Source: a virus. Taken from it: a stretch of 43,457 nt of DNA. The notes under the pieces are model-generated. The model saw only the letters and a program-made list of their open reading frames with translations, did no database searches and was not told the DNA's origin. The translations under genes and the position numbers were made by a program. Position 1 is the stretch's first letter; every line of letters begins with the position of its first letter. Of the stretch, positions 1 through 43,457 are shown piece by piece. The stretch is from the IMG/VR virus record IMGVR_UViG_3300002858_000001, positions 1 to 43,457 of that record; one strand, given 5' to 3'.

Positions 1-53
1 GGAGAGGTGGCCGAGTGGCTTAAGGCGCGCCCCTGCTAAGGGCGGTTAACTTT
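1..53 (+). repeat. attL core: truncated 5' half of tRNA-Ser(GCU)
   Basis: GGAGAGG-TG-GCC-GAGTGGCTTAA-GGC-G-CGCCC-CTGCTAA-GGGCG-GTTAACTTT reads as acceptor 5' strand, 3-bp D stem (class II tRNA) and anticodon stem-loop with anticodon GCT. Identical to 43405..43457. The sequence after nt 53 (TTTAGCATCACC...) has no T arm or acceptor 3' strand, so this copy is a fragment. Confidence 0.85.
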
Positions 54-59
54 TTAGCA

Positions 60-1163
60 TCACCTTGAATTTATTGCGATAATGTCGGCCTGCCCCGGCG
101 TCTCCCCAAGTTTTCCCCAATTCGCAAAATTATACCCGTGCGCGCGCAGCCGGTCAGCGAGATCTGATGGCGCCAGCTTGGTGTAGCGCAGCGCCATGTC
201 GGCCTTCTTCCACCCGCCCGCTTGCATCAAGGCGACTAGGTTGAAGCCGCTGGCCGCGTAATACCACGTCGCCCATGTGTGGCGCAGGACGTGCGGGGTC
301 ACGTCATCGCCCAGCCCGGCCGCCTCACGCGCTTTATTGAATATGCCCGCAAACTGACCGCCTGAATTGTTTTTCCGTATTTTATACCCTTGACCTTTCG
401 GAGTCAGAAAGGCGGGGCCTTGCGGCTTCAATCCGTCCAGCAGCGCGGGAAGGCCCCGGCTGCGTTCGATGGGCGCCCAGCGCGGGTCCTCATTCTTTGG
501 GTTGGCAATCCAGACCTGCGCCGTGGGCACGTTGATGTTGCTGACCTGCAGCCGCACCGCATCACTTGTGCGCATGCCGGTGGCCAGCAATGTCAGGATC
601 AGGCGCCGAGCCCGTGGGCAGGCCGCCTCAATCAAGGTTTCAGCTTCTTCCGGGGTCAGCCAGCGCACGCGGGCATTGTCCTGGACGCCCTTGCGCAGCC
701 CACCCCGTTCATGGTGGCCGATGACCGCGCGCGTGGGCGTGACCGCCTGCCGGTGGCGCGTGGCGGGCTTGGCGTTCGGATACAGGGCGCGGGCGCCTTC
801 CGCGATCACGGGCGGCGTCAGTTCATCCAGCGGCGTGGTGCCCCAATATGTCAGCAGGCGCGCCATGTAACGCGCCTCGCTGCTGTGGTGGTATTCCAGC
901 CCGCGCAGCGCCAGCTTGGCCTTCCGGTCTTCCATATAGGCCAAGGCTGCCTGCGCAAACGAGATGCGGCCGCCCATGGCGGCCGCGTCTTCCAGTTCGC
1001 GTTCCAGCTGGCGCTTGCGCTGCTGGGCTAGTTTCCGGTTGCCAGTCTTAAGGCTGCGTTCAATGAGTCCGTGCCCTTCGACCGTTCCGCGCGCGATGTA
1101 GAATTTATTCCCCTTGCGCTGGCCGGGCGCGATAAGTTCGAGCGGCATGATAGCGACTCCCAT
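60..1163 (-). CDS. int: Tyrosine recombinase / phage integrase
   Basis: 367-aa ORF with C-terminal catalytic-region motifs HVLRHTWATWYY and GGWKKADMALRYTKL. N-terminal KGNKFYIARGTVEG resembles an arm-binding domain. Stop codon is 6 nt from the att repeat. Start could also be the ATG at 1148. Confidence 0.9.
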   Translation of the reverse strand: MGVAIMPLELIAPGQRKGNKFYIARGTVEGHGLIERSLKTGNRKLAQQRKRQLERELEDAAAMGGRISFAQAALAYMEDRKAKLALRGLEYHHSSEARYMARLLTYWGTTPLDELTPPVIAEGARALYPNAKPATRHRQAVTPTRAVIGHHERGGLRKGVQDNARVRWLTPEEAETLIEAACPRARRLILTLLATGMRTSDAVRLQVSNINVPTAQVWIANPKNEDPRWAPIERSRGLPALLDGLKPQGPAFLTPKGQGYKIRKNNSGGQFAGIFNKAREAAGLGDDVTPHVLRHTWATWYYAASGFNLVALMQAGGWKKADMALRYTKLAPSDLADRLRAHGYNFANWGKLGETPGQADIIAINSR

Positions 1164-1330
1164 TTGTGCATCACGATTTCTTCGTGGCGGGGATATAACA
1201 ACCTTTGGCGGCCCTTGAGAAGATGGGAGCCCGGCGTCACGTCAAGGATATGCTGGCGCAGCCAGCGCACGCTGACGCCCAGCTGCGCGGCGACTTCGGA
1301 GTCATGCTTCGGCTTTCTGCGGTCTGTCAT
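1028..1330 (-). CDS. Small HTH protein, excisionase/AlpA-like (putative Xis)
   Basis: Internal ATG at 1330 of ORF 1028..1612. MTDRRKPKHDSEVAAQLGVSVRWLRQHILD is a short helix-turn-helix directly upstream of int. The 3' tail overlaps the int start by ~136 nt in another frame, so the C-terminus is uncertain. Confidence 0.5.
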   Translation of the reverse strand: MTDRRKPKHDSEVAAQLGVSVRWLRQHILDVTPGSHLLKGRQRLLYPRHEEIVMHKWESLSCRSNLSRPASARGINSTSRAERSKGTDSLNAALRLATGN

Positions 1331-1370
1331 GGTCAATTCACCTGTTCGGTTCGGGTGGTTTGTCAGGGTG

Positions 1371-1447
1371 GGGCCCGCTGGCACACCGATGTGCCGTCGG
1401 TGCAGACATTGCCAGCGGGCCCGCTGCCGGGGCACCATTGCCCCGGC
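1371..1447 (-). promoter_or_regulatory. Nested stem-loops between early-left operon and xis/int
   Basis: 13-bp perfect inverted repeat GGGCCCGCTGGCA (1371..1383) / TGCCAGCGGGCCC (1410..1422) encloses an inner 6-bp stem CACCGA (1384..1389) / TCGGTG (1397..1402). A second hairpin is GCCGGGG (1426..1432) / CCCCGGC (1441..1447). No U-tract follows. Confidence 0.6.
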
Positions 1448-1455
1448 TTCAACTC

Positions 1456-1800
1456 TTAAAATCGCATCCAGATGGGCTGCCCCGGTGCGGCCACCATGCG
1501 GGAATGGATCAAGGCGCGGTCTGCGTCTTCCAGCCGGGCGTAGGGGCACTCCGTGACGCGGTGCAGGATGCGGTGGCCGATGACCCGGCGCAGATGATGC
1601 GCGCCCGGCCACCAGCAGATAATGGTCGGATGACCCGGCAGGGCGCCGTCACGGAACCCGATGAAGCTGGCATGATCTGCGTGGGCGCAGATCACCAATT
1701 CATAGGTGACCGGCCCGGCCGGGCTGGCGCGCATTACGCAGGCCTCGGCCAGCGCCGACTCCGCAGCGCGGCGGGTGAAGTGCAAGCCGTGGTCAGCCAT
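1456..1800 (-). CDS. Hypothetical protein (last gene of early-left operon)
   Basis: ATG at 1800 is preceded by GGAGGAG and overlaps the upstream ORF stop (ATGGCTGA). Codon usage is typical for the window. No family recognised. Confidence 0.6.
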   Translation of the reverse strand: MADHGLHFTRRAAESALAEACVMRASPAGPVTYELVICAHADHASFIGFRDGALPGHPTIICWWPGAHHLRRVIGHRILHRVTECPYARLEDADRALIHSRMVAAPGQPIWMRF

Positions 1801-1981
1801 ACGAGCACTCCTCCGCCATGACTTCGCGCGCGCAGGGCGGCGCTTCCGGGTCATCGGTGAAATACGGGTCATCATACTCCCCTGTCAGGGCAAAGTGGGC
1901 ATTGCGCGGGCCCCATCCGGCGCGCAGCATGGCCAGTGCCAAGGCTGCGCGCCACGTCAAAAGTCTCCACCTGGCACGCAT
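1793..1981 (-). CDS. Hypothetical small protein (62 aa)
   Basis: Start ATG shares one nt with the ParB-like stop (TGATG). The stop overlaps the next start. Supported mainly by this coupling pattern. Confidence 0.4.
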   Translation of the reverse strand: MRARWRLLTWRAALALAMLRAGWGPRNAHFALTGEYDDPYFTDDPEAPPCAREVMAEECSYG

Positions 1982-4095
1982 CAGGCCTGCCCCTGCAGCA
2001 GCTTGGCCACGGCGGTTTCCATTTCCGCACGGGGCAGGAACTCGGCCTCTGGCGGTATCCAGCCCTTGGCCACCCGTTCGCCCATGAACTCGGCCAGCCC
2101 GGCCTTGTGGCTGGGCACCGGCTCGCCTTCCTTGGCGCGCAGCGCCGCGCCGGTGGGCACCAGCATGGCCTTAAGCTGGGCGGCCGTGTAATCGCCAAAC
2201 CATTCCTGCGTCGCCAAGTCTTCCCGCGCATCCAGCGCCACGCCGAGGCTGGGCTGTTTCTTCCGGTTCGCTTCGGCATATTCGGCCAGCGCAATGGCTT
2301 CCTTGGATGATCCTGCGTCCGCGGATTGCGTGGGCATGTCGACCAGCTGGGCGCCGATGACCTGCGCATAAAGCGCCAGCAGCTTGTCCATGGGCATGGC
2401 CAGCAGGGTGCGCAGCGCGGTGCCGCGATCTGCCACGCTGGCGCCGTCAAAGCCCTTGAGACCCTTGAACGCCTTGTCGGCCAGTTTCGGCAGTTCGCGC
2501 TCCAGCTTGCCAGCATCGCCGCTGCGGTTCGGCGGGTACATGTCCAGCAGCGTGGCAGAGTGCCAGTCTCGGTCGCCCGGCAGGGCTGCCAGCAGGCCAA
2601 GCGCCACGGCCGCCTGCGGGCTGTCTGAGACCACGTCCCGCATGGCCAGTGACCGGGCCCACGCGCCCGCCATCCAGTTGCGCCGGGCATAGGGCTGCAC
2701 CTTGTCGTCCGGGGCTTCGGCCGGGGCGGCGTCCGCCTTGGCGGCCTTCCCTTTTGCGGGGGCGGCTTTCGTGGCGCCAGATTGGCCGCCAGCGGCCGGC
2801 TTGGTGGTTTCCGGGGCAAAGATGCCGAACCATGCCGCGCCGGTGGCGCCGTCAAGCGCAAAGCGAACATAGGCGCCCTCCGGCATGGTCTTTGGCGCCG
2901 TCTTTTCATCATAGGGCGCGCTGACCAGCTGGCCGCCATGCAGGCGGCTGTGCCAGCTGCCCTCCTGCACCGGGGCGGTCAGGCCGTGCGCCTTGCTGAT
3001 TTCTTCCGCGCGGGCCATGGCCGCCTTGCCCTGCAGATCGCTGAACAATTCCCGGTCTGCCATCAGGCGCTCGACGGTTTTGTCAGGCTGGTCAATGTCG
3101 GTGATTTCGCCACCGGCCGCGATGTATTCGGCCTCGGTGAAAAGCGCATGTGTGGGGTTGTATCCGCCCGCCTTGATCCAGTTGCGCAGATCGGTCGGCG
3201 TTGACGCTTCGCCGTGACGCATCGCCCACAAGGCCTCCTGCTGCAGCTTGGCGGGTTGGCGCGCCAGTTCAATGGCAAACTTGCGTGAGGGGATTTCGCC
3301 ATCTTCCCACGCCTGTTTCGTTTCATCGGTCAGGTTCGCCACCAGCTGGAGGTTCACCTGCACATTGCGGCGCGTGGTGCCGATGCGTTCGGCAATGACG
3401 GCCGTGGCCTTTTCCGGGTCATCCGACTCGGCCTTGCGCAATTCCACCAGCTTGGCCACCGCAATGGCCTGCTCCAGCGGGTGCACATCATCACGGGCCT
3501 GATTTTCCAGAATGGCCGTCTCGAGGTGGTCAGCATCGCTGCCGGTCTGCACCTTGACGGGCACCGGCGCGTTGGCCTTCCATGCGCCGCGCTCCACCAG
3601 CAGCTGCATGGCCTTCCAGCGGCGCTCGCCATACACGATATGATAATGCGGTTTCTTGTTTGAGACCTTCCGCACTCCGATATTCTGCAGCAGGCCTTTT
3701 TCCTGAATGGAGGCGGCCAGTTCGGCCAGCCCGTCAGCGTCAAAGGTTTTGCGCGGGTTCAAGGGGCTGGGCGCAATGTCATCCAGCGGGATGCTGGCCT
3801 CGACGGGCGCAGCCGGTGCGGCCGGTGCGGGTTTGGCCGTAGTCTTTGCGGCCGGTTTCTTGGCCGGGGTTTTCGGCTTGGCCGGGGCCTTCGCCTTGGT
3901 GGCGGGCTTTTTCGCGGCCGGTTTCTTGGCGGCCGGTTTCTTGGCGGCAGGTTTCGAGGCTTCGGCCTCGGCGTCTGCCTTGGCGGTGCCCAGCTTGTCC
4001 TGCAGGCGCTTTTTGGGCAGCGTGACAACCTGTTTCGTGACGGTTTCCGGCACAATGGACTTGGCGGCGGTGGGCTTTTTTGCGGTGGCGGTCAT
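1981..4095 (-). CDS. ParB-family DNA-binding protein (ParB N-terminal/Srx domain + HTH) with lysine-rich N-terminal repeats and a long C-terminal extension
   Basis: 704 aa. IPLDDIAPSPLNPRKTF and HIVYGERRWKAMQLL match ParB box I and box II (GERRxRA arginine patch). IAERIGTTRRNVQVNLQLVANL matches the ParB HTH. The N-terminus has KPAAKKPAAKKPAAKKPATKAKAPAKPK, a histone-H1-like tract. The ~450-aa C-terminal part is of unknown family. Confidence 0.85.
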   Translation of the reverse strand: MTATAKKPTAAKSIVPETVTKQVVTLPKKRLQDKLGTAKADAEAEASKPAAKKPAAKKPAAKKPATKAKAPAKPKTPAKKPAAKTTAKPAPAAPAAPVEASIPLDDIAPSPLNPRKTFDADGLAELAASIQEKGLLQNIGVRKVSNKKPHYHIVYGERRWKAMQLLVERGAWKANAPVPVKVQTGSDADHLETAILENQARDDVHPLEQAIAVAKLVELRKAESDDPEKATAVIAERIGTTRRNVQVNLQLVANLTDETKQAWEDGEIPSRKFAIELARQPAKLQQEALWAMRHGEASTPTDLRNWIKAGGYNPTHALFTEAEYIAAGGEITDIDQPDKTVERLMADRELFSDLQGKAAMARAEEISKAHGLTAPVQEGSWHSRLHGGQLVSAPYDEKTAPKTMPEGAYVRFALDGATGAAWFGIFAPETTKPAAGGQSGATKAAPAKGKAAKADAAPAEAPDDKVQPYARRNWMAGAWARSLAMRDVVSDSPQAAVALGLLAALPGDRDWHSATLLDMYPPNRSGDAGKLERELPKLADKAFKGLKGFDGASVADRGTALRTLLAMPMDKLLALYAQVIGAQLVDMPTQSADAGSSKEAIALAEYAEANRKKQPSLGVALDAREDLATQEWFGDYTAAQLKAMLVPTGAALRAKEGEPVPSHKAGLAEFMGERVAKGWIPPEAEFLPRAEMETAVAKLLQGQA
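3914..3958 (-). repeat. 15-bp tandem repeat x3 encoding the (KKPAA)n tract
   Basis: GCGGCCGGTTTCTTG at 3914..3928 and 3929..3943 are identical. A degenerate third unit lies at 3944..3958. Confidence 0.8.
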
Positions 4096-4460
4096 TATTT
4101 CGTTTCCTTGATTTGTTCGTGTGCGGCCAGCAGGCTGCAGGCCATGGATGCGGCCACTTCGAGCGTGGTCTGCGTGATGTGGATGGCGCGGCCGCGCGCT
4201 GCGTTTAGCGTGTCATCGGCCGGGGCTTTCTCCATGACGGCTGACGCCACCCACCAGCCGGTCAGGCTGGCCAGCGCGGTCAGTTCATCCGACAAGGGCA
4301 TGTCCGGCCACTGATCGCCTGCGGCGTTGCGCACGGCCAGCAGTGAGGTGGACAAGGCCGTGGCGGTGTCACCATCGCCATGGCTGGGCGTGAAGGCTTC
4401 CAGCAGCAGCTGGCGCGCAAGGGCTTCCAGCCTGCCCATGGGGTCAGTCTGGTCGGTCAT
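4095..4460 (-). CDS. Hypothetical protein (121 aa, helical/acidic)
   Basis: Start and stop each share one nt with neighbouring genes (TGATG / TAATG). No family recognised. Confidence 0.65.
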   Translation of the reverse strand: MTDQTDPMGRLEALARQLLLEAFTPSHGDGDTATALSTSLLAVRNAAGDQWPDMPLSDELTALASLTGWWVASAVMEKAPADDTLNAARGRAIHITQTTLEVAASMACSLLAAHEQIKETK

Positions 4461-4846
4461 CAGCTTGCGTCCTTTCGGGGGGCGGGTTTGTTGCCAAACA
4501 TGCCCTCGGCATTGTCAGTGCTGGCAATGATGCTGAGAGCCTTGTCGGTGATTTCCCGCACGCCTGTGCCGCACGCAATGAGGTGTTCCAGCGTATTGGC
4601 TGGCACCTTACTTGCGCGGTGCATGGCCGAGATGGCGAGCCGGTGCGCGGCAACTTGCTTTATTGTGTTGCTGCTTAACCCGCCAAACTGTGCGGAGGCT
4701 GCATTCTGCACAACGGCAAGCGCCTGCAGGATGATGACGGCCGGGTGTTCGCCGGGTTCGCATTCGGCCTGCACGGCATCGATAAGCTGCGCAGCCAGTT
4801 CTATGGCGGGGCCTTTCTGAATTGCGGAGATGGTTTTGCCGCCCAT
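4460..4846 (-). CDS. Hypothetical protein (128 aa)
   Basis: Internal ATG at 4846 overlaps the upstream stop (TAATG) and is preceded by GGGGAGG. The longer 166-aa ORF start was rejected. Confidence 0.6.
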   Translation of the reverse strand: MGGKTISAIQKGPAIELAAQLIDAVQAECEPGEHPAVIILQALAVVQNAASAQFGGLSSNTIKQVAAHRLAISAMHRASKVPANTLEHLIACGTGVREITDKALSIIASTDNAEGMFGNKPAPRKDAS

Positions 4847-5241
4847 TACGCTGCCTCCCCTTGCGCCTGATGCTGGAACCGTTCGGGTTGCAGGGGTTCT
4901 CCCATCGGCAGTGCCCGGAAGATTTTCTCCATGACAATCTGCATGGCCGAATGGCGCCACTGGTCAGCGCTGGAGTAAGTGCTGCTGGTGGTGGTCATGG
5001 CGCACATGCAGGCCAGACCTTCCAGCTGCTGCGCCATGATCATGGCGGCGGCCGTCACGGCGTCATTGGCGTCAATCAGCGGATCATTCAGTGGCGCTGC
5101 GGCCAGTATCTGATTGAAGCAGCTGGCCAGCACGGCTGCCGTTTCGGTTTCATCAGGTGCGTGCAGATGAACTGCGCCCAGCAACTCAAGGGCGGCCTGC
5201 TGGCCTGTTTCGGCTGGCACGGGTGCGGGTGTGTAGTGCAT
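4846..5241 (-). CDS. Hypothetical protein (131 aa), first gene of early-left operon
   Basis: ORF begins downstream of the AT-rich operator region. No family recognised. Confidence 0.6.
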   Translation of the reverse strand: MHYTPAPVPAETGQQAALELLGAVHLHAPDETETAAVLASCFNQILAAAPLNDPLIDANDAVTAAAMIMAQQLEGLACMCAMTTTSSTYSSADQWRHSAMQIVMEKIFRALPMGEPLQPERFQHQAQGEAA

Positions 5242-5320
5242 TCATGTCTCCCATTTGCGTCTCCCCTGTGAGGCGCGCGGGCCGGGGGTTGGTGGGGGAG
5301 ACAACCCGCGCGCCGAACCG

Positions 5321-5335
5321 GCGAACCCGGTTCGT
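5321..5335. repeat. Dispersed palindrome copy 1 (GCGAACCCGGTTCGt, 14/15)
   Basis: Lies in the leader between the AT-rich promoter/operator island and the first early-left gene. An extra half-site CCGAACCGG abuts it at 5313..5321. Confidence 0.85.
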
Positions 5336-5339
5336 CGGG

Positions 5340-5440
5340 GAACATGCATAAGATGCATATTTGATGCAAGCAAAAATATGCATCAGATGTATTTTGAAAT
5401 ATTTTCGCCATGTATTTTTCAATGAAACTTGTGTCATCAA
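5340..5440 (-). promoter_or_regulatory. AT-rich promoter/operator island for early-left operon (PL/OL-like)
   Basis: Strikingly AT-rich island in a GC-rich genome. 11-bp perfect inverted repeat GATGCATATTT (5352..5362) / AAATATGCATC (5374..5384). ATGCAT occurs three times. ATGTATTTT occurs at 5387..5395 and 5410..5419 and recurs at 6016..6025. A possible minus-strand promoter is TTGCTT-N17-TATGCA. Confidence 0.6.
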
Positions 5441-5446
5441 CTGCGC

Positions 5447-5468
5447 AAAACCCCGCGCCATGGCGGGG
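5447..5468 (-). terminator. Rho-independent terminator after repressor gene
   Basis: Minus strand reads CCCCGC-CATGGC-GCGGGG followed by TTTT, about 80 nt downstream of the repressor stop. Confidence 0.55.
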
Positions 5469-5545
5469 ATTTCAAGGCGAAATGGATTTGGGAAATACCG
5501 AAGGGCGCACGCGGGCCCGCGCACCTGGACGCGGCCGGGGCGTTT

Positions 5546-5923
5546 CTACTCTGCGGCGGGTGGCAGGTTTGGCGCGAAGGCGTCTTTAAGGCTATCCAGC
5601 GTGCTGGAAACGATTGGCCAGAACCGGGGGCTGGAACGCAGTGACTCGATCAGCCCGCGTTCGCGGTCTGTGAGCCCGTCGCCATCTTCCACCAGTTCGG
5701 CCGGGGGAACGTCAAGGATTTCCGCGAGCTGCAGCAATTGCTTTACGGTAATATCAACCTTGCCCCGCTCCCATCTGGCCAGCGTCGGCTGGGATATATT
5801 GAGCGCTTCGGCAAGGCTTTCCTGTGTAAAGCCCGCTTTGACCCGTGCGTCACGGATGCGCAGCCGACTTTGGGCGTCGGACTTTGTGTAGGGGCCACGA
5901 GTCGCCATACCCCATAATGACAT
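5546..5923 (-). CDS. XRE-family HTH repressor (cI-like)
   Basis: RIRDARVKAGFTQESLAEALNISQPTLARWERGKVDITVKQLLQLAEIL is a classic XRE/Cro-C1 HTH. It is divergent from a Cro-like gene. Start is the ATG at 5923 or 5908. The annotated 265-aa ORF start was rejected. Confidence 0.85.
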   Translation of the reverse strand: MSLWGMATRGPYTKSDAQSRLRIRDARVKAGFTQESLAEALNISQPTLARWERGKVDITVKQLLQLAEILDVPPAELVEDGDGLTDRERGLIESLRSSPRFWPIVSSTLDSLKDAFAPNLPPAAE

Positions 5924-6042
5924 TGGCTTGTTACGCGAAACAGAACACCGCGCGTATATTTCAGTCGTCTGGGGTTGCTCAAAAATCCGAATCACCTTTT
6001 CCAAATATACGTAATATGTATTTTTAGGGAGGGGTTTCAACC
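5924..6042. promoter_or_regulatory. Divergent promoter/operator region of the immunity switch (OR-like)
   Basis: Inverted repeat CGTATATTT (5953..5961) / AAATATACG (6003..6011). ATGTATTTTT at 6016..6025 is shared with the OL-like island. SD AGGGAGGGG lies before the ATG at 6043. Confidence 0.6.
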
Positions 6043-6318
6043 ATGAGGCGACTTGATGCTTACCGGCGCGGGCGCGGCTGGACATATGACCAGCTTGGTG
6101 ACCGGCTGGGGCGCACCGGCGTCCAGTGTGGCCGCTATTGCAGGGGGGAAAGTCACCCCAGCCTAGAAATTGGGCAGAAACTGGCTCGCCTGTCAGATGG
6201 TGCTGTCCATTTGGGCAATTATCACGATGACCTGCCGGAAGCGGAAGCCGAGGCCATGATTGCCCGGCTGCGTCAGGCAGACGCCCAGACCGCCAAGGCG
6301 GCCGGGGGCATGTCATGA
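6043..6318 (+). CDS. Cro/CII-like HTH regulator
   Basis: 91 aa. GWTYDQLGDRLGRTGVQCGRYCRGESHPSLEIGQKLARL is HTH-like. First gene of the rightward operon, with a strong SD. Confidence 0.7.
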   Translation: MRRLDAYRRGRGWTYDQLGDRLGRTGVQCGRYCRGESHPSLEIGQKLARLSDGAVHLGNYHDDLPEAEAEAMIARLRQADAQTAKAAGGMS

Positions 6319-6536
6319 GCGTGTTTCTGACCGCGTGGGCCATTTACCTGTTGGGGTGGCCGTTCGCCGTGGCGATCATCTGGCACCGGCTGCGCACGCA
6401 ATACGTAGCCGCCAATGGTCTGGCCGATGTAAACAGTGAGCCGGTGCGCGTCAGGCATCTGAAAATGGCCGTTCGGGCCGCCCATGTCTGGCCTGCCAGC
6501 CTGCTGTTTTCCGGGGGCGCCAATGGCCCGGCATAG
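6315..6536 (+). CDS. Small membrane protein
   Basis: ATGA overlap with the upstream gene. Hydrophobic segment FLTAWAIYLLGWPFAVAIIW. Confidence 0.55.
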   Translation: MSVFLTAWAIYLLGWPFAVAIIWHRLRTQYVAANGLADVNSEPVRVRHLKMAVRAAHVWPASLLFSGGANGPA

Positions 6537-6738
6537 CGGCAATTACTGCAACGACTGCGCGTGGCCATATGAGTGTGCGGCCGCCCGCAATTGCCATAGG
6601 CGAGATCTGGGGCAGGTGCGCAGCGCAGCCCCGGCCGGGCGCGGGCCATCGGTGCCGCTGCAGGCGCTGCCCAGCGAGGCGGATCATGTGGGCGCGATCA
6701 TACGGGCGCCGAAGCTGCAGGCCGGGGGCAGATCATGA
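6523..6738 (+). CDS. Small Cys-rich (zinc-ribbon-like) protein
   Basis: Internal ATG at 6523. YCNDCAWPYECAAARNC cysteine cluster. ATGA overlap with the next gene. Confidence 0.45.
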   Translation: MARHSGNYCNDCAWPYECAAARNCHRRDLGQVRSAAPAGRGPSVPLQALPSEADHVGAIIRAPKLQAGGRS

Positions 6739-7379
6739 CCCGGAACGCAACCCATACCATGCACGGCCGCGCTGACCTGGACGAGATCGGCGCGGCCGAA
6801 TTGTACGAAACGCCAGTGGCCGCCACGCGGGCCCTTTGCCGGGCTGACCCGTGGTTGCGCGCCCAGCCGCGCATGATCTGGGACCCGGCCTGCGGCCCCG
6901 GCGCAATTGTGGAGGCGGTGCAGGCTGAGGGGCACAAGGCCAAGGCGTCAGACCTTTACAAGTACGAGGGGCGCTGGCGCGGCCAGCCGGGCACGCGGCG
7001 GCGCTGGGGCCATGACTTCCTGAAAGTGAACCCGGCGCACCGGGTCTTTGTTCACGACGCCATCATCATGAACCCGCCTTATTCGATCAAGGATGACTTT
7101 CTACTGAAGGCCATGGACGTCAGCCCGCGCGTTTATGCGCTGCTGGAGGTGACGTGGCTGCAGGGCGGCACGCCCGCCCGTGACGTGCTGCTGGATAGCC
7201 CGCACTGGATTGGTTTTTATCCGTTCCGTGAGCGGCTGAATGAGATGCACCGCGACGGCTTTGAAGGGCGCAAATCTGACCAGCCGCGCCGTCATGCGTG
7301 GTTTGTATTCGGAAGGATTGGAACGCCTGACGGGCCGAAGGTTCGCCGGTTGTCTTTGCAAGGAGGGGCGGATGCCTGA
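6735..7379 (+). CDS. DNA N6-adenine methyltransferase (small, orphan)
   Basis: Motif I-like DPACGPGAIVEAV and motif IV IIMNPPYS (NPPY). No adjacent endonuclease. Confidence 0.75.
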   Translation: MTRNATHTMHGRADLDEIGAAELYETPVAATRALCRADPWLRAQPRMIWDPACGPGAIVEAVQAEGHKAKASDLYKYEGRWRGQPGTRRRWGHDFLKVNPAHRVFVHDAIIMNPPYSIKDDFLLKAMDVSPRVYALLEVTWLQGGTPARDVLLDSPHWIGFYPFRERLNEMHRDGFEGRKSDQPRRHAWFVFGRIGTPDGPKVRRLSLQGGADA

Positions 7380-7959
7380 GCGCACATATCACGCATTGGA
7401 ATTTGAGCCGGGCAAGAGTGACCCAAACCGGCGCTGGGCGGTATCGATCAAGGAGCCCATGGCGGCGCTGATTGCCATGGGAAAAACCGCGCTGGTCTGC
7501 AAGTCAGCCCGGCCGCCATCTGACCTGATGGGCAAACGCATCGCCCTGCATGCTGGGGCCGGGCATGTCCCATATGGGCAGTTTACGGACCATGCGGCCG
7601 CGTGGGCCTTTGCGGCATTCGGCGCCGAATTGAAGGCGCTGCGCCACCTGCTGCCGCATGGCGGCATCATTGCCACGGTGAAGCTGGAGGCGGCCTTCCG
7701 CGTCGGCCGGGTAATTGATGGCCATGTGTGGGCCAATCCGAAGGGTCATTATTCGGTGTCCTATATGGGCACTTGGCATCGGCATGACGGCGCCCGCATC
7801 TTTGAGGTGGGCGAAACGACCGGCCGGTGGGTGTGGGCCCTGACCGAGCCGAAATTGTGCGCCAATCTGGTGCCGTTGCGCGGCTATGGCGGCGTGTTCG
7901 ATCTGGAAGGCGCCCAGCAGCTGGAAGCGCGCAACGCGGCCGGGCGGGGTGGCCAGTGA
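7372..7959 (+). CDS. Hypothetical protein, possible ASCH/PUA-like fold
   Basis: ATG at 7372 follows AGGAGGGG and overlaps the methylase stop. AVSIKEPMAALIAMGKTALVCKS resembles the ASCH N-terminus. The assignment is weak. Confidence 0.45.
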   Translation: MPERTYHALEFEPGKSDPNRRWAVSIKEPMAALIAMGKTALVCKSARPPSDLMGKRIALHAGAGHVPYGQFTDHAAAWAFAAFGAELKALRHLLPHGGIIATVKLEAAFRVGRVIDGHVWANPKGHYSVSYMGTWHRHDGARIFEVGETTGRWVWALTEPKLCANLVPLRGYGGVFDLEGAQQLEARNAAGRGGQ

Positions 7960-8336
7960 TCAACAAGACGATTGGCGCGAAACGCGCCGCGCGCGCCCTG
8001 CGTGTTCACAAGTTCCGCAAGGCTGGCATGGCCCGGCCCGAGATCTGCAGGAAAATGAATATCAGCCTGCGCATGCATCAGGATGCCGTGGCGCTGATCA
8101 AATCGCCCGGCGTGGCCGCCCTGAAAGAATACGCCAAGCCGAAGCCGAAGGCCGAGCCGGTCAAGCCCGCCCTGCGCGAGTGCCCTTACCATGTGGTGAG
8201 GGATGGCAAGGCGCAGGCCTGCGGCGCGCTGACCAAACATCAGTATTGCGATGCGCACCGGCCTGCTGTTGCGCCGCTGCCGAATGTGACCCGGCAGGTG
8301 AACCCGTTGCTGCCGGAACGCGGGGGGCGCCTGTGA
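7956..8336 (+). CDS. Hypothetical protein, possible HTH
   Basis: GTG start overlaps the upstream stop (GTGA). ARPEICRKMNISLRMHQDAV is HTH-like. The C-terminus contains a CPYH...C...C..H pattern. Confidence 0.45.
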   Translation: MINKTIGAKRAARALRVHKFRKAGMARPEICRKMNISLRMHQDAVALIKSPGVAALKEYAKPKPKAEPVKPALRECPYHVVRDGKAQACGALTKHQYCDAHRPAVAPLPNVTRQVNPLLPERGGRL

Positions 8337-8707
8337 TGCCCGCATGTGAGATTGAGCGCCGCGCGCGTGAGGCGCAGGCGGCCGTCACGTTTGGCGAGGT
8401 GGCGTGGGCGCTGGGCGTGCCCGGATCAAGCCGCGCCGGGTGGAACTGCCCGCGCTGCGGCGGCCAGAACACGCTGCAGGAAGACACGTCCACCGGCAGC
8501 GGGGCATGCGTTGCGGATGGCTGCAAGGCCAAGCCGGGCAAGCTGTTTCTGGTCATGGCGGTGCGCGGCGTTTCGTTCCTGGACGCGATTGCGTGGCTCG
8601 AAACCTACACCGCGCACGCCAAGCGCCCGGCCTATCAGCCAGACCTGAAGGCAGTGCAGAACTTCCCACCCCTGATGAAAGGAGACGGCCCGCATGGCCA
8701 AGAATAA
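8336..8707 (+). CDS. Zinc-finger protein (CHC2 primase-zinc-finger-like)
   Basis: TGATG overlap with the upstream gene. WNCPRCGGQNTLQ...GACVADGCKAKPGKLFLVMAVRGVSFLDAIAWL resembles the DnaG-type zinc-finger layout. No Toprim domain is present. Confidence 0.55.
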   Translation: MPACEIERRAREAQAAVTFGEVAWALGVPGSSRAGWNCPRCGGQNTLQEDTSTGSGACVADGCKAKPGKLFLVMAVRGVSFLDAIAWLETYTAHAKRPAYQPDLKAVQNFPPLMKGDGPHGQE

Positions 8708-9836
8708 AACAGCGGGCCGCCACGGCCTTACCTTCACGGCAGACGCTGCCGAACTGCAGAAAGTTCTAAGCCGGGTGCAAGCGGGGATTGTGCGCAAGGC
8801 ACAAATTCCAATCCTGCTAAACGTGCTGATCGAAGCCGACCCGGACCTTGGCGTCAGCTTCTACACCACGAACCTTGACCAGCAGGCTGAAACCGGGCTG
8901 GGCGCCGATGTGGCAGACGTGACGGCCGGGGGCGCCACTACGGTGGACGCGGCCATGCTTCACAATCTGGTTGGCAAGATGAAAGGCGAAGTCACCCTGT
9001 CGATGACGGGGGAGCACCGGCTGGGCATTTTCTGCGGCAAGGCCAAGGCCGAACTGCCCACCCTTCCGGCTACGGATTTTGTGAAGCTGGGCAGCATTGA
9101 TGACGCCGTGTCATTCGAGATTGCAGGCGGAATGCTGGCCAGCGGGCTGAATTCGGTGTCCCACGCGGTCAGCAGTGAGGAGACGCGCTATTATCTGAAT
9201 GGTGTGCTGATGGAGCACCGGGGCGGCCAGTTGCTGTTCACGGCCACCGATGGGCACCGGCTGGCACACATAGCAGTTACAGCCAGCGGCCATGAACTGG
9301 CGCCCTTCGAGCCCGTCATTGTGCCCCGCTGGGCGTTGGCGCCGCTTGTCAAGCTGGCCGGTCTGGGAACGGACCCGGTCGTGCTGTCAATCGGCCAATC
9401 CATGATGCAGTTGACGGCCGGGCGTGATGCCTTCCGCGTCAAGCTGGTGGACGGCACGTTTCCTGACTATGGCCGCGTGATCCCGAAACCGCCTTTCAAG
9501 TTCACGCAGACCGTGCCGGTGGCTGAAGCCCGCGAAGCGGTCAACCTTGCGATTGCGGCGACCACGGAGAAATCCAACGCAGTCAAGCTGACTGGCGCGG
9601 ATGGGAAGCTGACCGCCCATGTGCAGCAGGACGGCAAATGGGTGGAAGCGTTCATGGAGCACCCTGACATCGTGGACGCTGCGCCCATCGGTGTGAACGG
9701 CAAGTATCTGGTGGCCGCGCTGGACCGCGTCTCAAGTTCGGAAATCAGCCTGAATTACAGCGACGGGCAATCGCCCATGCTGCTGCAGCGTGAGGGCGAC
9801 GCCCTTGTTCAAGTCATCATGCCACTGAGGGTGTAA
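8694..9836 (+). CDS. dnaN: DNA polymerase III beta sliding clamp homologue
   Basis: 380 aa with the three-domain length expected. Motifs IPILLNVLIEA, EETRYYLNGVLMEH, LLFTATDGHRLAH and FPDYGRVIP are typical of DnaN. Confidence 0.85.
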   Translation: MAKNKTAGRHGLTFTADAAELQKVLSRVQAGIVRKAQIPILLNVLIEADPDLGVSFYTTNLDQQAETGLGADVADVTAGGATTVDAAMLHNLVGKMKGEVTLSMTGEHRLGIFCGKAKAELPTLPATDFVKLGSIDDAVSFEIAGGMLASGLNSVSHAVSSEETRYYLNGVLMEHRGGQLLFTATDGHRLAHIAVTASGHELAPFEPVIVPRWALAPLVKLAGLGTDPVVLSIGQSMMQLTAGRDAFRVKLVDGTFPDYGRVIPKPPFKFTQTVPVAEAREAVNLAIAATTEKSNAVKLTGADGKLTAHVQQDGKWVEAFMEHPDIVDAAPIGVNGKYLVAALDRVSSSEISLNYSDGQSPMLLQREGDALVQVIMPLRV

Positions 9837-9839
9837 GTC

Positions 9840-10190
9840 ATGACAGATCAAACCGAAACCGAAGCCGCCCCGGCCGCCGAGTCAGCCGCGCCTGGAAAAG
9901 TTCGCACGCTGGATGATCTGGTGGAATGGCTGGAGGGGGATGTGTTCACGGAAGCCGCGAAGGCCGAAGCGCCCACATTTGCGGCTGACCTGAAAGCGGC
10001 GATTGAGGGGATGCGCGAAGACTTCCGCGACGGGTGCTGCTTTTGCGACCCTCACGGCTTCGAGGATGACCCGCTGGGCGCTGCCTTGGCGCTTTCGGAT
10101 TATCTGCGCATGGAGTCGGCTGACACCACGCGGCGGGTTTGTGACGCGCTGATTTCTGGCCACACGTCAGACTTCAAGCTGATTTTCTGA
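9840..10190 (+). CDS. Hypothetical acidic protein
   Basis: 116-aa ORF tightly packed in the operon. No family recognised. Confidence 0.6.
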   Translation: MTDQTETEAAPAAESAAPGKVRTLDDLVEWLEGDVFTEAAKAEAPTFAADLKAAIEGMREDFRDGCCFCDPHGFEDDPLGAALALSDYLRMESADTTRRVCDALISGHTSDFKLIF

Positions 10191-10200
10191 GGGCCTGCGC

Positions 10201-10707
10201 ATGTGTGCATCAACATGGTTTGAACAGTATGCGGAAAGCCGCCCGGCCGACTTCGCCATCGGCCCGGTGGGCGAGCCCTATTTGCTGCGTTGGTATCTGA
10301 CCCCGCGCAGCGATCTGGGCGGCATATACCTGCACCGCTTCCTGCGCGATGATGACCCGCGCGCCTATCACGACCACCCGTGGGACAGTGTTTCCATTGT
10401 GCTGTCAGGCATGCTGCTGGAACGGCGCCCGCGTCTGGGCGACCGCTTCCTGATGCCGGGCGATATTGTGAAGCGCACCGCAGAAATGCAGCACCGGCTG
10501 GAAGTCATCGAGCCCGGTTACACCTTGTTCCAGTTCGGGCCGAAAGTGCGCGAGTGGGGTTTTCAGTGCCCGGAAGGCTGGCGCCACTGGACGCGGTACG
10601 TTGACGGGCTGGGCCGTGGGCAGGTGGGGATTGGCTGCGGCGAGTATGGTGACCCGGAAACTGAGGCCACGCCGCTGGGCGAGGAGCCAAAAGGGGGGCA
10701 CTCATGA
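10201..10707 (+). CDS. Hypothetical protein (HDHPW motif, cupin-like?)
   Basis: 168-aa ORF. YLHRFLRDDDPRAYHDHPWDSVSIVLSG. Function unknown. Confidence 0.6.
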   Translation: MCASTWFEQYAESRPADFAIGPVGEPYLLRWYLTPRSDLGGIYLHRFLRDDDPRAYHDHPWDSVSIVLSGMLLERRPRLGDRFLMPGDIVKRTAEMQHRLEVIEPGYTLFQFGPKVREWGFQCPEGWRHWTRYVDGLGRGQVGIGCGEYGDPETEATPLGEEPKGGHS

Positions 10708-11099
10708 CTGGGGCGATTGATAGCGGCCGGGGCTTTCTGTCAGGAACGCTTAGGGCTGACCATATCACGCAAGGCGGCATCCGCTTTATGGGTGACTGGG
10801 AGGCGCACCTGGAAAGGCAAAAGGCTTGGTCGCTGGCAACGTTCGGCCCGGAGCCGCGCTTGTCTGGTGTCATTGACCATTTGCGCCGGGAACTGATCGA
10901 ACTCGAAGCCGAGCCGCTTGATCTGGAAGAATGGGCGGACGTCATCCTGCTGGCCATGGATGGCGCATGGCGGGCCGGTCACGCGCCTGCGGAAGTGGTG
11001 GCAGCCGTCAAGGCGAAGCAGGCCAAGAATGAGGGCCGGACGTGGCCTGACTGGCGCACCGCAGACCCCGACAAGGCCATTGAGCACGTCAAAGGCTAA
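10704..11099 (+). CDS. DUF550/MazG-like dNTP pyrophosphohydrolase-like protein
   Basis: ATGA overlap with the upstream gene. HLRRELIELEAEPLDLEEWADVILLAMDGAWRAG...KAKQAKNEGRTWPDW resembles the phage dATP/dGTP pyrophosphohydrolase (DUF550) pattern. Confidence 0.5.
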   Translation: MTGAIDSGRGFLSGTLRADHITQGGIRFMGDWEAHLERQKAWSLATFGPEPRLSGVIDHLRRELIELEAEPLDLEEWADVILLAMDGAWRAGHAPAEVVAAVKAKQAKNEGRTWPDWRTADPDKAIEHVKG

Positions 11100-11147
11100 C
11101 ACCGCGCCGGGCGGCACCCGGCACAATCTGCATGCAGGGAGAATGAC

Positions 11148-11375
11148 ATGCTTAGCAATGACCAATTGAGGCAACAGGTGATTGAGCGCACCACGGAAGC
11201 GGCCAAGCGCGCCACCAGCCTGATTGATGACCTGACCGCTGCCATTGATGGCGTGGTGGACAGTGAGTTGGCGGCGGGCAAGCCATCGCTGCAAACGGTG
11301 CTCAAGAACTTCAAGTCGCAAGCCGAGGCCTACATGGCGAAGCATGCCGCGAAGCCGGAACCGGCCGCCGACTGA
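11148..11375 (+). CDS. Hypothetical small protein
   Basis: 75-aa ORF with SD AGGGAGA upstream. Confidence 0.55.
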   Translation: MLSNDQLRQQVIERTTEAAKRATSLIDDLTAAIDGVVDSELAAGKPSLQTVLKNFKSQAEAYMAKHAAKPEPAAD

Positions 11376-11438
11376 CGATTGCCAGACATGGCCCGCGCCG
11401 GGCGGCTTCCCGGCAGTTCCAACCAAGGAAAACACCAG

Positions 11439-11753
11439 ATGATGAGATCCAATATTGCCGCGCTGACCCTTGCCGGTCTGGCCTTGCTGGGCGGCTGCAC
11501 CGATGCGGCGCGCAGCAAGGCGGCCACGCGCATGGGCGGCGGCGTGGCCGACATTCAATGCTTCACGGGCGGCCTTGTATCCTACCAAGGCACCAGCACC
11601 GGCAAGGTGCTGGAAGATACGGCCGGGCAAGGCTGGTCATTCGTGGACTCGGCCACCGGGCGCCTGACTGAGATTTCAGGCGACTGCGTGATCCGCTACC
11701 GCAGCAAGAATGAACGGCCCTTGTTCCAGTTCCCACGCGGGCCGCAGGGCTGA
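11439..11753 (+). CDS. Lipoprotein (early-expressed)
   Basis: Internal ATG at 11439. Signal peptide with lipobox LALLGG-C. Confidence 0.6.
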   Translation: MMRSNIAALTLAGLALLGGCTDAARSKAATRMGGGVADIQCFTGGLVSYQGTSTGKVLEDTAGQGWSFVDSATGRLTEISGDCVIRYRSKNERPLFQFPRGPQG

Positions 11754-11754
11754 C

Positions 11755-11988
11755 ATGGGCAAGGCTGACGCCTTCCTGCGCCACTTGATGACCAAGGGCG
11801 TGCTGGATGCCGTGCGCGCGGGTGTGGCCGCCACGGTGGGCCCGTGCCCGCCACCGGCTGCGTTGCTGGTGCCCGGCGCGGGCCTGACCCTTGTGTCAGC
11901 GGCCGCCCTGGAGCGCGCTGGCGGCCCCGCCTGCCGGGGCGCAGACGGCACGCCACGGCAAGGGCGCAGGCAGATCAAGCCGCCTTAG
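11755..11988 (+). CDS. Hypothetical protein (weak call)
   Basis: ATG lies 1 nt after the upstream stop. Low-complexity Ala/Gly/Pro-rich product. Confidence 0.3.
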   Translation: MGKADAFLRHLMTKGVLDAVRAGVAATVGPCPPPAALLVPGAGLTLVSAAALERAGGPACRGADGTPRQGRRQIKPP

Positions 11989-12078
11989 TTCGGCGCGCCC
12001 ATCGCGGCGCAACCTGTCGTAACGCATTGAATTTATTGAACACGCGAGGCGTGATCGCTGGCGGCTTGCCTGCTGTCA

Positions 12079-12093
12079 GCGAACCCGGTTCGC
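12079..12093. repeat. Dispersed palindrome copy 2 (GCGAACCCGGTTCGC)
   Basis: Intergenic. Ends 20 nt before the ATG at 12114 of the replication-initiator-like gene, immediately before its SD. Confidence 0.9.
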
Positions 12094-12113
12094 CGGAAGG
12101 GGAGAAAAACCGC

Positions 12114-13130
12114 ATGTCAAGAGAAGCGGTAAACATCATCAAGGATTGTGTGCTGGAGTCGGGCGGCCGCCAGCAATTGCTGGAAGCCTTGGCGCACTAC
12201 ATGCACGAGGACACCGGGCTGGCGCGGGTATCGCTGACCAGTCTGGAGCCCATCACGCGGCTAAAGGAGCGCCGTCTGCGCCAGCTGCGCGACGAATTGC
12301 TGGCGCCTGACACCGGCCATGGATTGCTGCAGGAAGTGCAACCAGCCGCACGCGGACGAAAGCGCCGCGCGGACCCGGCCAGCGGGCTGGGCGTGTACTG
12401 GCTGAATTTGCGCAGGCTGGGCCCCGTGGCAGCGGCCGTGCGTGAGGCGCGCCGGGGCATCCATGCCGGGGCTGCGCGGGCCCTGAGTAAGTCAAAGCTG
12501 ATAGGCGCACCGGCCACATACGAAAACGCCCGGCGCGTCATCGAGGTGCTGCGCGATGCGGTGAAGGCCGAACACGAACAAGCGGTGTATCTGGAGCACA
12601 CCAAGCGAGCCAATGAACTGGCCGCGCGGGTCAGCGCGATTTCCGGCCAGCTTGATGTTCTGCAGGCCGTGGCCGAGGCCGATCTGGGCACCGAAAATGC
12701 GGCAATAATTGCCGGATTTAAACACGCTGAAACACGCCAGACTACGGAAGAAAGCGGCAATAATTGCCGAATTAATCCCGATAATTCGGCAACGGACGAC
12801 GTTAATTCGGCAATTTCGTGCAATTCCCCCTGCACCCCCTATAAGGAATTAACACCAAGGACTAACACCAAGGTGCGCGCAGGTGCGCGCGAGGCGGGTG
12901 TGGAATTTGAAGGGGGCGAAGGGCTGCTCCGGTCAGCCATCGAAACCGCCCAGCTGGGGGCAAGCGTGTGCCGCTGGCTGGAAGGGGTCACGGCCGTGGT
13001 GGAGGGCTCGGTGCTGGTGCTGCATGCGCCCGGCCGCCTGACCGCTGACCGCCTGCAGAACGAACTGGCCGGATCAATGGCCAAGCTGGTGCGTGCCCTG
13101 AATTTGGAAACCTACCGGGTGGAGGGCTGA
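12114..13130 (+). CDS. Putative replication initiator (lambda O-position) with internal iterons
   Basis: ATG at 12114 follows AAGGGGAG. The call is by position (after the immunity and modification genes) and by the AT-rich repeat cluster inside the gene. No family recognised by eye. Confidence 0.45.
   Translation: MSREAVNIIKDCVLESGGRQQLLEALAHYMHEDTGLARVSLTSLEPITRLKERRLRQLRDELLAPDTGHGLLQEVQPAARGRKRRADPASGLGVYWLNLRRLGPVAAAVREARRGIHAGAARALSKSKLIGAPATYENARRVIEVLRDAVKAEHEQAVYLEHTKRANELAARVSAISGQLDVLQAVAEADLGTENAAIIAGFKHAETRQTTEESGNNCRINPDNSATDDVNSAISCNSPCTPYKELTPRTNTKVRAGAREAGVEFEGGEGLLRSAIETAQLGASVCRWLEGVTAVVEGSVLVLHAPGRLTADRLQNELAGSMAKLVRALNLETYRVEG
12699..12826. repeat. Iteron-like repeat cluster, candidate origin of replication
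   Basis: GCGGCAATAATTGCCG at 12699..12714 and 12754..12769 is an exact 16-mer. TAATTCGGCAA occurs at 12782..12792 and 12803..12813, 21 bp apart. Inverted pair GCCGAATTA / TAATTCGGC. Further GCAATT(T/C)C units follow. The region is locally AT-rich. Confidence 0.55.
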
Positions 13131-13133
13131 TCG

Positions 13134-14120
13134 ATGACCAGACCACGCAAGCGCCCGACCCTGACCGCCCCGCTGGGGCCTGACGGCCGCAAGGCCTTGG
13201 CCGACCGGGTGCAGCAGATCAACCAGCGTGGGCAGGAAGCCCGGCAAAGGCTGGCTGACACAACGGGCCGCAAGCCCGGCCGCGCACCGGTGGGCCGCAT
13301 CGTGCAGCAGGCGCGCGGCATCGCCCGGCAGCTGGAAAACGCCGAGGCCCGTGTTGAGCAGCTGGCCGCACGCGGGGCCTATGCCGAAGCCGACCGCATG
13401 GGCCGCACGGTTCTGGAACTGCGCCGGAAGCTGCGCAGCGCCGAAGCCGCAGACCGCAAGGCCAAGGAACGGCGCGGCGCCCTGGACCGCTTTGCGCGGC
13501 TGGTCAGCCGGTCTGCCGTGCTGGATGACTGGCACATGGCCGTGGCCGACCGGTGGCTGTTCATGATTGGCCAAGCCGTTGATGGCCTGATGCAGCGGGC
13601 GGCCGAGCCCGATGCCAGCGCCACCGATGCCGAGCCCGGCCAGCGGCGTGATCCCGTGACCGGCAGGCGCCTGCCTGACCCGGTGGAAGGCCCGGCCATG
13701 TTCGTGCGGGGGCGGAGTGTTCTGGATCGCTGGGGCCATGCCGTGCCGGTGTCAGCTGTCAAGAAACACGGCCGCAAGGTGCCGCCCACCTTTGACCCGA
13801 AAGCGCCGAAGCCAGCCAAGCGGGCGCCGGGCGATGGTGTGCCCGACCGGGCACTGCGCACCCGTGACCACGCAGACCGGCTGACGCGGGCCTTCGCCAA
13901 GGGCGTGACCGAGGCGGGTCATCCTGCGTGGGCCGATTCGGCGGGGCAGCGGGTCATTCTGGGCAATGAGACCCTGACCGGGGCGCTTAAGGCGCTGGGC
14001 GTGGGCGTCACGTCAAAAAATCTGCAGACGGCGCAAACCGCAATGGCGGCGGGGCTTTGTGAGGTGGCGCGGGCGCTTGGCATGGGGCTGCCAGACGGGG
14101 GCGCGTTGACGGATCAATGA
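13134..14120 (+). CDS. Hypothetical basic protein (last early-right gene)
   Basis: 328-aa Arg-rich coiled-coil N-terminus. Possible C-terminal HTH (LTGALKALGVGVTSKNLQTAQTAM). Function unknown (replication accessory or late regulator?). Confidence 0.6.
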   Translation: MTRPRKRPTLTAPLGPDGRKALADRVQQINQRGQEARQRLADTTGRKPGRAPVGRIVQQARGIARQLENAEARVEQLAARGAYAEADRMGRTVLELRRKLRSAEAADRKAKERRGALDRFARLVSRSAVLDDWHMAVADRWLFMIGQAVDGLMQRAAEPDASATDAEPGQRRDPVTGRRLPDPVEGPAMFVRGRSVLDRWGHAVPVSAVKKHGRKVPPTFDPKAPKPAKRAPGDGVPDRALRTRDHADRLTRAFAKGVTEAGHPAWADSAGQRVILGNETLTGALKALGVGVTSKNLQTAQTAMAAGLCEVARALGMGLPDGGALTDQ

Positions 14121-14230
14121 AAACGGTGTCCCTTCGCCATGTTGCAGGAATGCGGCCGGGCCGGGGGCTTCCCGCCCCCATCATCCTGGAGGCTCGTCCG
14201 CACCCTGCACAATCCCTGAGCAAAGCGCAG

Positions 14231-14289
14231 ACCAGACGGCATGAACGGCCGGGCCGATTTTTCCAATTGTAGGCCCGGCGCCGTCTGGT
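14231..14289 (+). other. Bipartite long hairpin in the early/late non-coding junction
   Basis: Outer stem ACCAGACGGC (14231..14240) / GCCGTCTGGT (14280..14289). Inner stem GCCGGGCC (14248..14255) / GGCCCGGC (14272..14279). 16-nt AT-rich loop. Confidence 0.7.
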
Positions 14290-14322
14290 GTTCGCGGTTG
14301 TGAGGTGTTTCTCCCTTTGACT

Positions 14323-14362
14323 GCCCCGCCCGCCCTAACCCGGCAGGCGGGGCCTTTTTTTT
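14323..14362 (+). terminator. Rho-independent terminator
   Basis: GCCCCGCC (14323..14330) / GGCGGGGC (14346..14353) followed by C and T8. Confidence 0.8.
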
Positions 14363-14516
14363 AGCGCGCGCAGGCCTTCGCGGGTCCTGTCCAGCGTCTG
14401 CACCATGCGGGCAGGCGAAGCGCGCGATGTTTTTTTAGTATCGGCAGCCCCGGAAAGCCTTGCGCAAGTTGGCGCAGGTTGCGCCCCGGCAGCCCCAAAC
14501 GAACCGGGTTCGCTCC
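14363..14516 (+). other. Candidate cos / terminase-recognition region
   Basis: Non-coding stretch directly upstream of a Nu1-like terS and GpA-type terL, the position cos occupies in lambda. 10-bp direct repeat CGGCAGCCCC at 14442..14451 and 14487..14496. Palindrome TTGCGCAA. The cleavage site itself cannot be identified from sequence. Confidence 0.3.
14499..14513. repeat. Dispersed palindrome copy 3 (aCGAACCGGGTTCGC, 14/15)
   Basis: Ends 3 nt before the terS ATG at 14517, occupying the position of a Shine-Dalgarno sequence. Confidence 0.85.
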
Positions 14517-15233
14517 ATGTCACACCCTGATGACCTGATGACACTTGCCGCATGTGCGCGCGCCCTTGCCGACAAGGGTGACGAAATTTCGCGCCAAGGC
14601 CTGAGCCAGTATTGCGATGACCACAAACTAAAGATCAACACGCCAAACGGCCCGCGCGTTTCCTTTTCGGCCGTTCGCAACCATCGCCTGCAGAACTACG
14701 ACCGCGAAATCATGACCGGCGGCAAGCGGCTGGAAGCCGAGCCCCAGCTGGTCAGCCTGCCTGCCAATGACGCGCCGGAGACCCCGGCCGATGCCGCGCC
14801 CAGCGGTTCAAACGTGTTTGAGATTTCGCCCGCCCAGCGCCTGAAGGAGCTGCAGGTGGAAAAAGCGGAGATGGAAAACGCCAAACTTTGCGGCGACCTT
14901 GTCCTGATCGATGAAGTGACGGCCGGTGTGGCCGATGCCGTTGTGCAGTTTCGTCAGCAGCTGTTTCAGGCCGTGCCTGATGCCGCGCAGGTACTTAGCG
15001 CCGAATTGGGGCTGGCTGGTGAGGAGGAGCGCGCGGTTCGGGCCGCCATGAAAAACATGGTGCGCGATGGGCTTAAGGGTCTGGTCAGCGCCGTGGCCAG
15101 CAGCAATGCCGCCCTGACCAATGAAAGCGCCAATGAGGTGCAGGGCCGCATCGGCCGCCTGACCGTTCTGGCCGCCTACCTGCGCCACCGGCCGGAAAAA
15201 CACATTGACCGGCTACAGGAGCGCTTCGCGTGA
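14517..15233 (+). CDS. terS: Terminase small subunit (Nu1-like)
   Basis: Internal ATG at 14517. N-terminal HTH LMTLAACARALADKGDEISRQGLSQY. Central KELQVEKAEMENAKLCGDLVLIDEV resembles the Nu1 family. Located upstream of terL. The alternative ATG at 14538 is not excluded. Confidence 0.7.
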   Translation: MSHPDDLMTLAACARALADKGDEISRQGLSQYCDDHKLKINTPNGPRVSFSAVRNHRLQNYDREIMTGGKRLEAEPQLVSLPANDAPETPADAAPSGSNVFEISPAQRLKELQVEKAEMENAKLCGDLVLIDEVTAGVADAVVQFRQQLFQAVPDAAQVLSAELGLAGEEERAVRAAMKNMVRDGLKGLVSAVASSNAALTNESANEVQGRIGRLTVLAAYLRHRPEKHIDRLQERFA

Positions 15234-15958
15234 CGGCCGAACAAGGCGCCAAGCCATGGCGCAGGCGTGAGCAGGTGGGCCCGGCGACTCTGTATCTGGG
15301 CGACCAGTCTGAAATCCTGACCGCGCTGCAGCTATCAAACTCCGTGGCCATCGTATCCGACCCGCCCTATGGCATCGCCTACCAGCATTCTGGTGGCGGC
15401 AAGGGCCTGTCAGACAATCGCAACACCAAGGCCGTGGCCGGGGATGATGTGCCATTTGATCCGGCGCCGTTCCTGCGGTTCGATCATGTCATCATGTGGG
15501 GTGGCAACCATTTTGCGGCGCGCTTGCCGCATGGCCGCTGGCTGGCGTGGGACAAGTTGGCAGGCGTCAACCTTAATGATGCGTTCTCGGACGTCGAGTT
15601 CGCCTGGATGAAGGGGCGCGGCAAAGATCGTATTTACAGCCATCTTTGGAAAGGGCTTCTAAAGGCCAGTGAAAAAGGCGTGTCCCGCGTGCACCCCACG
15701 CAAAAGCCGATTGCGTTGATGGAGTGGTGTATCGGTCTGGTGCCGGGCGCCAGCGTCATTGTGGACCCGTTCATGGGGTCTGGCACCACGGGCGTGGCCG
15801 CCCTGAACATGGGAAAGCGTTTTATTGGGTGCGAACTGGACGAGGAGCACTTCGAGTCGGCTTTTCGCCGGATGACTGAGGCGCACCAGCAGGCCGACTT
15901 GGTTACGCCGCAGCCGGATGAACCGGCACCCGTGCAGCAAGGGCTTGCGGGCCTGTAG
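15230..15958 (+). CDS. DNA methyltransferase, N4/N6 family, beta class (CcrM-like, orphan)
   Basis: Motif IV SDPPYG precedes HPTQKPIALMEWCI and motif I VDPFMGSGTTGVAA. Inserted between terS and terL. Confidence 0.85.
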   Translation: MTAEQGAKPWRRREQVGPATLYLGDQSEILTALQLSNSVAIVSDPPYGIAYQHSGGGKGLSDNRNTKAVAGDDVPFDPAPFLRFDHVIMWGGNHFAARLPHGRWLAWDKLAGVNLNDAFSDVEFAWMKGRGKDRIYSHLWKGLLKASEKGVSRVHPTQKPIALMEWCIGLVPGASVIVDPFMGSGTTGVAALNMGKRFIGCELDEEHFESAFRRMTEAHQQADLVTPQPDEPAPVQQGLAGL

Positions 15959-15960
15959 CC

Positions 15961-18177
15961 ATGGCCGCCTTTTCCGCGTTGGCGCATGGCGCCAGTATCG
16001 TTTTTGCGCAGATCGCAATTTCAGCCGCTCCGCCACCGGAGTTGTCGGTTTCGCAATGGGCTGACCAGTTCCGAATGATCAGCGCGGAGTCCGGCTCCAA
16101 GTATCCCGGCAAATGGCGAACGGATCGCGTGCCGTATCTGCGCGAGCCCATGGATTGCATGGGGGTCAATCATCCGGCTGGCCGGGTTGTGGTGCGCGCG
16201 GGTGCGCAGGTGGGCAAAACGCAGGCCATGAACAATGCGCTGGCGCATATGGTGGACACCGCGCCGCGCGGGGCCATCCTGATGGCGCCCAGTCTCGACA
16301 AGTGCCAAGCGTGGAACCGCGAACAATGGGAGCCCATGCTGGAAGTGACCGAGGCGCTTAAGCTGAAAGTCAGGGCGAACCGTTCGCGGTCTGAGGAAGG
16401 TTCGTCGACCCGGTTCAAGCGTTTCCGGGGCGGCTTCCTTAAGCTGGTGTCGGCGTCAACCGCCAAGGAATTGCAATCGACAACGGCCGGGCTTTTGATC
16501 CTGGAGGAGCCCACCGATTACCCGTTTGACACGGATGGCCGGGGCGACCCGATTGATCAGGCGCGCCACCGGCTGGATGCGTGGGGGGAAGACGGAAAGG
16601 AAATTGCAGCCAGCACGCCCGGCGATAAGGGCAGCTGCCGGATTTCTGAAATGTACGAGGAAGGCGACAAGCGCCTTTTCTATCTGCCGTGCAAGGATTG
16701 CGGCGATTACGCGCCGTTGCACTTTGAGCATTTCCGCTGCGATGACCCGGAAGATGGCGCCAGCGATCCGGCGCCGTATTTCGTGCGCCCGTGCTGCGGT
16801 TCGATCATGCGGCAGGGAGATCTGCCCCGCGCGCTGGACGGCGGCGTCTGGCTGGCAACGTTTGAGACTGACGAGGACCGGAACCCGGCCCCGCCCTTGG
16901 TGGTGCCTGCGGATGATCTGGGCGAATGGCGCAAGCGCCCGCGCGAGGGGCGCTATCCTAGCTTTCATTTGTGGCAGGCTTACAGCCCATTTGCCAGCTG
17001 GCGCGCGATATGGGCCGGGCACAAGGAAGGCAAGGCGCATCCGGATAAGCAGCGCACATTTTACCAGCAGGTTCTGGCCGAACCCTTCGAGCCGGTCATG
17101 GACCGGCCAAAGGCTGACCGGCTTGTGGAACTGGCGCGCCATCCGGCCACGGAAAAACTGGTGGGGCTGCGCCGGGGGATTATTCCGGACTGGTGCTGGA
17201 TGCTGACCGGCGCGGCCGATGTGCAGACCGACCGGATTGAGTGGGCCGCCTATGCGTGGGGCCCGATCAGCGACAAGGATTTCACGGCACCGGCCGGGGA
17301 AGTGGCGCCGGGCGTTCCGGCCACCTGTGGCGCCCTTGTTGATTGGGGCGTGATTTCGCTGCCACCAGATGACCCGCGCGCATGGGCCGAGCTGGCCATG
17401 GTGCAAAATCGCAAATGGCCCGGCCGCGCTTGCGTGCCGTTGACCTTTGATGATTTCGGCGTCGATACGGGCGGCCATTACACGCAGCAGGCTTACCAAG
17501 CGGCCGCGCGCAATATGGGCATGAAAGCCCTGAAAGGCCACAACAACCGGGAGTCCGGGCCGCTGGTCAAAGGCAGCCGGGTGCGCACGACGACCGGCAA
17601 GATGCGCGGGCGGGTCCAGCTTTGGCTGGTGGGTGGCCACAATCTGAAGCGCCGGGTGTATTACGGACTCGGGCAAGCCTTCGCATCTGTAGACATGGGC
17701 GCCGACCCCGGCGCGATGGCTGCAGGCCTGCGTGGCACCAATCGCCGCGAACCCGGTTCGCTGTTCCTGCCTCCGGAGATCAGCCTTGAAATGGCTGAGC
17801 AGATCACGGCCGAATACCTGACGGAAAAGTCAGTCGGCGGCAAGCGCACGCTGGTCTGGGATAAGCCGAAAAGTCAGCCCAATGAGCAGCTGGATTTGGC
17901 GGTGTATTCAATGGCGCTGGCGACCCACCAGTCGCTTGACCGGAAGACATGGGCCGATTGGGCGGCGCTGGCTGATGCGCGCCGAAAGCCGGAGGAAGAT
18001 GACGCGGCCGGGCCGTTGGAGGCCTTGTGGTCTGGCAATGGTGACGCCCTGGACGTGGCGACCGAAAAAGAGAAACCGGCCCCGGTGGCCATTCCTGAAA
18101 CGCGCGTTTCCAACCCCACGCCAACAACCGGCAAAGTGCCGGAGTGGGTGCGGAAGATGCGCGCGCAGCATCAATAG
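15961..18177 (+). CDS. terL: Terminase large subunit, lambda GpA family
   Basis: 738 aa. SVSQWADQFRMISAESGSKYPGKWRTDRVPYLREPMDCMG and VVRAGAQVGKTQ (Walker A) closely parallel the lambda gpA N-terminus. Confidence 0.9.
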   Translation: MAAFSALAHGASIVFAQIAISAAPPPELSVSQWADQFRMISAESGSKYPGKWRTDRVPYLREPMDCMGVNHPAGRVVVRAGAQVGKTQAMNNALAHMVDTAPRGAILMAPSLDKCQAWNREQWEPMLEVTEALKLKVRANRSRSEEGSSTRFKRFRGGFLKLVSASTAKELQSTTAGLLILEEPTDYPFDTDGRGDPIDQARHRLDAWGEDGKEIAASTPGDKGSCRISEMYEEGDKRLFYLPCKDCGDYAPLHFEHFRCDDPEDGASDPAPYFVRPCCGSIMRQGDLPRALDGGVWLATFETDEDRNPAPPLVVPADDLGEWRKRPREGRYPSFHLWQAYSPFASWRAIWAGHKEGKAHPDKQRTFYQQVLAEPFEPVMDRPKADRLVELARHPATEKLVGLRRGIIPDWCWMLTGAADVQTDRIEWAAYAWGPISDKDFTAPAGEVAPGVPATCGALVDWGVISLPPDDPRAWAELAMVQNRKWPGRACVPLTFDDFGVDTGGHYTQQAYQAAARNMGMKALKGHNNRESGPLVKGSRVRTTTGKMRGRVQLWLVGGHNLKRRVYYGLGQAFASVDMGADPGAMAAGLRGTNRREPGSLFLPPEISLEMAEQITAEYLTEKSVGGKRTLVWDKPKSQPNEQLDLAVYSMALATHQSLDRKTWADWAALADARRKPEEDDAAGPLEALWSGNGDALDVATEKEKPAPVAIPETRVSNPTPTTGKVPEWVRKMRAQHQ
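17747..17761. repeat. Dispersed palindrome copy 4 (GCGAACCCGGTTCGC)
   Basis: Inside terL. Read in frame as R-E-P-G-S-L. Confidence 0.9.
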
Positions 18178-18193
18178 TAAGAAAGCGGACGAT

Positions 18194-18421
18194 ATGAGCG
18201 CAGCCAGAATTGCCGAACTGAAAACGCAGATAAGCCAGATTGATGCCGCGTTGCTGGAAATCGGCACCGGAAACCGCAAAGTTAAGCTGTCCTATGAAGG
18301 CAACAGCGTGGAATATGGCCCCGGCAATGTGGAGTTGCTGCAGGGCATGCGCCGCGATGCACGCGCCGAATTGAACCGGCTGACTGGTGTGGCCAGCCGC
18401 CCGGCCCGGATGACGTACTGA
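18194..18421 (+). CDS. Head-tail joining protein W-like
   Basis: 75-aa ORF from the internal ATG at 18194, between terL and the portal gene as in lambda. MSAARIAELKTQISQIDAALLEI...VEYGPGNVELL fits the gpW pattern. Confidence 0.65.
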   Translation: MSAARIAELKTQISQIDAALLEIGTGNRKVKLSYEGNSVEYGPGNVELLQGMRRDARAELNRLTGVASRPARMTY

Positions 18422-20016
18422 TGACCCGGCCCGTTCTAGTTGATCAGCATGGCCGCCCGCTGCGCGCGTCGGCCCGCACCGCATTCATGACCGGCCGGGG
18501 TTTTGATGGCGCTGGCGCAGATCGCCAGCAAACCCGCGCATGGAGCACGGCGCCCCTGCCGTCTGTGAATGAGACGGCATCGCGTGACCGGATCGCGGCG
18601 CGTGCCCGTGACCTGATGCGCAATAGCGGTGTGGCTGCGGGCGCCATGCGCAAGACGCGCGCCCAGACAATCGGCATGGGGCTGTCCCTTCGGTCAAAGC
18701 CGGAAGCCAGCACGCTGGGGGTGGAACCCACGGAAGCGCTGCGCTTTGGGCGCCAGATCGAGGCTGTTTGGCGCAGCTGGGCTGATGATCCGGGCCGCCA
18801 GTGTGACGTGAAGCGGCGCCGCACGTTCGGCCAGTTGCTGCGTGTTCTCTGGTCGGAGCGGTTCACCACGGGCGAAAATATCGCGGTGTTACGCTGGCGC
18901 CCGGATCGCGGCACCAAGTTTGCCACCTGCGTGCAGGATATGGACACCGACCGGCTTTCAAACCCGAATGAGAAGCCGGACACGGATGAACTGACGCAGG
19001 GCGTGGAGTTCAATGAAGATGGTGAGGCTATGGCCTACCATTTCCGCGACTCCCACCGCAACGACTTCCGCTGGTCATCCAAGCGCTGGTCGTGGACGCG
19101 TGTTCCGCGCATTGGGGATGATGGGCGCCGCATCGTGATACATGCGTTTGACGAGGAGCGCGCGGAACAAGTGCGCGGCGTTTCACCCTTCGCGCCCATC
19201 CTGCTGGCTTTCCGTGACCTGCAGCGGTTCACGGAGGCCGAAATCGGCGCGGCTGTCATCAATGCCACCTTTGCCGCGTTCATCAAATCAGGCTTTGACC
19301 CTGCGGCCGTGGTGGAAGCGCTGGGCCTCGACAATCCAGACGTGGCCGCCATCGGCACATCATGGCACGACTCACGCATGGGCATTTATGGGCCCGGTGG
19401 CTTGTCTGTGAAGGACAATAAAATTCCTGCGCTGGCGCCGGGCGACGAGGTGGAAATCAACAATACGACTCGGCAGGTGGGCGCATTCGGGGCGTTCAAG
19501 AAAGCTTATCTGCAGGACTTCGCCACGGCGCTGGGCCTTCCGTATATGGTGCTTTCGGAAGATTGGGAAAGCGTCAGCTATTCGGCCGCCCGTGCGGCGT
19601 TGGCCGAAACGTGGCGCATTGTGACCGAGGACCGCGCCTCATTCATCGCTGACACGGTGTCGCCTATCTTTGCCGAAGTCATCACGGAGGCATTCTATCG
19701 GGGGTATCTGGTGGAGCCGGATGGCTGGCCAGACTTTGAAGACGAGCCCGGCGCTTACTTGAATGCGAACTGGACCGGCCCCGGCCGGGGATACGTTGAC
19801 CCGCTGAAAGAGGCGCAGGCGAATGAATTGCTGCGTCAGATGGGCGTCACCACGCTTGACCAAATCTGCGCAGACCAAGGCCGCGATTGGGAAGACACCC
19901 TCGAGCAGCTGGCAGTGGAACGCGAAAAACTGCGCGAAATGGGTTTGACCGAACTGGACCTGGCGTCGGTTCTGGGCGCCCCGCAATCATCCGAGGAAGG
20001 AACTGCAGACCAATGA
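18421..20016 (+). CDS. Portal protein, lambda gpB family
   Basis: 531 aa, with lambda-like size and position. ATGA-type overlap with the W-like gene. Confidence 0.85.
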   Translation: MTRPVLVDQHGRPLRASARTAFMTGRGFDGAGADRQQTRAWSTAPLPSVNETASRDRIAARARDLMRNSGVAAGAMRKTRAQTIGMGLSLRSKPEASTLGVEPTEALRFGRQIEAVWRSWADDPGRQCDVKRRRTFGQLLRVLWSERFTTGENIAVLRWRPDRGTKFATCVQDMDTDRLSNPNEKPDTDELTQGVEFNEDGEAMAYHFRDSHRNDFRWSSKRWSWTRVPRIGDDGRRIVIHAFDEERAEQVRGVSPFAPILLAFRDLQRFTEAEIGAAVINATFAAFIKSGFDPAAVVEALGLDNPDVAAIGTSWHDSRMGIYGPGGLSVKDNKIPALAPGDEVEINNTTRQVGAFGAFKKAYLQDFATALGLPYMVLSEDWESVSYSAARAALAETWRIVTEDRASFIADTVSPIFAEVITEAFYRGYLVEPDGWPDFEDEPGAYLNANWTGPGRGYVDPLKEAQANELLRQMGVTTLDQICADQGRDWEDTLEQLAVEREKLREMGLTELDLASVLGAPQSSEEGTADQ

Positions 20017-21599
20017 CGAACATGACGACACTGGCCGCCCGTCATTCGGGCCGCCCGCTGCTGATGCAGGCTGACGCTGCGCGAGATCTGGCCACGCGCC
20101 TGCAGGCCTCCGTGCCCGGCGTGCTGGAAACTGAAAGCCGGTTTGATGCGGCTTTGCGGGCAATTGGTTTGCGTGGCCGCGCGCGCCGACCTGCAGCGTT
20201 CGATCAGGAGGACGTTGACGCCCAGACCGTGGCCGTTCCGAACGGCCCGGCTGCCTATTGCCCCGTCTGGATGGGCGAGCCTGACGACTCGCTGGAATGG
20301 GGGCTGACCCTCAAGGATGGGATTGCAACGCTTAATCTGGACACGGCAATTTCAGACAAGGGCACGTCATTCTGCGGCGAGTGGTGGCATGGGTACGACT
20401 CGCTCGACGCAGCCATCCGCACCGCGCTTGCGGACGACCGGGTTAAGGGCATCTTCCTGCGCGTTGATAGCCCCGGCGGTGTGGTGGCTGGTGGCCTTGA
20501 TACGTTGACCCGCACGCTGCAGGAAGGCCGCGAGGCCGCAGGTGGCAAGCCCATTTGGGTTTACGCGGATTGTGCCGCTTCGGCCGCCTACTGGATCAGT
20601 GCGCAGGCTGACCGCATTATTGCCCCGCGCGCCGGTCTGGTGGGCAGCATGGGCGCGGTCATCCTGCATATGCAGAATGCGGCCGCCCTGGAGCGCGCTG
20701 GCGTCAAGGTTACGGCGCTGCAGTTTGGTGCCCAGAAAACCGCTGCGGCATCCTTCGCGGAATTGAGCGACGAGGCAGCTGCAGACCTGCAGGCCATGGT
20801 TGACCAAGCTGGCCGCGAATTTGTGGCCGCTGTCACGCAGGGGCGCAGCCAGCTGACCGAGTCGGAAATTCTGGCCACCGAGGCCCGTGTTTACACGGCG
20901 CACCATGATGACCCGGTGCGGTCAGGTGTGGACCTGAAATTGGTTGATGCGATCATGGGGGAGGCTGACGCCTTCCGCGAACTGGTCGCCCACGTATCGC
21001 CCGCCCTAGCGGCGGCCGCCCCGGCAGCACCTGCCGGAACCCCTACCGAAGCGAAAACAGGAGCCCCAACAATGAACCAGCGCAATGCGGCCGCCACTGA
21101 CCGGCTGGCCAAACGGCAGAAACTCATGGCGCAGCTTGCTGCCATCGATGCCGAAGAAATGGAAGAGGCTGAAGCCGAAGAAGAGGAAGAAGAAGAAGAG
21201 GAAGAAGGCTCGCCAGCCGCTTCCGAAGGCGAGCCGACCACGGAAGAAGGCGGCGAGCCGGAAGACGGCGGCGAAGCCGAGTCGGAAGACGACGACGAGT
21301 CGGATGACGCAGACGCCACCGAAGATGAAAAGCGCGCGGCGGCCGTCATGGGCTTGCCGGAAGCGCAGGCCATGCCCGCCTATGCGGCCAGCCTTGTCTC
21401 GGCTGGCTTGAGCTTCAAGGCTGCAAAGAAGGCATTGAAAGCAGCGGCCCGGACAAATGCGATCAGTTCGCGGACGGACACGCCAGTCAATGCGCGGCCA
21501 GCCGGCAATGGCGAGCAAGCCAGTGCAACTGACCAGCTGCTGGGCGATTACGTCAAGGCGATGGGCCCCGGCCGCCTGCGCCAAAAGCCGAAGGCTTAA
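20013..21599 (+). CDS. Head maturation protease (S49/SppA family, gpC-like) fused to an acidic scaffold-like C-terminus
   Basis: ATG at 20013 overlaps the portal stop. GIFLRVDSPGGVVAGG ... YADCAASAAYWISAQADRIIAPRAGLVGSMGAV are S49 motifs. The C-terminus carries a poly-Glu/Asp tract. Confidence 0.85.
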   Translation: MTNMTTLAARHSGRPLLMQADAARDLATRLQASVPGVLETESRFDAALRAIGLRGRARRPAAFDQEDVDAQTVAVPNGPAAYCPVWMGEPDDSLEWGLTLKDGIATLNLDTAISDKGTSFCGEWWHGYDSLDAAIRTALADDRVKGIFLRVDSPGGVVAGGLDTLTRTLQEGREAAGGKPIWVYADCAASAAYWISAQADRIIAPRAGLVGSMGAVILHMQNAAALERAGVKVTALQFGAQKTAAASFAELSDEAAADLQAMVDQAGREFVAAVTQGRSQLTESEILATEARVYTAHHDDPVRSGVDLKLVDAIMGEADAFRELVAHVSPALAAAAPAAPAGTPTEAKTGAPTMNQRNAAATDRLAKRQKLMAQLAAIDAEEMEEAEAEEEEEEEEEEGSPAASEGEPTTEEGGEPEDGGEAESEDDDESDDADATEDEKRAAAVMGLPEAQAMPAYAASLVSAGLSFKAAKKALKAAARTNAISSRTDTPVNARPAGNGEQASATDQLLGDYVKAMGPGRLRQKPKA

Positions 21600-21704
21600 G
21601 CCCGGCGCCAAATGATCCGGGGCGGGTTTCGCCTGCCCCGCTTCCCGACGCGGAAGGCGCGGCCTTCCCTGATTTCCTGACACTGTGAAAAAAGGACTTT
21701 CCAC

Positions 21705-22079
21705 ATGGACTTCCATCAAACCGAACTTGTGACGCACAAGGACATTGAAGTTGGCGGCGTCATCGTTCGCCGCGCTACCCTCACAATCAAGAGCGGCGAG
21801 GACCTGGAGGCGGGTTCTGTGCTGGGGCAAGTCACTGCAGACGGTAAGTGGCGCCAGTCTGTTGCTGCCAGCGATGACGGCTCCGAAGCAATCCGCCCGG
21901 TGGTGCTGATGCATGATTGCGACGCCACGGGTGGTGATGTTGAGGCGCAGGCATGGATTGCCGGGGATTTCGACCCGGCCATGCTGAAAATCGGCACCGG
22001 CCATGATGTGGATGCCGTGCGCAATGCGTGGATCGGGACGCCTTGCTTCCTGCCGAACGTTCGCCACCCTGACGCCTAA
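21705..22079 (+). CDS. Head decoration protein (lambda gpD-like)
   Basis: 124 aa, immediately before the gpE-type capsid gene. LEAGSVLGQVTADGKW...VLMHDCDATGGDVEAQAWIAGDF fits the HDPD family pattern. Confidence 0.75.
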   Translation: MDFHQTELVTHKDIEVGGVIVRRATLTIKSGEDLEAGSVLGQVTADGKWRQSVAASDDGSEAIRPVVLMHDCDATGGDVEAQAWIAGDFDPAMLKIGTGHDVDAVRNAWIGTPCFLPNVRHPDA

Positions 22080-22104
22080 GCGTCTCCAAAACTCCTGACC
22101 CGAA

Positions 22105-22130
22105 AGGCCCGCCATTTGGTGGGCCTTTTT
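22105..22130 (+). terminator. Hairpin plus U-tract between decoration and capsid genes (probably leaky)
   Basis: AGGCCCGCC / GGTGGGCCT (9 bp with one G-U pair), loop ATTT, followed by TTTT. Confidence 0.5.
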
Positions 22131-22167
22131 CGTTCCCCAGATCATTTGCAAGAAAAAGGTTTGAGCA

Positions 22168-23208
22168 ATGACAATTGACATTCGCACCGCTGACACCCGC
22201 GCCCTGCTGGGGGTGGTCAACGCACTTTATCAGCCGTCCACTTGGTTGCTGGACAAGTTCTTCCCGTCTGCCGTGCAGTTCGAGGACCAATACATCCATT
22301 TTGACAAGATCGTGGAAGGCCGCAAGCTGGCGCCATTCGTTCACCCGGACGTCAAGGCTTCCCGGCAGCAATCTGGCGCCACGCAGGTGTCGTCCATCGA
22401 GGCGCCATACATCAAGCTTGATGAAGCCGTGAAGCCGGGCCGCGCACTCAAGCGCCGCGCGGGTGAGCCGCTGGGCGGAGATCTGACCCCGGAGGAACGC
22501 TTCAACGCCATTGCGCTGGATGTTCTGGACGGCCAACGCAAGCAAATCCTGCGCACCAAGGAATGGATGGCGGCCCAGATGCTGGTCAATGGCAAGGTGA
22601 CGTTGACGGGCGAAGGCTACGCCGAGCCCATCGTCCTGGACTTCAACCGTGAAGCGGCGCTGGATGTGGCGCTGACCGGTGGTGACCGCTGGGGCGAGGC
22701 TGGCGTCAGTGTTCTGGATGATCTGGAGGACTGGGCCATCAACGTGCAGGATGCCTGCGGCGTGGCGCCTAACGAGGTGGTCATGGACTTGTCTGCGTGG
22801 CGCAAGGCCCGCAAGGACGCGGCCTTCCTTGAGGCGCTCGACAATCGCCGGGGTGGCGGCAATGCCCAGATTGAGCTGGGCCCGATCAGCCCGGATGATG
22901 TGAGCCATGCGCGCTATGTGGGCACGTCTGGCGACTTCGACTTCTATGTCTATCAGCAGACATACAAAACCGAAGCTGGCACGGTTGCCAAGTTCCTGCC
23001 GGAAAACACGGTGCTGATGGGTTCGGCTGCGCTGGAAGGCGTGCAGGCCCATGCGGCCATTCAAAGCGTGGACACGTTCCAGCCGCTGGAAATGGCGCCG
23101 CGCACGTATGAGGAACGCAACCCCGACCGCCTGATTGCCGAGACGCAATCGGCGCCGGTTGTCTTCCCCATGAATGTCAACGGCTCCATGCGGGCGACGG
23201 TCGGCTAA
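22168..23208 (+). CDS. Major capsid protein, lambda gpE family
   Basis: 346 aa. ALYQPSTWLLDKFFPSAVQFEDQYIHFDKIVEGRKLAPFVHP is typical of Phage_cap_E. Confidence 0.9.
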   Translation: MTIDIRTADTRALLGVVNALYQPSTWLLDKFFPSAVQFEDQYIHFDKIVEGRKLAPFVHPDVKASRQQSGATQVSSIEAPYIKLDEAVKPGRALKRRAGEPLGGDLTPEERFNAIALDVLDGQRKQILRTKEWMAAQMLVNGKVTLTGEGYAEPIVLDFNREAALDVALTGGDRWGEAGVSVLDDLEDWAINVQDACGVAPNEVVMDLSAWRKARKDAAFLEALDNRRGGGNAQIELGPISPDDVSHARYVGTSGDFDFYVYQQTYKTEAGTVAKFLPENTVLMGSAALEGVQAHAAIQSVDTFQPLEMAPRTYEERNPDRLIAETQSAPVVFPMNVNGSMRATVG

Positions 23209-23209
23209 G

Positions 23210-23224
23210 GCGAACCGGGTTCGC
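23210..23224. repeat. Dispersed palindrome copy 5 (GCGAACCGGGTTCGC)
   Basis: Starts 2 nt after the capsid TAA stop. Followed by a second hairpin at 23229..23253. Confidence 0.9.
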
Positions 23225-23228
23225 TGAC

Positions 23229-23253
23229 CAGCGGCCGGGCTGACCGGCCGCTG
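23229..23253 (+). other. 10-bp stem hairpin after the capsid gene
   Basis: CAGCGGCCGG - GCTGA - CCGGCCGCTG. No U-tract. Likely an mRNA-stabilising or weak terminator element. Confidence 0.6.
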
Positions 23254-23298
23254 GCGCTTCCCACTTCAAACGAAAACAACCAGCAAGAGGAGGCCGCC

Positions 23299-23727
23299 AT
23301 GGCCGACACTGAATACGAAATCCTGCGCGGAACCTTCCCGGTTCGGAAGGGTAAGCAGCGCATTGCCAAGGGCCCCGGAGACACCATCCGGCTGCCGGAA
23401 GATCAGGCCGCGCAGTTTGTCAAGAATGGGCAGCTGATCGCGGTGGCCGACAAGCCGGTCAAGAAATCGAAGGCTGCAGACCCTGAAGCCCGCGCCGAAA
23501 TCAAGGACCTGAAAGCGCAGGTTGCGCAGTTGACGCTGGACCGCGACGAGGCGCTTGCGGCGAATGCTGAATATGCAGACGCCCACGAGACGGCCAAACT
23601 GGAAATCGAGTCGCTCGGTAAAGTCATCGAACTGTTGAAGGCTGACCATGCGGAGGCGGTGGAAGCTGCCCAGCAGGCCGTTGCGGATGAAATCACGGCG
23701 CAACCAGACGCGGCTGGCGGGAAGTAA
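23299..23727 (+). CDS. Hypothetical coiled-coil virion-module protein
   Basis: 142 aa with SD GGAGG upstream. Function unknown. Confidence 0.65.
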   Translation: MADTEYEILRGTFPVRKGKQRIAKGPGDTIRLPEDQAAQFVKNGQLIAVADKPVKKSKAADPEARAEIKDLKAQVAQLTLDRDEALAANAEYADAHETAKLEIESLGKVIELLKADHAEAVEAAQQAVADEITAQPDAAGGK

Positions 23728-23732
23728 TCGCC

Positions 23733-24089
23733 ATGTCGTCTGCCATCGCTGACCTTGTTCTGGACGCCAACTATGAGGGCCCGCATGCGACCCCTGCGGA
23801 ATATTTCGCGCCGGACGTTCAGCCGGTCAGCGGTGGCGGCTTGCCTGTTGCGCTGATGCGCGCAGGTGAGGAGCGCGGCCTTGATCTGGGCGGGCTGAAT
23901 GTCGCGCCCGTGGTTGATAGCGGCGCGATGAAATGCCGGGTGAAGGAATTGGCGGCCCCGGAGAAAGGCGGCCGCTTCTATCTTCCGGACACCGACGAAC
24001 ATTTCCTGATTACGGCAGCGCCGGAACGGCTGGACCGGGCGCGCCGTGAGTGGACCTGCCAAGGCATGATTACCAAGGCGCCAGACTGA
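23733..24089 (+). CDS. Hypothetical head-tail connector-region protein
   Basis: 118-aa ORF in the head-completion position. Confidence 0.6.
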   Translation: MSSAIADLVLDANYEGPHATPAEYFAPDVQPVSGGGLPVALMRAGEERGLDLGGLNVAPVVDSGAMKCRVKELAAPEKGGRFYLPDTDEHFLITAAPERLDRARREWTCQGMITKAPD

Positions 24090-24090
24090 C

Positions 24091-24768
24091 ATGGTGGGCA
24101 GCCTGCAGTTTCAGGCCGCATTGGCTGGCAACCTGGACGGCTTCCAAAGTGATGTGCGCGCGGCCGTGGCCGAAGCCGGGCGCAGCACGCTGGACTCCAT
24201 CAAGGACAAGGGGCTGGTGCGGTTGCGCGGCTCCCTGCGTGATGCGGGGCTGGGCATGCTGGACAAGTCATGGCGTGCGGAGATCTACCCGCGCGATGGT
24301 AAGGCCATCGAGCCTGCCATCCTGTTTTATTCCAAGGCCGACCAGATTGTGCGCGCCAATGAGGGCGAAACCATCCGGGCGGGCAATGGCAAGAAACTGG
24401 CAATTCCAATACCGGGGAGCCCGGCCGAAAATTTCCCAAACCCGCGTGGCCCTGAAACCAAGGTGGATTATGCGCGCCAGAAATTCGGGGACCGCCTGTT
24501 TGTGATCCCGGCGAACCGGGTTCGCCCGGCGATCCTTGCCGCCGAAGGCGTGGGCCTGACCAAAACCGGCCGGGTGACACTCCGCAAAAAGACGAAAACA
24601 GGCAAGTGGGGCAAAGGCACCGCCACAATTTTCCTTTTCTGGCTGGTTGACGAGGCGGTGATGCAGCAGCGGCTGGATGTTGCGGCCGATTTTGAACGGA
24701 TTTCGCGGGAGTTCGAGAGCGAATACCCGCGCCAGCTGGCCAATGCGATCAAGCGCGCCGGATTGTAG
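24091..24768 (+). CDS. Hypothetical head-tail connector-region protein
   Basis: 225-aa ORF. ATG lies 1 nt after the upstream stop. Confidence 0.6.
   Translation: MVGSLQFQAALAGNLDGFQSDVRAAVAEAGRSTLDSIKDKGLVRLRGSLRDAGLGMLDKSWRAEIYPRDGKAIEPAILFYSKADQIVRANEGETIRAGNGKKLAIPIPGSPAENFPNPRGPETKVDYARQKFGDRLFVIPANRVRPAILAAEGVGLTKTGRVTLRKKTKTGKWGKGTATIFLFWLVDEAVMQQRLDVAADFERISREFESEYPRQLANAIKRAGL
24511..24525. repeat. Dispersed palindrome copy 6 (GCGAACCGGGTTCGC)
   Basis: Inside CDS 24091..24768. Read as A-N-R-V-R-P. Confidence 0.9.
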
Positions 24769-24779
24769 GAGCACAAACC

Positions 24780-25256
24780 ATGACAACCAAGATTGAGCGC
24801 GCATATTGCGCCCTTCACGAGCTTCTGGATGCGATGGCGCAGGGGCTTGACGCTATACCGGACAAGGTGCTGCGCAATTCTGTGCTGGCTGAAGTGCTGG
24901 CCGAAAGCCGCACGGGCGTGCGGGGGCTTATGAACCTTGTCGACCAACGCAGCACGGTGGATGCCGAGCTGATTTGTGGCAGTGCGGACGATCAAGAGGT
25001 GGAGTTGATCCAGCCCGCGCGCCTGGAAGTGGTTGTGATTGAGCCAGACCCCCAAAAACGGGACGCGCAGTTTGACCAGATCATGGAGGCGCTGGGGCGC
25101 CTGTTTGTTTCCATGGATGGAACGCTGGGCGGCATCGTTGACGAGGTGCGCGTCAGCCAGCCGCCGGAGCGGTTTGTGCTGAATGGCTATCAAGGCGCCA
25201 AGGCGGCCGCCATCACGATTGAAATGACCTTAACCGCGCCGACTGTGTTCGGCTAA
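24780..25256 (+). CDS. Hypothetical tail-completion-region protein
   Basis: 158-aa ORF in the position of lambda Z/U. Confidence 0.6.
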   Translation: MTTKIERAYCALHELLDAMAQGLDAIPDKVLRNSVLAEVLAESRTGVRGLMNLVDQRSTVDAELICGSADDQEVELIQPARLEVVVIEPDPQKRDAQFDQIMEALGRLFVSMDGTLGGIVDEVRVSQPPERFVLNGYQGAKAAAITIEMTLTAPTVFG

Positions 25257-25271
25257 CAGGAGACTGAGACC

Positions 25272-25529
25272 ATGGCAGACACTGACAAAACGCCGGGCCC
25301 GGCATCGATGACCGCAGGCAGCGGCGCCAAGCCTTCCAACCCGGCACCCGCCCCTGCGGTGCAGGAAAAGCGCGCGGTTTTGACCGCATTTCATGGCGAC
25401 ACGCCGCCCGGCCGCGTTGTTCGCGGTGCCCCGGCCCTGATTGACAGTCTGGTGGCCGATGGCAAGGCGCGAGTTGCCACGCAGCGGGACGTAAATCTGG
25501 CCGGTGGCCGCGTCATTGGCATCAAGTAA
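25272..25529 (+). CDS. Hypothetical small protein
   Basis: 85-aa ORF with SD AGGAG upstream. Confidence 0.55.
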   Translation: MADTDKTPGPASMTAGSGAKPSNPAPAPAVQEKRAVLTAFHGDTPPGRVVRGAPALIDSLVADGKARVATQRDVNLAGGRVIGIK

Positions 25530-25577
25530 GGCCGCGCCCCTTTCATCACTTCACGGACAACACAAGGAATTCAAGCC

Positions 25578-26561
25578 ATGGGCACTTTGCAGGGCAAAAA
25601 ACTGATCATGACGGGCGCGTTTCAATCCGATTTTGAGACGCCCGCGAGCGCCGGGGCGGTCCAGCTGCCCTATTATGACGAAAGCCTGCAGCCCGGCGAA
25701 GGGCTGGAGTCGGACCCCGAAATCCGCCCGGATGTTCACAACGAGCGGGATATGACAACGCCCGCGCCATCCCTTCCGAACCCTTCCGGCAATGTCACGG
25801 TGGGCATTGATCTGAATTGCATTGCATTCTGGTTGAAAGGGCTGCTGGGCGATCCTGTCACCACGGGCACCGAGGACCCTTACACGCACGTTTTCACGTC
25901 TGGCAAGGATGACCTGCCAGCGGCCACGCTGGAAATTCCGCTGGGCGAAAACCGCTGGAAAGGCGTTATTGGCGCGATGGTCAACAGCCTCAATTTCAGC
26001 TTTGACAAGGAGGCCGGTTACAAGCGCGCCCAGCTGGGGCTGGTGGCGCGTGAGGTGCGCGACATCAAGGGTGCGGGCAATTCCCTGTTTGATGGCCAGA
26101 CGCCTGATGTGTGGAACCGGGTGAAGGCGGCGGCCACGCTGGCCACGTTCGCCGTGGACGGGGTATCGCTGGGGCGCTGCGTGGGTGGCAGCTTCAACTA
26201 TTCCAACAATCTGCAGCCGGAGAATTTTGCGGATGGCTCCCGCTTCCCGGCCGCCATGTTTGCCGGTGATGCTTCGGCCGAAATCACGCCGCGCATCCGG
26301 CTGGACAAGACGGCGGCCGCCAATGCCGCCCTGGACAAGTTCCAAGGCGAGTCCGGCACCCCGTTTGAAGCGTCTGTGTCGGTGCCGATCAGCGCCAGCC
26401 GTTCGCTGGTGTTCACCATGCCGCGCTGCTATGGCGAACGCATCAGCCCGGCCGTTGGCGGGGTGGGCCCGGTGGAGTTCCAAGGCCGCATCGTGGCCAC
26501 GCAGGGCGCAGCGGCCCCGGCCATGACCGTCACGCTGGTCAATGAACTGGACGCGTTCTGA
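25578..26561 (+). CDS. Major tail (tube) protein
   Basis: 327 aa, directly upstream of the G/GT chaperone pair and tape measure. The call is positional. Confidence 0.65.
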   Translation: MGTLQGKKLIMTGAFQSDFETPASAGAVQLPYYDESLQPGEGLESDPEIRPDVHNERDMTTPAPSLPNPSGNVTVGIDLNCIAFWLKGLLGDPVTTGTEDPYTHVFTSGKDDLPAATLEIPLGENRWKGVIGAMVNSLNFSFDKEAGYKRAQLGLVAREVRDIKGAGNSLFDGQTPDVWNRVKAAATLATFAVDGVSLGRCVGGSFNYSNNLQPENFADGSRFPAAMFAGDASAEITPRIRLDKTAAANAALDKFQGESGTPFEASVSVPISASRSLVFTMPRCYGERISPAVGGVGPVEFQGRIVATQGAAAPAMTVTLVNELDAF

Positions 26562-27013
26562 TGGGGCGCTCGCTGAAACGTAAAACGCGCGATTGGGTCA
26601 CCCTAGTGGGTGACCCTGCGCAGGGCGATGCGGTGGAGTTCCATATGCGCCCGGCCAGTGCCATGGAATGGGAGCTGGCGCTGGAACGCGCTGGCAAGGC
26701 CGCCCGTGGCCTGCATGATGCCGATGACGTGCGCCAGTCATATGGTCTGGATGAACTGCCACCGGAGGCCTTGGTGGAAGACACCGACGCCAGCATTGGC
26801 GTGGCCACAACGCTGCAGGCCACGGAGTTGGCCATGCTGGTGGCAACGGATTGGCGCGGCTTTGTGGCTGAGAATGGCGAGCCGGAACCCTTCACCCGGC
26901 GCAATGTTGCGCTGGCAATGAGCGATTGGCACCGGGGCAAATCCTTGGCGCAGTATTTCCTGCAGCTGGCGCTGGCGCCGATATTCGAGGCCAGCACTGA
27001 GGGAAAGCCTTAA
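26561..27013 (+). CDS. Tail assembly chaperone (gpG-like)
   Basis: 150 aa. TGATG overlap with the tube gene. Ends 4 nt after the slippery heptamer. Confidence 0.8.
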   Translation: MGRSLKRKTRDWVTLVGDPAQGDAVEFHMRPASAMEWELALERAGKAARGLHDADDVRQSYGLDELPPEALVEDTDASIGVATTLQATELAMLVATDWRGFVAENGEPEPFTRRNVALAMSDWHRGKSLAQYFLQLALAPIFEASTEGKP

Positions 27014-27387
27014 GGCGCCGCGCCGACTATTTCTGGGGTGGCGGCGCCCAAATCTGCAAAGGGTGCCGCGACCTTGGCTGGCCATGCGCCAGTGGAAAGC
27101 GGAACACGGACGGCAGTATTTGCCCAGTGGATGATTTCGCGCCCGATACGCCGGAAGGCGCAGCCAGCTGGCGGGCCTGCCAGTCGGAGGGTGTCTGGCG
27201 TTATTCCGGGGTGGTGTCAGTGCATGGGGGCAGCGTGATCTGCACCGGCCTGGACTTCATGGCGGCGCTGGCCTTGGCCGATCCTGACCGCGCCTTGCGG
27301 CGGGAGGTGGTCATGGCCTGCCTGAAAGCAATTGAAACCGGCCGCCTGACGGGTCAGGCGCGCGCGGCAGAAAGGGGTGCCAACTAG
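26561..27387 (+). CDS. Tail assembly chaperone G-T fusion (via -1 frameshift at 27007)
   Basis: The -1 frame continues GCC TTA AGG ... and includes the annotated ORF 27127..27387. It ends 1 nt before the tape-measure ATG. Confidence 0.7.
27001..27007 (+). promoter_or_regulatory. -1 programmed ribosomal frameshift site G_GGA_AAG
   Basis: The heptamer is phased X_XXY_YYZ in the gpG frame (codons GGA 27002, AAG 27005). The -1 frame is open from 27001 to the TAG at 27385..27387. Confidence 0.8.
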
Positions 27388-30033
27388 ATGGCGAACCGCA
27401 ACAATGAAGTGAGCCTCCGCCTAAGCGTGAAGGGCCGCGACGAACTAATCAGCACCATGAAAGACATGGGCGGCGAGTATGAGAAAGCCGCCCGCAAGAT
27501 TGAGGCCGGATCGCGCAAGGCCAATACCGGCATGAAAGCCGTGGACAAGACGGCCAAGGAATTGAATGGCAGCATTCAGGGCATGGCTGCGCGAGGCGGT
27601 TCATTGACCAGCGTGCTGGCAGGTTTGGGCCCGGTGGGCGCGGCCGCGGGCGCTGGTCTGGCGGCCATCGGTGTGGCGCTGGCCGGGGCCATGCGGATTT
27701 CACGGGAGGCAATTTCGGCGTTTGACCAGATTGGCAAGTCGGCTGACACCCTGCTTTTGTCAACAGACGCTTTTCAGGCCTTGAATTCGGCCGCGATTGA
27801 TGAGGGCGTGAACTTCGCCAAAGTGGAACAAGCCGTCCGGGCACTGGATAAGCGGCATTCCGAACTGGCGGCAAACCAAGGCGAACTTTACACCCGGCTA
27901 AAGGACATCAACCCCGAACTGGTGGAGATGTTGCGCAACACGGTGGATAATGACGCGCGCTTGCGCATCATGACCACGGCGCTGCAGCAGGCCGAGACGG
28001 CCACGCAGCGGTCCACAATCGCCTATGCGGCCTTTGGTGAGGGCGGCGCAGATGTGGCGCGCATGCTTGTCAGGCAGGCGGATGGGATGGACGGCATGAT
28101 CGCCCGCGCCAAGGAATTGGGTCTGGTGGTTGACGAGGACTTGATCCGGTCAGCGGAAGACATGGAAAACCAGTTTGGCCAAGCGTCAAAGGTAATCGAC
28201 CTGCAACTGAAAACGGCCTTTGTGGAACTGGCGCCCATCATGCTGGAGTCGGCCAAGTTAATGGCCGATGTGGCCACCATGATTGCGGGCGTATCGCAAG
28301 CCGCGCTGGAGTTCGATAAGCGCACGGACGAGTCCATCGCTGCGCGCCTGGAAGACTTGACGCAGAAAATGCTGGATTTCGGCGCATCCAAGGAGGCCGT
28401 CGACAAGGCGCTGGCCACCGGCTTGCCGTTGGAGGCTTCGGAGTTCGATGCCGTCACGCGCATGTTGGCCGGTGATCAGGTGGAAAAGTTCAACGCGCTG
28501 ACGCTGGAAATGGTGACGCGCGGCGAGCGTGACCGCCAGCGGGCAACGGGCGAGATCCGGCGCCGTATGACCACGGAGCAGCTGGAAGCCGAACGCGAAG
28601 CGCTGCGCGATCATCTGGCGCAAATGGATGCCATGACAACGCAGCAGCGCCAGTCGGGTGAAATCGGATTGGTGGAGGACCCGTTCGCGCCAGACCGGGC
28701 CGAGGCCCAGCGCGTGCTGGCGCAGATCAATGCGGAGATTGACCGGCGCGGCACCAGCGGGCGCGCGGGTTCGGATGCTGAGACGGACGCCCGCGCGGAA
28801 GCCGAACGCAACCGACTGCGCGCCGAAGCCGTCCGCCTGCAGAAAGAGTTGGGCGATTACACGGCCCATGTGGCAGAGAAAACCGAGCGTTGGCAGGCCA
28901 TGCTGGATGCCGGTTTCATCACGCAGCAGCAATATGACGCGGCCGTCAAAAGCCTTAAGGACGAGTTGTCTGGGGTGGCTGATGCGCAAGAGCGCTGGGC
29001 TAAGCTGATCGAGGATAGCATGTCGCCAACGGCGGCCGTGCGCCTGCAAATTTCGGCGTTGAACGCAGACCATGAGGCGGGCCGCATCAATGCCGAAATG
29101 CACGCCAAGGCGCTGGAAGAATTGAACCGGCAACTGGCCGAAGCGGCGCAAGGTGAGTTGGAGGCAAAGCCCGGCTGGAGTGATGCTGAAACCATCCGGG
29201 CCGATCTGGACTCGGCCGCCACGGATGCGATGACGCCAGCCGAAAAGCTGGCCAAGGAAACCGAGCGGGTCAATGCTCTGGTGTCTGATGGTGTTCTGGA
29301 AGGCAAGGACGCCACCGATTGGCTGGAATTGTATGGCAAGCGCTTGGAAGAAACCGCCGAAAAAAGCCGGATGCTGACCAGCGCCGAGGAGTTGCTGGAT
29401 GGCGTGCAGGCCGGGCGCATCCAGACGCTGGATGATCTGGGGCGGGCCTTTTCGGCCATGCTAATCAAGATGGTGCAGGAATACCTGACCGCCCAGCAAT
29501 CCATGAAGGGCGGCTCGTTCCTGGACTTCCTGATGGGGGGCGGCCAAGGCGGCGCCGGGGCTGGTGGCGATGGCGGAGGCGGCTTCCTGTCATCCATTGG
29601 GTCATTTTTCGGGTTCGGGTCTGCCGGGCAATCGCACTCTGGCGGCGCGGGAAATCGCCCGCCGAACCGGCGCCCCTTGGCTGGGGCGATGTATCCCGGC
29701 GAAGGCCTGACCGTGGTGCAGGACTCGGAAACCATTCTGACCGCATCCGGCCGCATGAATATTGCCGGGCAAATTCAGGCCATGGCTTCCGAGCGCCAGC
29801 AAATGGCCGGGCTGGTCAGCCAGATGGCGGCCGGGCGCGGCACCGGCGCGGCCGGGGTGAACGTCAACGTCAACAATTATGCGGGCGCTGACGTTGAAGT
29901 CACGCGAAGCGAAGGCCCGGACGGGCCGGAAGTAAGCGTCGACATCAAGGGCAAGCTAAAGGAAATGGCAGACGGCGGAGTATTTGATGCGCCGTTTAAG
30001 CGCCGTTACGGCCTGACGCCAGCGGGGGCTTGA
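27388..30033 (+). CDS. Tail tape measure protein
   Basis: 881 aa, largely helical/coiled-coil, with a Gly-rich segment GGGQGGAGAGGDGGGG. Position after G/GT. Confidence 0.9.
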   Translation: MANRNNEVSLRLSVKGRDELISTMKDMGGEYEKAARKIEAGSRKANTGMKAVDKTAKELNGSIQGMAARGGSLTSVLAGLGPVGAAAGAGLAAIGVALAGAMRISREAISAFDQIGKSADTLLLSTDAFQALNSAAIDEGVNFAKVEQAVRALDKRHSELAANQGELYTRLKDINPELVEMLRNTVDNDARLRIMTTALQQAETATQRSTIAYAAFGEGGADVARMLVRQADGMDGMIARAKELGLVVDEDLIRSAEDMENQFGQASKVIDLQLKTAFVELAPIMLESAKLMADVATMIAGVSQAALEFDKRTDESIAARLEDLTQKMLDFGASKEAVDKALATGLPLEASEFDAVTRMLAGDQVEKFNALTLEMVTRGERDRQRATGEIRRRMTTEQLEAEREALRDHLAQMDAMTTQQRQSGEIGLVEDPFAPDRAEAQRVLAQINAEIDRRGTSGRAGSDAETDARAEAERNRLRAEAVRLQKELGDYTAHVAEKTERWQAMLDAGFITQQQYDAAVKSLKDELSGVADAQERWAKLIEDSMSPTAAVRLQISALNADHEAGRINAEMHAKALEELNRQLAEAAQGELEAKPGWSDAETIRADLDSAATDAMTPAEKLAKETERVNALVSDGVLEGKDATDWLELYGKRLEETAEKSRMLTSAEELLDGVQAGRIQTLDDLGRAFSAMLIKMVQEYLTAQQSMKGGSFLDFLMGGGQGGAGAGGDGGGGFLSSIGSFFGFGSAGQSHSGGAGNRPPNRRPLAGAMYPGEGLTVVQDSETILTASGRMNIAGQIQAMASERQQMAGLVSQMAAGRGTGAAGVNVNVNNYAGADVEVTRSEGPDGPEVSVDIKGKLKEMADGGVFDAPFKRRYGLTPAGA

Positions 30034-30034
30034 T

Positions 30035-30796
30035 ATGATCGCACCAATTGACTGGCCGGTGGGTGTGCCCGCGAAGCTGTCACGCACCGGATACACGCGC
30101 ACGCCGCAGGATGTGGTGCAGCGTCTCAAAATGGACGCGGGCCCACCCCTGCGGCGCCTGATCGCTGGGGCGGCCGGGCAAAGCGTCAAGGGCACGCTGG
30201 CCATGACAAGCGCGCAGGCCGATGCCTTCGAGGCGTGGTACGGGTCAGACCTGGACCGGGGTCTGGTGCGGTTCAACTGGAACATTACCGACAATGGTGC
30301 GGCCGTGGTGGCGCGCTTCGCCAGCCAGCCAAAGCTGACCCGGCAGGGCGGCCGGTTCGCCTATGCCGTGGAGATCGATTGCGCACCGGCCAGCCCCAGC
30401 CTTGCCCAGCTTGCGGCACTGGCCGCCATCGAGGATGCCGGGCCCGGCGTCTGGCCTGCGTCTGTTCCGTTCCATCCGTTGCGGTCTGGCTATGCCAAGG
30501 CGCGCGAGGATGGCGTGCTGCGCAGCCCGGCCGAAGGCCCGCACCGGCAGGCGCTTGTTTCGCGTGCGGACGGGTCTGTCATGGACACGGCGCTGCGCCT
30601 GACCACGCAACAGCTGGCTGACTTCGAGGCGTGGTTTGCCACGGACGCTGCCTTTGGCCTGCGCGATACCTATTTTCCCGCGCCGGAAGGCGGCCAGATG
30701 CTGGGGCATTTTCAGGAAAGCTACAAGGTGGCGCCATCCAGCCGGTCAGCTGACTGGCAAGTAACGTTCAAACTTTATCTGGAGGCCGTGCAGTGA
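30035..30796 (+). CDS. Minor/distal tail protein with internal duplication
   Basis: 253 aa. Two related segments: LAMTSAQADAFEAWYGSDLDRGL and LRLTTQQLADFEAWFATDAAFGL. Confidence 0.65.
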   Translation: MIAPIDWPVGVPAKLSRTGYTRTPQDVVQRLKMDAGPPLRRLIAGAAGQSVKGTLAMTSAQADAFEAWYGSDLDRGLVRFNWNITDNGAAVVARFASQPKLTRQGGRFAYAVEIDCAPASPSLAQLAALAAIEDAGPGVWPASVPFHPLRSGYAKAREDGVLRSPAEGPHRQALVSRADGSVMDTALRLTTQQLADFEAWFATDAAFGLRDTYFPAPEGGQMLGHFQESYKVAPSSRSADWQVTFKLYLEAVQ

Positions 30797-31263
30797 CCGC
30801 GCGCATTGTTACCCGCATTCCCATCTGGCTGGCGATCATATCGCACGCAGACCTTGCAAGCCTGCATGGCCGTGTCGATGCGATTGACGCCAATGGCGTT
30901 TTGCGGGTGGCTGACTGGCGCGAGGACGTGGTGTCAAAGGGGCAAACCTTTGCGGCGGCCCATTTCCGGGTGAAGCCGCCCGGCCAAGGGGACTCGGCGG
31001 GCACCATCGGCCTGACCATCGATAATGTGGACAGTCGCATCACGTATGCAATTGAGACCCTGACCGAGCCGCCGCTGGTGACCATTGCCCGCATATTCGC
31101 GCACGACCCCGATACATGGGTTTCAGAATTCCCAGATTATGAGATGACCACGGCCAGCTGGAATGCGCGCGAAGTGGAGGCCGGTATCGGGCGTCCGCGC
31201 ACCGATGGGCCGTTAATCGGAATTACCAATAACCCGGCTGATTTCCCGGCTGGCTATGTATAG
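30793..31263 (+). CDS. Minor tail protein (DUF1833-like)
   Basis: GTG start overlaps the upstream stop (GTGA), with GGAGG upstream. FAAAHFRVKPPGQGDSAGTIGLTIDNVDSRI resembles DUF1833. Confidence 0.6.
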   Translation: MTARIVTRIPIWLAIISHADLASLHGRVDAIDANGVLRVADWREDVVSKGQTFAAAHFRVKPPGQGDSAGTIGLTIDNVDSRITYAIETLTEPPLVTIARIFAHDPDTWVSEFPDYEMTTASWNAREVEAGIGRPRTDGPLIGITNNPADFPAGYV

Positions 31264-31666
31264 GCTTGACTGGCTGGCGGGTGTCATCGGTACGCCCTGG
31301 ACTTTGCGCGGCCGAGATCCGCAACGCGGCTGGGACTGCCTTGGCTGCGCCGAAGTCGGCCAATCCCTGATGCTGGGAACGCCCGAAATCAACTCGCTGG
31401 GGCTGTATGCGGATGATGACCGCAGCAACCCGGCCGCCTTGTTCAAGGCCCATTATGATGCAGGCCTGCCCCTGTATCGCCAAGCCCCGCCCAGAACGCG
31501 CGGCGCAATTGTTCTTTTCCGGCTGGCAAGGCGCCCTATCCATTGCGGCCTTTACCTTGGCGACGGCCGCTTCCTGCATGCCAGTGAAAAAGCCAATACG
31601 ATCATTTCAGATATGAGCGACCCCGATTATGCGCGAGCCGAGTCCGAATATTTCCTCCCGGCGTAA
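31256..31666 (+). CDS. NlpC/P60-family tail peptidase (gpK-like)
   Basis: RGWDCLGCAEVGQ (catalytic Cys context) and IHCGLYLGDGRFLHA (His). Confidence 0.75.
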   Translation: MYRLDWLAGVIGTPWTLRGRDPQRGWDCLGCAEVGQSLMLGTPEINSLGLYADDDRSNPAALFKAHYDAGLPLYRQAPPRTRGAIVLFRLARRPIHCGLYLGDGRFLHASEKANTIISDMSDPDYARAESEYFLPA

Positions 31667-34600
31667 ATCGTCAGCACTGCCCCTAAAGGCGGTGCTGCGC
31701 GCCGACCCGTTCGATCCGAAACCGCCCCGGCTGGTGGATGTGCGCGCCGGAGAAACGCTTGCCCAGCTGGTTGACCGCATCGGCCTTGATCCGATTACGC
31801 GGCCGCTGGCCGTGGCTGTCATCGATGGCAAGGAAGTGCCGGAGTCCGATTGGGGCAAGGTGCGCCTGCGCGATGGCGTGCATGTGGCAATCTGCATTGC
31901 GCCGCAGGGCGGCGGGGATGATGGCAACAAGCTGCTGACCACGGTGCTGACCATCTTTGTGATGGTGGCGGCGTTCTGGATTTCCGGGGGTGCACTGGCG
32001 CCCTATCTGGGCGCGGCGTTCGAGGCGGGCAAGGCGGGCGCGGTCATTGCGGGCGCGGCGGTATCGGCTGTCGGGTCTTTGGCCATCAGCGCGCTGGTGC
32101 CGCCACCGCAGGCGCCCGAACAAGACAAGATCAACCAAGTTTATGCCGTGGACGGCGCATCCAACAGGTTTGTGCCGTTCGACCCCATCATCCTAAGCGT
32201 GGGCACGCGCCGCGTGTTTCCGCGTCAGGTGGCGCGCGGGTATCAGGAATTAGTTGGTGACGACTTTTATTACCGCATGGTGGTGGAGTGGGGCCCCATC
32301 GGCGTGGCGCTGTCTGACATCAAGGTGGGTGAAACGCCTATTGAGAATATTGACGGCGTGCAGATGCAGCACCGGCTTACGGCCGATGATCCGCACCCCA
32401 CGCTATACCCGGCGCAAGTGTTTCAGGAGGAAGTCGGGGCCGCCCTGGAAAGCGCAAGCGATTGGGAAGGCCGGACAACCATTCCCGATGCCACGCAAGC
32501 GGCCATTGTTATCGGGTTTCCGGCCGGGCTGGGGCACACATCAAAAAAGGGCAAGTCAGAACAATGGGCCGCGCAGGTGGAGGTGCGGTATCGAAGCGTG
32601 ACCGGCGAACCCGGTTCGCTGGTTTATGGCAGCTGGCAAAGCCCGCCCGGCAATGGGGTGTCATGGCCGACGCGCGGGGGCGTCTATCCCGGCGCGGGCA
32701 AGTATGGTTTCAGTGCAAAGAAACGCAGCCAGCCATTCTTCCGGGCCATCAATTTTGATTTCCCCAGCGCGGGCACCTACGAGGTGCAGGTGCGCCGTTC
32801 CAGCACCAATGAAGATGTGGACACCGACCGCACCTTCGATGACATGACCTTTCAAGTTCTGGAAAGCAGGCGGCCGGGCGTGCCGGTGGCGCGTGACGAC
32901 GTGGCCTATTCGGTTTTCCGGTTCAAGGGCAGCGATGAAACGCAAGGCCGCATCCAGACCATTAACGGTATGGTGTCGCGTCTCATTCCGCGTTTCAATG
33001 ATGCCCTGCTGGATGGCGGCGACCTGTCAACGGCCGGGCCGGAAGACATGACCGCGCCAGCGGCGTCCAGCAATCCGTGGGAAATCATTCTCTGGCTGTA
33101 TCGCAACGGGCTGGATGGGCGCGAGCCCCTGTCTGACAATGCCGTGGACTGGGCTAGTTTGGCCTATGCCGCCAAGGATGCGCGCGACAACGGCTGGACG
33201 TTCGATCATGTGTTTGAGGGCGCGGCCACCATCAGTGAAGCGGTGCAGACAATTGCTTTCAATGCGTGCGGCCGGGCGGCATTCATCGGCAACCGGCTGA
33301 CGGCCGTGGTGGATGGGCCCCAGCTGGCGCCCGTGGCCGTGATTTCTGACCGCAGCGCACGCAATGTCAAAGCGGTGAAGCAACTGTCGCGGCCGCCTGA
33401 TGGCTTCCGGGTCATCTTCGATGATGCCGCAGACGGATACCGCACGCGCGAGGAGCGCGTCTATGTGGGCGACAATACGGCCGCCACGGCGCGCCGGTTC
33501 GAGGAGTTGAAAATTCCGGGGGCGGTGCATTGGGATAATGTGCACCGGCTTGTCGGGCGCAACTATCGCAACAGCCGCATGCAGACCCGGCGCCTGAAAG
33601 CCGAAGTGCCGGTGGATGATCTGGACACGGCCGTGCGCCTTGGCCGGTGGGTGGGTGTGCAGACCAAGGTGGTGGAAGTGGGCCGCGCGGCCGGGTGGAT
33701 ACGCAGCGTCGAGACCAATGGCAGCGGGCACGTCACGGCCGTCATTCTTGACCAGCCTGTCAGCCAGACCGCTGGGGATGATCTGGTGTTGCAATGGAAC
33801 CGGCAGCTTAGCCCGGCCGTGTCCGAACAATTGTCCAGCGCGCTGGAACTGGCACCGGTGGGCGCTGACACTGTGGACGAGCGGGTAGTGTTTGCCAGCC
33901 CTGTCACGGGCGCAGACAAGCCGCAGGCAGGCGATGCTTACACATTCGGCGTTTCCGGCTTTGTGCGCCTTGATGGGCTTGTGGACGATATTGAGGCCAT
34001 CGACCATGAATGGGTGCGCCTGCACATGGTTGATTATGCGCCGGAGCGCTTCGATGAAACCGGGCTGGTCATTCCGGCCTACACCCCGGCATATGAGCGC
34101 CCGGCCTTTATCCGGCCGCCCGAGCTGGAACTGGTGTCGATTGGCCAGAACCTTGACCAGACAACAATTCATTTCCGCATCAAGCCCGGCGATCGCGGGC
34201 AAGCCGTGCGGTTCATTGCTGCGCGCGCGATCGCGCCGGACTCGGGGGATACTGAGGCGGGGGCATGGGATGCGCTGCCAGACCTGCAGGCGGCCGACCG
34301 CCAGCTGGTGGCGCCTGCCGGTCAGGCGGGTGACGCCTTCATATATCGTATTGCGGCGGTGAGCCCTTCCGGCGAGGCGGGGCCTTACCTGCTGGTCGAT
34401 GGCGTGCCCGCCCTGGACACGCTTCCGGCCCCGGATGATGTGCAGGCCGTGGCCAGTATCGAACACGGCGCCACGGGCGGCCAGCGGCCCCTGCTGACCG
34501 TTTCGGCCACGCCGGTGGAGGATGTGCAAATCGTTTCAATGGTCATTGAGGCGCGCCGGGTGGCGCTTGACCTGAATGACGCAAGGCTGCCGGAAGGCGA

Positions 34601-35822
34601 CCAGCCAGACTTCCTGCAGCTGGCCGTCATCGACCCGGCCGTGGCCGCCACCGAACTGCGCGGCTTGCCTGCCGGGGCCTTGCTGGACGTGGAGGTGTAT
34701 TACCGGGGCGCCCGGCAGGAAACCAGCCCGCGCGTGCGCGTGGCGGATGTGCAGCTGCCGGACGTTGATGTGGCTGGGGCGGCCGTTGACTATGTGCCCG
34801 GCAGCGCGCTGGACACCTATATTCAGTCACAAGGCAGCAGCGGCGCAGACCAGACCGCGCGCGATGCGGCGGCGGCCGCCTTGGCGGCTGCGCAAGATGC
34901 GTTTGACGAGGCCGAAACGGTACGCAGCGAATACCAAGGCGAGGATGCGGCGCTGCAAAGCCAGATCAACGCCAAGGCCAGCAATGCCCGCGTTGACAGT
35001 GTGGAGTCCGATGCGGAAGGCGCCCGCACCCTGCTGGGCAACCAGATCACGGCCGCTTATACGCAGGCCATTGATGATGCGGTGGACGATCTGGAGGTCC
35101 AGATCAGCAGCAAGGCCAGCGCAACTGATCTGGCGACGGCTGAAAGCAATGCGGCCGGGGCGCGCGCCCAGCTGCTGACCGATGCCCGCGCCGAATGGCA
35201 GAGCGATGACGCAGGCCTGCAAACGCAGATCAACAGCAAGGCCAGCAATACGCGCGTCGACACGGTTGAAAGCGATGCGGCCAGCGCGCGCGGCCAGATC
35301 GTGGTGGACATGCGCGCGGAATGGCAGGCCGATGATGACGCCCTGCAAACCGCCATCGATGCCAAGGCCAGCAATTCGCGCGTTGATACGGTGGAAAGCA
35401 ACGCGGCCGCAGCGAGATCTACACTGCAGCAGGAATACACGTCACGCTTCGGCACGGTGGAGGGAAATGTCAGTATCCTGCAGGGTACGCTGGCGCAGCC
35501 CAGCGGGGCCGAGGCGTTGGTCGCCTTCCGGGTCAATACGTCATCCGGAGTGGCGCAGCTGGCCGTGGTGTCAACGTCTGGCGTGCTGGGCAATGGCACA
35601 AAAATCCAGCTGGACGCCAATCTGGTGGTGATCAATGGCAATACGCTGCTGAATGGCACGGTGACCGCAAATAAACTGAACGTGACCAGCCTGTCAGCCA
35701 TCACGGCCAATATTGGCCTGCTGCGCACGTCATCGACCGGAAAGCGCGCGGAGTTCGATAATAACGGGGTTCGCTCTTATGATGCCTCTGGCACGCTGCG
35801 CGTTCGGCTGGGGGTCTGGTAA
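31629..35822 (+). CDS. Tail tip / host-specificity protein (gpJ-like) with gpI-like N-terminus
   Basis: 1397 aa. The N-terminal ~170 aa (ubiquitin-like segment, GGGDDGNK, hydrophobic helices LLTTVLTIFVMVAAFWISGG) resemble lambda gpI. The rest is J-like in size and position. The start may instead be the GTG at 31692. Confidence 0.8.
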   Translation: MREPSPNISSRRKSSALPLKAVLRADPFDPKPPRLVDVRAGETLAQLVDRIGLDPITRPLAVAVIDGKEVPESDWGKVRLRDGVHVAICIAPQGGGDDGNKLLTTVLTIFVMVAAFWISGGALAPYLGAAFEAGKAGAVIAGAAVSAVGSLAISALVPPPQAPEQDKINQVYAVDGASNRFVPFDPIILSVGTRRVFPRQVARGYQELVGDDFYYRMVVEWGPIGVALSDIKVGETPIENIDGVQMQHRLTADDPHPTLYPAQVFQEEVGAALESASDWEGRTTIPDATQAAIVIGFPAGLGHTSKKGKSEQWAAQVEVRYRSVTGEPGSLVYGSWQSPPGNGVSWPTRGGVYPGAGKYGFSAKKRSQPFFRAINFDFPSAGTYEVQVRRSSTNEDVDTDRTFDDMTFQVLESRRPGVPVARDDVAYSVFRFKGSDETQGRIQTINGMVSRLIPRFNDALLDGGDLSTAGPEDMTAPAASSNPWEIILWLYRNGLDGREPLSDNAVDWASLAYAAKDARDNGWTFDHVFEGAATISEAVQTIAFNACGRAAFIGNRLTAVVDGPQLAPVAVISDRSARNVKAVKQLSRPPDGFRVIFDDAADGYRTREERVYVGDNTAATARRFEELKIPGAVHWDNVHRLVGRNYRNSRMQTRRLKAEVPVDDLDTAVRLGRWVGVQTKVVEVGRAAGWIRSVETNGSGHVTAVILDQPVSQTAGDDLVLQWNRQLSPAVSEQLSSALELAPVGADTVDERVVFASPVTGADKPQAGDAYTFGVSGFVRLDGLVDDIEAIDHEWVRLHMVDYAPERFDETGLVIPAYTPAYERPAFIRPPELELVSIGQNLDQTTIHFRIKPGDRGQAVRFIAARAIAPDSGDTEAGAWDALPDLQAADRQLVAPAGQAGDAFIYRIAAVSPSGEAGPYLLVDGVPALDTLPAPDDVQAVASIEHGATGGQRPLLTVSATPVEDVQIVSMVIEARRVALDLNDARLPEGDQPDFLQLAVIDPAVAATELRGLPAGALLDVEVYYRGARQETSPRVRVADVQLPDVDVAGAAVDYVPGSALDTYIQSQGSSGADQTARDAAAAALAAAQDAFDEAETVRSEYQGEDAALQSQINAKASNARVDSVESDAEGARTLLGNQITAAYTQAIDDAVDDLEVQISSKASATDLATAESNAAGARAQLLTDARAEWQSDDAGLQTQINSKASNTRVDTVESDAASARGQIVVDMRAEWQADDDALQTAIDAKASNSRVDTVESNAAAARSTLQQEYTSRFGTVEGNVSILQGTLAQPSGAEALVAFRVNTSSGVAQLAVVSTSGVLGNGTKIQLDANLVVINGNTLLNGTVTANKLNVTSLSAITANIGLLRTSSTGKRAEFDNNGVRSYDASGTLRVRLGVW
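32605..32619. repeat. Dispersed palindrome copy 7 (GCGAACCCGGTTCGC)
   Basis: Inside the J-like gene. Read as G-E-P-G-S-L. Confidence 0.9.
34952..35470 (+). repeat. Four in-frame tandem repeat units (~126-139 bp, ~42-46 aa) in the J-like C-terminus
   Basis: Units start near 34952, 35091, 35217 and 35343. The peptide pattern is LQ.QI..KASN.RVD.VESDA..AR. Confidence 0.75.
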
Positions 35823-36103
35823 TGCCAGCGGGGCTGCAAGTCTGGGATGCGTCGGGAAATCTCATTCTGGATTATACCGACCGCATTTCGCGCATTCTGG
35901 GCGTCGTGACGATTTCCGGCAATGTTGCGGGCTCCGTCACCAGTTCCGGCTTTTCGGGTCTGGACCCGTTCTGGCATTGCGTGCCGCTGGTGTCTTACCC
36001 CACCTATAGCCCGCAATTCAGTTTTAATGCGGGCACCAATACGCTGTCCTGGACGTGGCCGCGCAGTGGCCCGGATCATCAATTGATATATGGGGCTTAC
36101 TGA
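35822..36103 (+). CDS. Hypothetical fibre-module protein
   Basis: TAATG overlap with the J-like gene. The N-terminus MPAGLQVWDASGNLILDYTDR is paralogous to that of the next gene. Confidence 0.6.
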   Translation: MPAGLQVWDASGNLILDYTDRISRILGVVTISGNVAGSVTSSGFSGLDPFWHCVPLVSYPTYSPQFSFNAGTNTLSWTWPRSGPDHQLIYGAY

Positions 36104-36771
36104 TGGGCGCAGGACTGCAGCTGTATGGCAGCCATGGCAAAGTGCAGATTGACTCCGGCTGGCGCAGCTTCGGATTGAAGCAAAAAGGCACGGCCGTGTG
36201 CAATATCGATCTGGGCGGCCAGACGCAGCTGGATGTTGCGGAGGTGACGCTTTCCGGTCTGGTCAATCCGGTCATGGCGTTCCGGGCCGGGTCAGACCCG
36301 GTGTCCATTTACACCGGAATGGTGAGCGGTTCGACGCGCACCTATCGTTTCATTGGCGCCAACGGCACCAGTGTGGACTGGTATTTGTTTGACGAGGTGG
36401 ACGCGTCGGGGGTGTCTGACAAGTTCGGGCTGGAAGTGTTCAACGCGGCCGGCAAGCGCGTGTTCCATTCGAGTGTGCCAGCCATGCGCGTGGTGGGGCA
36501 GCAAATGAGTGATGCCGGGGCGGTGACCTATCCAAGCGGCCGCCAGTATGCGGTGGCGCAAGGGACTTTGCAGTATTCGGAGCGGCTGATCGATTTCGGG
36601 TTTAGCGCGTCCTACACGGCCAGCTTCACATGCCCGCAATGGAATGCGGCGGGGACGCAGCTGCAGGCCTTCCAGAGCATTTTTGAAAGTTACCAAACCG
36701 GCTCGCAAGCGGAATACACCCGCACCGGGCCTGCGTTCCCCATGACCGTCATTGATGTGACGCACCTTTAA
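36103..36771 (+). CDS. Hypothetical fibre-module protein
   Basis: Internal ATG at 36103 (TGATG overlap). N-terminus MGAGLQLYGSHGKVQIDSGWR. Confidence 0.6.
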   Translation: MGAGLQLYGSHGKVQIDSGWRSFGLKQKGTAVCNIDLGGQTQLDVAEVTLSGLVNPVMAFRAGSDPVSIYTGMVSGSTRTYRFIGANGTSVDWYLFDEVDASGVSDKFGLEVFNAAGKRVFHSSVPAMRVVGQQMSDAGAVTYPSGRQYAVAQGTLQYSERLIDFGFSASYTASFTCPQWNAAGTQLQAFQSIFESYQTGSQAEYTRTGPAFPMTVIDVTHL

Positions 36772-36781
36772 AGGAGACCCC

Positions 36782-37144
36782 ATGCAGATACCTGTTGAAC
36801 CCATCGCGCCCGGATACGATGCGCGCCTCGAGATCGCTTACCCTAATGCGTTTGCGGATGCTGCGCAGCTGACGCAGGGCGCGCTGGTGGCGCAGTTCCG
36901 CGCCAGCATCGATGCCGACGACGTGCTGTTTGAGGCCCGCACGGCCGATGGCACCATAACGGTGGCGCGGGGATCTGATGAAACCTTGGTCACTGTCACC
37001 ATTCCGTCCGAGGACACATCAAACATGGCCCCAGATACATGGGTTTCCTTTGACTTTGTAAGGCTGGACGGCGGCGTCAAAGATGTGGTGCCGGGGCAGT
37101 GGCGCTGGCCGGTCAGAAAGGCGATCACCCGCAATGTCGCGTAA
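36782..37144 (+). CDS. Hypothetical protein
   Basis: 120-aa ORF with SD AAAGGAG upstream. Confidence 0.6.
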   Translation: MQIPVEPIAPGYDARLEIAYPNAFADAAQLTQGALVAQFRASIDADDVLFEARTADGTITVARGSDETLVTVTIPSEDTSNMAPDTWVSFDFVRLDGGVKDVVPGQWRWPVRKAITRNVA

Positions 37145-37379
37145 CGCTTTCGCTTCCCTTGTTCCCACCACGGCCATGGCAGAAATCACTTTCCTGCCCG
37201 GCCAGCCAGTGGCGGCCGCGTTCCGCCAGATACGTGTTGCAGGCCCGGCCGGGCCTGTAGGTCCGTCCGCGTATGACGTGGCGGTTTCCCAAGGCTTTAC
37301 CGGCACCGAGTCGGAATGGCTGCAAACCCTTGTCGGCCCACCGGCCGAAATAACGATAGTGGACGGAGGTTTCTTCTAA
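37134..37379 (+). CDS. Small collagen-like/fibre-associated protein
   Basis: Internal ATG at 37134. GPAGPVGPSAYDVAVSQGFTGTESEWLQTLVGP is a motif common in phage tail fibres. Confidence 0.55.
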   Translation: MSRNAFASLVPTTAMAEITFLPGQPVAAAFRQIRVAGPAGPVGPSAYDVAVSQGFTGTESEWLQTLVGPPAEITIVDGGFF

Positions 37380-38219
37380 ATGAGCATCAAAATCAAATTC
37401 AAGCGGCGCGTGTCTGGTGCGCCCGGCGCGCCCGCTGCCCTGCTTTCCGGCGAGGCGGCCTGGAACCAAGTCGACGGTATTCTGTATGCGGGGTTTGGGG
37501 ATGATGGCAGCGGCAATGCCACGTCCATCGTGGCGCTGGCGGGGGCTGGCCATTTCGCGGCCCTGAATAGCCCCACCTTCACGGGTGAGCCGAAGGCGCC
37601 AACCCCGGCGCCGGGGGATAACACCACGAAACTGGCGACGACCGCTTTTGTGCAAAATGCCATGCAGGGCGCCGGTCTGGGCGATATGCTGGAGTCGGAA
37701 TATGACACCAATGGCGACGGCAAGGTTGATGCGGCTGACGCGGCCGACTCCGTGCCGTGGTCTGGGGTGACCGGCAAGCCGTCTGAATTCGCCCCGGCAG
37801 ACCATAGCGCCAGCAAGATCACCAGCGGCACGATTGACCCGGCCCGCCTGCCGACCGTGCTGTTTGCGGCGCCCATCGTGTCCAGCGGCGCGATTGCAGA
37901 CCTGACCGCGCCGCAGCAGGCCGAAATCAGCGGCGGCTCGTCCGTGGTCACCAGTGATGGCCGCGAGTGGCGATACAAGGGCAGCGGTGACAAGACGCTG
38001 GAGGCCTCTTATCAGGAGATGGCTGACCGCACGCCGGACTGGTCAACCATCGCTAACAAGCCTGCCAGCTTCACGCCCAGCGCGCACACGCACACGCTGG
38101 CGGACGTCACGGATGCAGGCTCGATGGCTGGGCAGGACGCTGACAATGTGAGTGTGACGGGCGGCACCATTGATGGCGTCACGCTAAACAATGTCACGCT
38201 GGATGGCGGGACTTTCTAA
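37380..38219 (+). CDS. Tail fibre protein
   Basis: SPTFTGEPKAPTPAPGDNTTKLATTAFVQNAM is a conserved fibre motif. The N-terminus IKIKFKRR...GEAAWNQVDGILY is Mtd_N-like. Confidence 0.75.
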   Translation: MSIKIKFKRRVSGAPGAPAALLSGEAAWNQVDGILYAGFGDDGSGNATSIVALAGAGHFAALNSPTFTGEPKAPTPAPGDNTTKLATTAFVQNAMQGAGLGDMLESEYDTNGDGKVDAADAADSVPWSGVTGKPSEFAPADHSASKITSGTIDPARLPTVLFAAPIVSSGAIADLTAPQQAEISGGSSVVTSDGREWRYKGSGDKTLEASYQEMADRTPDWSTIANKPASFTPSAHTHTLADVTDAGSMAGQDADNVSVTGGTIDGVTLNNVTLDGGTF

Positions 38220-38221
38220 GC

Positions 38222-38473
38222 ATGGCTGTCACCATCAAGGTGAAGCGCGCTACCCGTGCCCAGCTGGATGCCGCTGCAACGGCAGACGGCCTGACCGCTG
38301 GCGAGCCGTATCTGATCACGGATGAAGGCAACATGGCGCTGGCCACCGGCGCGGGCACATATCAAACCTTCGTCAAGGCCGATGGCGTCAAGGCCATCAA
38401 GGCGCTGACGCAGGCCGAATATGACGCCCTGTCGCCACCTGTGGCGGGCACGCTGTACGTGGTGAGCGGGTAA
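38222..38473 (+). CDS. Small Mtd_N-like protein
   Basis: 83 aa. VTIKVKRATRAQLDAAATADGLTAGEPYLITDEGNMALATG parallels the N-terminus of the preceding fibre gene. Confidence 0.55.
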   Translation: MAVTIKVKRATRAQLDAAATADGLTAGEPYLITDEGNMALATGAGTYQTFVKADGVKAIKALTQAEYDALSPPVAGTLYVVSG

Positions 38474-38477
38474 CGCC

Positions 38478-39269
38478 ATGGCTTTGAAACTTGGCACGGC
38501 CGACGCTGGCTTTGGCGGCGCGGACAAGGCCTTTCTGGGCGCAAATCAGGTATGGGCCGCAGCCAGCGGCCCGGCCTATGACCCGCGTGTCATTCACGCC
38601 TGGAACCCGGACGCTGGTGGGGATGCCAGCGGGCAAGTTGCGGCGCTGGTGGGTGGCTTGCCTTTGTATGTGGGCGGCCAGTCGGGCGTTGTAACAAACT
38701 GGAATGGCGAACTAGGCCAGAATGCTGCGCTGATCCTGCCGGATCGATCCATGGGTTGGTATTGGGGAGGTGGGCCGTTCACAATTAGTCTGTGGGCGTA
38801 TCTGAATACCGACTCCCCCATATATGGCCACTTTCTTGGCTGTTCTGATGGCGATGTGTTCAACAGTTCATCGACGCGCGGGTCATGGATGGTGGGCCGA
38901 GCTGGCGGCAGCAACGGGCCGCGTATCGGGGTGCGCACCAGCTACAACGCGGTCCACTCGTCTGGCTCGCCTGCGCTTGTGGCCGAAGTGTGGTCGCTCC
39001 TGACCGTTCGGGTTGGCGGGGGGACATGGCGCGCAATCTGGGGTGATTTTTCGCACACCGCCAGCCTAAGCTGGTTGTCGGAAGATATACCGGATACGCC
39101 GGAACCCATGGGCCTGACGTTTGGGGCCGGTTACGGATTGGCGGATGAAACGGCGGTGGTCAACTCGGTCCAGTATATGCGTGGGCGGATGAAAGATATT
39201 CGCATCTGGAGTGGGACCTTGAGTGACACCGAAATATCTGCACTGCACGCGGCCGGGCCGCTTTACTAG
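38478..39269 (+). CDS. LamG/concanavalin-A-like lectin-fold protein (likely receptor-binding)
   Basis: FTISLWAYLN...VWSLLTVRV...MKDIRIWSGTLSDTEISALHAAG is a typical Laminin_G_3 pattern. Confidence 0.7.
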   Translation: MALKLGTADAGFGGADKAFLGANQVWAAASGPAYDPRVIHAWNPDAGGDASGQVAALVGGLPLYVGGQSGVVTNWNGELGQNAALILPDRSMGWYWGGGPFTISLWAYLNTDSPIYGHFLGCSDGDVFNSSSTRGSWMVGRAGGSNGPRIGVRTSYNAVHSSGSPALVAEVWSLLTVRVGGGTWRAIWGDFSHTASLSWLSEDIPDTPEPMGLTFGAGYGLADETAVVNSVQYMRGRMKDIRIWSGTLSDTEISALHAAGPLY

Positions 39270-39278
39270 GAGGCATCA

Positions 39279-39563
39279 ATGCAATTTTCAGTGCGGCTCG
39301 AGCCGCTGACTTTCGGCCGCGACTTGGATGACTCGGGACACGGGTCTGATGACCTTGTGATGGACACCGCGTTTGTGGTGACTGCGCGCATTCCGCACGC
39401 GGATTGGGCGGGCGGCCAGTTCGATATTCCCGCCGTGGTGCAGGCCATGGTGGCAGAGTTGGCAAGCTATGCCACGGCCGATCTGGAGGCCTATCTGGCC
39501 AGCCAGTTTGCCGGGGCTGTGGCCAGCCAGACCAGCCCGGAAGGCGGCGCGCCGGGCGAATAA
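39279..39563 (+). CDS. Hypothetical protein (fibre assembly?)
   Basis: 94-aa ORF with SD TAGGAGG upstream. Last gene before a strong terminator. Confidence 0.6.
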   Translation: MQFSVRLEPLTFGRDLDDSGHGSDDLVMDTAFVVTARIPHADWAGGQFDIPAVVQAMVAELASYATADLEAYLASQFAGAVASQTSPEGGAPGE

Positions 39564-39589
39564 GGCCAGCGCCGGAGATCTACACAACC

Positions 39590-39626
39590 AAGGGCGTGCC
39601 GGATGGTCTGGCGCGCCCTTTTCTTA
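39590..39626 (+). terminator. Rho-independent terminator ending the structural operon
   Basis: AAGGGCGTGCC / GGCGCGCCCTT (one G-U pair), loop GGATGGTCT, followed by TTCTT. Confidence 0.7.
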
Positions 39627-39651
39627 TCCCTAAGCAGAAATGGAGTTTGAT

Positions 39652-39996
39652 ATGTCTGGACCGAAGTCTGACACCGAAGTCATGCTGGAGGTGGCCATGC
39701 AGGGCATGCTGCCCCTGATGGCAAAACGCCTGCGCGGAAGCCCGAAATACGAGGCGCTGATTGAGAAGATGGCGCGCACCCGCGCATTCATCAAGGATGC
39801 GCAGGAAAACATTGACCAGAAAATGGCCGAAATGGAGCAGGACGCCAAAGACTTCCTGACCGATTTCGGTTTGGGTCAGGTTCTGGCTGACATCGATGCG
39901 GCCAGCCAGCGCATGGATGCGGCGGACTCCGATCCGGCCGCAACGCCCATGCGGCTGGTGCGCCCCAGCGAACCGGGTTCGCCGGGCGCGGAGTAA
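39652..39996 (+). CDS. Hypothetical soluble protein preceding the lysis genes
   Basis: The ATG at 39652 has GGAG 5 nt upstream. The ORF-track start at 39640 is also possible. No transmembrane segment. Confidence 0.55.
   Translation: MSGPKSDTEVMLEVAMQGMLPLMAKRLRGSPKYEALIEKMARTRAFIKDAQENIDQKMAEMEQDAKDFLTDFGLGQVLADIDAASQRMDAADSDPAATPMRLVRPSEPGSPGAE
39968..39982. repeat. Dispersed palindrome copy 8 (GCGAACCGGGTTCGC)
   Basis: Lies 12 nt before the stop of CDS 39652..39996. Read as S-E-P-G-S-P. Confidence 0.9.
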
Positions 39997-40001
39997 CGGC
40001 C

Positions 40002-40559
40002 ATGCTTTTCACGCCGCAGGATGTGCGGCCTGTATCCATGGAAGTGCTGCGCGGCCTTGTTCTGGGACCGGATGAAGTGGAGCCCACGGGCACCACGCGG
40101 CAGGGGCGGCCTGAATACCGCATCCTGCGCGACGTCTGGTATAAGGGGTTTACCGTTCCGGCCGGGTTTGTCTTTGACGTGCATTCGCTTCCGCGCGTGC
40201 TGCGTTTCTGGCAGCCCCGGAGTCCGGCATGGTGGGGCCCGCCCGCCCTGCATGATTGGGCCCTGGAAAGCGGTTTGATCAGCATAAAGGAAGCAAACCG
40301 GCTTTATCGGGATGCCATGCGCGACCTTGGCGTGCGGCGCATCCATCGCATAGCCGCCTTTGCGGGCGTCGAGTTTGCCCGGTTGGCCTTCCCTGACCGC
40401 ATCACCCGCATTGACCCGGACAACGCCGAACTGGTGGAGCGCCATGCGGGCCGCGAGGCCGTGTATTCCGAGTCCGCGCCAAGCGCCCGCAAGTTCCTGT
40501 TCATGGCCGCCCGTGCGGCCGTGGGCGGCTATATCCGAAGCCGGGGGGTGCCGTTATGA
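40002..40559 (+). CDS. DUF1353-family protein
   Basis: FTVPAGFVFDVHSLPRVLRFW...ALHDWALESGLISIKEANRLYRDAM matches the DUF1353 pattern (F.TDG.S.P ... HD.ly ... AD). Confidence 0.65.
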   Translation: MLFTPQDVRPVSMEVLRGLVLGPDEVEPTGTTRQGRPEYRILRDVWYKGFTVPAGFVFDVHSLPRVLRFWQPRSPAWWGPPALHDWALESGLISIKEANRLYRDAMRDLGVRRIHRIAAFAGVEFARLAFPDRITRIDPDNAELVERHAGREAVYSESAPSARKFLFMAARAAVGGYIRSRGVPL

Positions 40560-41179
40560 AAAGCGAATTTGTCCGCTATACGGACAATTACCTGATGGCG
40601 GTGGCTGAAACACTTAGCCATGAGGGCGGTTATTCCAACCATTCGGCCGACCCCGGTGGGGCAACCATGCTGGGCATTACAAAGGCCACATGGGCAAAAT
40701 GGACCGGCCGGAAAACCAAGGATGTGCCCGACTCCGAAATGCGGCGGCTGACCATCGAGGACGCCCTGCCAATCTATCATGCATGGTATTGGCAGGCCGT
40801 TGGGGGTGACCAGCTGCCGGGTGGCGTTGACTTCGTGGTGTTTGACATTGCTGTCAATTCGGGCCCGCGCCGGGCCCTGAAAATGCTGCAAAAGGCATCA
40901 AACAAGCTGGGGCGCATTTACATTCAGGTGGATGGCATCGTCGGCCCCAAAACCATCAGCGCAGCCAATGCCGTCAACGTCTTTGATTTGATCAACGAGC
41001 TGGGCAATACCCGGCTTTGGTTTTACTTCGACCTGTCAACGTTCAAGACGTTTGGCCGGGGCTGGATGACTAGGCTGATTTCCGTAACCAGCTTTGGCAC
41101 CGCCATGGCGCTGGGCAAGGCGCAGGCCGTCATCATGGCCCGCACCAGCCGCCCGGACGGCCACCAGCGGGCCGCCTGA
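40556..41179 (+). CDS. Endolysin, GH108 lysozyme with PG_binding_3 domain
   Basis: LSHEGGYSNHSADPGGATMLGIT (GH108 signature) and VDGIVGPKTISAANA (peptidoglycan-binding motif). Confidence 0.85.
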   Translation: MKSEFVRYTDNYLMAVAETLSHEGGYSNHSADPGGATMLGITKATWAKWTGRKTKDVPDSEMRRLTIEDALPIYHAWYWQAVGGDQLPGGVDFVVFDIAVNSGPRRALKMLQKASNKLGRIYIQVDGIVGPKTISAANAVNVFDLINELGNTRLWFYFDLSTFKTFGRGWMTRLISVTSFGTAMALGKAQAVIMARTSRPDGHQRAA

Positions 41180-41291
41180 CGCATTCCACATACCAAGCCC
41201 GGCCGCGCAGTGTGGCCGGGTCCATCCTGCTGCGGCCCCGGCCGGGTGCGCGGCCTTTATCCCGTGTCAACTGACTGAGAAAGGACACACC

Positions 41292-41873
41292 ATGAAAATC
41301 ATGACCCTGATGGCGGCCACGCTGGCCGTGACCCTGACCGCCTGCGGAACACTTCAGGCGGGCCCCAGCGTCTTTAACAAGGACGCCTCGCCGCGCGCTG
41401 CTGCGGTTCAAGTCAAGGACGACGTCGGCCCGGCCGTGGCAGACCTTGCTGACCTTTGCGAAACCGGCTTGCTGTCTGCGGACGTCAAGGCCGTGGTCGT
41501 CAAGTACGGCCCCAAAATCCGTGAAGGCGTTGGCGCGTATGCGGACAGTGCTGAAGCCTGCGTCGTCATCGATGGGGCGTTGCAGACGGACCCGGCCGCA
41601 GGCGAACAATGCGCGCGCGGAACCGTCAAGGCGGTAACGTCCAGCCTGCCCAGATTGCTGATTGAGGCGGGCCGCAGCCTTGGCCTGGAAACGGGCACCG
41701 GATACCGGCTTTACATTGCGGGCTTCGCGGCCCGGCGCATCGTGGGCACAAACACGGGCGGCGTTATCGATGGTTTCAGCAAGGAGCCTGACTTGACCCG
41801 CGAGGAATATCTGGAAGTGTGGAAGCCGGTGCAGGCTGATGCTGACCGGCTGATGGCCTGCGCAGGGCGCTAG
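41292..41873 (+). CDS. Lipoprotein (193 aa)
   Basis: Internal ATG at 41292 follows GAGAAAGGA. Signal peptide with lipobox LTLTA-C. Too large for a typical o-spanin. Confidence 0.65.
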   Translation: MKIMTLMAATLAVTLTACGTLQAGPSVFNKDASPRAAAVQVKDDVGPAVADLADLCETGLLSADVKAVVVKYGPKIREGVGAYADSAEACVVIDGALQTDPAAGEQCARGTVKAVTSSLPRLLIEAGRSLGLETGTGYRLYIAGFAARRIVGTNTGGVIDGFSKEPDLTREEYLEVWKPVQADADRLMACAGR

Positions 41874-41892
41874 GCCTGCAATCTATCTGGAA

Positions 41893-41922
41893 GGGCCGCC
41901 CAGCGATGGGCGGCCTTTTTTT
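41893..41922 (+). terminator. Rho-independent terminator
   Basis: GGCCGCCCA - GCGA - TGGGCGGCC followed by T7. Confidence 0.85.
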
Positions 41923-41952
41923 GTGGGGTGAATTCAAGCGGAAGGGGTGCCA

Positions 41953-42651
41953 ATGTCTGCAGACGGTGCAAATTTGTTGCTAACGGAGGCTGGGGGCCTC
42001 ATTACAGGCGCGGCCGTCACGGCCGGGCTGGCGGGTCTGGGCTGGTTGTGGCGGGCGCAGCACCTTGGCCGTGCCCAATCGGCGGACCAGCAGGTGAAGC
42101 TATTGCAAAGTCTGGAAAGCAGGCTGGCCACGCTTGACCGGCAAGTCACGGAGCGAGATCTGCGGATTGATCACCTGATGGCCGAACGCCAGCAGCATGC
42201 GGAGCAGTTACTGCGCGCCAACCTAGCCCTCGCTGACAAGGCCACCCCGCCCGTTTCCACCCTTAAGGCGTTGATTGACAACGACCCCGGCCTGATGTTC
42301 GCCAAGCGCCGGATTGGGCCCGGCCAGTTTGTCATGGTGCGGGTGTCTCCGCTTTATGCGGAGTTGTATCTGGGCGGTTCGCCATATGATTATGACGGCA
42401 AGGCAGACTCGGAAATCTGGCCGCGCGCCATTGCCGAACACTTCGCGGAAAATGACGAGCGCATTTACCGCACGCAGAAAGGCGAATTTGTCAGGGAGCC
42501 TGCCAATAGCCCGTTCACGGGGGTCCGGGGCACCTTCCATGGCCGCAAGTATCCCGTGCAGCTGCATGACCGCGAGGACTACATAATCGCCGTTGGTGAG
42601 CATCTGACGCCCAATGATGACCAGCCGGAATTATTCAGTGCGGCGGCCTGA
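41953..42651 (+). CDS. Membrane-anchored coiled-coil protein with C-terminal PAS-like domain
   Basis: ATG at 41953 follows GGAAGGGG. TM helix LITGAAVTAGLAGLGWLW. Coiled coil QQVKLLQSLESRLATLDRQVTERDLRIDHLMAERQQ. The C-terminus DPGLMFAKR...VRVSPLYAELYLG...GKADSEIWPRAIAEHFAENDERIYRTQKGEF...RKYPVQLHDREDYIIAVGEH follows the PAS-fold pattern. No output domain. Confidence 0.6.
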   Translation: MSADGANLLLTEAGGLITGAAVTAGLAGLGWLWRAQHLGRAQSADQQVKLLQSLESRLATLDRQVTERDLRIDHLMAERQQHAEQLLRANLALADKATPPVSTLKALIDNDPGLMFAKRRIGPGQFVMVRVSPLYAELYLGGSPYDYDGKADSEIWPRAIAEHFAENDERIYRTQKGEFVREPANSPFTGVRGTFHGRKYPVQLHDREDYIIAVGEHLTPNDDQPELFSAAA

Positions 42652-42819
42652 CTGGCGCCGTTCCACTTCCTTGGCCAGCGCGGCGTCCACCAGTCTGGCC
42701 AGTTCCTGCACCTTGCCATTGCGGGCGGCCGGAAACAGCAGGCCGGTGCCAAGTTCATCAATGATCTGCTGCGCCTTGATGGTCTGCAACGCAAGGTAAA
42801 TGACGTCCATGCGTTTCAT
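42631..42819 (-). CDS. Hypothetical 62-aa protein
   Basis: Internal ATG at 42819, 17 nt downstream of the preceding minus-strand gene's stop. The 3' end overlaps the PAS-like gene tail-to-tail by 21 nt. Confidence 0.45.
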   Translation of the reverse strand: MKRMDVIYLALQTIKAQQIIDELGTGLLFPAARNGKVQELARLVDAALAKEVERRQSGRRTE

Positions 42820-42835
42820 GGGCTTGCTGGCCGGT

Positions 42836-43177
42836 TCACTGTTCCAGCTGTTTGGCCATGGCCCGCTCCAGCCGGGCCTTGTAAACCATGGCCGCGTTTT
42901 CCACCGCCTTGCGCTCGTCATCTGGCGCGGTCTGGTCAAGAAAGCAGCCAGATAAGGCCGGGTCTGAGAGTTTGCGCAGCACCGGCAGGCGGTCAATGTG
43001 GACGATGGTGTCGCATTCGCCCGCCCAGATATGGGCGCAGCTGGAAAGCCCCTCCGACTCGGTCAGGATTTCGGAAATGGTGCCGTTGGCATTAATGAGC
43101 GCATCGCCCGCGCACCACGCAAAGGCTGGGGCGGCGGGAAGTGTTGCCAGAATGGCTGCGGTGCAAATCGCTTTCAT
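42836..43177 (-). CDS. Secreted 4-Cys protein (113 aa)
   Basis: Internal ATG at 43177. Signal peptide MKAICTAAILATLPAAPAFA. Mature part has four cysteines. No family recognised. Confidence 0.5.
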   Translation of the reverse strand: MKAICTAAILATLPAAPAFAWCAGDALINANGTISEILTESEGLSSCAHIWAGECDTIVHIDRLPVLRKLSDPALSGCFLDQTAPDDERKAVENAAMVYKARLERAMAKQLEQ

Positions 43178-43245
43178 GGATACAGGACTAGGGTGCCCGG
43201 CCGGGTTTGGCAATTCCGGGGGCGCCCGGCGCGCACCTGGACGTG

Positions 43246-43260
43246 GCGAACCGGGTTCGC
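43246..43260. repeat. Dispersed palindrome copy 9 (GCGAACCGGGTTCGC)
   Basis: Intergenic, 69 nt upstream of the ATG at 43177 of the minus-strand accessory operon. Confidence 0.9.
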
Positions 43261-43269
43261 TGGCTGTTC

Positions 43270-43404
43270 TATTTCCCCCCCATTTTTCCCCATATTTTCC
43301 CCAACGTTCCGCGTCTGTTCACGCCATTTCGTGACAATTGGCAGCAATTCGCGGCAATTCGGCCTTGCCCCAAATCCCCAATATATATAGGGATTTCGGG
43401 CGTT
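43270..43404. promoter_or_regulatory. attR arm: phased repeats (candidate arm-type Int/Xis sites) and possible promoter for the downstream tRNA
   Basis: TTTTCCCCA at 43284..43292 and 43295..43303, with a degenerate copy at 43271..43283. A 10-bp-phased triplet CAATTGGCAG/CAATTCGCGG/CAATTCGGCC lies at 43335..43364. Inverted repeat AAATCCC (43372..43378) / GGGATTT (43390..43396) flanks the TATATATA box 9-20 nt upstream of the tRNA 5' end. Confidence 0.5.
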
Positions 43405-43457
43405 GGAGAGGTGGCCGAGTGGCTTAAGGCGCGCCCCTGCTAAGGGCGGTTAACTTT
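43405..43457 (+). tRNA. attR core = 5' part of tRNA-Ser(GCU), running off the window
   Basis: Identical to 1..53. Cloverleaf elements up to the start of the variable arm, anticodon GCT. The 3' part lies beyond the window, so intactness cannot be verified. Confidence 0.7.

What the first reader, a model, noticed from the sequence alone, without database searches (positions are those of the whole stretch)
1981..4095. ParB-family protein as candidate reader of the dispersed palindromes (KorB-like global operator network in a prophage)
The largest early gene encodes a bona fide ParB architecture: box I, an intact GERRWKA arginine patch (the CTP-binding motif in ParB proteins), and the HTH IAERIGTTRRNVQVNLQL. 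Established knowledge is that ParB proteins recognise palindromic parS sites. The ParB homologue KorB of plasmid RK2 binds 12 dispersed copies of TTTAGCSGCTAAA, an odd-length palindrome with a central S, located in promoters and inside genes, and acts as a global repressor. The nine GCGAACCSGGTTCGC sites have the same design and the same mixed promoter-proximal and intragenic distribution. No ParA partner is present, which argues for regulation or silencing rather than partition. This link is inference only.
Basis: inference. Interest (0 to 1): 0.7.

Follow-up and report, generated by a model that had tools for sequence, protein, structure and literature searches.

The report
Prophage ParB clamp with dispersed loading sites
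A prophage encodes a partner-less ParB-type DNA-binding protein, and comparison with about a hundred related phages indicates that it reads the nine evenly spaced 15-bp palindromes on the phage genome, giving a testable site-and-protein pair for a large, uncharacterised class of phage ParB proteins.

Summary
ORF 1981-4095(-) encodes a 704-aa ParB-family protein: a disordered Lys/Ala/Pro-rich tail, a ParB N-domain with GERRWKA, a ParB/Noc-like HTH, and a ~400-aa C-terminal domain with no known fold. The window is one complete prophage. It carries nine copies of CGAACCSGGTTCG (seven exact 15-mers, two with one mismatch; none expected by chance). They are spaced more evenly than random.

The ParB-palindrome link is supported by comparative data, not biochemistry.
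- Related phage ParB genes almost always have a copy within about 2 kb upstream of, or inside, their 5' end.
- Two site variants exist, CGAACC-S-GGTTCG and CGAACG-S-CGTTCG. No locus has both.
- A prediction of site type from ParB clade was confirmed.
- Of about 250 alignment columns, only one separates the two types without overlap. It is the position equivalent to ParB G201/Noc R201, a proven specificity residue. It is R271 here.
- About 27 kb of host flank has no sites.

No ParA gene, no ParA-binding motif and no conserved neighbour gene is present.

The function is unproven. It could be KorB-like silencing, BisD-like activation or genome organisation. Family-wide, about three quarters of sites lie inside genes, which favours clamp-loading sites over classical operators. 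This is a new variant of a known kind.

The parts
1981..4095 (-). Gene for the 704-aa orphan ParB-family protein
   Evidence: ORF and translation. Pfam ParB_N E 3.6e-18. PHROG ParB-like. NCBIfam parB_part/Noc. Full-length homologues P0001-P0015 sit in syntenic prophages.
3814..4095 (-). N-terminal ~94 residues: disordered Lys/Ala/Pro-rich (AAKKP-repeat) tail with no ParA-binding motif
   Evidence: pLDDT below 50 for residues 1-94. Sequence. DNA repeat family D3.
3496..3804 (-). ParB N-domain (CTPase fold), residues ~98-200, with box I PSPLNPRK, GERRWKA and ILENQAR
   Evidence: Pfam ParB_N. Profile match to Noc/Spo0J/ParB structures. Foldseek E 2e-10.
3256..3417 (-). HTH plus the following helix, residues ~227-280: the predicted DNA-reading module
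   Evidence: Aligned to the Noc/ParB DNA-binding domain. Helices 227-238, 242-254, 257-264 and 271-278 in the model.
3283..3285 (-). Codon of R271, equivalent to Caulobacter ParB G201 / Noc R201 (specificity residue)
   Evidence: It is the only alignment column that separates type-C from type-G ParBs with zero overlap. The role of the residue is taken from PMC7383237.
1984..3210 (-). C-terminal ~409 residues: conserved alpha/beta plus helical domain of unknown fold (probable dimerisation/effector domain)
   Evidence: Model pLDDT 77. No PDB match (best E=1). One weak BFVD match. No Pfam/NCBIfam/PADLOC family. 16 representatives among 1.84 billion proteins.
5321..5335 (.). Palindrome copy 1 (GCGAACCCGGTTCGT, one mismatch), in the leader of the ParB operon
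   Evidence: The same placement is seen in L240:8743, L242:9344 and L246:9452.
5336..5430 (-). Promoter-like AT-rich region of the ParB operon, with AAAATACAT and ATGCAT repeats (candidate cI operators). An intrinsic-terminator-like hairpin of cI lies upstream.
   Evidence: Sequence read. Similar TTGCxx-N17-CAxxTT spacing in L242. This part is inference.
12079..12093 (.). Palindrome copy 2, intergenic, 21 nt before the ATG (12114) of a 338-aa ORF
   Evidence: Same position in L240.
14499..14513 (.). Palindrome copy 3 (ACGAACCGGGTTCGC, one mismatch), 3 nt before the ATG at 14517
17747..17761 (.). Palindrome copy 4, inside the large terminase gene (encodes R-EPGS-L)
23210..23224 (.). Palindrome copy 5, directly after the stop codon of the 346-aa ORF 22168-23208
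24511..24525 (.). Palindrome copy 6, inside ORF 24091-24768 (encodes ANRVR)
32605..32619 (.). Palindrome copy 7, inside the 1397-aa tail gene (encodes G-EPGS-L). It is absent at the homologous position in L057.
39968..39982 (.). Palindrome copy 8, in the last codons of ORF 39640-39996 and 20 nt before the next start
43246..43260 (.). Palindrome copy 9, non-coding, about 150 bp from attR
1..53 (+). attL core (53-nt direct repeat, tRNA-Ser-like 5' half). It shows that all nine sites lie inside one prophage.
   Evidence: Repeat family D8.
43405..43457 (+). attR core, identical 53-nt repeat
   Evidence: Repeat family D8.

Best explanation
The 704-aa protein is an orphan ParB-family DNA-binding protein, probably an NTP-gated clamp. 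Its cognate parS-like sites are the nine 13-15-bp odd palindromes CGAACC-S-GGTTCG.

Proposed mechanism:
- A dimer reads each site through the HTH and the helix after it.
- R271 contacts the base pair that flanks the central S. This is analogous to Noc R201 reading C6:G-6 of the Noc-binding site.
- One site sits in the leader of the protein's own operon.
- The other eight are spread at about 4.8-kb intervals, so protein loaded at the sites could reach the whole 43-kb phage genome.
- With no ParA, the system is not a classical partition machine.

Most likely it works as a long-range regulator or organiser of the phage genome, like KorB (silencing) or BisD (activation). The novel ~400-aa C-terminal domain would provide dimerisation and effector contacts.

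Shown here: ParB fold and motifs; site statistics; site-protein co-location; mutual exclusivity; residue-base covariation.
Inferred: direct binding, CTP dependence, sliding, and the biological output.
For: Protein identity.

Sites: 9 observed against 0-0.3 expected. The motif is sharp, with no degenerate intermediates. Copies share no flanking conservation.

Spacing on the circularised genome is more even than random (CV 0.46 against 0.86; P=0.017).

Co-location in ParB-first samples:
- Syntenic relatives with 38-93% identical ParB keep a site in the leader of the ParB operon.
- In the wHTH-ParB subfamily a site lies at +214 to +280 inside the gene. It falls in different reading frames and encodes different peptides.

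Specificity:
- Type C and type G sites never co-occur. One search gives 16 C-only, 18 G-only and 0 mixed loci. add more of each.
- Site type predicted in advance for P0010/P0012/P0015 was confirmed.
- Among 29 type-C and 23 type-G ParBs, only the G201/R201-equivalent column separates them. Type C has R18 K4 S6 T1. Type G has A10 E7 H3 Q2 M1. The next best column overlaps by 0.28.
- Cross-type pairs reach 50-55% identity, while within-type identity falls to 23%.
- That residue is a proven ParB/Noc specificity determinant that reads an inner base pair (PMC7383237).

Arguments against a host factor:
- About 27 kb of host flanks hold 0 sites.
- Type C and type G elements both occur in Caulobacterales.
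- 65 of 79 phage loci retrieved by large-terminase (TerL) similarity to one type-C phage have neither sites nor ParB.

Other points:
- ParB is the only window DNA-binding protein that recurs with the sites, and it has no conserved neighbour gene.
- Precedents for ParB-like CTP clamps used in regulation: KorB (PMC11790492) and BisD, which has odd palindromic bisS sites (PMC12409273).
Against: - There is no biochemical evidence of binding or of CTP use.
- Box I has N where canonical ParB has the catalytic Q, and some relatives have an altered arginine patch (GEQRW, GNRRW). The nucleotide cycle may therefore differ or be lost.
- Six type-C ParBs have Ser and one has Thr at the key position, so the Arg/Lys-guanine reading is not the whole code.
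- Many compared sequences are related, and no formal phylogenetic correction was done.
- Two IMG/VR prophage fragments carry 5-6 sites but no ParB within their called boundaries. Synteny suggests truncation, but this was not proven.
- A few loci with a type-C-like ParB showed no exact site in the fetched DNA (L336, L346).
- The regulatory output is pure inference. Family-wide the sites are mostly intragenic.
Confidence: 0.78

Rival explanations
1. The palindromes are read by a host protein, or by another phage protein. ParB merely co-occurs because both are traits of one phage and host lineage.
For: - The same 15-mer is shared by ParBs only 23-35% identical in the DNA-binding region.
- Two prophage fragments have sites but no ParB inside their called boundaries.
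- Host taxonomy of most IMG/VR contigs is unknown.
Against: - Site type flips between C and G in step with one ParB residue, even between ParBs 50-55% identical.
- Type C and type G never co-occur.
- Both types occur in Caulobacterales.
- Host flanks lack sites.
- No other window protein recurs with the sites, and no neighbour gene is conserved.
- The cI-like repressor's candidate operators are different motifs.
Confidence: 0.08
2. It is a true segregation (centromere) system. ParB bound at dispersed centromeres partitions an excised or plasmid form of the phage, using a host ParA or a ParA-independent route, as with the dispersed centromeres of phage-plasmid N15.
For: - The ParB architecture and parS-like sites fit.
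- Dispersed centromere sites are known for N15 (from my own knowledge, not verified here).
- A site lies near or within the parB gene, which is typical of partition loci.
Against: - The element is an integrated prophage with an integrase and att repeats.
- No ParA Walker motif occurs in any frame.
- There is no ParA-binding motif in the N-terminus.
- Nine sites are far more than partition needs.
- Relatives are likewise integrated, next to integrase or serine-recombinase genes.
Confidence: 0.07
3. The palindromes act as nucleic-acid structures, such as RNA hairpins, terminators, RNA stabilisers or DNA cruciforms, and are not protein-binding sites.
For: - The 15-mer alone can fold as a 7-bp stem with a triloop (-8.2 kcal/mol).
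- Several window copies lie at gene boundaries, including one directly after the capsid-like ORF.
Against: - In context, the minimum-energy folds do not use the palindrome hairpin, or are no better than shuffles.
- About 74% of 105 sites family-wide are intragenic.
- No U-tract follows the sites.
- Both orientations of the central S occur.
- Sequence rather than pairing is conserved: only two variants exist and there are no compensatory changes.
Confidence: 0.03
4. The sites are targets of a DNA-modification or restriction function. CCSGG, embedded in the motif, is a known restriction site type (BcnI/NciI, from my own knowledge), and the sites could be linked to the phage's two methyltransferases.
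For: - The window encodes two DNA methyltransferases.
- Phage ParB-like proteins can partner DNA-modifying enzymes (PMC13229309; PMC12704722).
Against: - The conserved unit is 13-15 bp, not 5 bp.
- Type G lacks CCSGG.
- Homologues of the methyltransferase at 6735-7379 were seen in only 3 site-bearing loci, and the N6_N4-type one at 15230-15958 in four.
- The modification-linked ParBs described lack a DNA-binding domain, whereas this one has it.
Confidence: 0.04

Closest known systems
KorB-OB system of IncP-1 plasmid RK2
   Same: - It is a ParB-family protein with a CTPase fold and an HTH.
- It has many (12) dispersed, near-identical palindromic sites on one mobile element.
- It acts in gene regulation through a CTP-gated sliding clamp (PMC11790492).
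- The model here matches KorB structures (Foldseek E 1e-8).
   Different: - KorB has the ParA partner IncC and the clamp-locking partner KorA. Neither is present here.
- There is no KorB-specific Pfam domain, and profile similarity is low (E 2e-4 over ~65 residues).
- The C-terminal domain is different and much larger.
- The element here is an integrated prophage.
- Sites are mostly intragenic family-wide.
BisD-bisS of ICEclc (Pseudomonas)
   Same: - It is an orphan ParB-like N-terminal module fused to a long, novel C-terminal domain.
- It is encoded on an integrated mobile element, with no ParA.
- Its site is an odd-length palindrome with a free central base (GAGCTATCCCCnGGGGATAGCTC).
- It shows CTP-dependent accumulation and long-range spreading that controls element genes (PMC12409273).
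   Different: - BisD has only two sites 2 kb apart. This phage has nine, spread evenly over the genome.
- BisD needs the FlhC-like BisC, and no conserved partner was seen here.
- Homology of the C-terminal domains could not be tested because no BisD sequence was at hand.
- BisD activates transcription, whereas the direction of any effect here is unknown.
Noc-NBS (Bacillus nucleoid occlusion protein)
   Same: - It is the best sequence and structure match (E 1e-22 and 2e-10).
- It is partner-less, with many dispersed palindromic sites that have a CC..GG centre.
- It has Arg at the 201-equivalent position, which reads the inner C:G pair (PMC7383237).
   Different: - Noc is chromosomal and restricted to Firmicutes.
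- Its site is a 16-bp even palindrome.
- It has an N-terminal membrane-targeting helix instead of a Lys/Ala/Pro-rich tail.
- It has a canonical small C-terminal domain.
- Its NCBIfam score here is far below the Noc cut-off (86 against 315 bits).
Canonical chromosomal/plasmid ParABS and the dispersed centromeres of phage-plasmid N15
   Same: - The ParB fold and GERRxRA motif are shared.
- parS-like palindromes occur, with a copy at or inside the parB gene.
- N15 has several centromere copies scattered in a phage genome (from my own knowledge).
   Different: - There is no ParA and no ParA-binding motif.
- There is no PF23552 C-terminal dimerisation domain.
- The element is integrated rather than a plasmid.
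- Box I has N instead of the catalytic Q.

Membership tests
ParB/Noc/KorB superfamily (ParB-CTPase fold with HTH) | ParB N-terminal domain (PF02195) | tested here: met
   E 3.6e-18, 65.8 bits against a cut-off of 26.3. TIGR00180 scores 84.6 against a cut-off of 58.45.
ParB/Noc/KorB superfamily (ParB-CTPase fold with HTH) | Arginine patch GxRRxRA (box II) and EN..R (box III) | tested here: met
   GERRWKA and ILENQAR are in the translation. G156, E157 and R159 are invariant among 8-13 homologues.
ParB/Noc/KorB superfamily (ParB-CTPase fold with HTH) | Box I with the catalytic Gln (..QPR..) | tested here: not met
   The family has PSPLNPRK, with Asn in place of Gln. The consequence for NTP hydrolysis is unknown.
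ParB/Noc/KorB superfamily (ParB-CTPase fold with HTH) | ParB-type HTH DNA-binding domain | tested here: met
   Pfam HTH_ParB alone is sub-threshold (E 0.062). However, the profile aligns through the HTH to Noc/Spo0J, and Foldseek aligns about 215 columns to Noc, ParB and KorB.
ParB/Noc/KorB superfamily (ParB-CTPase fold with HTH) | CTP binding/hydrolysis and clamp closure | not testable with these tools
   This needs ITC or DRaCALA and cross-linking assays.
ParB/Noc/KorB superfamily (ParB-CTPase fold with HTH) | Sequence-specific binding to a cognate palindrome | tested here: inconclusive
Comparative support is strong: co-location, mutual exclusivity, a confirmed prediction, and covariation at the G201/R201-equivalent residue.
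Canonical ParABS partition system | Adjacent ParA (Walker-type ATPase) gene | tested here: not met
   No KGGxGK[ST] occurs in six frames. No ParA was called in the relatives' neighbourhoods.
Canonical ParABS partition system | N-terminal ParA-binding motif LG[KR]G[LFI] | tested here: not met
   The motif is absent from residues 1-100. The motif definition is from PMC12704722.
Canonical ParABS partition system | Small C-terminal dimerisation domain (PF23552) | tested here: not met
   There is no Pfam hit. It is replaced by a ~400-aa domain with no fold match.
KorB-type global regulator | Many dispersed near-identical palindromic sites on the element | tested here: met
   There are nine sites in 43.4 kb. 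Relatives have 1 site per ~5 kb.
KorB-type global regulator | Sites positioned at or near promoters of the regulated operons | tested here: inconclusive
   In the window, 6 of 9 sites are at gene boundaries or non-coding. Family-wide the figure is 26% against a 19% background, P=0.055, with crude gene calls.
KorB-type global regulator | KorA-like clamp-locking partner and IncC (ParA) partner | tested here: not met
   No gene next to ParB is conserved across clades, and there is no ParA.
BisD-type activator clamp | ParB-like N-terminal module plus a long non-ParB C-terminal domain on an integrated element, with odd palindromic sites | tested here: met
   Architecture. att repeats. Odd palindrome with central S. 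BisD description.
BisD-type activator clamp | Homology of the C-terminal domain to BisDact, and presence of a BisC (FlhC-like) partner | not tested
No FlhC-like family was seen among the 20 window proteins scanned.

The most novel reading that the evidence does not exclude
A large, previously uncharacterised family of prophage-encoded orphan ParB clamps marks the phage's own genome through evenly spaced loading sites and coats it end to end.
- Site specificity would have been re-programmed repeatedly in nature (CC-S-GG to CG-S-CG, and further variants) through the same residue that separates ParB from Noc.
- The coating would perform a phage-specific task not yet known for ParB proteins. Candidates are discriminating self from host DNA for replication, packaging or anti-defence, or switching the genome-wide transcription state at induction. 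The novel 400-aa C-terminal domain would mediate this.
Probability: 0.3. Interest if true: 0.85.

Novelty: new variant of a known kind. Interest (0 to 1): 0.72.

Why it matters
Orphan ParB-like genes are common on prophages and other mobile elements. A 2025 survey (PMC12704722) lists them as functionally unexplored. This analysis provides several new handles.
- It gives a whole family of such proteins a candidate cognate DNA site.
- It provides a natural pair of site variants.
- It names a single candidate specificity residue (R271 here), so binding and specificity-swap experiments can be designed directly.
- If binding is confirmed, it would be a natural replay of the ParB-to-Noc specificity switch.
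- It would add a third example, after KorB and BisD, of ParB clamps used for something other than segregation, this time in phages.
- The evenly spaced, mostly intragenic sites suggest whole-genome loading rather than promoter-local control. That would be a new design for phage genome regulation or organisation.

Tried and rejected
- Close phage relatives: megablast of 25 kb against 50,697 phage records found nothing. tblastn found only N-domain hits under 45% identical.
It returned almost only single, chance-level hits across many phyla, so it said little about host-wide abundance. It did yield L189 and L234, the only two-site loci, and both carry ParB.
- A mixed-subfamily ParB alignment was too divergent for locus search. 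It was replaced by subfamily alignments.
- Extending stored IMG/VR chunks by searching for their terminal 40-mers returned only the same chunk. This was solved for one contig by querying with its terminase.
- C-terminal domain: Pfam, NCBIfam, PADLOC, PDB sequence search, and Foldseek against PDB and BFVD gave no informative match.
- RNA-hairpin reading: folding in context gives no support.
- The cI-like repressor as reader is rejected. No palindrome lies in the cI-cro region, and the candidate cI operators are other motifs.
- Methyltransferase or restriction target is rejected (see rivals).
- A conserved partner gene next to ParB was sought and none was found.
- Promoter association of the sites was tested family-wide and is not significant.
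Full report
**1. Observation**

The window is one complete prophage. Identical 53-nt direct repeats resembling the 5' half of a tRNA-Ser gene lie at 1-53 and 43405-43457. An integrase gene is at 60-1163(-).

ORF 1981-4095(-) encodes 704 aa.
- Pfam ParB_N matches residues 101-198 (E 3.6e-18). PHROG ParB-like families and NCBIfam parB_part/Noc models also hit.
- The translation contains PSPLNPRK (box I, with Asn in place of the canonical Gln), GERRWKA, and IAERIGTTRRNVQVNLQL.
- A profile of eight full-length homologues aligns with Noc, Spo0J and ParB structures through both the N-domain and the HTH (E 1e-22).
- An AlphaFold2 model (pLDDT 69.5) has a disordered Lys/Ala/Pro-rich N-terminus (residues 1-94) and a confident ParB core (98-310). 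Foldseek matches that core to Noc, ParB and KorB (E 2e-10 to 1e-8).
- The C-terminal ~400 residues fold confidently when modelled alone (pLDDT 77) but have no informative match in PDB or BFVD. No Pfam, NCBIfam or PADLOC family hits them. Only 16 representatives match among 1.84 billion proteins.

The palindrome GCGAACCSGGTTCGC occurs 7 times exactly and twice with one outer mismatch. All nine copies share CGAACCSGGTTCG. Shuffles give 0 to 0.3 matches. Every AACCSGGTT in the window belongs to a full site, so the motif is unusually sharp.

**2. Is the palindrome a host-wide or chance motif?**

- Single copies turn up by chance in many high-GC genomes of many phyla. They also occur singly in many viral contigs.
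- About 16 IMG/VR contigs of 30-58 kb carry 2-4 or more exact copies.
- The copies share no flanking sequence.
- Among 120 genome loci, the only two with two copies (L189, L234) both encode a ParB-like protein.
- Among 119 viral loci, ParB hits occur only in multi-copy contigs.
- Host DNA flanking four related prophages (about 27 kb) has no copy.
- A sample of 79 phage loci was chosen by similarity of the large terminase (TerL) to that of one type-C phage. Sites occur only in one lineage, and 65 loci have neither sites nor ParB.

**3. ParB-first samples**

Full-length homologues (P0001-P0015, 28-93% identical) lie in syntenic prophages between a cI-like repressor gene and a terminal recombinase gene (a tyrosine integrase, or a serine recombinase in L327). 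Each has a palindrome copy a few hundred bp upstream of ParB. In the window clade it sits just downstream of a conserved promoter-like sequence in the operon leader.

Two IMG/VR scans with ParB alignments gave about 100 further loci.
- Two main site variants appear: type C (CGAACC-S-GGTTCG, as in the window) and type G (CGAACG-S-CGTTCG). Each is dispersed at roughly one per 5 kb.
- No locus has both types. alone gives 16 C-only, 18 G-only and 0 mixed loci. add more.
- In the subfamily that carries an extra N-terminal winged helix, a copy lies at +214 to +280 inside the ParB gene in both C and G phages. It encodes different peptides (REPGSP, ANPVRP), so the DNA motif rather than the peptide is conserved.
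- Other ParB clades have their own dispersed palindromes: CGCACGnCGTGCG (eight copies in 16 kb of L357), CGAGCGnCGCTCG, GTGCGGACGTCCGCAC and TTCCGCGCGGAA.
- Before looking, I predicted from ParB similarity that the P0010, P0012 and P0015 contigs would carry type G. They do, with 3, 3 and 1 copies.

**4. Residue-base covariation**

I aligned 29 type-C and 23 type-G ParBs.
- Exactly one well-populated column of about 250 separates the types with zero overlap. Type C has R18, K4, S6, T1. Type G has A10, E7, H3, Q2, M1. The next best column overlaps by 0.28.
- Cross-type pairs can be 50-55% identical (L333 against L330; L189 against L335), with nearly the same recognition helix. Within-type identity falls to 23-26%. 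Site type therefore follows this residue rather than overall relatedness.
- The column aligns with the Gly of B. subtilis Spo0J LSAGHGR. That corresponds to Caulobacter ParB G201 and Noc R201.
- That position is one of four residues shown experimentally to set parS versus NBS specificity. The Arg hydrogen-bonds guanine -6 near the dyad (PMC7383237).
- In the window protein the residue is R271.
- The base that differs between type C and type G is the one flanking the central S, an inner position of the half-site. Arg/Lys with a C:G pair, against Ala/Glu with the inverted pair, fits a direct contact.
- Ser or Thr in seven type-C proteins shows that the code is not complete.

**5. Other candidates**

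- ParB is the only DNA-binding protein of the window that recurs with the sites.
- The genes next to ParB differ between clades.
- The cI-like repressor (5546-5995) has other candidate operators: AAAATACAT and ATGCAT repeats in the cI-cro region and upstream of the ParB operon. No palindrome lies between cI and cro.
- An RNA-hairpin role is not supported by folding in context.
- A methylation or restriction role does not fit a 13-15-bp unit or the type-G variant.

**6. Possible counter-examples**

Nine of 16 multi-copy contigs were shown to encode ParB. The others are only partly fetched.

One contig, 2919784490_000002, has 5 sites and no ParB domain in 98% of its length. A near-identical relative, 2851166323_000001, has at least 6 sites. 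Their closest relatives (TerL 71-83% identical: L414, L413, L433, L333) carry ParB about 8.6 kb upstream of TerL. By synteny that position lies just beyond the left end of these prophage calls. I regard them as truncated, but this is unproven.

**7. How it probably works**

Shown: fold, motifs, sites, co-location and covariation.

Inferred:
- A ParB dimer nucleates at the palindromes.
- By analogy with ParB, Noc, KorB and BisD, it closes as an NTP-gated clamp and moves onto flanking DNA.

On the circularised 43.4-kb genome the nine sites are spaced more evenly than random. The CV is 0.46 against 0.86, and the largest gap is 8.1 kb against an expected 13.6 kb (P=0.017).

Site positions turn over between relatives. 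The site in the tail gene is absent at the homologous position of L057. This suggests that coverage matters rather than exact position.

Family-wide, 74% of 105 sites are intragenic (26% non-coding against 19% of the DNA, P=0.055). That favours loading sites over promoter operators.

No ParA gene, ParA-binding motif or Walker motif exists, so classical partition is unlikely.

The operon seems to have its own promoter with candidate cI operators, plus a ParB site in the leader. This suggests early expression after induction and autoregulation, which is inference.

My best guess for the output is long-range transcription control of the phage genome, either KorB-like silencing or BisD-like activation. 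Genome organisation or segregation, or an anti-defence role, are alternatives.

**8. Comparison and novelty**

The protein is a member of the ParB superfamily. It fails the defining features of canonical ParABS: no ParA, no ParA-binding motif, no small C-terminal domain, and no box I Gln. It also lacks the KorB partners KorA and IncC.

In architecture and context it is closest to BisD of ICEclc (PMC12409273). In sequence and in the Arg at position 201 it is closest to Noc.

Prophage-encoded orphan ParBs are known as a class but are uncharacterised (PMC12704722). No paper in the searchable library contains these 13-mers.

I rate it a new variant of a known kind, with interest 0.72.

Noticed in passing
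window 1-53 and 43405-43457: There are identical 53-nt direct repeats resembling the 5' half of a tRNA-Ser gene. They are the att core, so the window is exactly one integrated prophage.
   Followed up: partly
window 8694-9836 (+): The phage encodes a DnaN-like sliding clamp (DNA_pol3_beta domains in the relatives' gene calls). It is conserved in the syntenic relatives L240, L242 and L246 but absent from the type-G ParB phages L327 and L328.
   Followed up: no
window 6735-7379 (+) and 15230-15958 (+): There are two DNA methyltransferase genes. One matches PHROG 799. The other is N6_N4_Mtase and lies directly upstream of the large terminase gene. Their target sites are unknown.
   Followed up: no
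window 5380-5420 and ~6010-6030: AAAATACAT repeats occur both upstream of the ParB operon and in the 47-bp cI-cro intergenic region. ATGCAT-containing inverted repeats (TGCAT-N5-ATGCA, 5354-5368) also occur. These are candidate cI operators, which would imply that the ParB operon is repressor-controlled.
   Followed up: partly
window 12701-12713 and 12756-12768: A second palindrome, GGCAATnATTGCC, occurs twice, 55 bp apart, inside the 338-aa ORF. It is conserved in L240 and L066.
   Followed up: no
window 34923-35417: There are tandem repeats of about 126 nt (68-74% identical) inside the 1397-aa tail/host-specificity gene.
   Followed up: no
window 10704-11099 (+): This is a MazG-like dATP/dGTP pyrophosphohydrolase gene (PF04447, E 1.7e-24).
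   Followed up: no
L357 (8 copies), L355, L351, L387, L266, L269: Other phage ParB clades carry their own dispersed palindromes: CGCACGnCGTGCG, CGAGCGnCGCTCG, GTGCGGACGTCCGCAC and TTCCGCGCGGAA. Dispersed cognate sites may be a general property of phage orphan ParBs.
   Followed up: partly
L338, L340, L354, L359 (0.5-1.6 kb upstream of ParB); L343, L347: Pairs of GGGGAAnnTTCCCC or CGGTAAnnTTACCG recur upstream of ParB in the winged-helix ParB subfamily. They are probably operators of another regulator, or of the winged-helix domain.
   Followed up: no
P0007, P0008, L248, L249 (GEQRW); L414 (GNRRW); L009 (GARRRR); whole family PSPLNPRK: The nucleotide-binding motifs vary within the family. The first Arg of the GERR motif is replaced in some members (GEQRW), and in L414 the Glu is replaced instead (GNRRW). 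All members have Asn instead of the catalytic Gln in box I. Nucleotide use may therefore differ from canonical ParB.
   Followed up: no
IMG/VR contigs 2919784490_000002 (L410, L098, L103) and 2851166323_000001 (L411): These prophage calls have 5-6 type-C sites but no ParB gene inside their boundaries. Synteny with relatives places the expected ParB just beyond the left contig end.
   Followed up: partly

Follow-up and report, generated by a model that had tools for sequence, protein, structure and literature searches.

The nine copies of a 15-bp palindrome, GCGAACCSGGTTCGC, found across the window (the whole 43,457-nt stretch of DNA analysed, representing a temperate, lambda-like phage whose host is a Hyphomonas-like alphaproteobacterium) are probably parS-/OB-like sites of the phage's own orphan ParB protein, encoded by ORF 1981-4095 on the minus strand; we place the probability of this reading at about 0.72. 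The pairing of protein and sites is argued from their co-occurrence in sequenced phages, from which we infer binding. No description of a ParB-type protein with sites spread over whole temperate phage genomes was found in the literature.

Seven copies are exact and two carry one terminal mismatch, at precisely the coordinates given in the first-pass annotation of this DNA, and no tenth copy is present in the window at a tolerance of up to two mismatches. The sites are as follows:

5321..5335, site 1, GCGAACCCGGTTCGT, one terminal mismatch: 5' leader of the leftward ParB operon
12079..12093, site 2, exact: intergenic, 20 nt short of an early gene encoding 338 aa (ATG at 12114)
14499..14513, site 3, ACGAACCGGGTTCGC, one terminal mismatch: 3 nt ahead of the terS ATG (14517)
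17747..17761, site 4, exact: within terL (15961-18177), translated R-E-P-G-S-L
23210..23224, site 5, exact: 2 nt past the stop codon ending the gpE-type major capsid gene (22168-23208)
24511..24525, site 6, exact: within the DUF6441 gene (24091-24768), phase 0, A-N-R-V-R
32605..32619, site 7, exact: within a gpJ-like tail gene (31629-35822), translated G-E-P-G-S-L
39968..39982, site 8, exact: end of ORF 39640-39996, 20 nt from the ATG (40002) of a DUF1353 gene
43246..43260, site 9, exact: intergenic, approximately 70 nt upstream of an ATG at 43177

Site 1 separates the first gene of the ParB operon, whose ATG (5241) lies 80 nt downstream, from an AT-rich promoter/operator region, the first AT-rich operator-like repeat being 5 nt away. 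Syntenic counterparts of site 2 precede the homologous gene in L179 (2251), L186 (1275) and contig c403 (11797); the designation of the gene after site 2 (12114-13130) as a replication gene in the first-pass annotation is backed by neither Pfam nor PHROG. Site 3 is located at the end of a 396-nt intergenic region that follows the early-operon terminator, the identity of terS being backed by phrog_57, while the ATG near site 9 is that of a leftward accessory operon of two genes, located at the right-hand end of the prophage. The position equivalent to site 7 in the relative L057 reads G-S-A-G-S-E and carries no site.

Dinucleotide-preserving shuffles of the window yielded on average 0.00 exact palindromes and 0.30 palindromes with up to two mismatches, bearing out the earlier claim that the set is not due to chance. 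Five of the nine sites (5321, 12079, 14499, 23210 and 43246) are wholly non-coding in a window of which 4.9% is non-coding by our own gene map (binomial P = 3e-5), and the sixth, 39968, falls within the final 30 nt of a gene with the next ATG 20 nt on; both the enrichment in the small non-coding fraction and the placement of those five at unit boundaries thus stand as first described. Site density in the prophage is 2.1 per 10 kb, with gaps of 1.3-8.1 kb between sites. The CA...TG symmetry noted earlier in the flanks was not confirmed, being one-sided in 6/9 sites and absent from 140 copies in other phage contigs.

The proposed binder is a true ParB/Noc/KorB-type protein in which a CTPase fold is followed by a helix-turn-helix (HTH) domain, and it is organised, together with its surroundings, as follows:

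1981..4095, minus strand: ParB-like protein of 704 aa
Residues 1-95: disordered Lys/Ala/Pro-rich tail
Residues ~98-205: ParB_N CTPase fold with the motifs GERRWKA and ENQARDD (ENxxR)
Residues ~206-300: HTH domain with recognition helix TTRRNVQVNLQL
Residues ~300-704: confidently folded C-terminal domain (~400 aa)
4095-4460, 4460-4960 and 4846-5241, minus strand: three small ORFs separating site 1 from ParB
5340..5418: a 22-nt AT-rich repeat (AAATATGCATCAGATGTATTTT-like), present three times
6003-6024: fourth copy of this repeat, between the repressor and cro-like genes

The ORF matches Pfam ParB_N at 3.6e-18, residues 93-288, including the HTH, align with Caulobacter ParB (6T1F), Spo0J, Noc and KorB, and the best Foldseek matches are Noc, ParB and KorB-KorA. 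Across the family, G156, E157, R159, E197, N198 and R201 do not vary. The C-terminal domain of ~400 aa has no relative in PDB or Pfam, and no ParA partner is encoded in the phage, making the protein an orphan. The three small ORFs, of which 4095-4460 overlaps the ParB start, are without a family assignment, and other phages that carry sites conserve none of them; they probably belong to the ParB operon, given their position between site 1 and ParB. The 22-nt repeats are candidate immunity-repressor operators, as judged from their being shared between the two regions, at a predicted pL-like promoter that would drive the ParB operon.

Beyond the window, the palindrome core accompanies one ParB-like family in otherwise unrelated phages. 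Searching with the motif recovered the exact 15-mer in at least 119 viral stretches, many ~40-kb contigs holding 3-7 copies, and of the window's proteins ParB alone had homologues in 25/25 of the site-bearing loci tested. Searching with the protein, and collapsing the ParB family to 25 clusters at 80% identity, identified CGAAC-N3-GTTCG sites at a total of 69 in 650 kb, with at least one in 20/25 clusters and at least two in 18/25, the core being missing from the remaining 5/25; a second ParB subfamily (wHTH + ParB_N + HTH_ParB) displayed 2-5 sites in each of its four closest loci. In comparison, 519 kb of alphaproteobacterial DNA of GC>=0.6 without ParB had no sites, 1.13 Mb from phages with other ParB_N proteins had one, and the host DNA flanking related prophages (~30 kb) had none, while counts in over 2 Mb of GC-rich DNA from control phages were at chance level. 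Some phages share a structural module and lack ParB, and these lack sites. In the case of the multi-copy contig 3300037043_000403, ParB was expected in its remaining sequence and was then found there (L190). ParB is absent from the available sequence of 2919784490_000002 and 2851166323_000001, two multi-copy contigs that are nearly complete; in their relatives the ParB gene is situated just outside the predicted prophage boundary. A syntenic site precedes the ParB operon in nearly all family loci, and late-region sites shift position between related phages with homologous tail genes at similar density. Relatives with other dispersed palindromes also exist, as in L204, which carries CGCTCGAGCG seven times.

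Sites and protein also co-vary, as two symmetric site classes, with a CCSGG and a CGSCG centre, are each tied to particular ParB clades, and symmetric variants of this kind would be expected if a dimer reads the site. Henriciella loci that were picked by integrase alone carry CGSCG-class sites next to their ParB, and the centre is free in L211. The recognition helix of the CCSGG class reads R-N-[VI]-Q in one subfamily and R-[FYH]-[VI]-[EQ] in another, and L196, with the helix RHIQ, belongs to this class; comparison of helices with site classes revealed no simple recognition code. The comparative evidence supports the earlier suggestion of genome-wide protein-binding sites and narrows its candidate binders to ParB.

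It is unlikely, albeit conceivable, that a different phage protein, one travelling with ParB, is the binder, namely the product of the small gene before ParB, the repressor or Cro. Dispersed repressor operators occur in other phages, as with the stoperators of L5 and the CIRs of phiC31, and the ParB start is always overlapped by a small gene, which encodes an HTH_3 protein in L179, L180 and L186. However, the small genes of the window, of L187, of L188 and of the HTH_3 group are not homologous to one another, homologues of repressor and Cro occur in only 3-4 of 25 site-bearing loci, the interval between the repressor and cro genes has no palindrome site, and the immunity region carries its separate AT-rich 22-nt repeats. 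TerS, which the first-pass annotation had proposed as a binder along with the repressor, is, like the latter, not conserved among site-bearing phages.

A host alphaproteobacterial protein, for example one that is LexA-like, is a less probable binder, the phages of the lineage then merely sharing both sites and ParB. Every carrier appears GC-rich and alphaproteobacterial, and the SOS (Cheo) box CGAAC-N4-GTTCG resembles the core of the palindrome, yet the spacing here is N3 rather than N4 and alphaproteobacterial LexA recognises direct repeats, GTTC-N7-GTTC. Furthermore, the 519 kb of related genomic DNA and the host flanks are devoid of sites, site classes track the ParB clade, and the module-sharing phages without ParB have none.

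The position of several copies just past stop codons or just ahead of ribosome-binding sites, and the potential of the palindrome to form a 6-bp stem with a triloop, might point to an RNA or DNA hairpin acting in mRNA processing or stability, termination, replication or packaging. This is very improbable, as the hairpin is weak (-5.9 kcal/mol) and folds in context no better than shuffles (z -0.3 to -1.6), no T-run follows the sites and an Rfam search gave no match. The stem is moreover invariant, with no compensatory change, although the phage ParBs are only 30-40% identical, and the supposed loop positions 7 and 9 remain complementary (C..G or G..C) in both main classes. Even less credence is due to a signature of the host genome, be it an uptake signal, a repeated extragenic palindrome or a composition effect: the palindrome is GC-rich and single copies occur in many GC-rich viral contigs, some of them expected by chance, but the shuffles contained no copies and the GC-rich control phages chance-level counts, and the lack of copies in host-type DNA (519 kb plus ~30 kb of flanks) speaks against the host-specific palindrome or uptake signal raised previously. 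Least probable of all is a restriction-modification or methylation target with a CCSGG core, as also suggested earlier, since, despite two phage methyltransferase candidates (an N6_N4 methyltransferase at 15230-15958 and the product of 6735-7379, which matches a PHROG family labelled DNA methyltransferase), 15 bp far exceeds the length of a methyltransferase site, CCSGG is not conserved at the centre, which is CGSCG in the sister class and free in L211, and these two methyltransferases are not common to site-bearing phages.

Temperate phages with identical protein-binding sites scattered along the genome are known: Cluster A stoperators, phiC31 CIRs and N15 sopC number dozens or a handful per genome, and those of N15 are bound by SopB, a ParB-type protein. 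Unlike stoperators, to which the immunity repressor binds and which are asymmetric and follow the direction of transcription, the sites described here are symmetric and the repressor has its own candidate operators; unlike N15, a plasmid prophage with SopA/ParA, this phage integrates. KorB of the IncP-1 plasmid RK2 shares the ParB-family CTPase fold and HTH (Foldseek/phmmer matches to 8QA8 and 8QA9), and its OB site (TTTAGCSGCTAAA) is likewise an odd-length palindrome with a central S. RK2 carries 12 dispersed OB copies; in both cases sites are spread over a 40-60 kb mobile genome at promoter and non-promoter positions, including the protein's own operon. Long-range repression by KorB has been explained by CTP-dependent sliding from distal sites (PMC11790492). 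The present element is nevertheless an integrated temperate phage and not a plasmid, its site sequence differs, it lacks IncC/ParA and a conserved KorA-like partner, and its ParB lacks KorB-specific Pfam domains and has an unrelated C-terminal domain of ~400 aa. The best structural match is Bacillus Noc (7NG0, 7NFU; Foldseek), similarly an orphan ParB paralogue without ParA and with palindromic sites across a whole replicon. Noc, however, is encoded on the host chromosome, carries a membrane-targeting helix and acts in division-site selection, while protein and sites are here phage-borne. BisD of ICEclc is an orphan ParB-like CTP clamp reported to act at a distance on the element's own genes (PMC12409273); it resembles the phage protein in being an orphan on an integrated mobile element, and differs in that it sits on an ICE and activates genes. 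Cluster O mycobacteriophages (Corndog) carry more than 30 dispersed copies of a 17-bp repeat, TGTTCGG-N3-CCGAACA, many at gene boundaries and with no binder assigned (PMC4351075). This too is a perfectly conserved palindrome with a 3-bp centre, although its half-sites are oppositely oriented (GTTCGG...CCGAAC), the hosts are actinobacterial and these phages lack an integrase; Corndog gp90 shares only a weak ParB_N match (hhalign probability 22%; Pfam 2.7e-06) and no HTH by Pfam.

If the palindromes are indeed ParB sites, a ParB dimer would recognise the symmetric core CGAAC-CSG-GTTCG via its HTH domain, and binding of the site together with CTP would shut the N-terminal gate, turning the dimer into a clamp, as for ParB, Noc and KorB. 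The closed clamp may then depart from the site and slide along adjacent DNA, and, at a spacing of 1.3-8.1 kb between sites, it would be able to reach all of the 43-kb genome. ParB is probably synthesised upon infection or induction and not in the resting lysogen, a timing that we infer from its location in a leftward early operon behind an AT-rich promoter region whose operator-like repeats also occur in the repressor/cro region. The site in the leader of its own operon suggests feedback, and others are found where transcription units start or end, namely ahead of an early gene, of terS and of an accessory operon, and behind the capsid gene. Organisation or shielding of the phage DNA serves as a fallback role, while the likeliest one, a guess from site placement, would be a KorB/BisD-like genome-wide control of phage transcription.

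The nine palindrome copies described in the first-pass annotation were recovered at exactly their reported positions (5321, 12079, 14499, 17747, 23210, 24511, 32605, 39968 and 43246), the pattern GCGAACCSGGTTCGC occurring seven times exactly and nine times when up to two mismatches were allowed; dinucleotide-preserving shuffles of the window, which has a G+C content of 63%, yielded 0.00 exact copies and 0.30 copies at up to two mismatches. The copies are unclustered, with spacings of 1.3 to 8.1 kb. Five had been assigned to the small non-coding fraction, and this was borne out using a hand-curated gene map, according to which non-coding DNA represents 4.9% of the window and contains five of the nine sites in their entirety (binomial P = 3e-5), while a sixth falls in the final 30 nt of a gene. 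The proposed extension of the symmetry into the flanks (CA...TG) was retained on one side only in the window and was absent from 140 copies on other contigs, among which no flank consensus outside the 15-mer was detected. Four of the five copies that are coding or overlapped by an ORF (17747, 32605, 39968 and 43246) encode E-P-G-S in one common phase, which suggests that reading frames accommodate the DNA site in one preferred way; the ORF covering 43246 is probably not a real gene.

Scanning IMG/VR identified the exact 15-mer in at least 119 viral stretches, including, among the matches listed, many contigs of approximately 40 kb with three to seven copies; single matches are expected by chance in GC-rich DNA. 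Every protein of the window was then compared by tblastn with 15-mer-bearing loci and subsequently with 25 site-bearing loci gathered later. The ParB-like product of ORF 1981-4095 (minus strand), hereafter ParB, was the sole window protein with a homologue in all 25 of the latter; the repressor, Cro, the replication-region genes and the structural genes were each common to only a few. A viral scan with the single ParB sequence returned a 96% relative only, and alignment-based searches were therefore needed. Using the family alignment, 79 viral loci were retrieved, and following de-duplication 20 of the 25 ParB clusters carried at least one CGAAC-N3-GTTCG core and 18 carried at least two (69 sites in 650 kb). 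Full-length homologues (38-42% identity) are encoded by Hyphomonas prophages in which the identical 15-mer is found in syntenic positions: the ParB-operon leader contains a copy, and another precedes, by approximately 20 nt, the early gene homologous to 12114-13130. Three Henriciella loci, reached via the integrase alone, encode a ParB of this family and possess two or three sites each, one being located just upstream of ParB. A second ParB subfamily (B), composed of an N-terminal winged helix, ParB_N and HTH_ParB, is accompanied by two to five sites in its four closest loci. In a third phage clade (C), defined by a shared structural protein, there are four to seven sites per 21 kb, and a subfamily-B ParB is found at the locus edge wherever the sequence extends far enough. 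Where multi-copy contigs lack ParB in the available sequence, the ParB of their relatives sits just past the UViG boundary. The co-occurrence of ParB and palindrome is strong in both directions, and the sites fall into two symmetric classes.

Control DNA was nearly devoid of the motif, for which approximately one occurrence per Mb is the estimated chance expectation (ten specified bases at 65% G+C). A total of 1.13 Mb of phage loci encoding other ParB_N proteins, mostly with a GC content of 0.6-0.7, contained one site, and about 1 Mb of distant relatives of the clade-C structural protein contained two singletons and one locus with three. The first-pass annotation had considered a host-specific repeated palindrome or uptake signal, which would recur through the chromosome at the density seen in the phage; no copy was present in the host DNA flanking four related prophages on the far side of the integrase (approximately 30 kb), where about six would be expected from the prophage density of 2.1 per 10 kb, nor in 519 kb of alphaproteobacterial loci without ParB (GC content of at least 0.6). 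On the DNA covered, the density comparison that the annotation had named as its own refuting check therefore came out against a host signature, and this explanation is disfavoured.

ParB comprises 704 aa and is matched by Pfam ParB_N (PF02195) at 3.6e-18. The nucleotide-binding motifs of the superfamily are present (GxxRxxA as GERRWKA and ENxxR as ENQARDD), and the family alignment shows no variation at residues G156, E157, R159, E197, N198 and R201. CTP binding and site-stimulated closure and sliding of a clamp are predicted from this motif conservation. In a phmmer search against the PDB, residues 93-288 align to Caulobacter ParB, Spo0J and Noc, extending through the HTH of entries 6T1F and 1VZ0, while relatives of the protein are matched by HTH_ParB (PF17762). 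By both its CTPase fold and the HTH that directly follows the N-terminal domain, the protein belongs to the ParB/Noc/KorB superfamily. Its AlphaFold model (mean pLDDT 76) is matched by Foldseek to Noc, ParB and KorB over approximately 210 residues only, and the C-terminal approximately 400 residues, which are confidently folded, had no PDB match in the structure search; only 16 representative clusters with this domain were found among 1.84 billion proteins. Residues 1-95 (window 3811-4095) constitute a disordered Lys/Ala/Pro-rich repeat tail (AAKKPAAKKPAAKKPATKAKAPAKPK...), which recalls histone-H1-like tails and in whose place a MarR-like winged helix is found in other clades.

The centre of the site is either CCSGG or CGSCG, positions 7 and 9 co-varying, and particular ParB clades are associated with each class; in the related locus L211 (2780-19706) six GCGAAC-NNN-GTTCGC sites have a free centre. 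The arms CGAAC/GTTCG, by comparison, are unchanged across phages whose ParBs are 27-47% identical. The possibility that the palindrome functions as an RNA stem is disfavoured because compensatory changes would be expected in arms that are in fact invariant; moreover, the hairpin is weak, with a predicted stability of -5.9 kcal/mol, its in-context fold was no better than those of shuffles, and Rfam gave no match to the palindrome. These features are signs, drawn from sequence comparison, that a dimeric protein reads the palindrome as double-stranded DNA. More distant ParB family members lack the CGAAC-N3-GTTCG core but carry other repeated palindromes, namely seven copies of CGCTCGAGCG dispersed in 14.7 kb (L204, 3370-12836) and four of CGACA-N3-TGTCG clustered 300-700 nt upstream of ParB (L216, 6703-7145). 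A one-residue recognition code (Asn versus His/Trp) appeared promising within family A and failed in locus L196 and in family B, and no simple recognition-helix code for site class could be derived from the ParB family comparison.

Placement of the sites was examined in relatives with both unrelated and related late genes. Contig 3300037043_000403, rebuilt to 38.4 kb, encodes a ParB of 33% identity alongside late genes that have no relation to those of the window; all six sites lie at gene boundaries, the ParB-operon leader and the early-gene leader among them. Across family loci, a crude ORF-based test placed 72% of sites outside deep-coding positions against a background of 51% (P=4e-4), modest support given the limits of gene calling. 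The tail module of locus L057 is 57-75% identical in protein to that of the window, yet its site positions differ: the peptide encoded at the site in the window's J gene, GEPGSL, aligns to GSAGSE in L057, whose own site falls in the adjacent gene, for which there is no copy in the window. Site density is therefore kept between related tail modules and position is not, which fits a loading site of a sliding clamp rather than a local cis-element.

At the first site (5321), a terminator at approximately 5445-5475 (minus strand) closes the repressor gene, which is followed by an AT-rich stretch (5340-5418) containing three copies of a 22-nt quasi-palindromic repeat (AAATATGCATCAGATGTATTTT-like), a fourth copy of which lies at 6003-6024 between the repressor and cro. 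These AT-rich repeats are likely candidates for the immunity operators and are distinct from the GC-rich palindrome, which is situated 5 nt beyond them and is followed by the first gene of the ParB operon. We infer that this is an early-left operon under repressor control and subject to feedback by ParB. A stoperator- or CIR-type arrangement, in which the immunity repressor would bind the palindromes, also at its own promoter region, is disfavoured: the stretch between the repressor and cro genes is free of copies, a different repeat (the AT-rich 22-mer) is common to both early promoter regions, and conservation across site-bearing phages does not extend to the repressor.

The window is a lambda-like temperate phage, with a tyrosine integrase at its left end, an immunity region consisting of an HTH_3 repressor and a divergent cro-like gene, and late genes for a gpA-type terminase, gpW, a lambda-family portal, an S49 protease, gpD, a gpE-type capsid protein, a tail tube protein and gpJ. 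Further features, of which the DnaN clamp, the PF04447 protein and the N6_N4 methyltransferase count as early genes, are as follows:

6735-7379: putative DNA methyltransferase, an early protein matching phrog_799
8694-9836: DnaN-type sliding clamp, the phage's own
10704-11099: PF04447 dATP/dGTP pyrophosphohydrolase
15230-15958: putative DNA methyltransferase (N6_N4_Mtase), wedged between terS and terL
42631-43177, minus strand: leftward accessory operon at the right end, first product a 113-aa protein with a signal-peptide-like N-terminus (MKAICTAAILATLPAAPAFA)

The PF04447 family is known from phages with altered nucleotide pools, and the 113-aa protein is a possible lysogenic-conversion or exclusion factor; the site at 43246 lies within the upstream region of its operon. 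The 396-nt intergenic region 14121-14516, upstream of terS, contains a strong intrinsic terminator (approximately 14326-14362; GGGGCC then T8) and is the likely location of cos and a late promoter, since it precedes terS and the terminase of the phage is of the gpA type. No near-identical phage or close relative was found among GenBank phages, the exact integrase and capsid proteins are not on record, and among cultured phages the capsid protein and ParB have distant relatives only. By the homologues of its integrase and ParB, the phage is linked to Hyphomonadaceae (Hyphomonas, Henriciella) and further Alphaproteobacteria. The last 62 bases (43396-43457; GGAGAGGTGGCCGAGTGGCTTAAGGCGCGCCCCTGCTAAGGGCG...) resemble the 5' portion of a tRNA-Ser(GCU) gene that is truncated where the window stops, and are preceded by a promoter-like box, TATATATA. 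ARAGORN detected no tRNA at the att site and Rfam made no call at 43396-43457, probably due to this truncation; the stretch may mark an attachment site or prophage boundary. In three related Hyphomonas prophages (L179, L180 and L186, at about 14000-22000) recJ-glpX-hom adjoins the integration site, while L177, whose ParB is 93% identical, adjoins a 2OG-Fe(II) oxygenase and glycosyl hydrolase cluster; the group thus does not share a single integration site.

Based on the co-occurrence and site-class data, the palindromes are putatively the cognate sites of the phage's orphan ParB, a relation to which we assign a probability of approximately 0.7-0.8, and the best-supported reading is that this putative clamp acts genome-wide via them. 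ParB-family CTP switches are known to act beyond chromosome segregation, examples being KorB as a silencer of plasmid genes, BisD as an activator of ICE genes and VirB as an antagonist of silencing. In the proposed reading, the system would work in a manner similar to KorB/OB of RK2 (PMC11790492), and it also resembles Noc/NBS. The protein is, however, not KorB of IncP-1 proper, as Pfam finds ParB_N only, the phmmer match to KorB is weak (1.8e-4) and ParA is lacking; similarly, no KorA-like small partner is conserved among the compared site-bearing phages. Canonical ParABS partitioning was also rejected: no ParA ATPase gene is adjacent (no KGGxGK[ST] Walker A motif in any frame of the window and no ParA/CbiA Pfam match in any ORF scanned), inspection of the ParB translation by eye revealed no N-terminal ParA-interaction motif LG[KR]GL, and the sites are spread over 38 kb rather than clustered near parB or the origin. 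Furthermore, the element carries an integrase and its relatives are integrated beside host genes, in contrast to the autonomously replicating replicons of ParABS.

Cluster O mycobacteriophages, which also encode a ParB-like protein and a DnaN clamp, possess a formally similar unexplained palindrome, TGTTCGG-N3-CCGAACA (PMC4351075), although the half-site orientation differs from that of the window palindrome. The protein of the Cluster O phage Corndog, gp90, is only marginally related to the ParB family described here and was rejected as a member of it, and no Mycobacterium phage was among the tblastn matches. A 2025 survey reported that approximately 1% of ParB homologues are prophage-encoded orphans, for which no function was offered (PMC12704722), and the motif strings do not occur in a full-text corpus of 8 million texts.

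According to a more far-reaching reading, ParB would load at 5-10 identical palindromes held by selection throughout the phage genome, and would then, at an early stage of infection, coat or scan the whole of it, resulting in a switch of the transcription programme or in shielding or organising of the phage DNA. At least two interchangeable specificity classes would exist, and the C-terminal domain would represent a new effector domain. As regards function, a KorB/BisD-like transcriptional role is our tentative preference, at slightly less than even odds, the alternatives being positioning, compaction or protection of phage DNA. Whether the combination of an orphan ParB-CTPase, selected dispersed loading sites, early genome-wide action, multiple specificities and a novel effector domain defines an undescribed 'phage KorB' class in integrated alphaproteobacterial phages is, in our estimation, evenly balanced. 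The window offers a concrete phage case, with a protein, its probable site of 15 bp, nine positions placed on the map and specificity variants that occur naturally, as well as a placement rule whereby one site lies in ParB's own operon leader and the others genome-wide at unit boundaries. If true, the far-reaching reading would also account in general for dispersed palindromes that lack an explanation elsewhere among phages, those of Cluster O being one instance. Confirmation would yield orthogonal ParB/site pairs for DNA labelling tools, and would add long-range clamp-based control to the regulatory repertoire of temperate phages.
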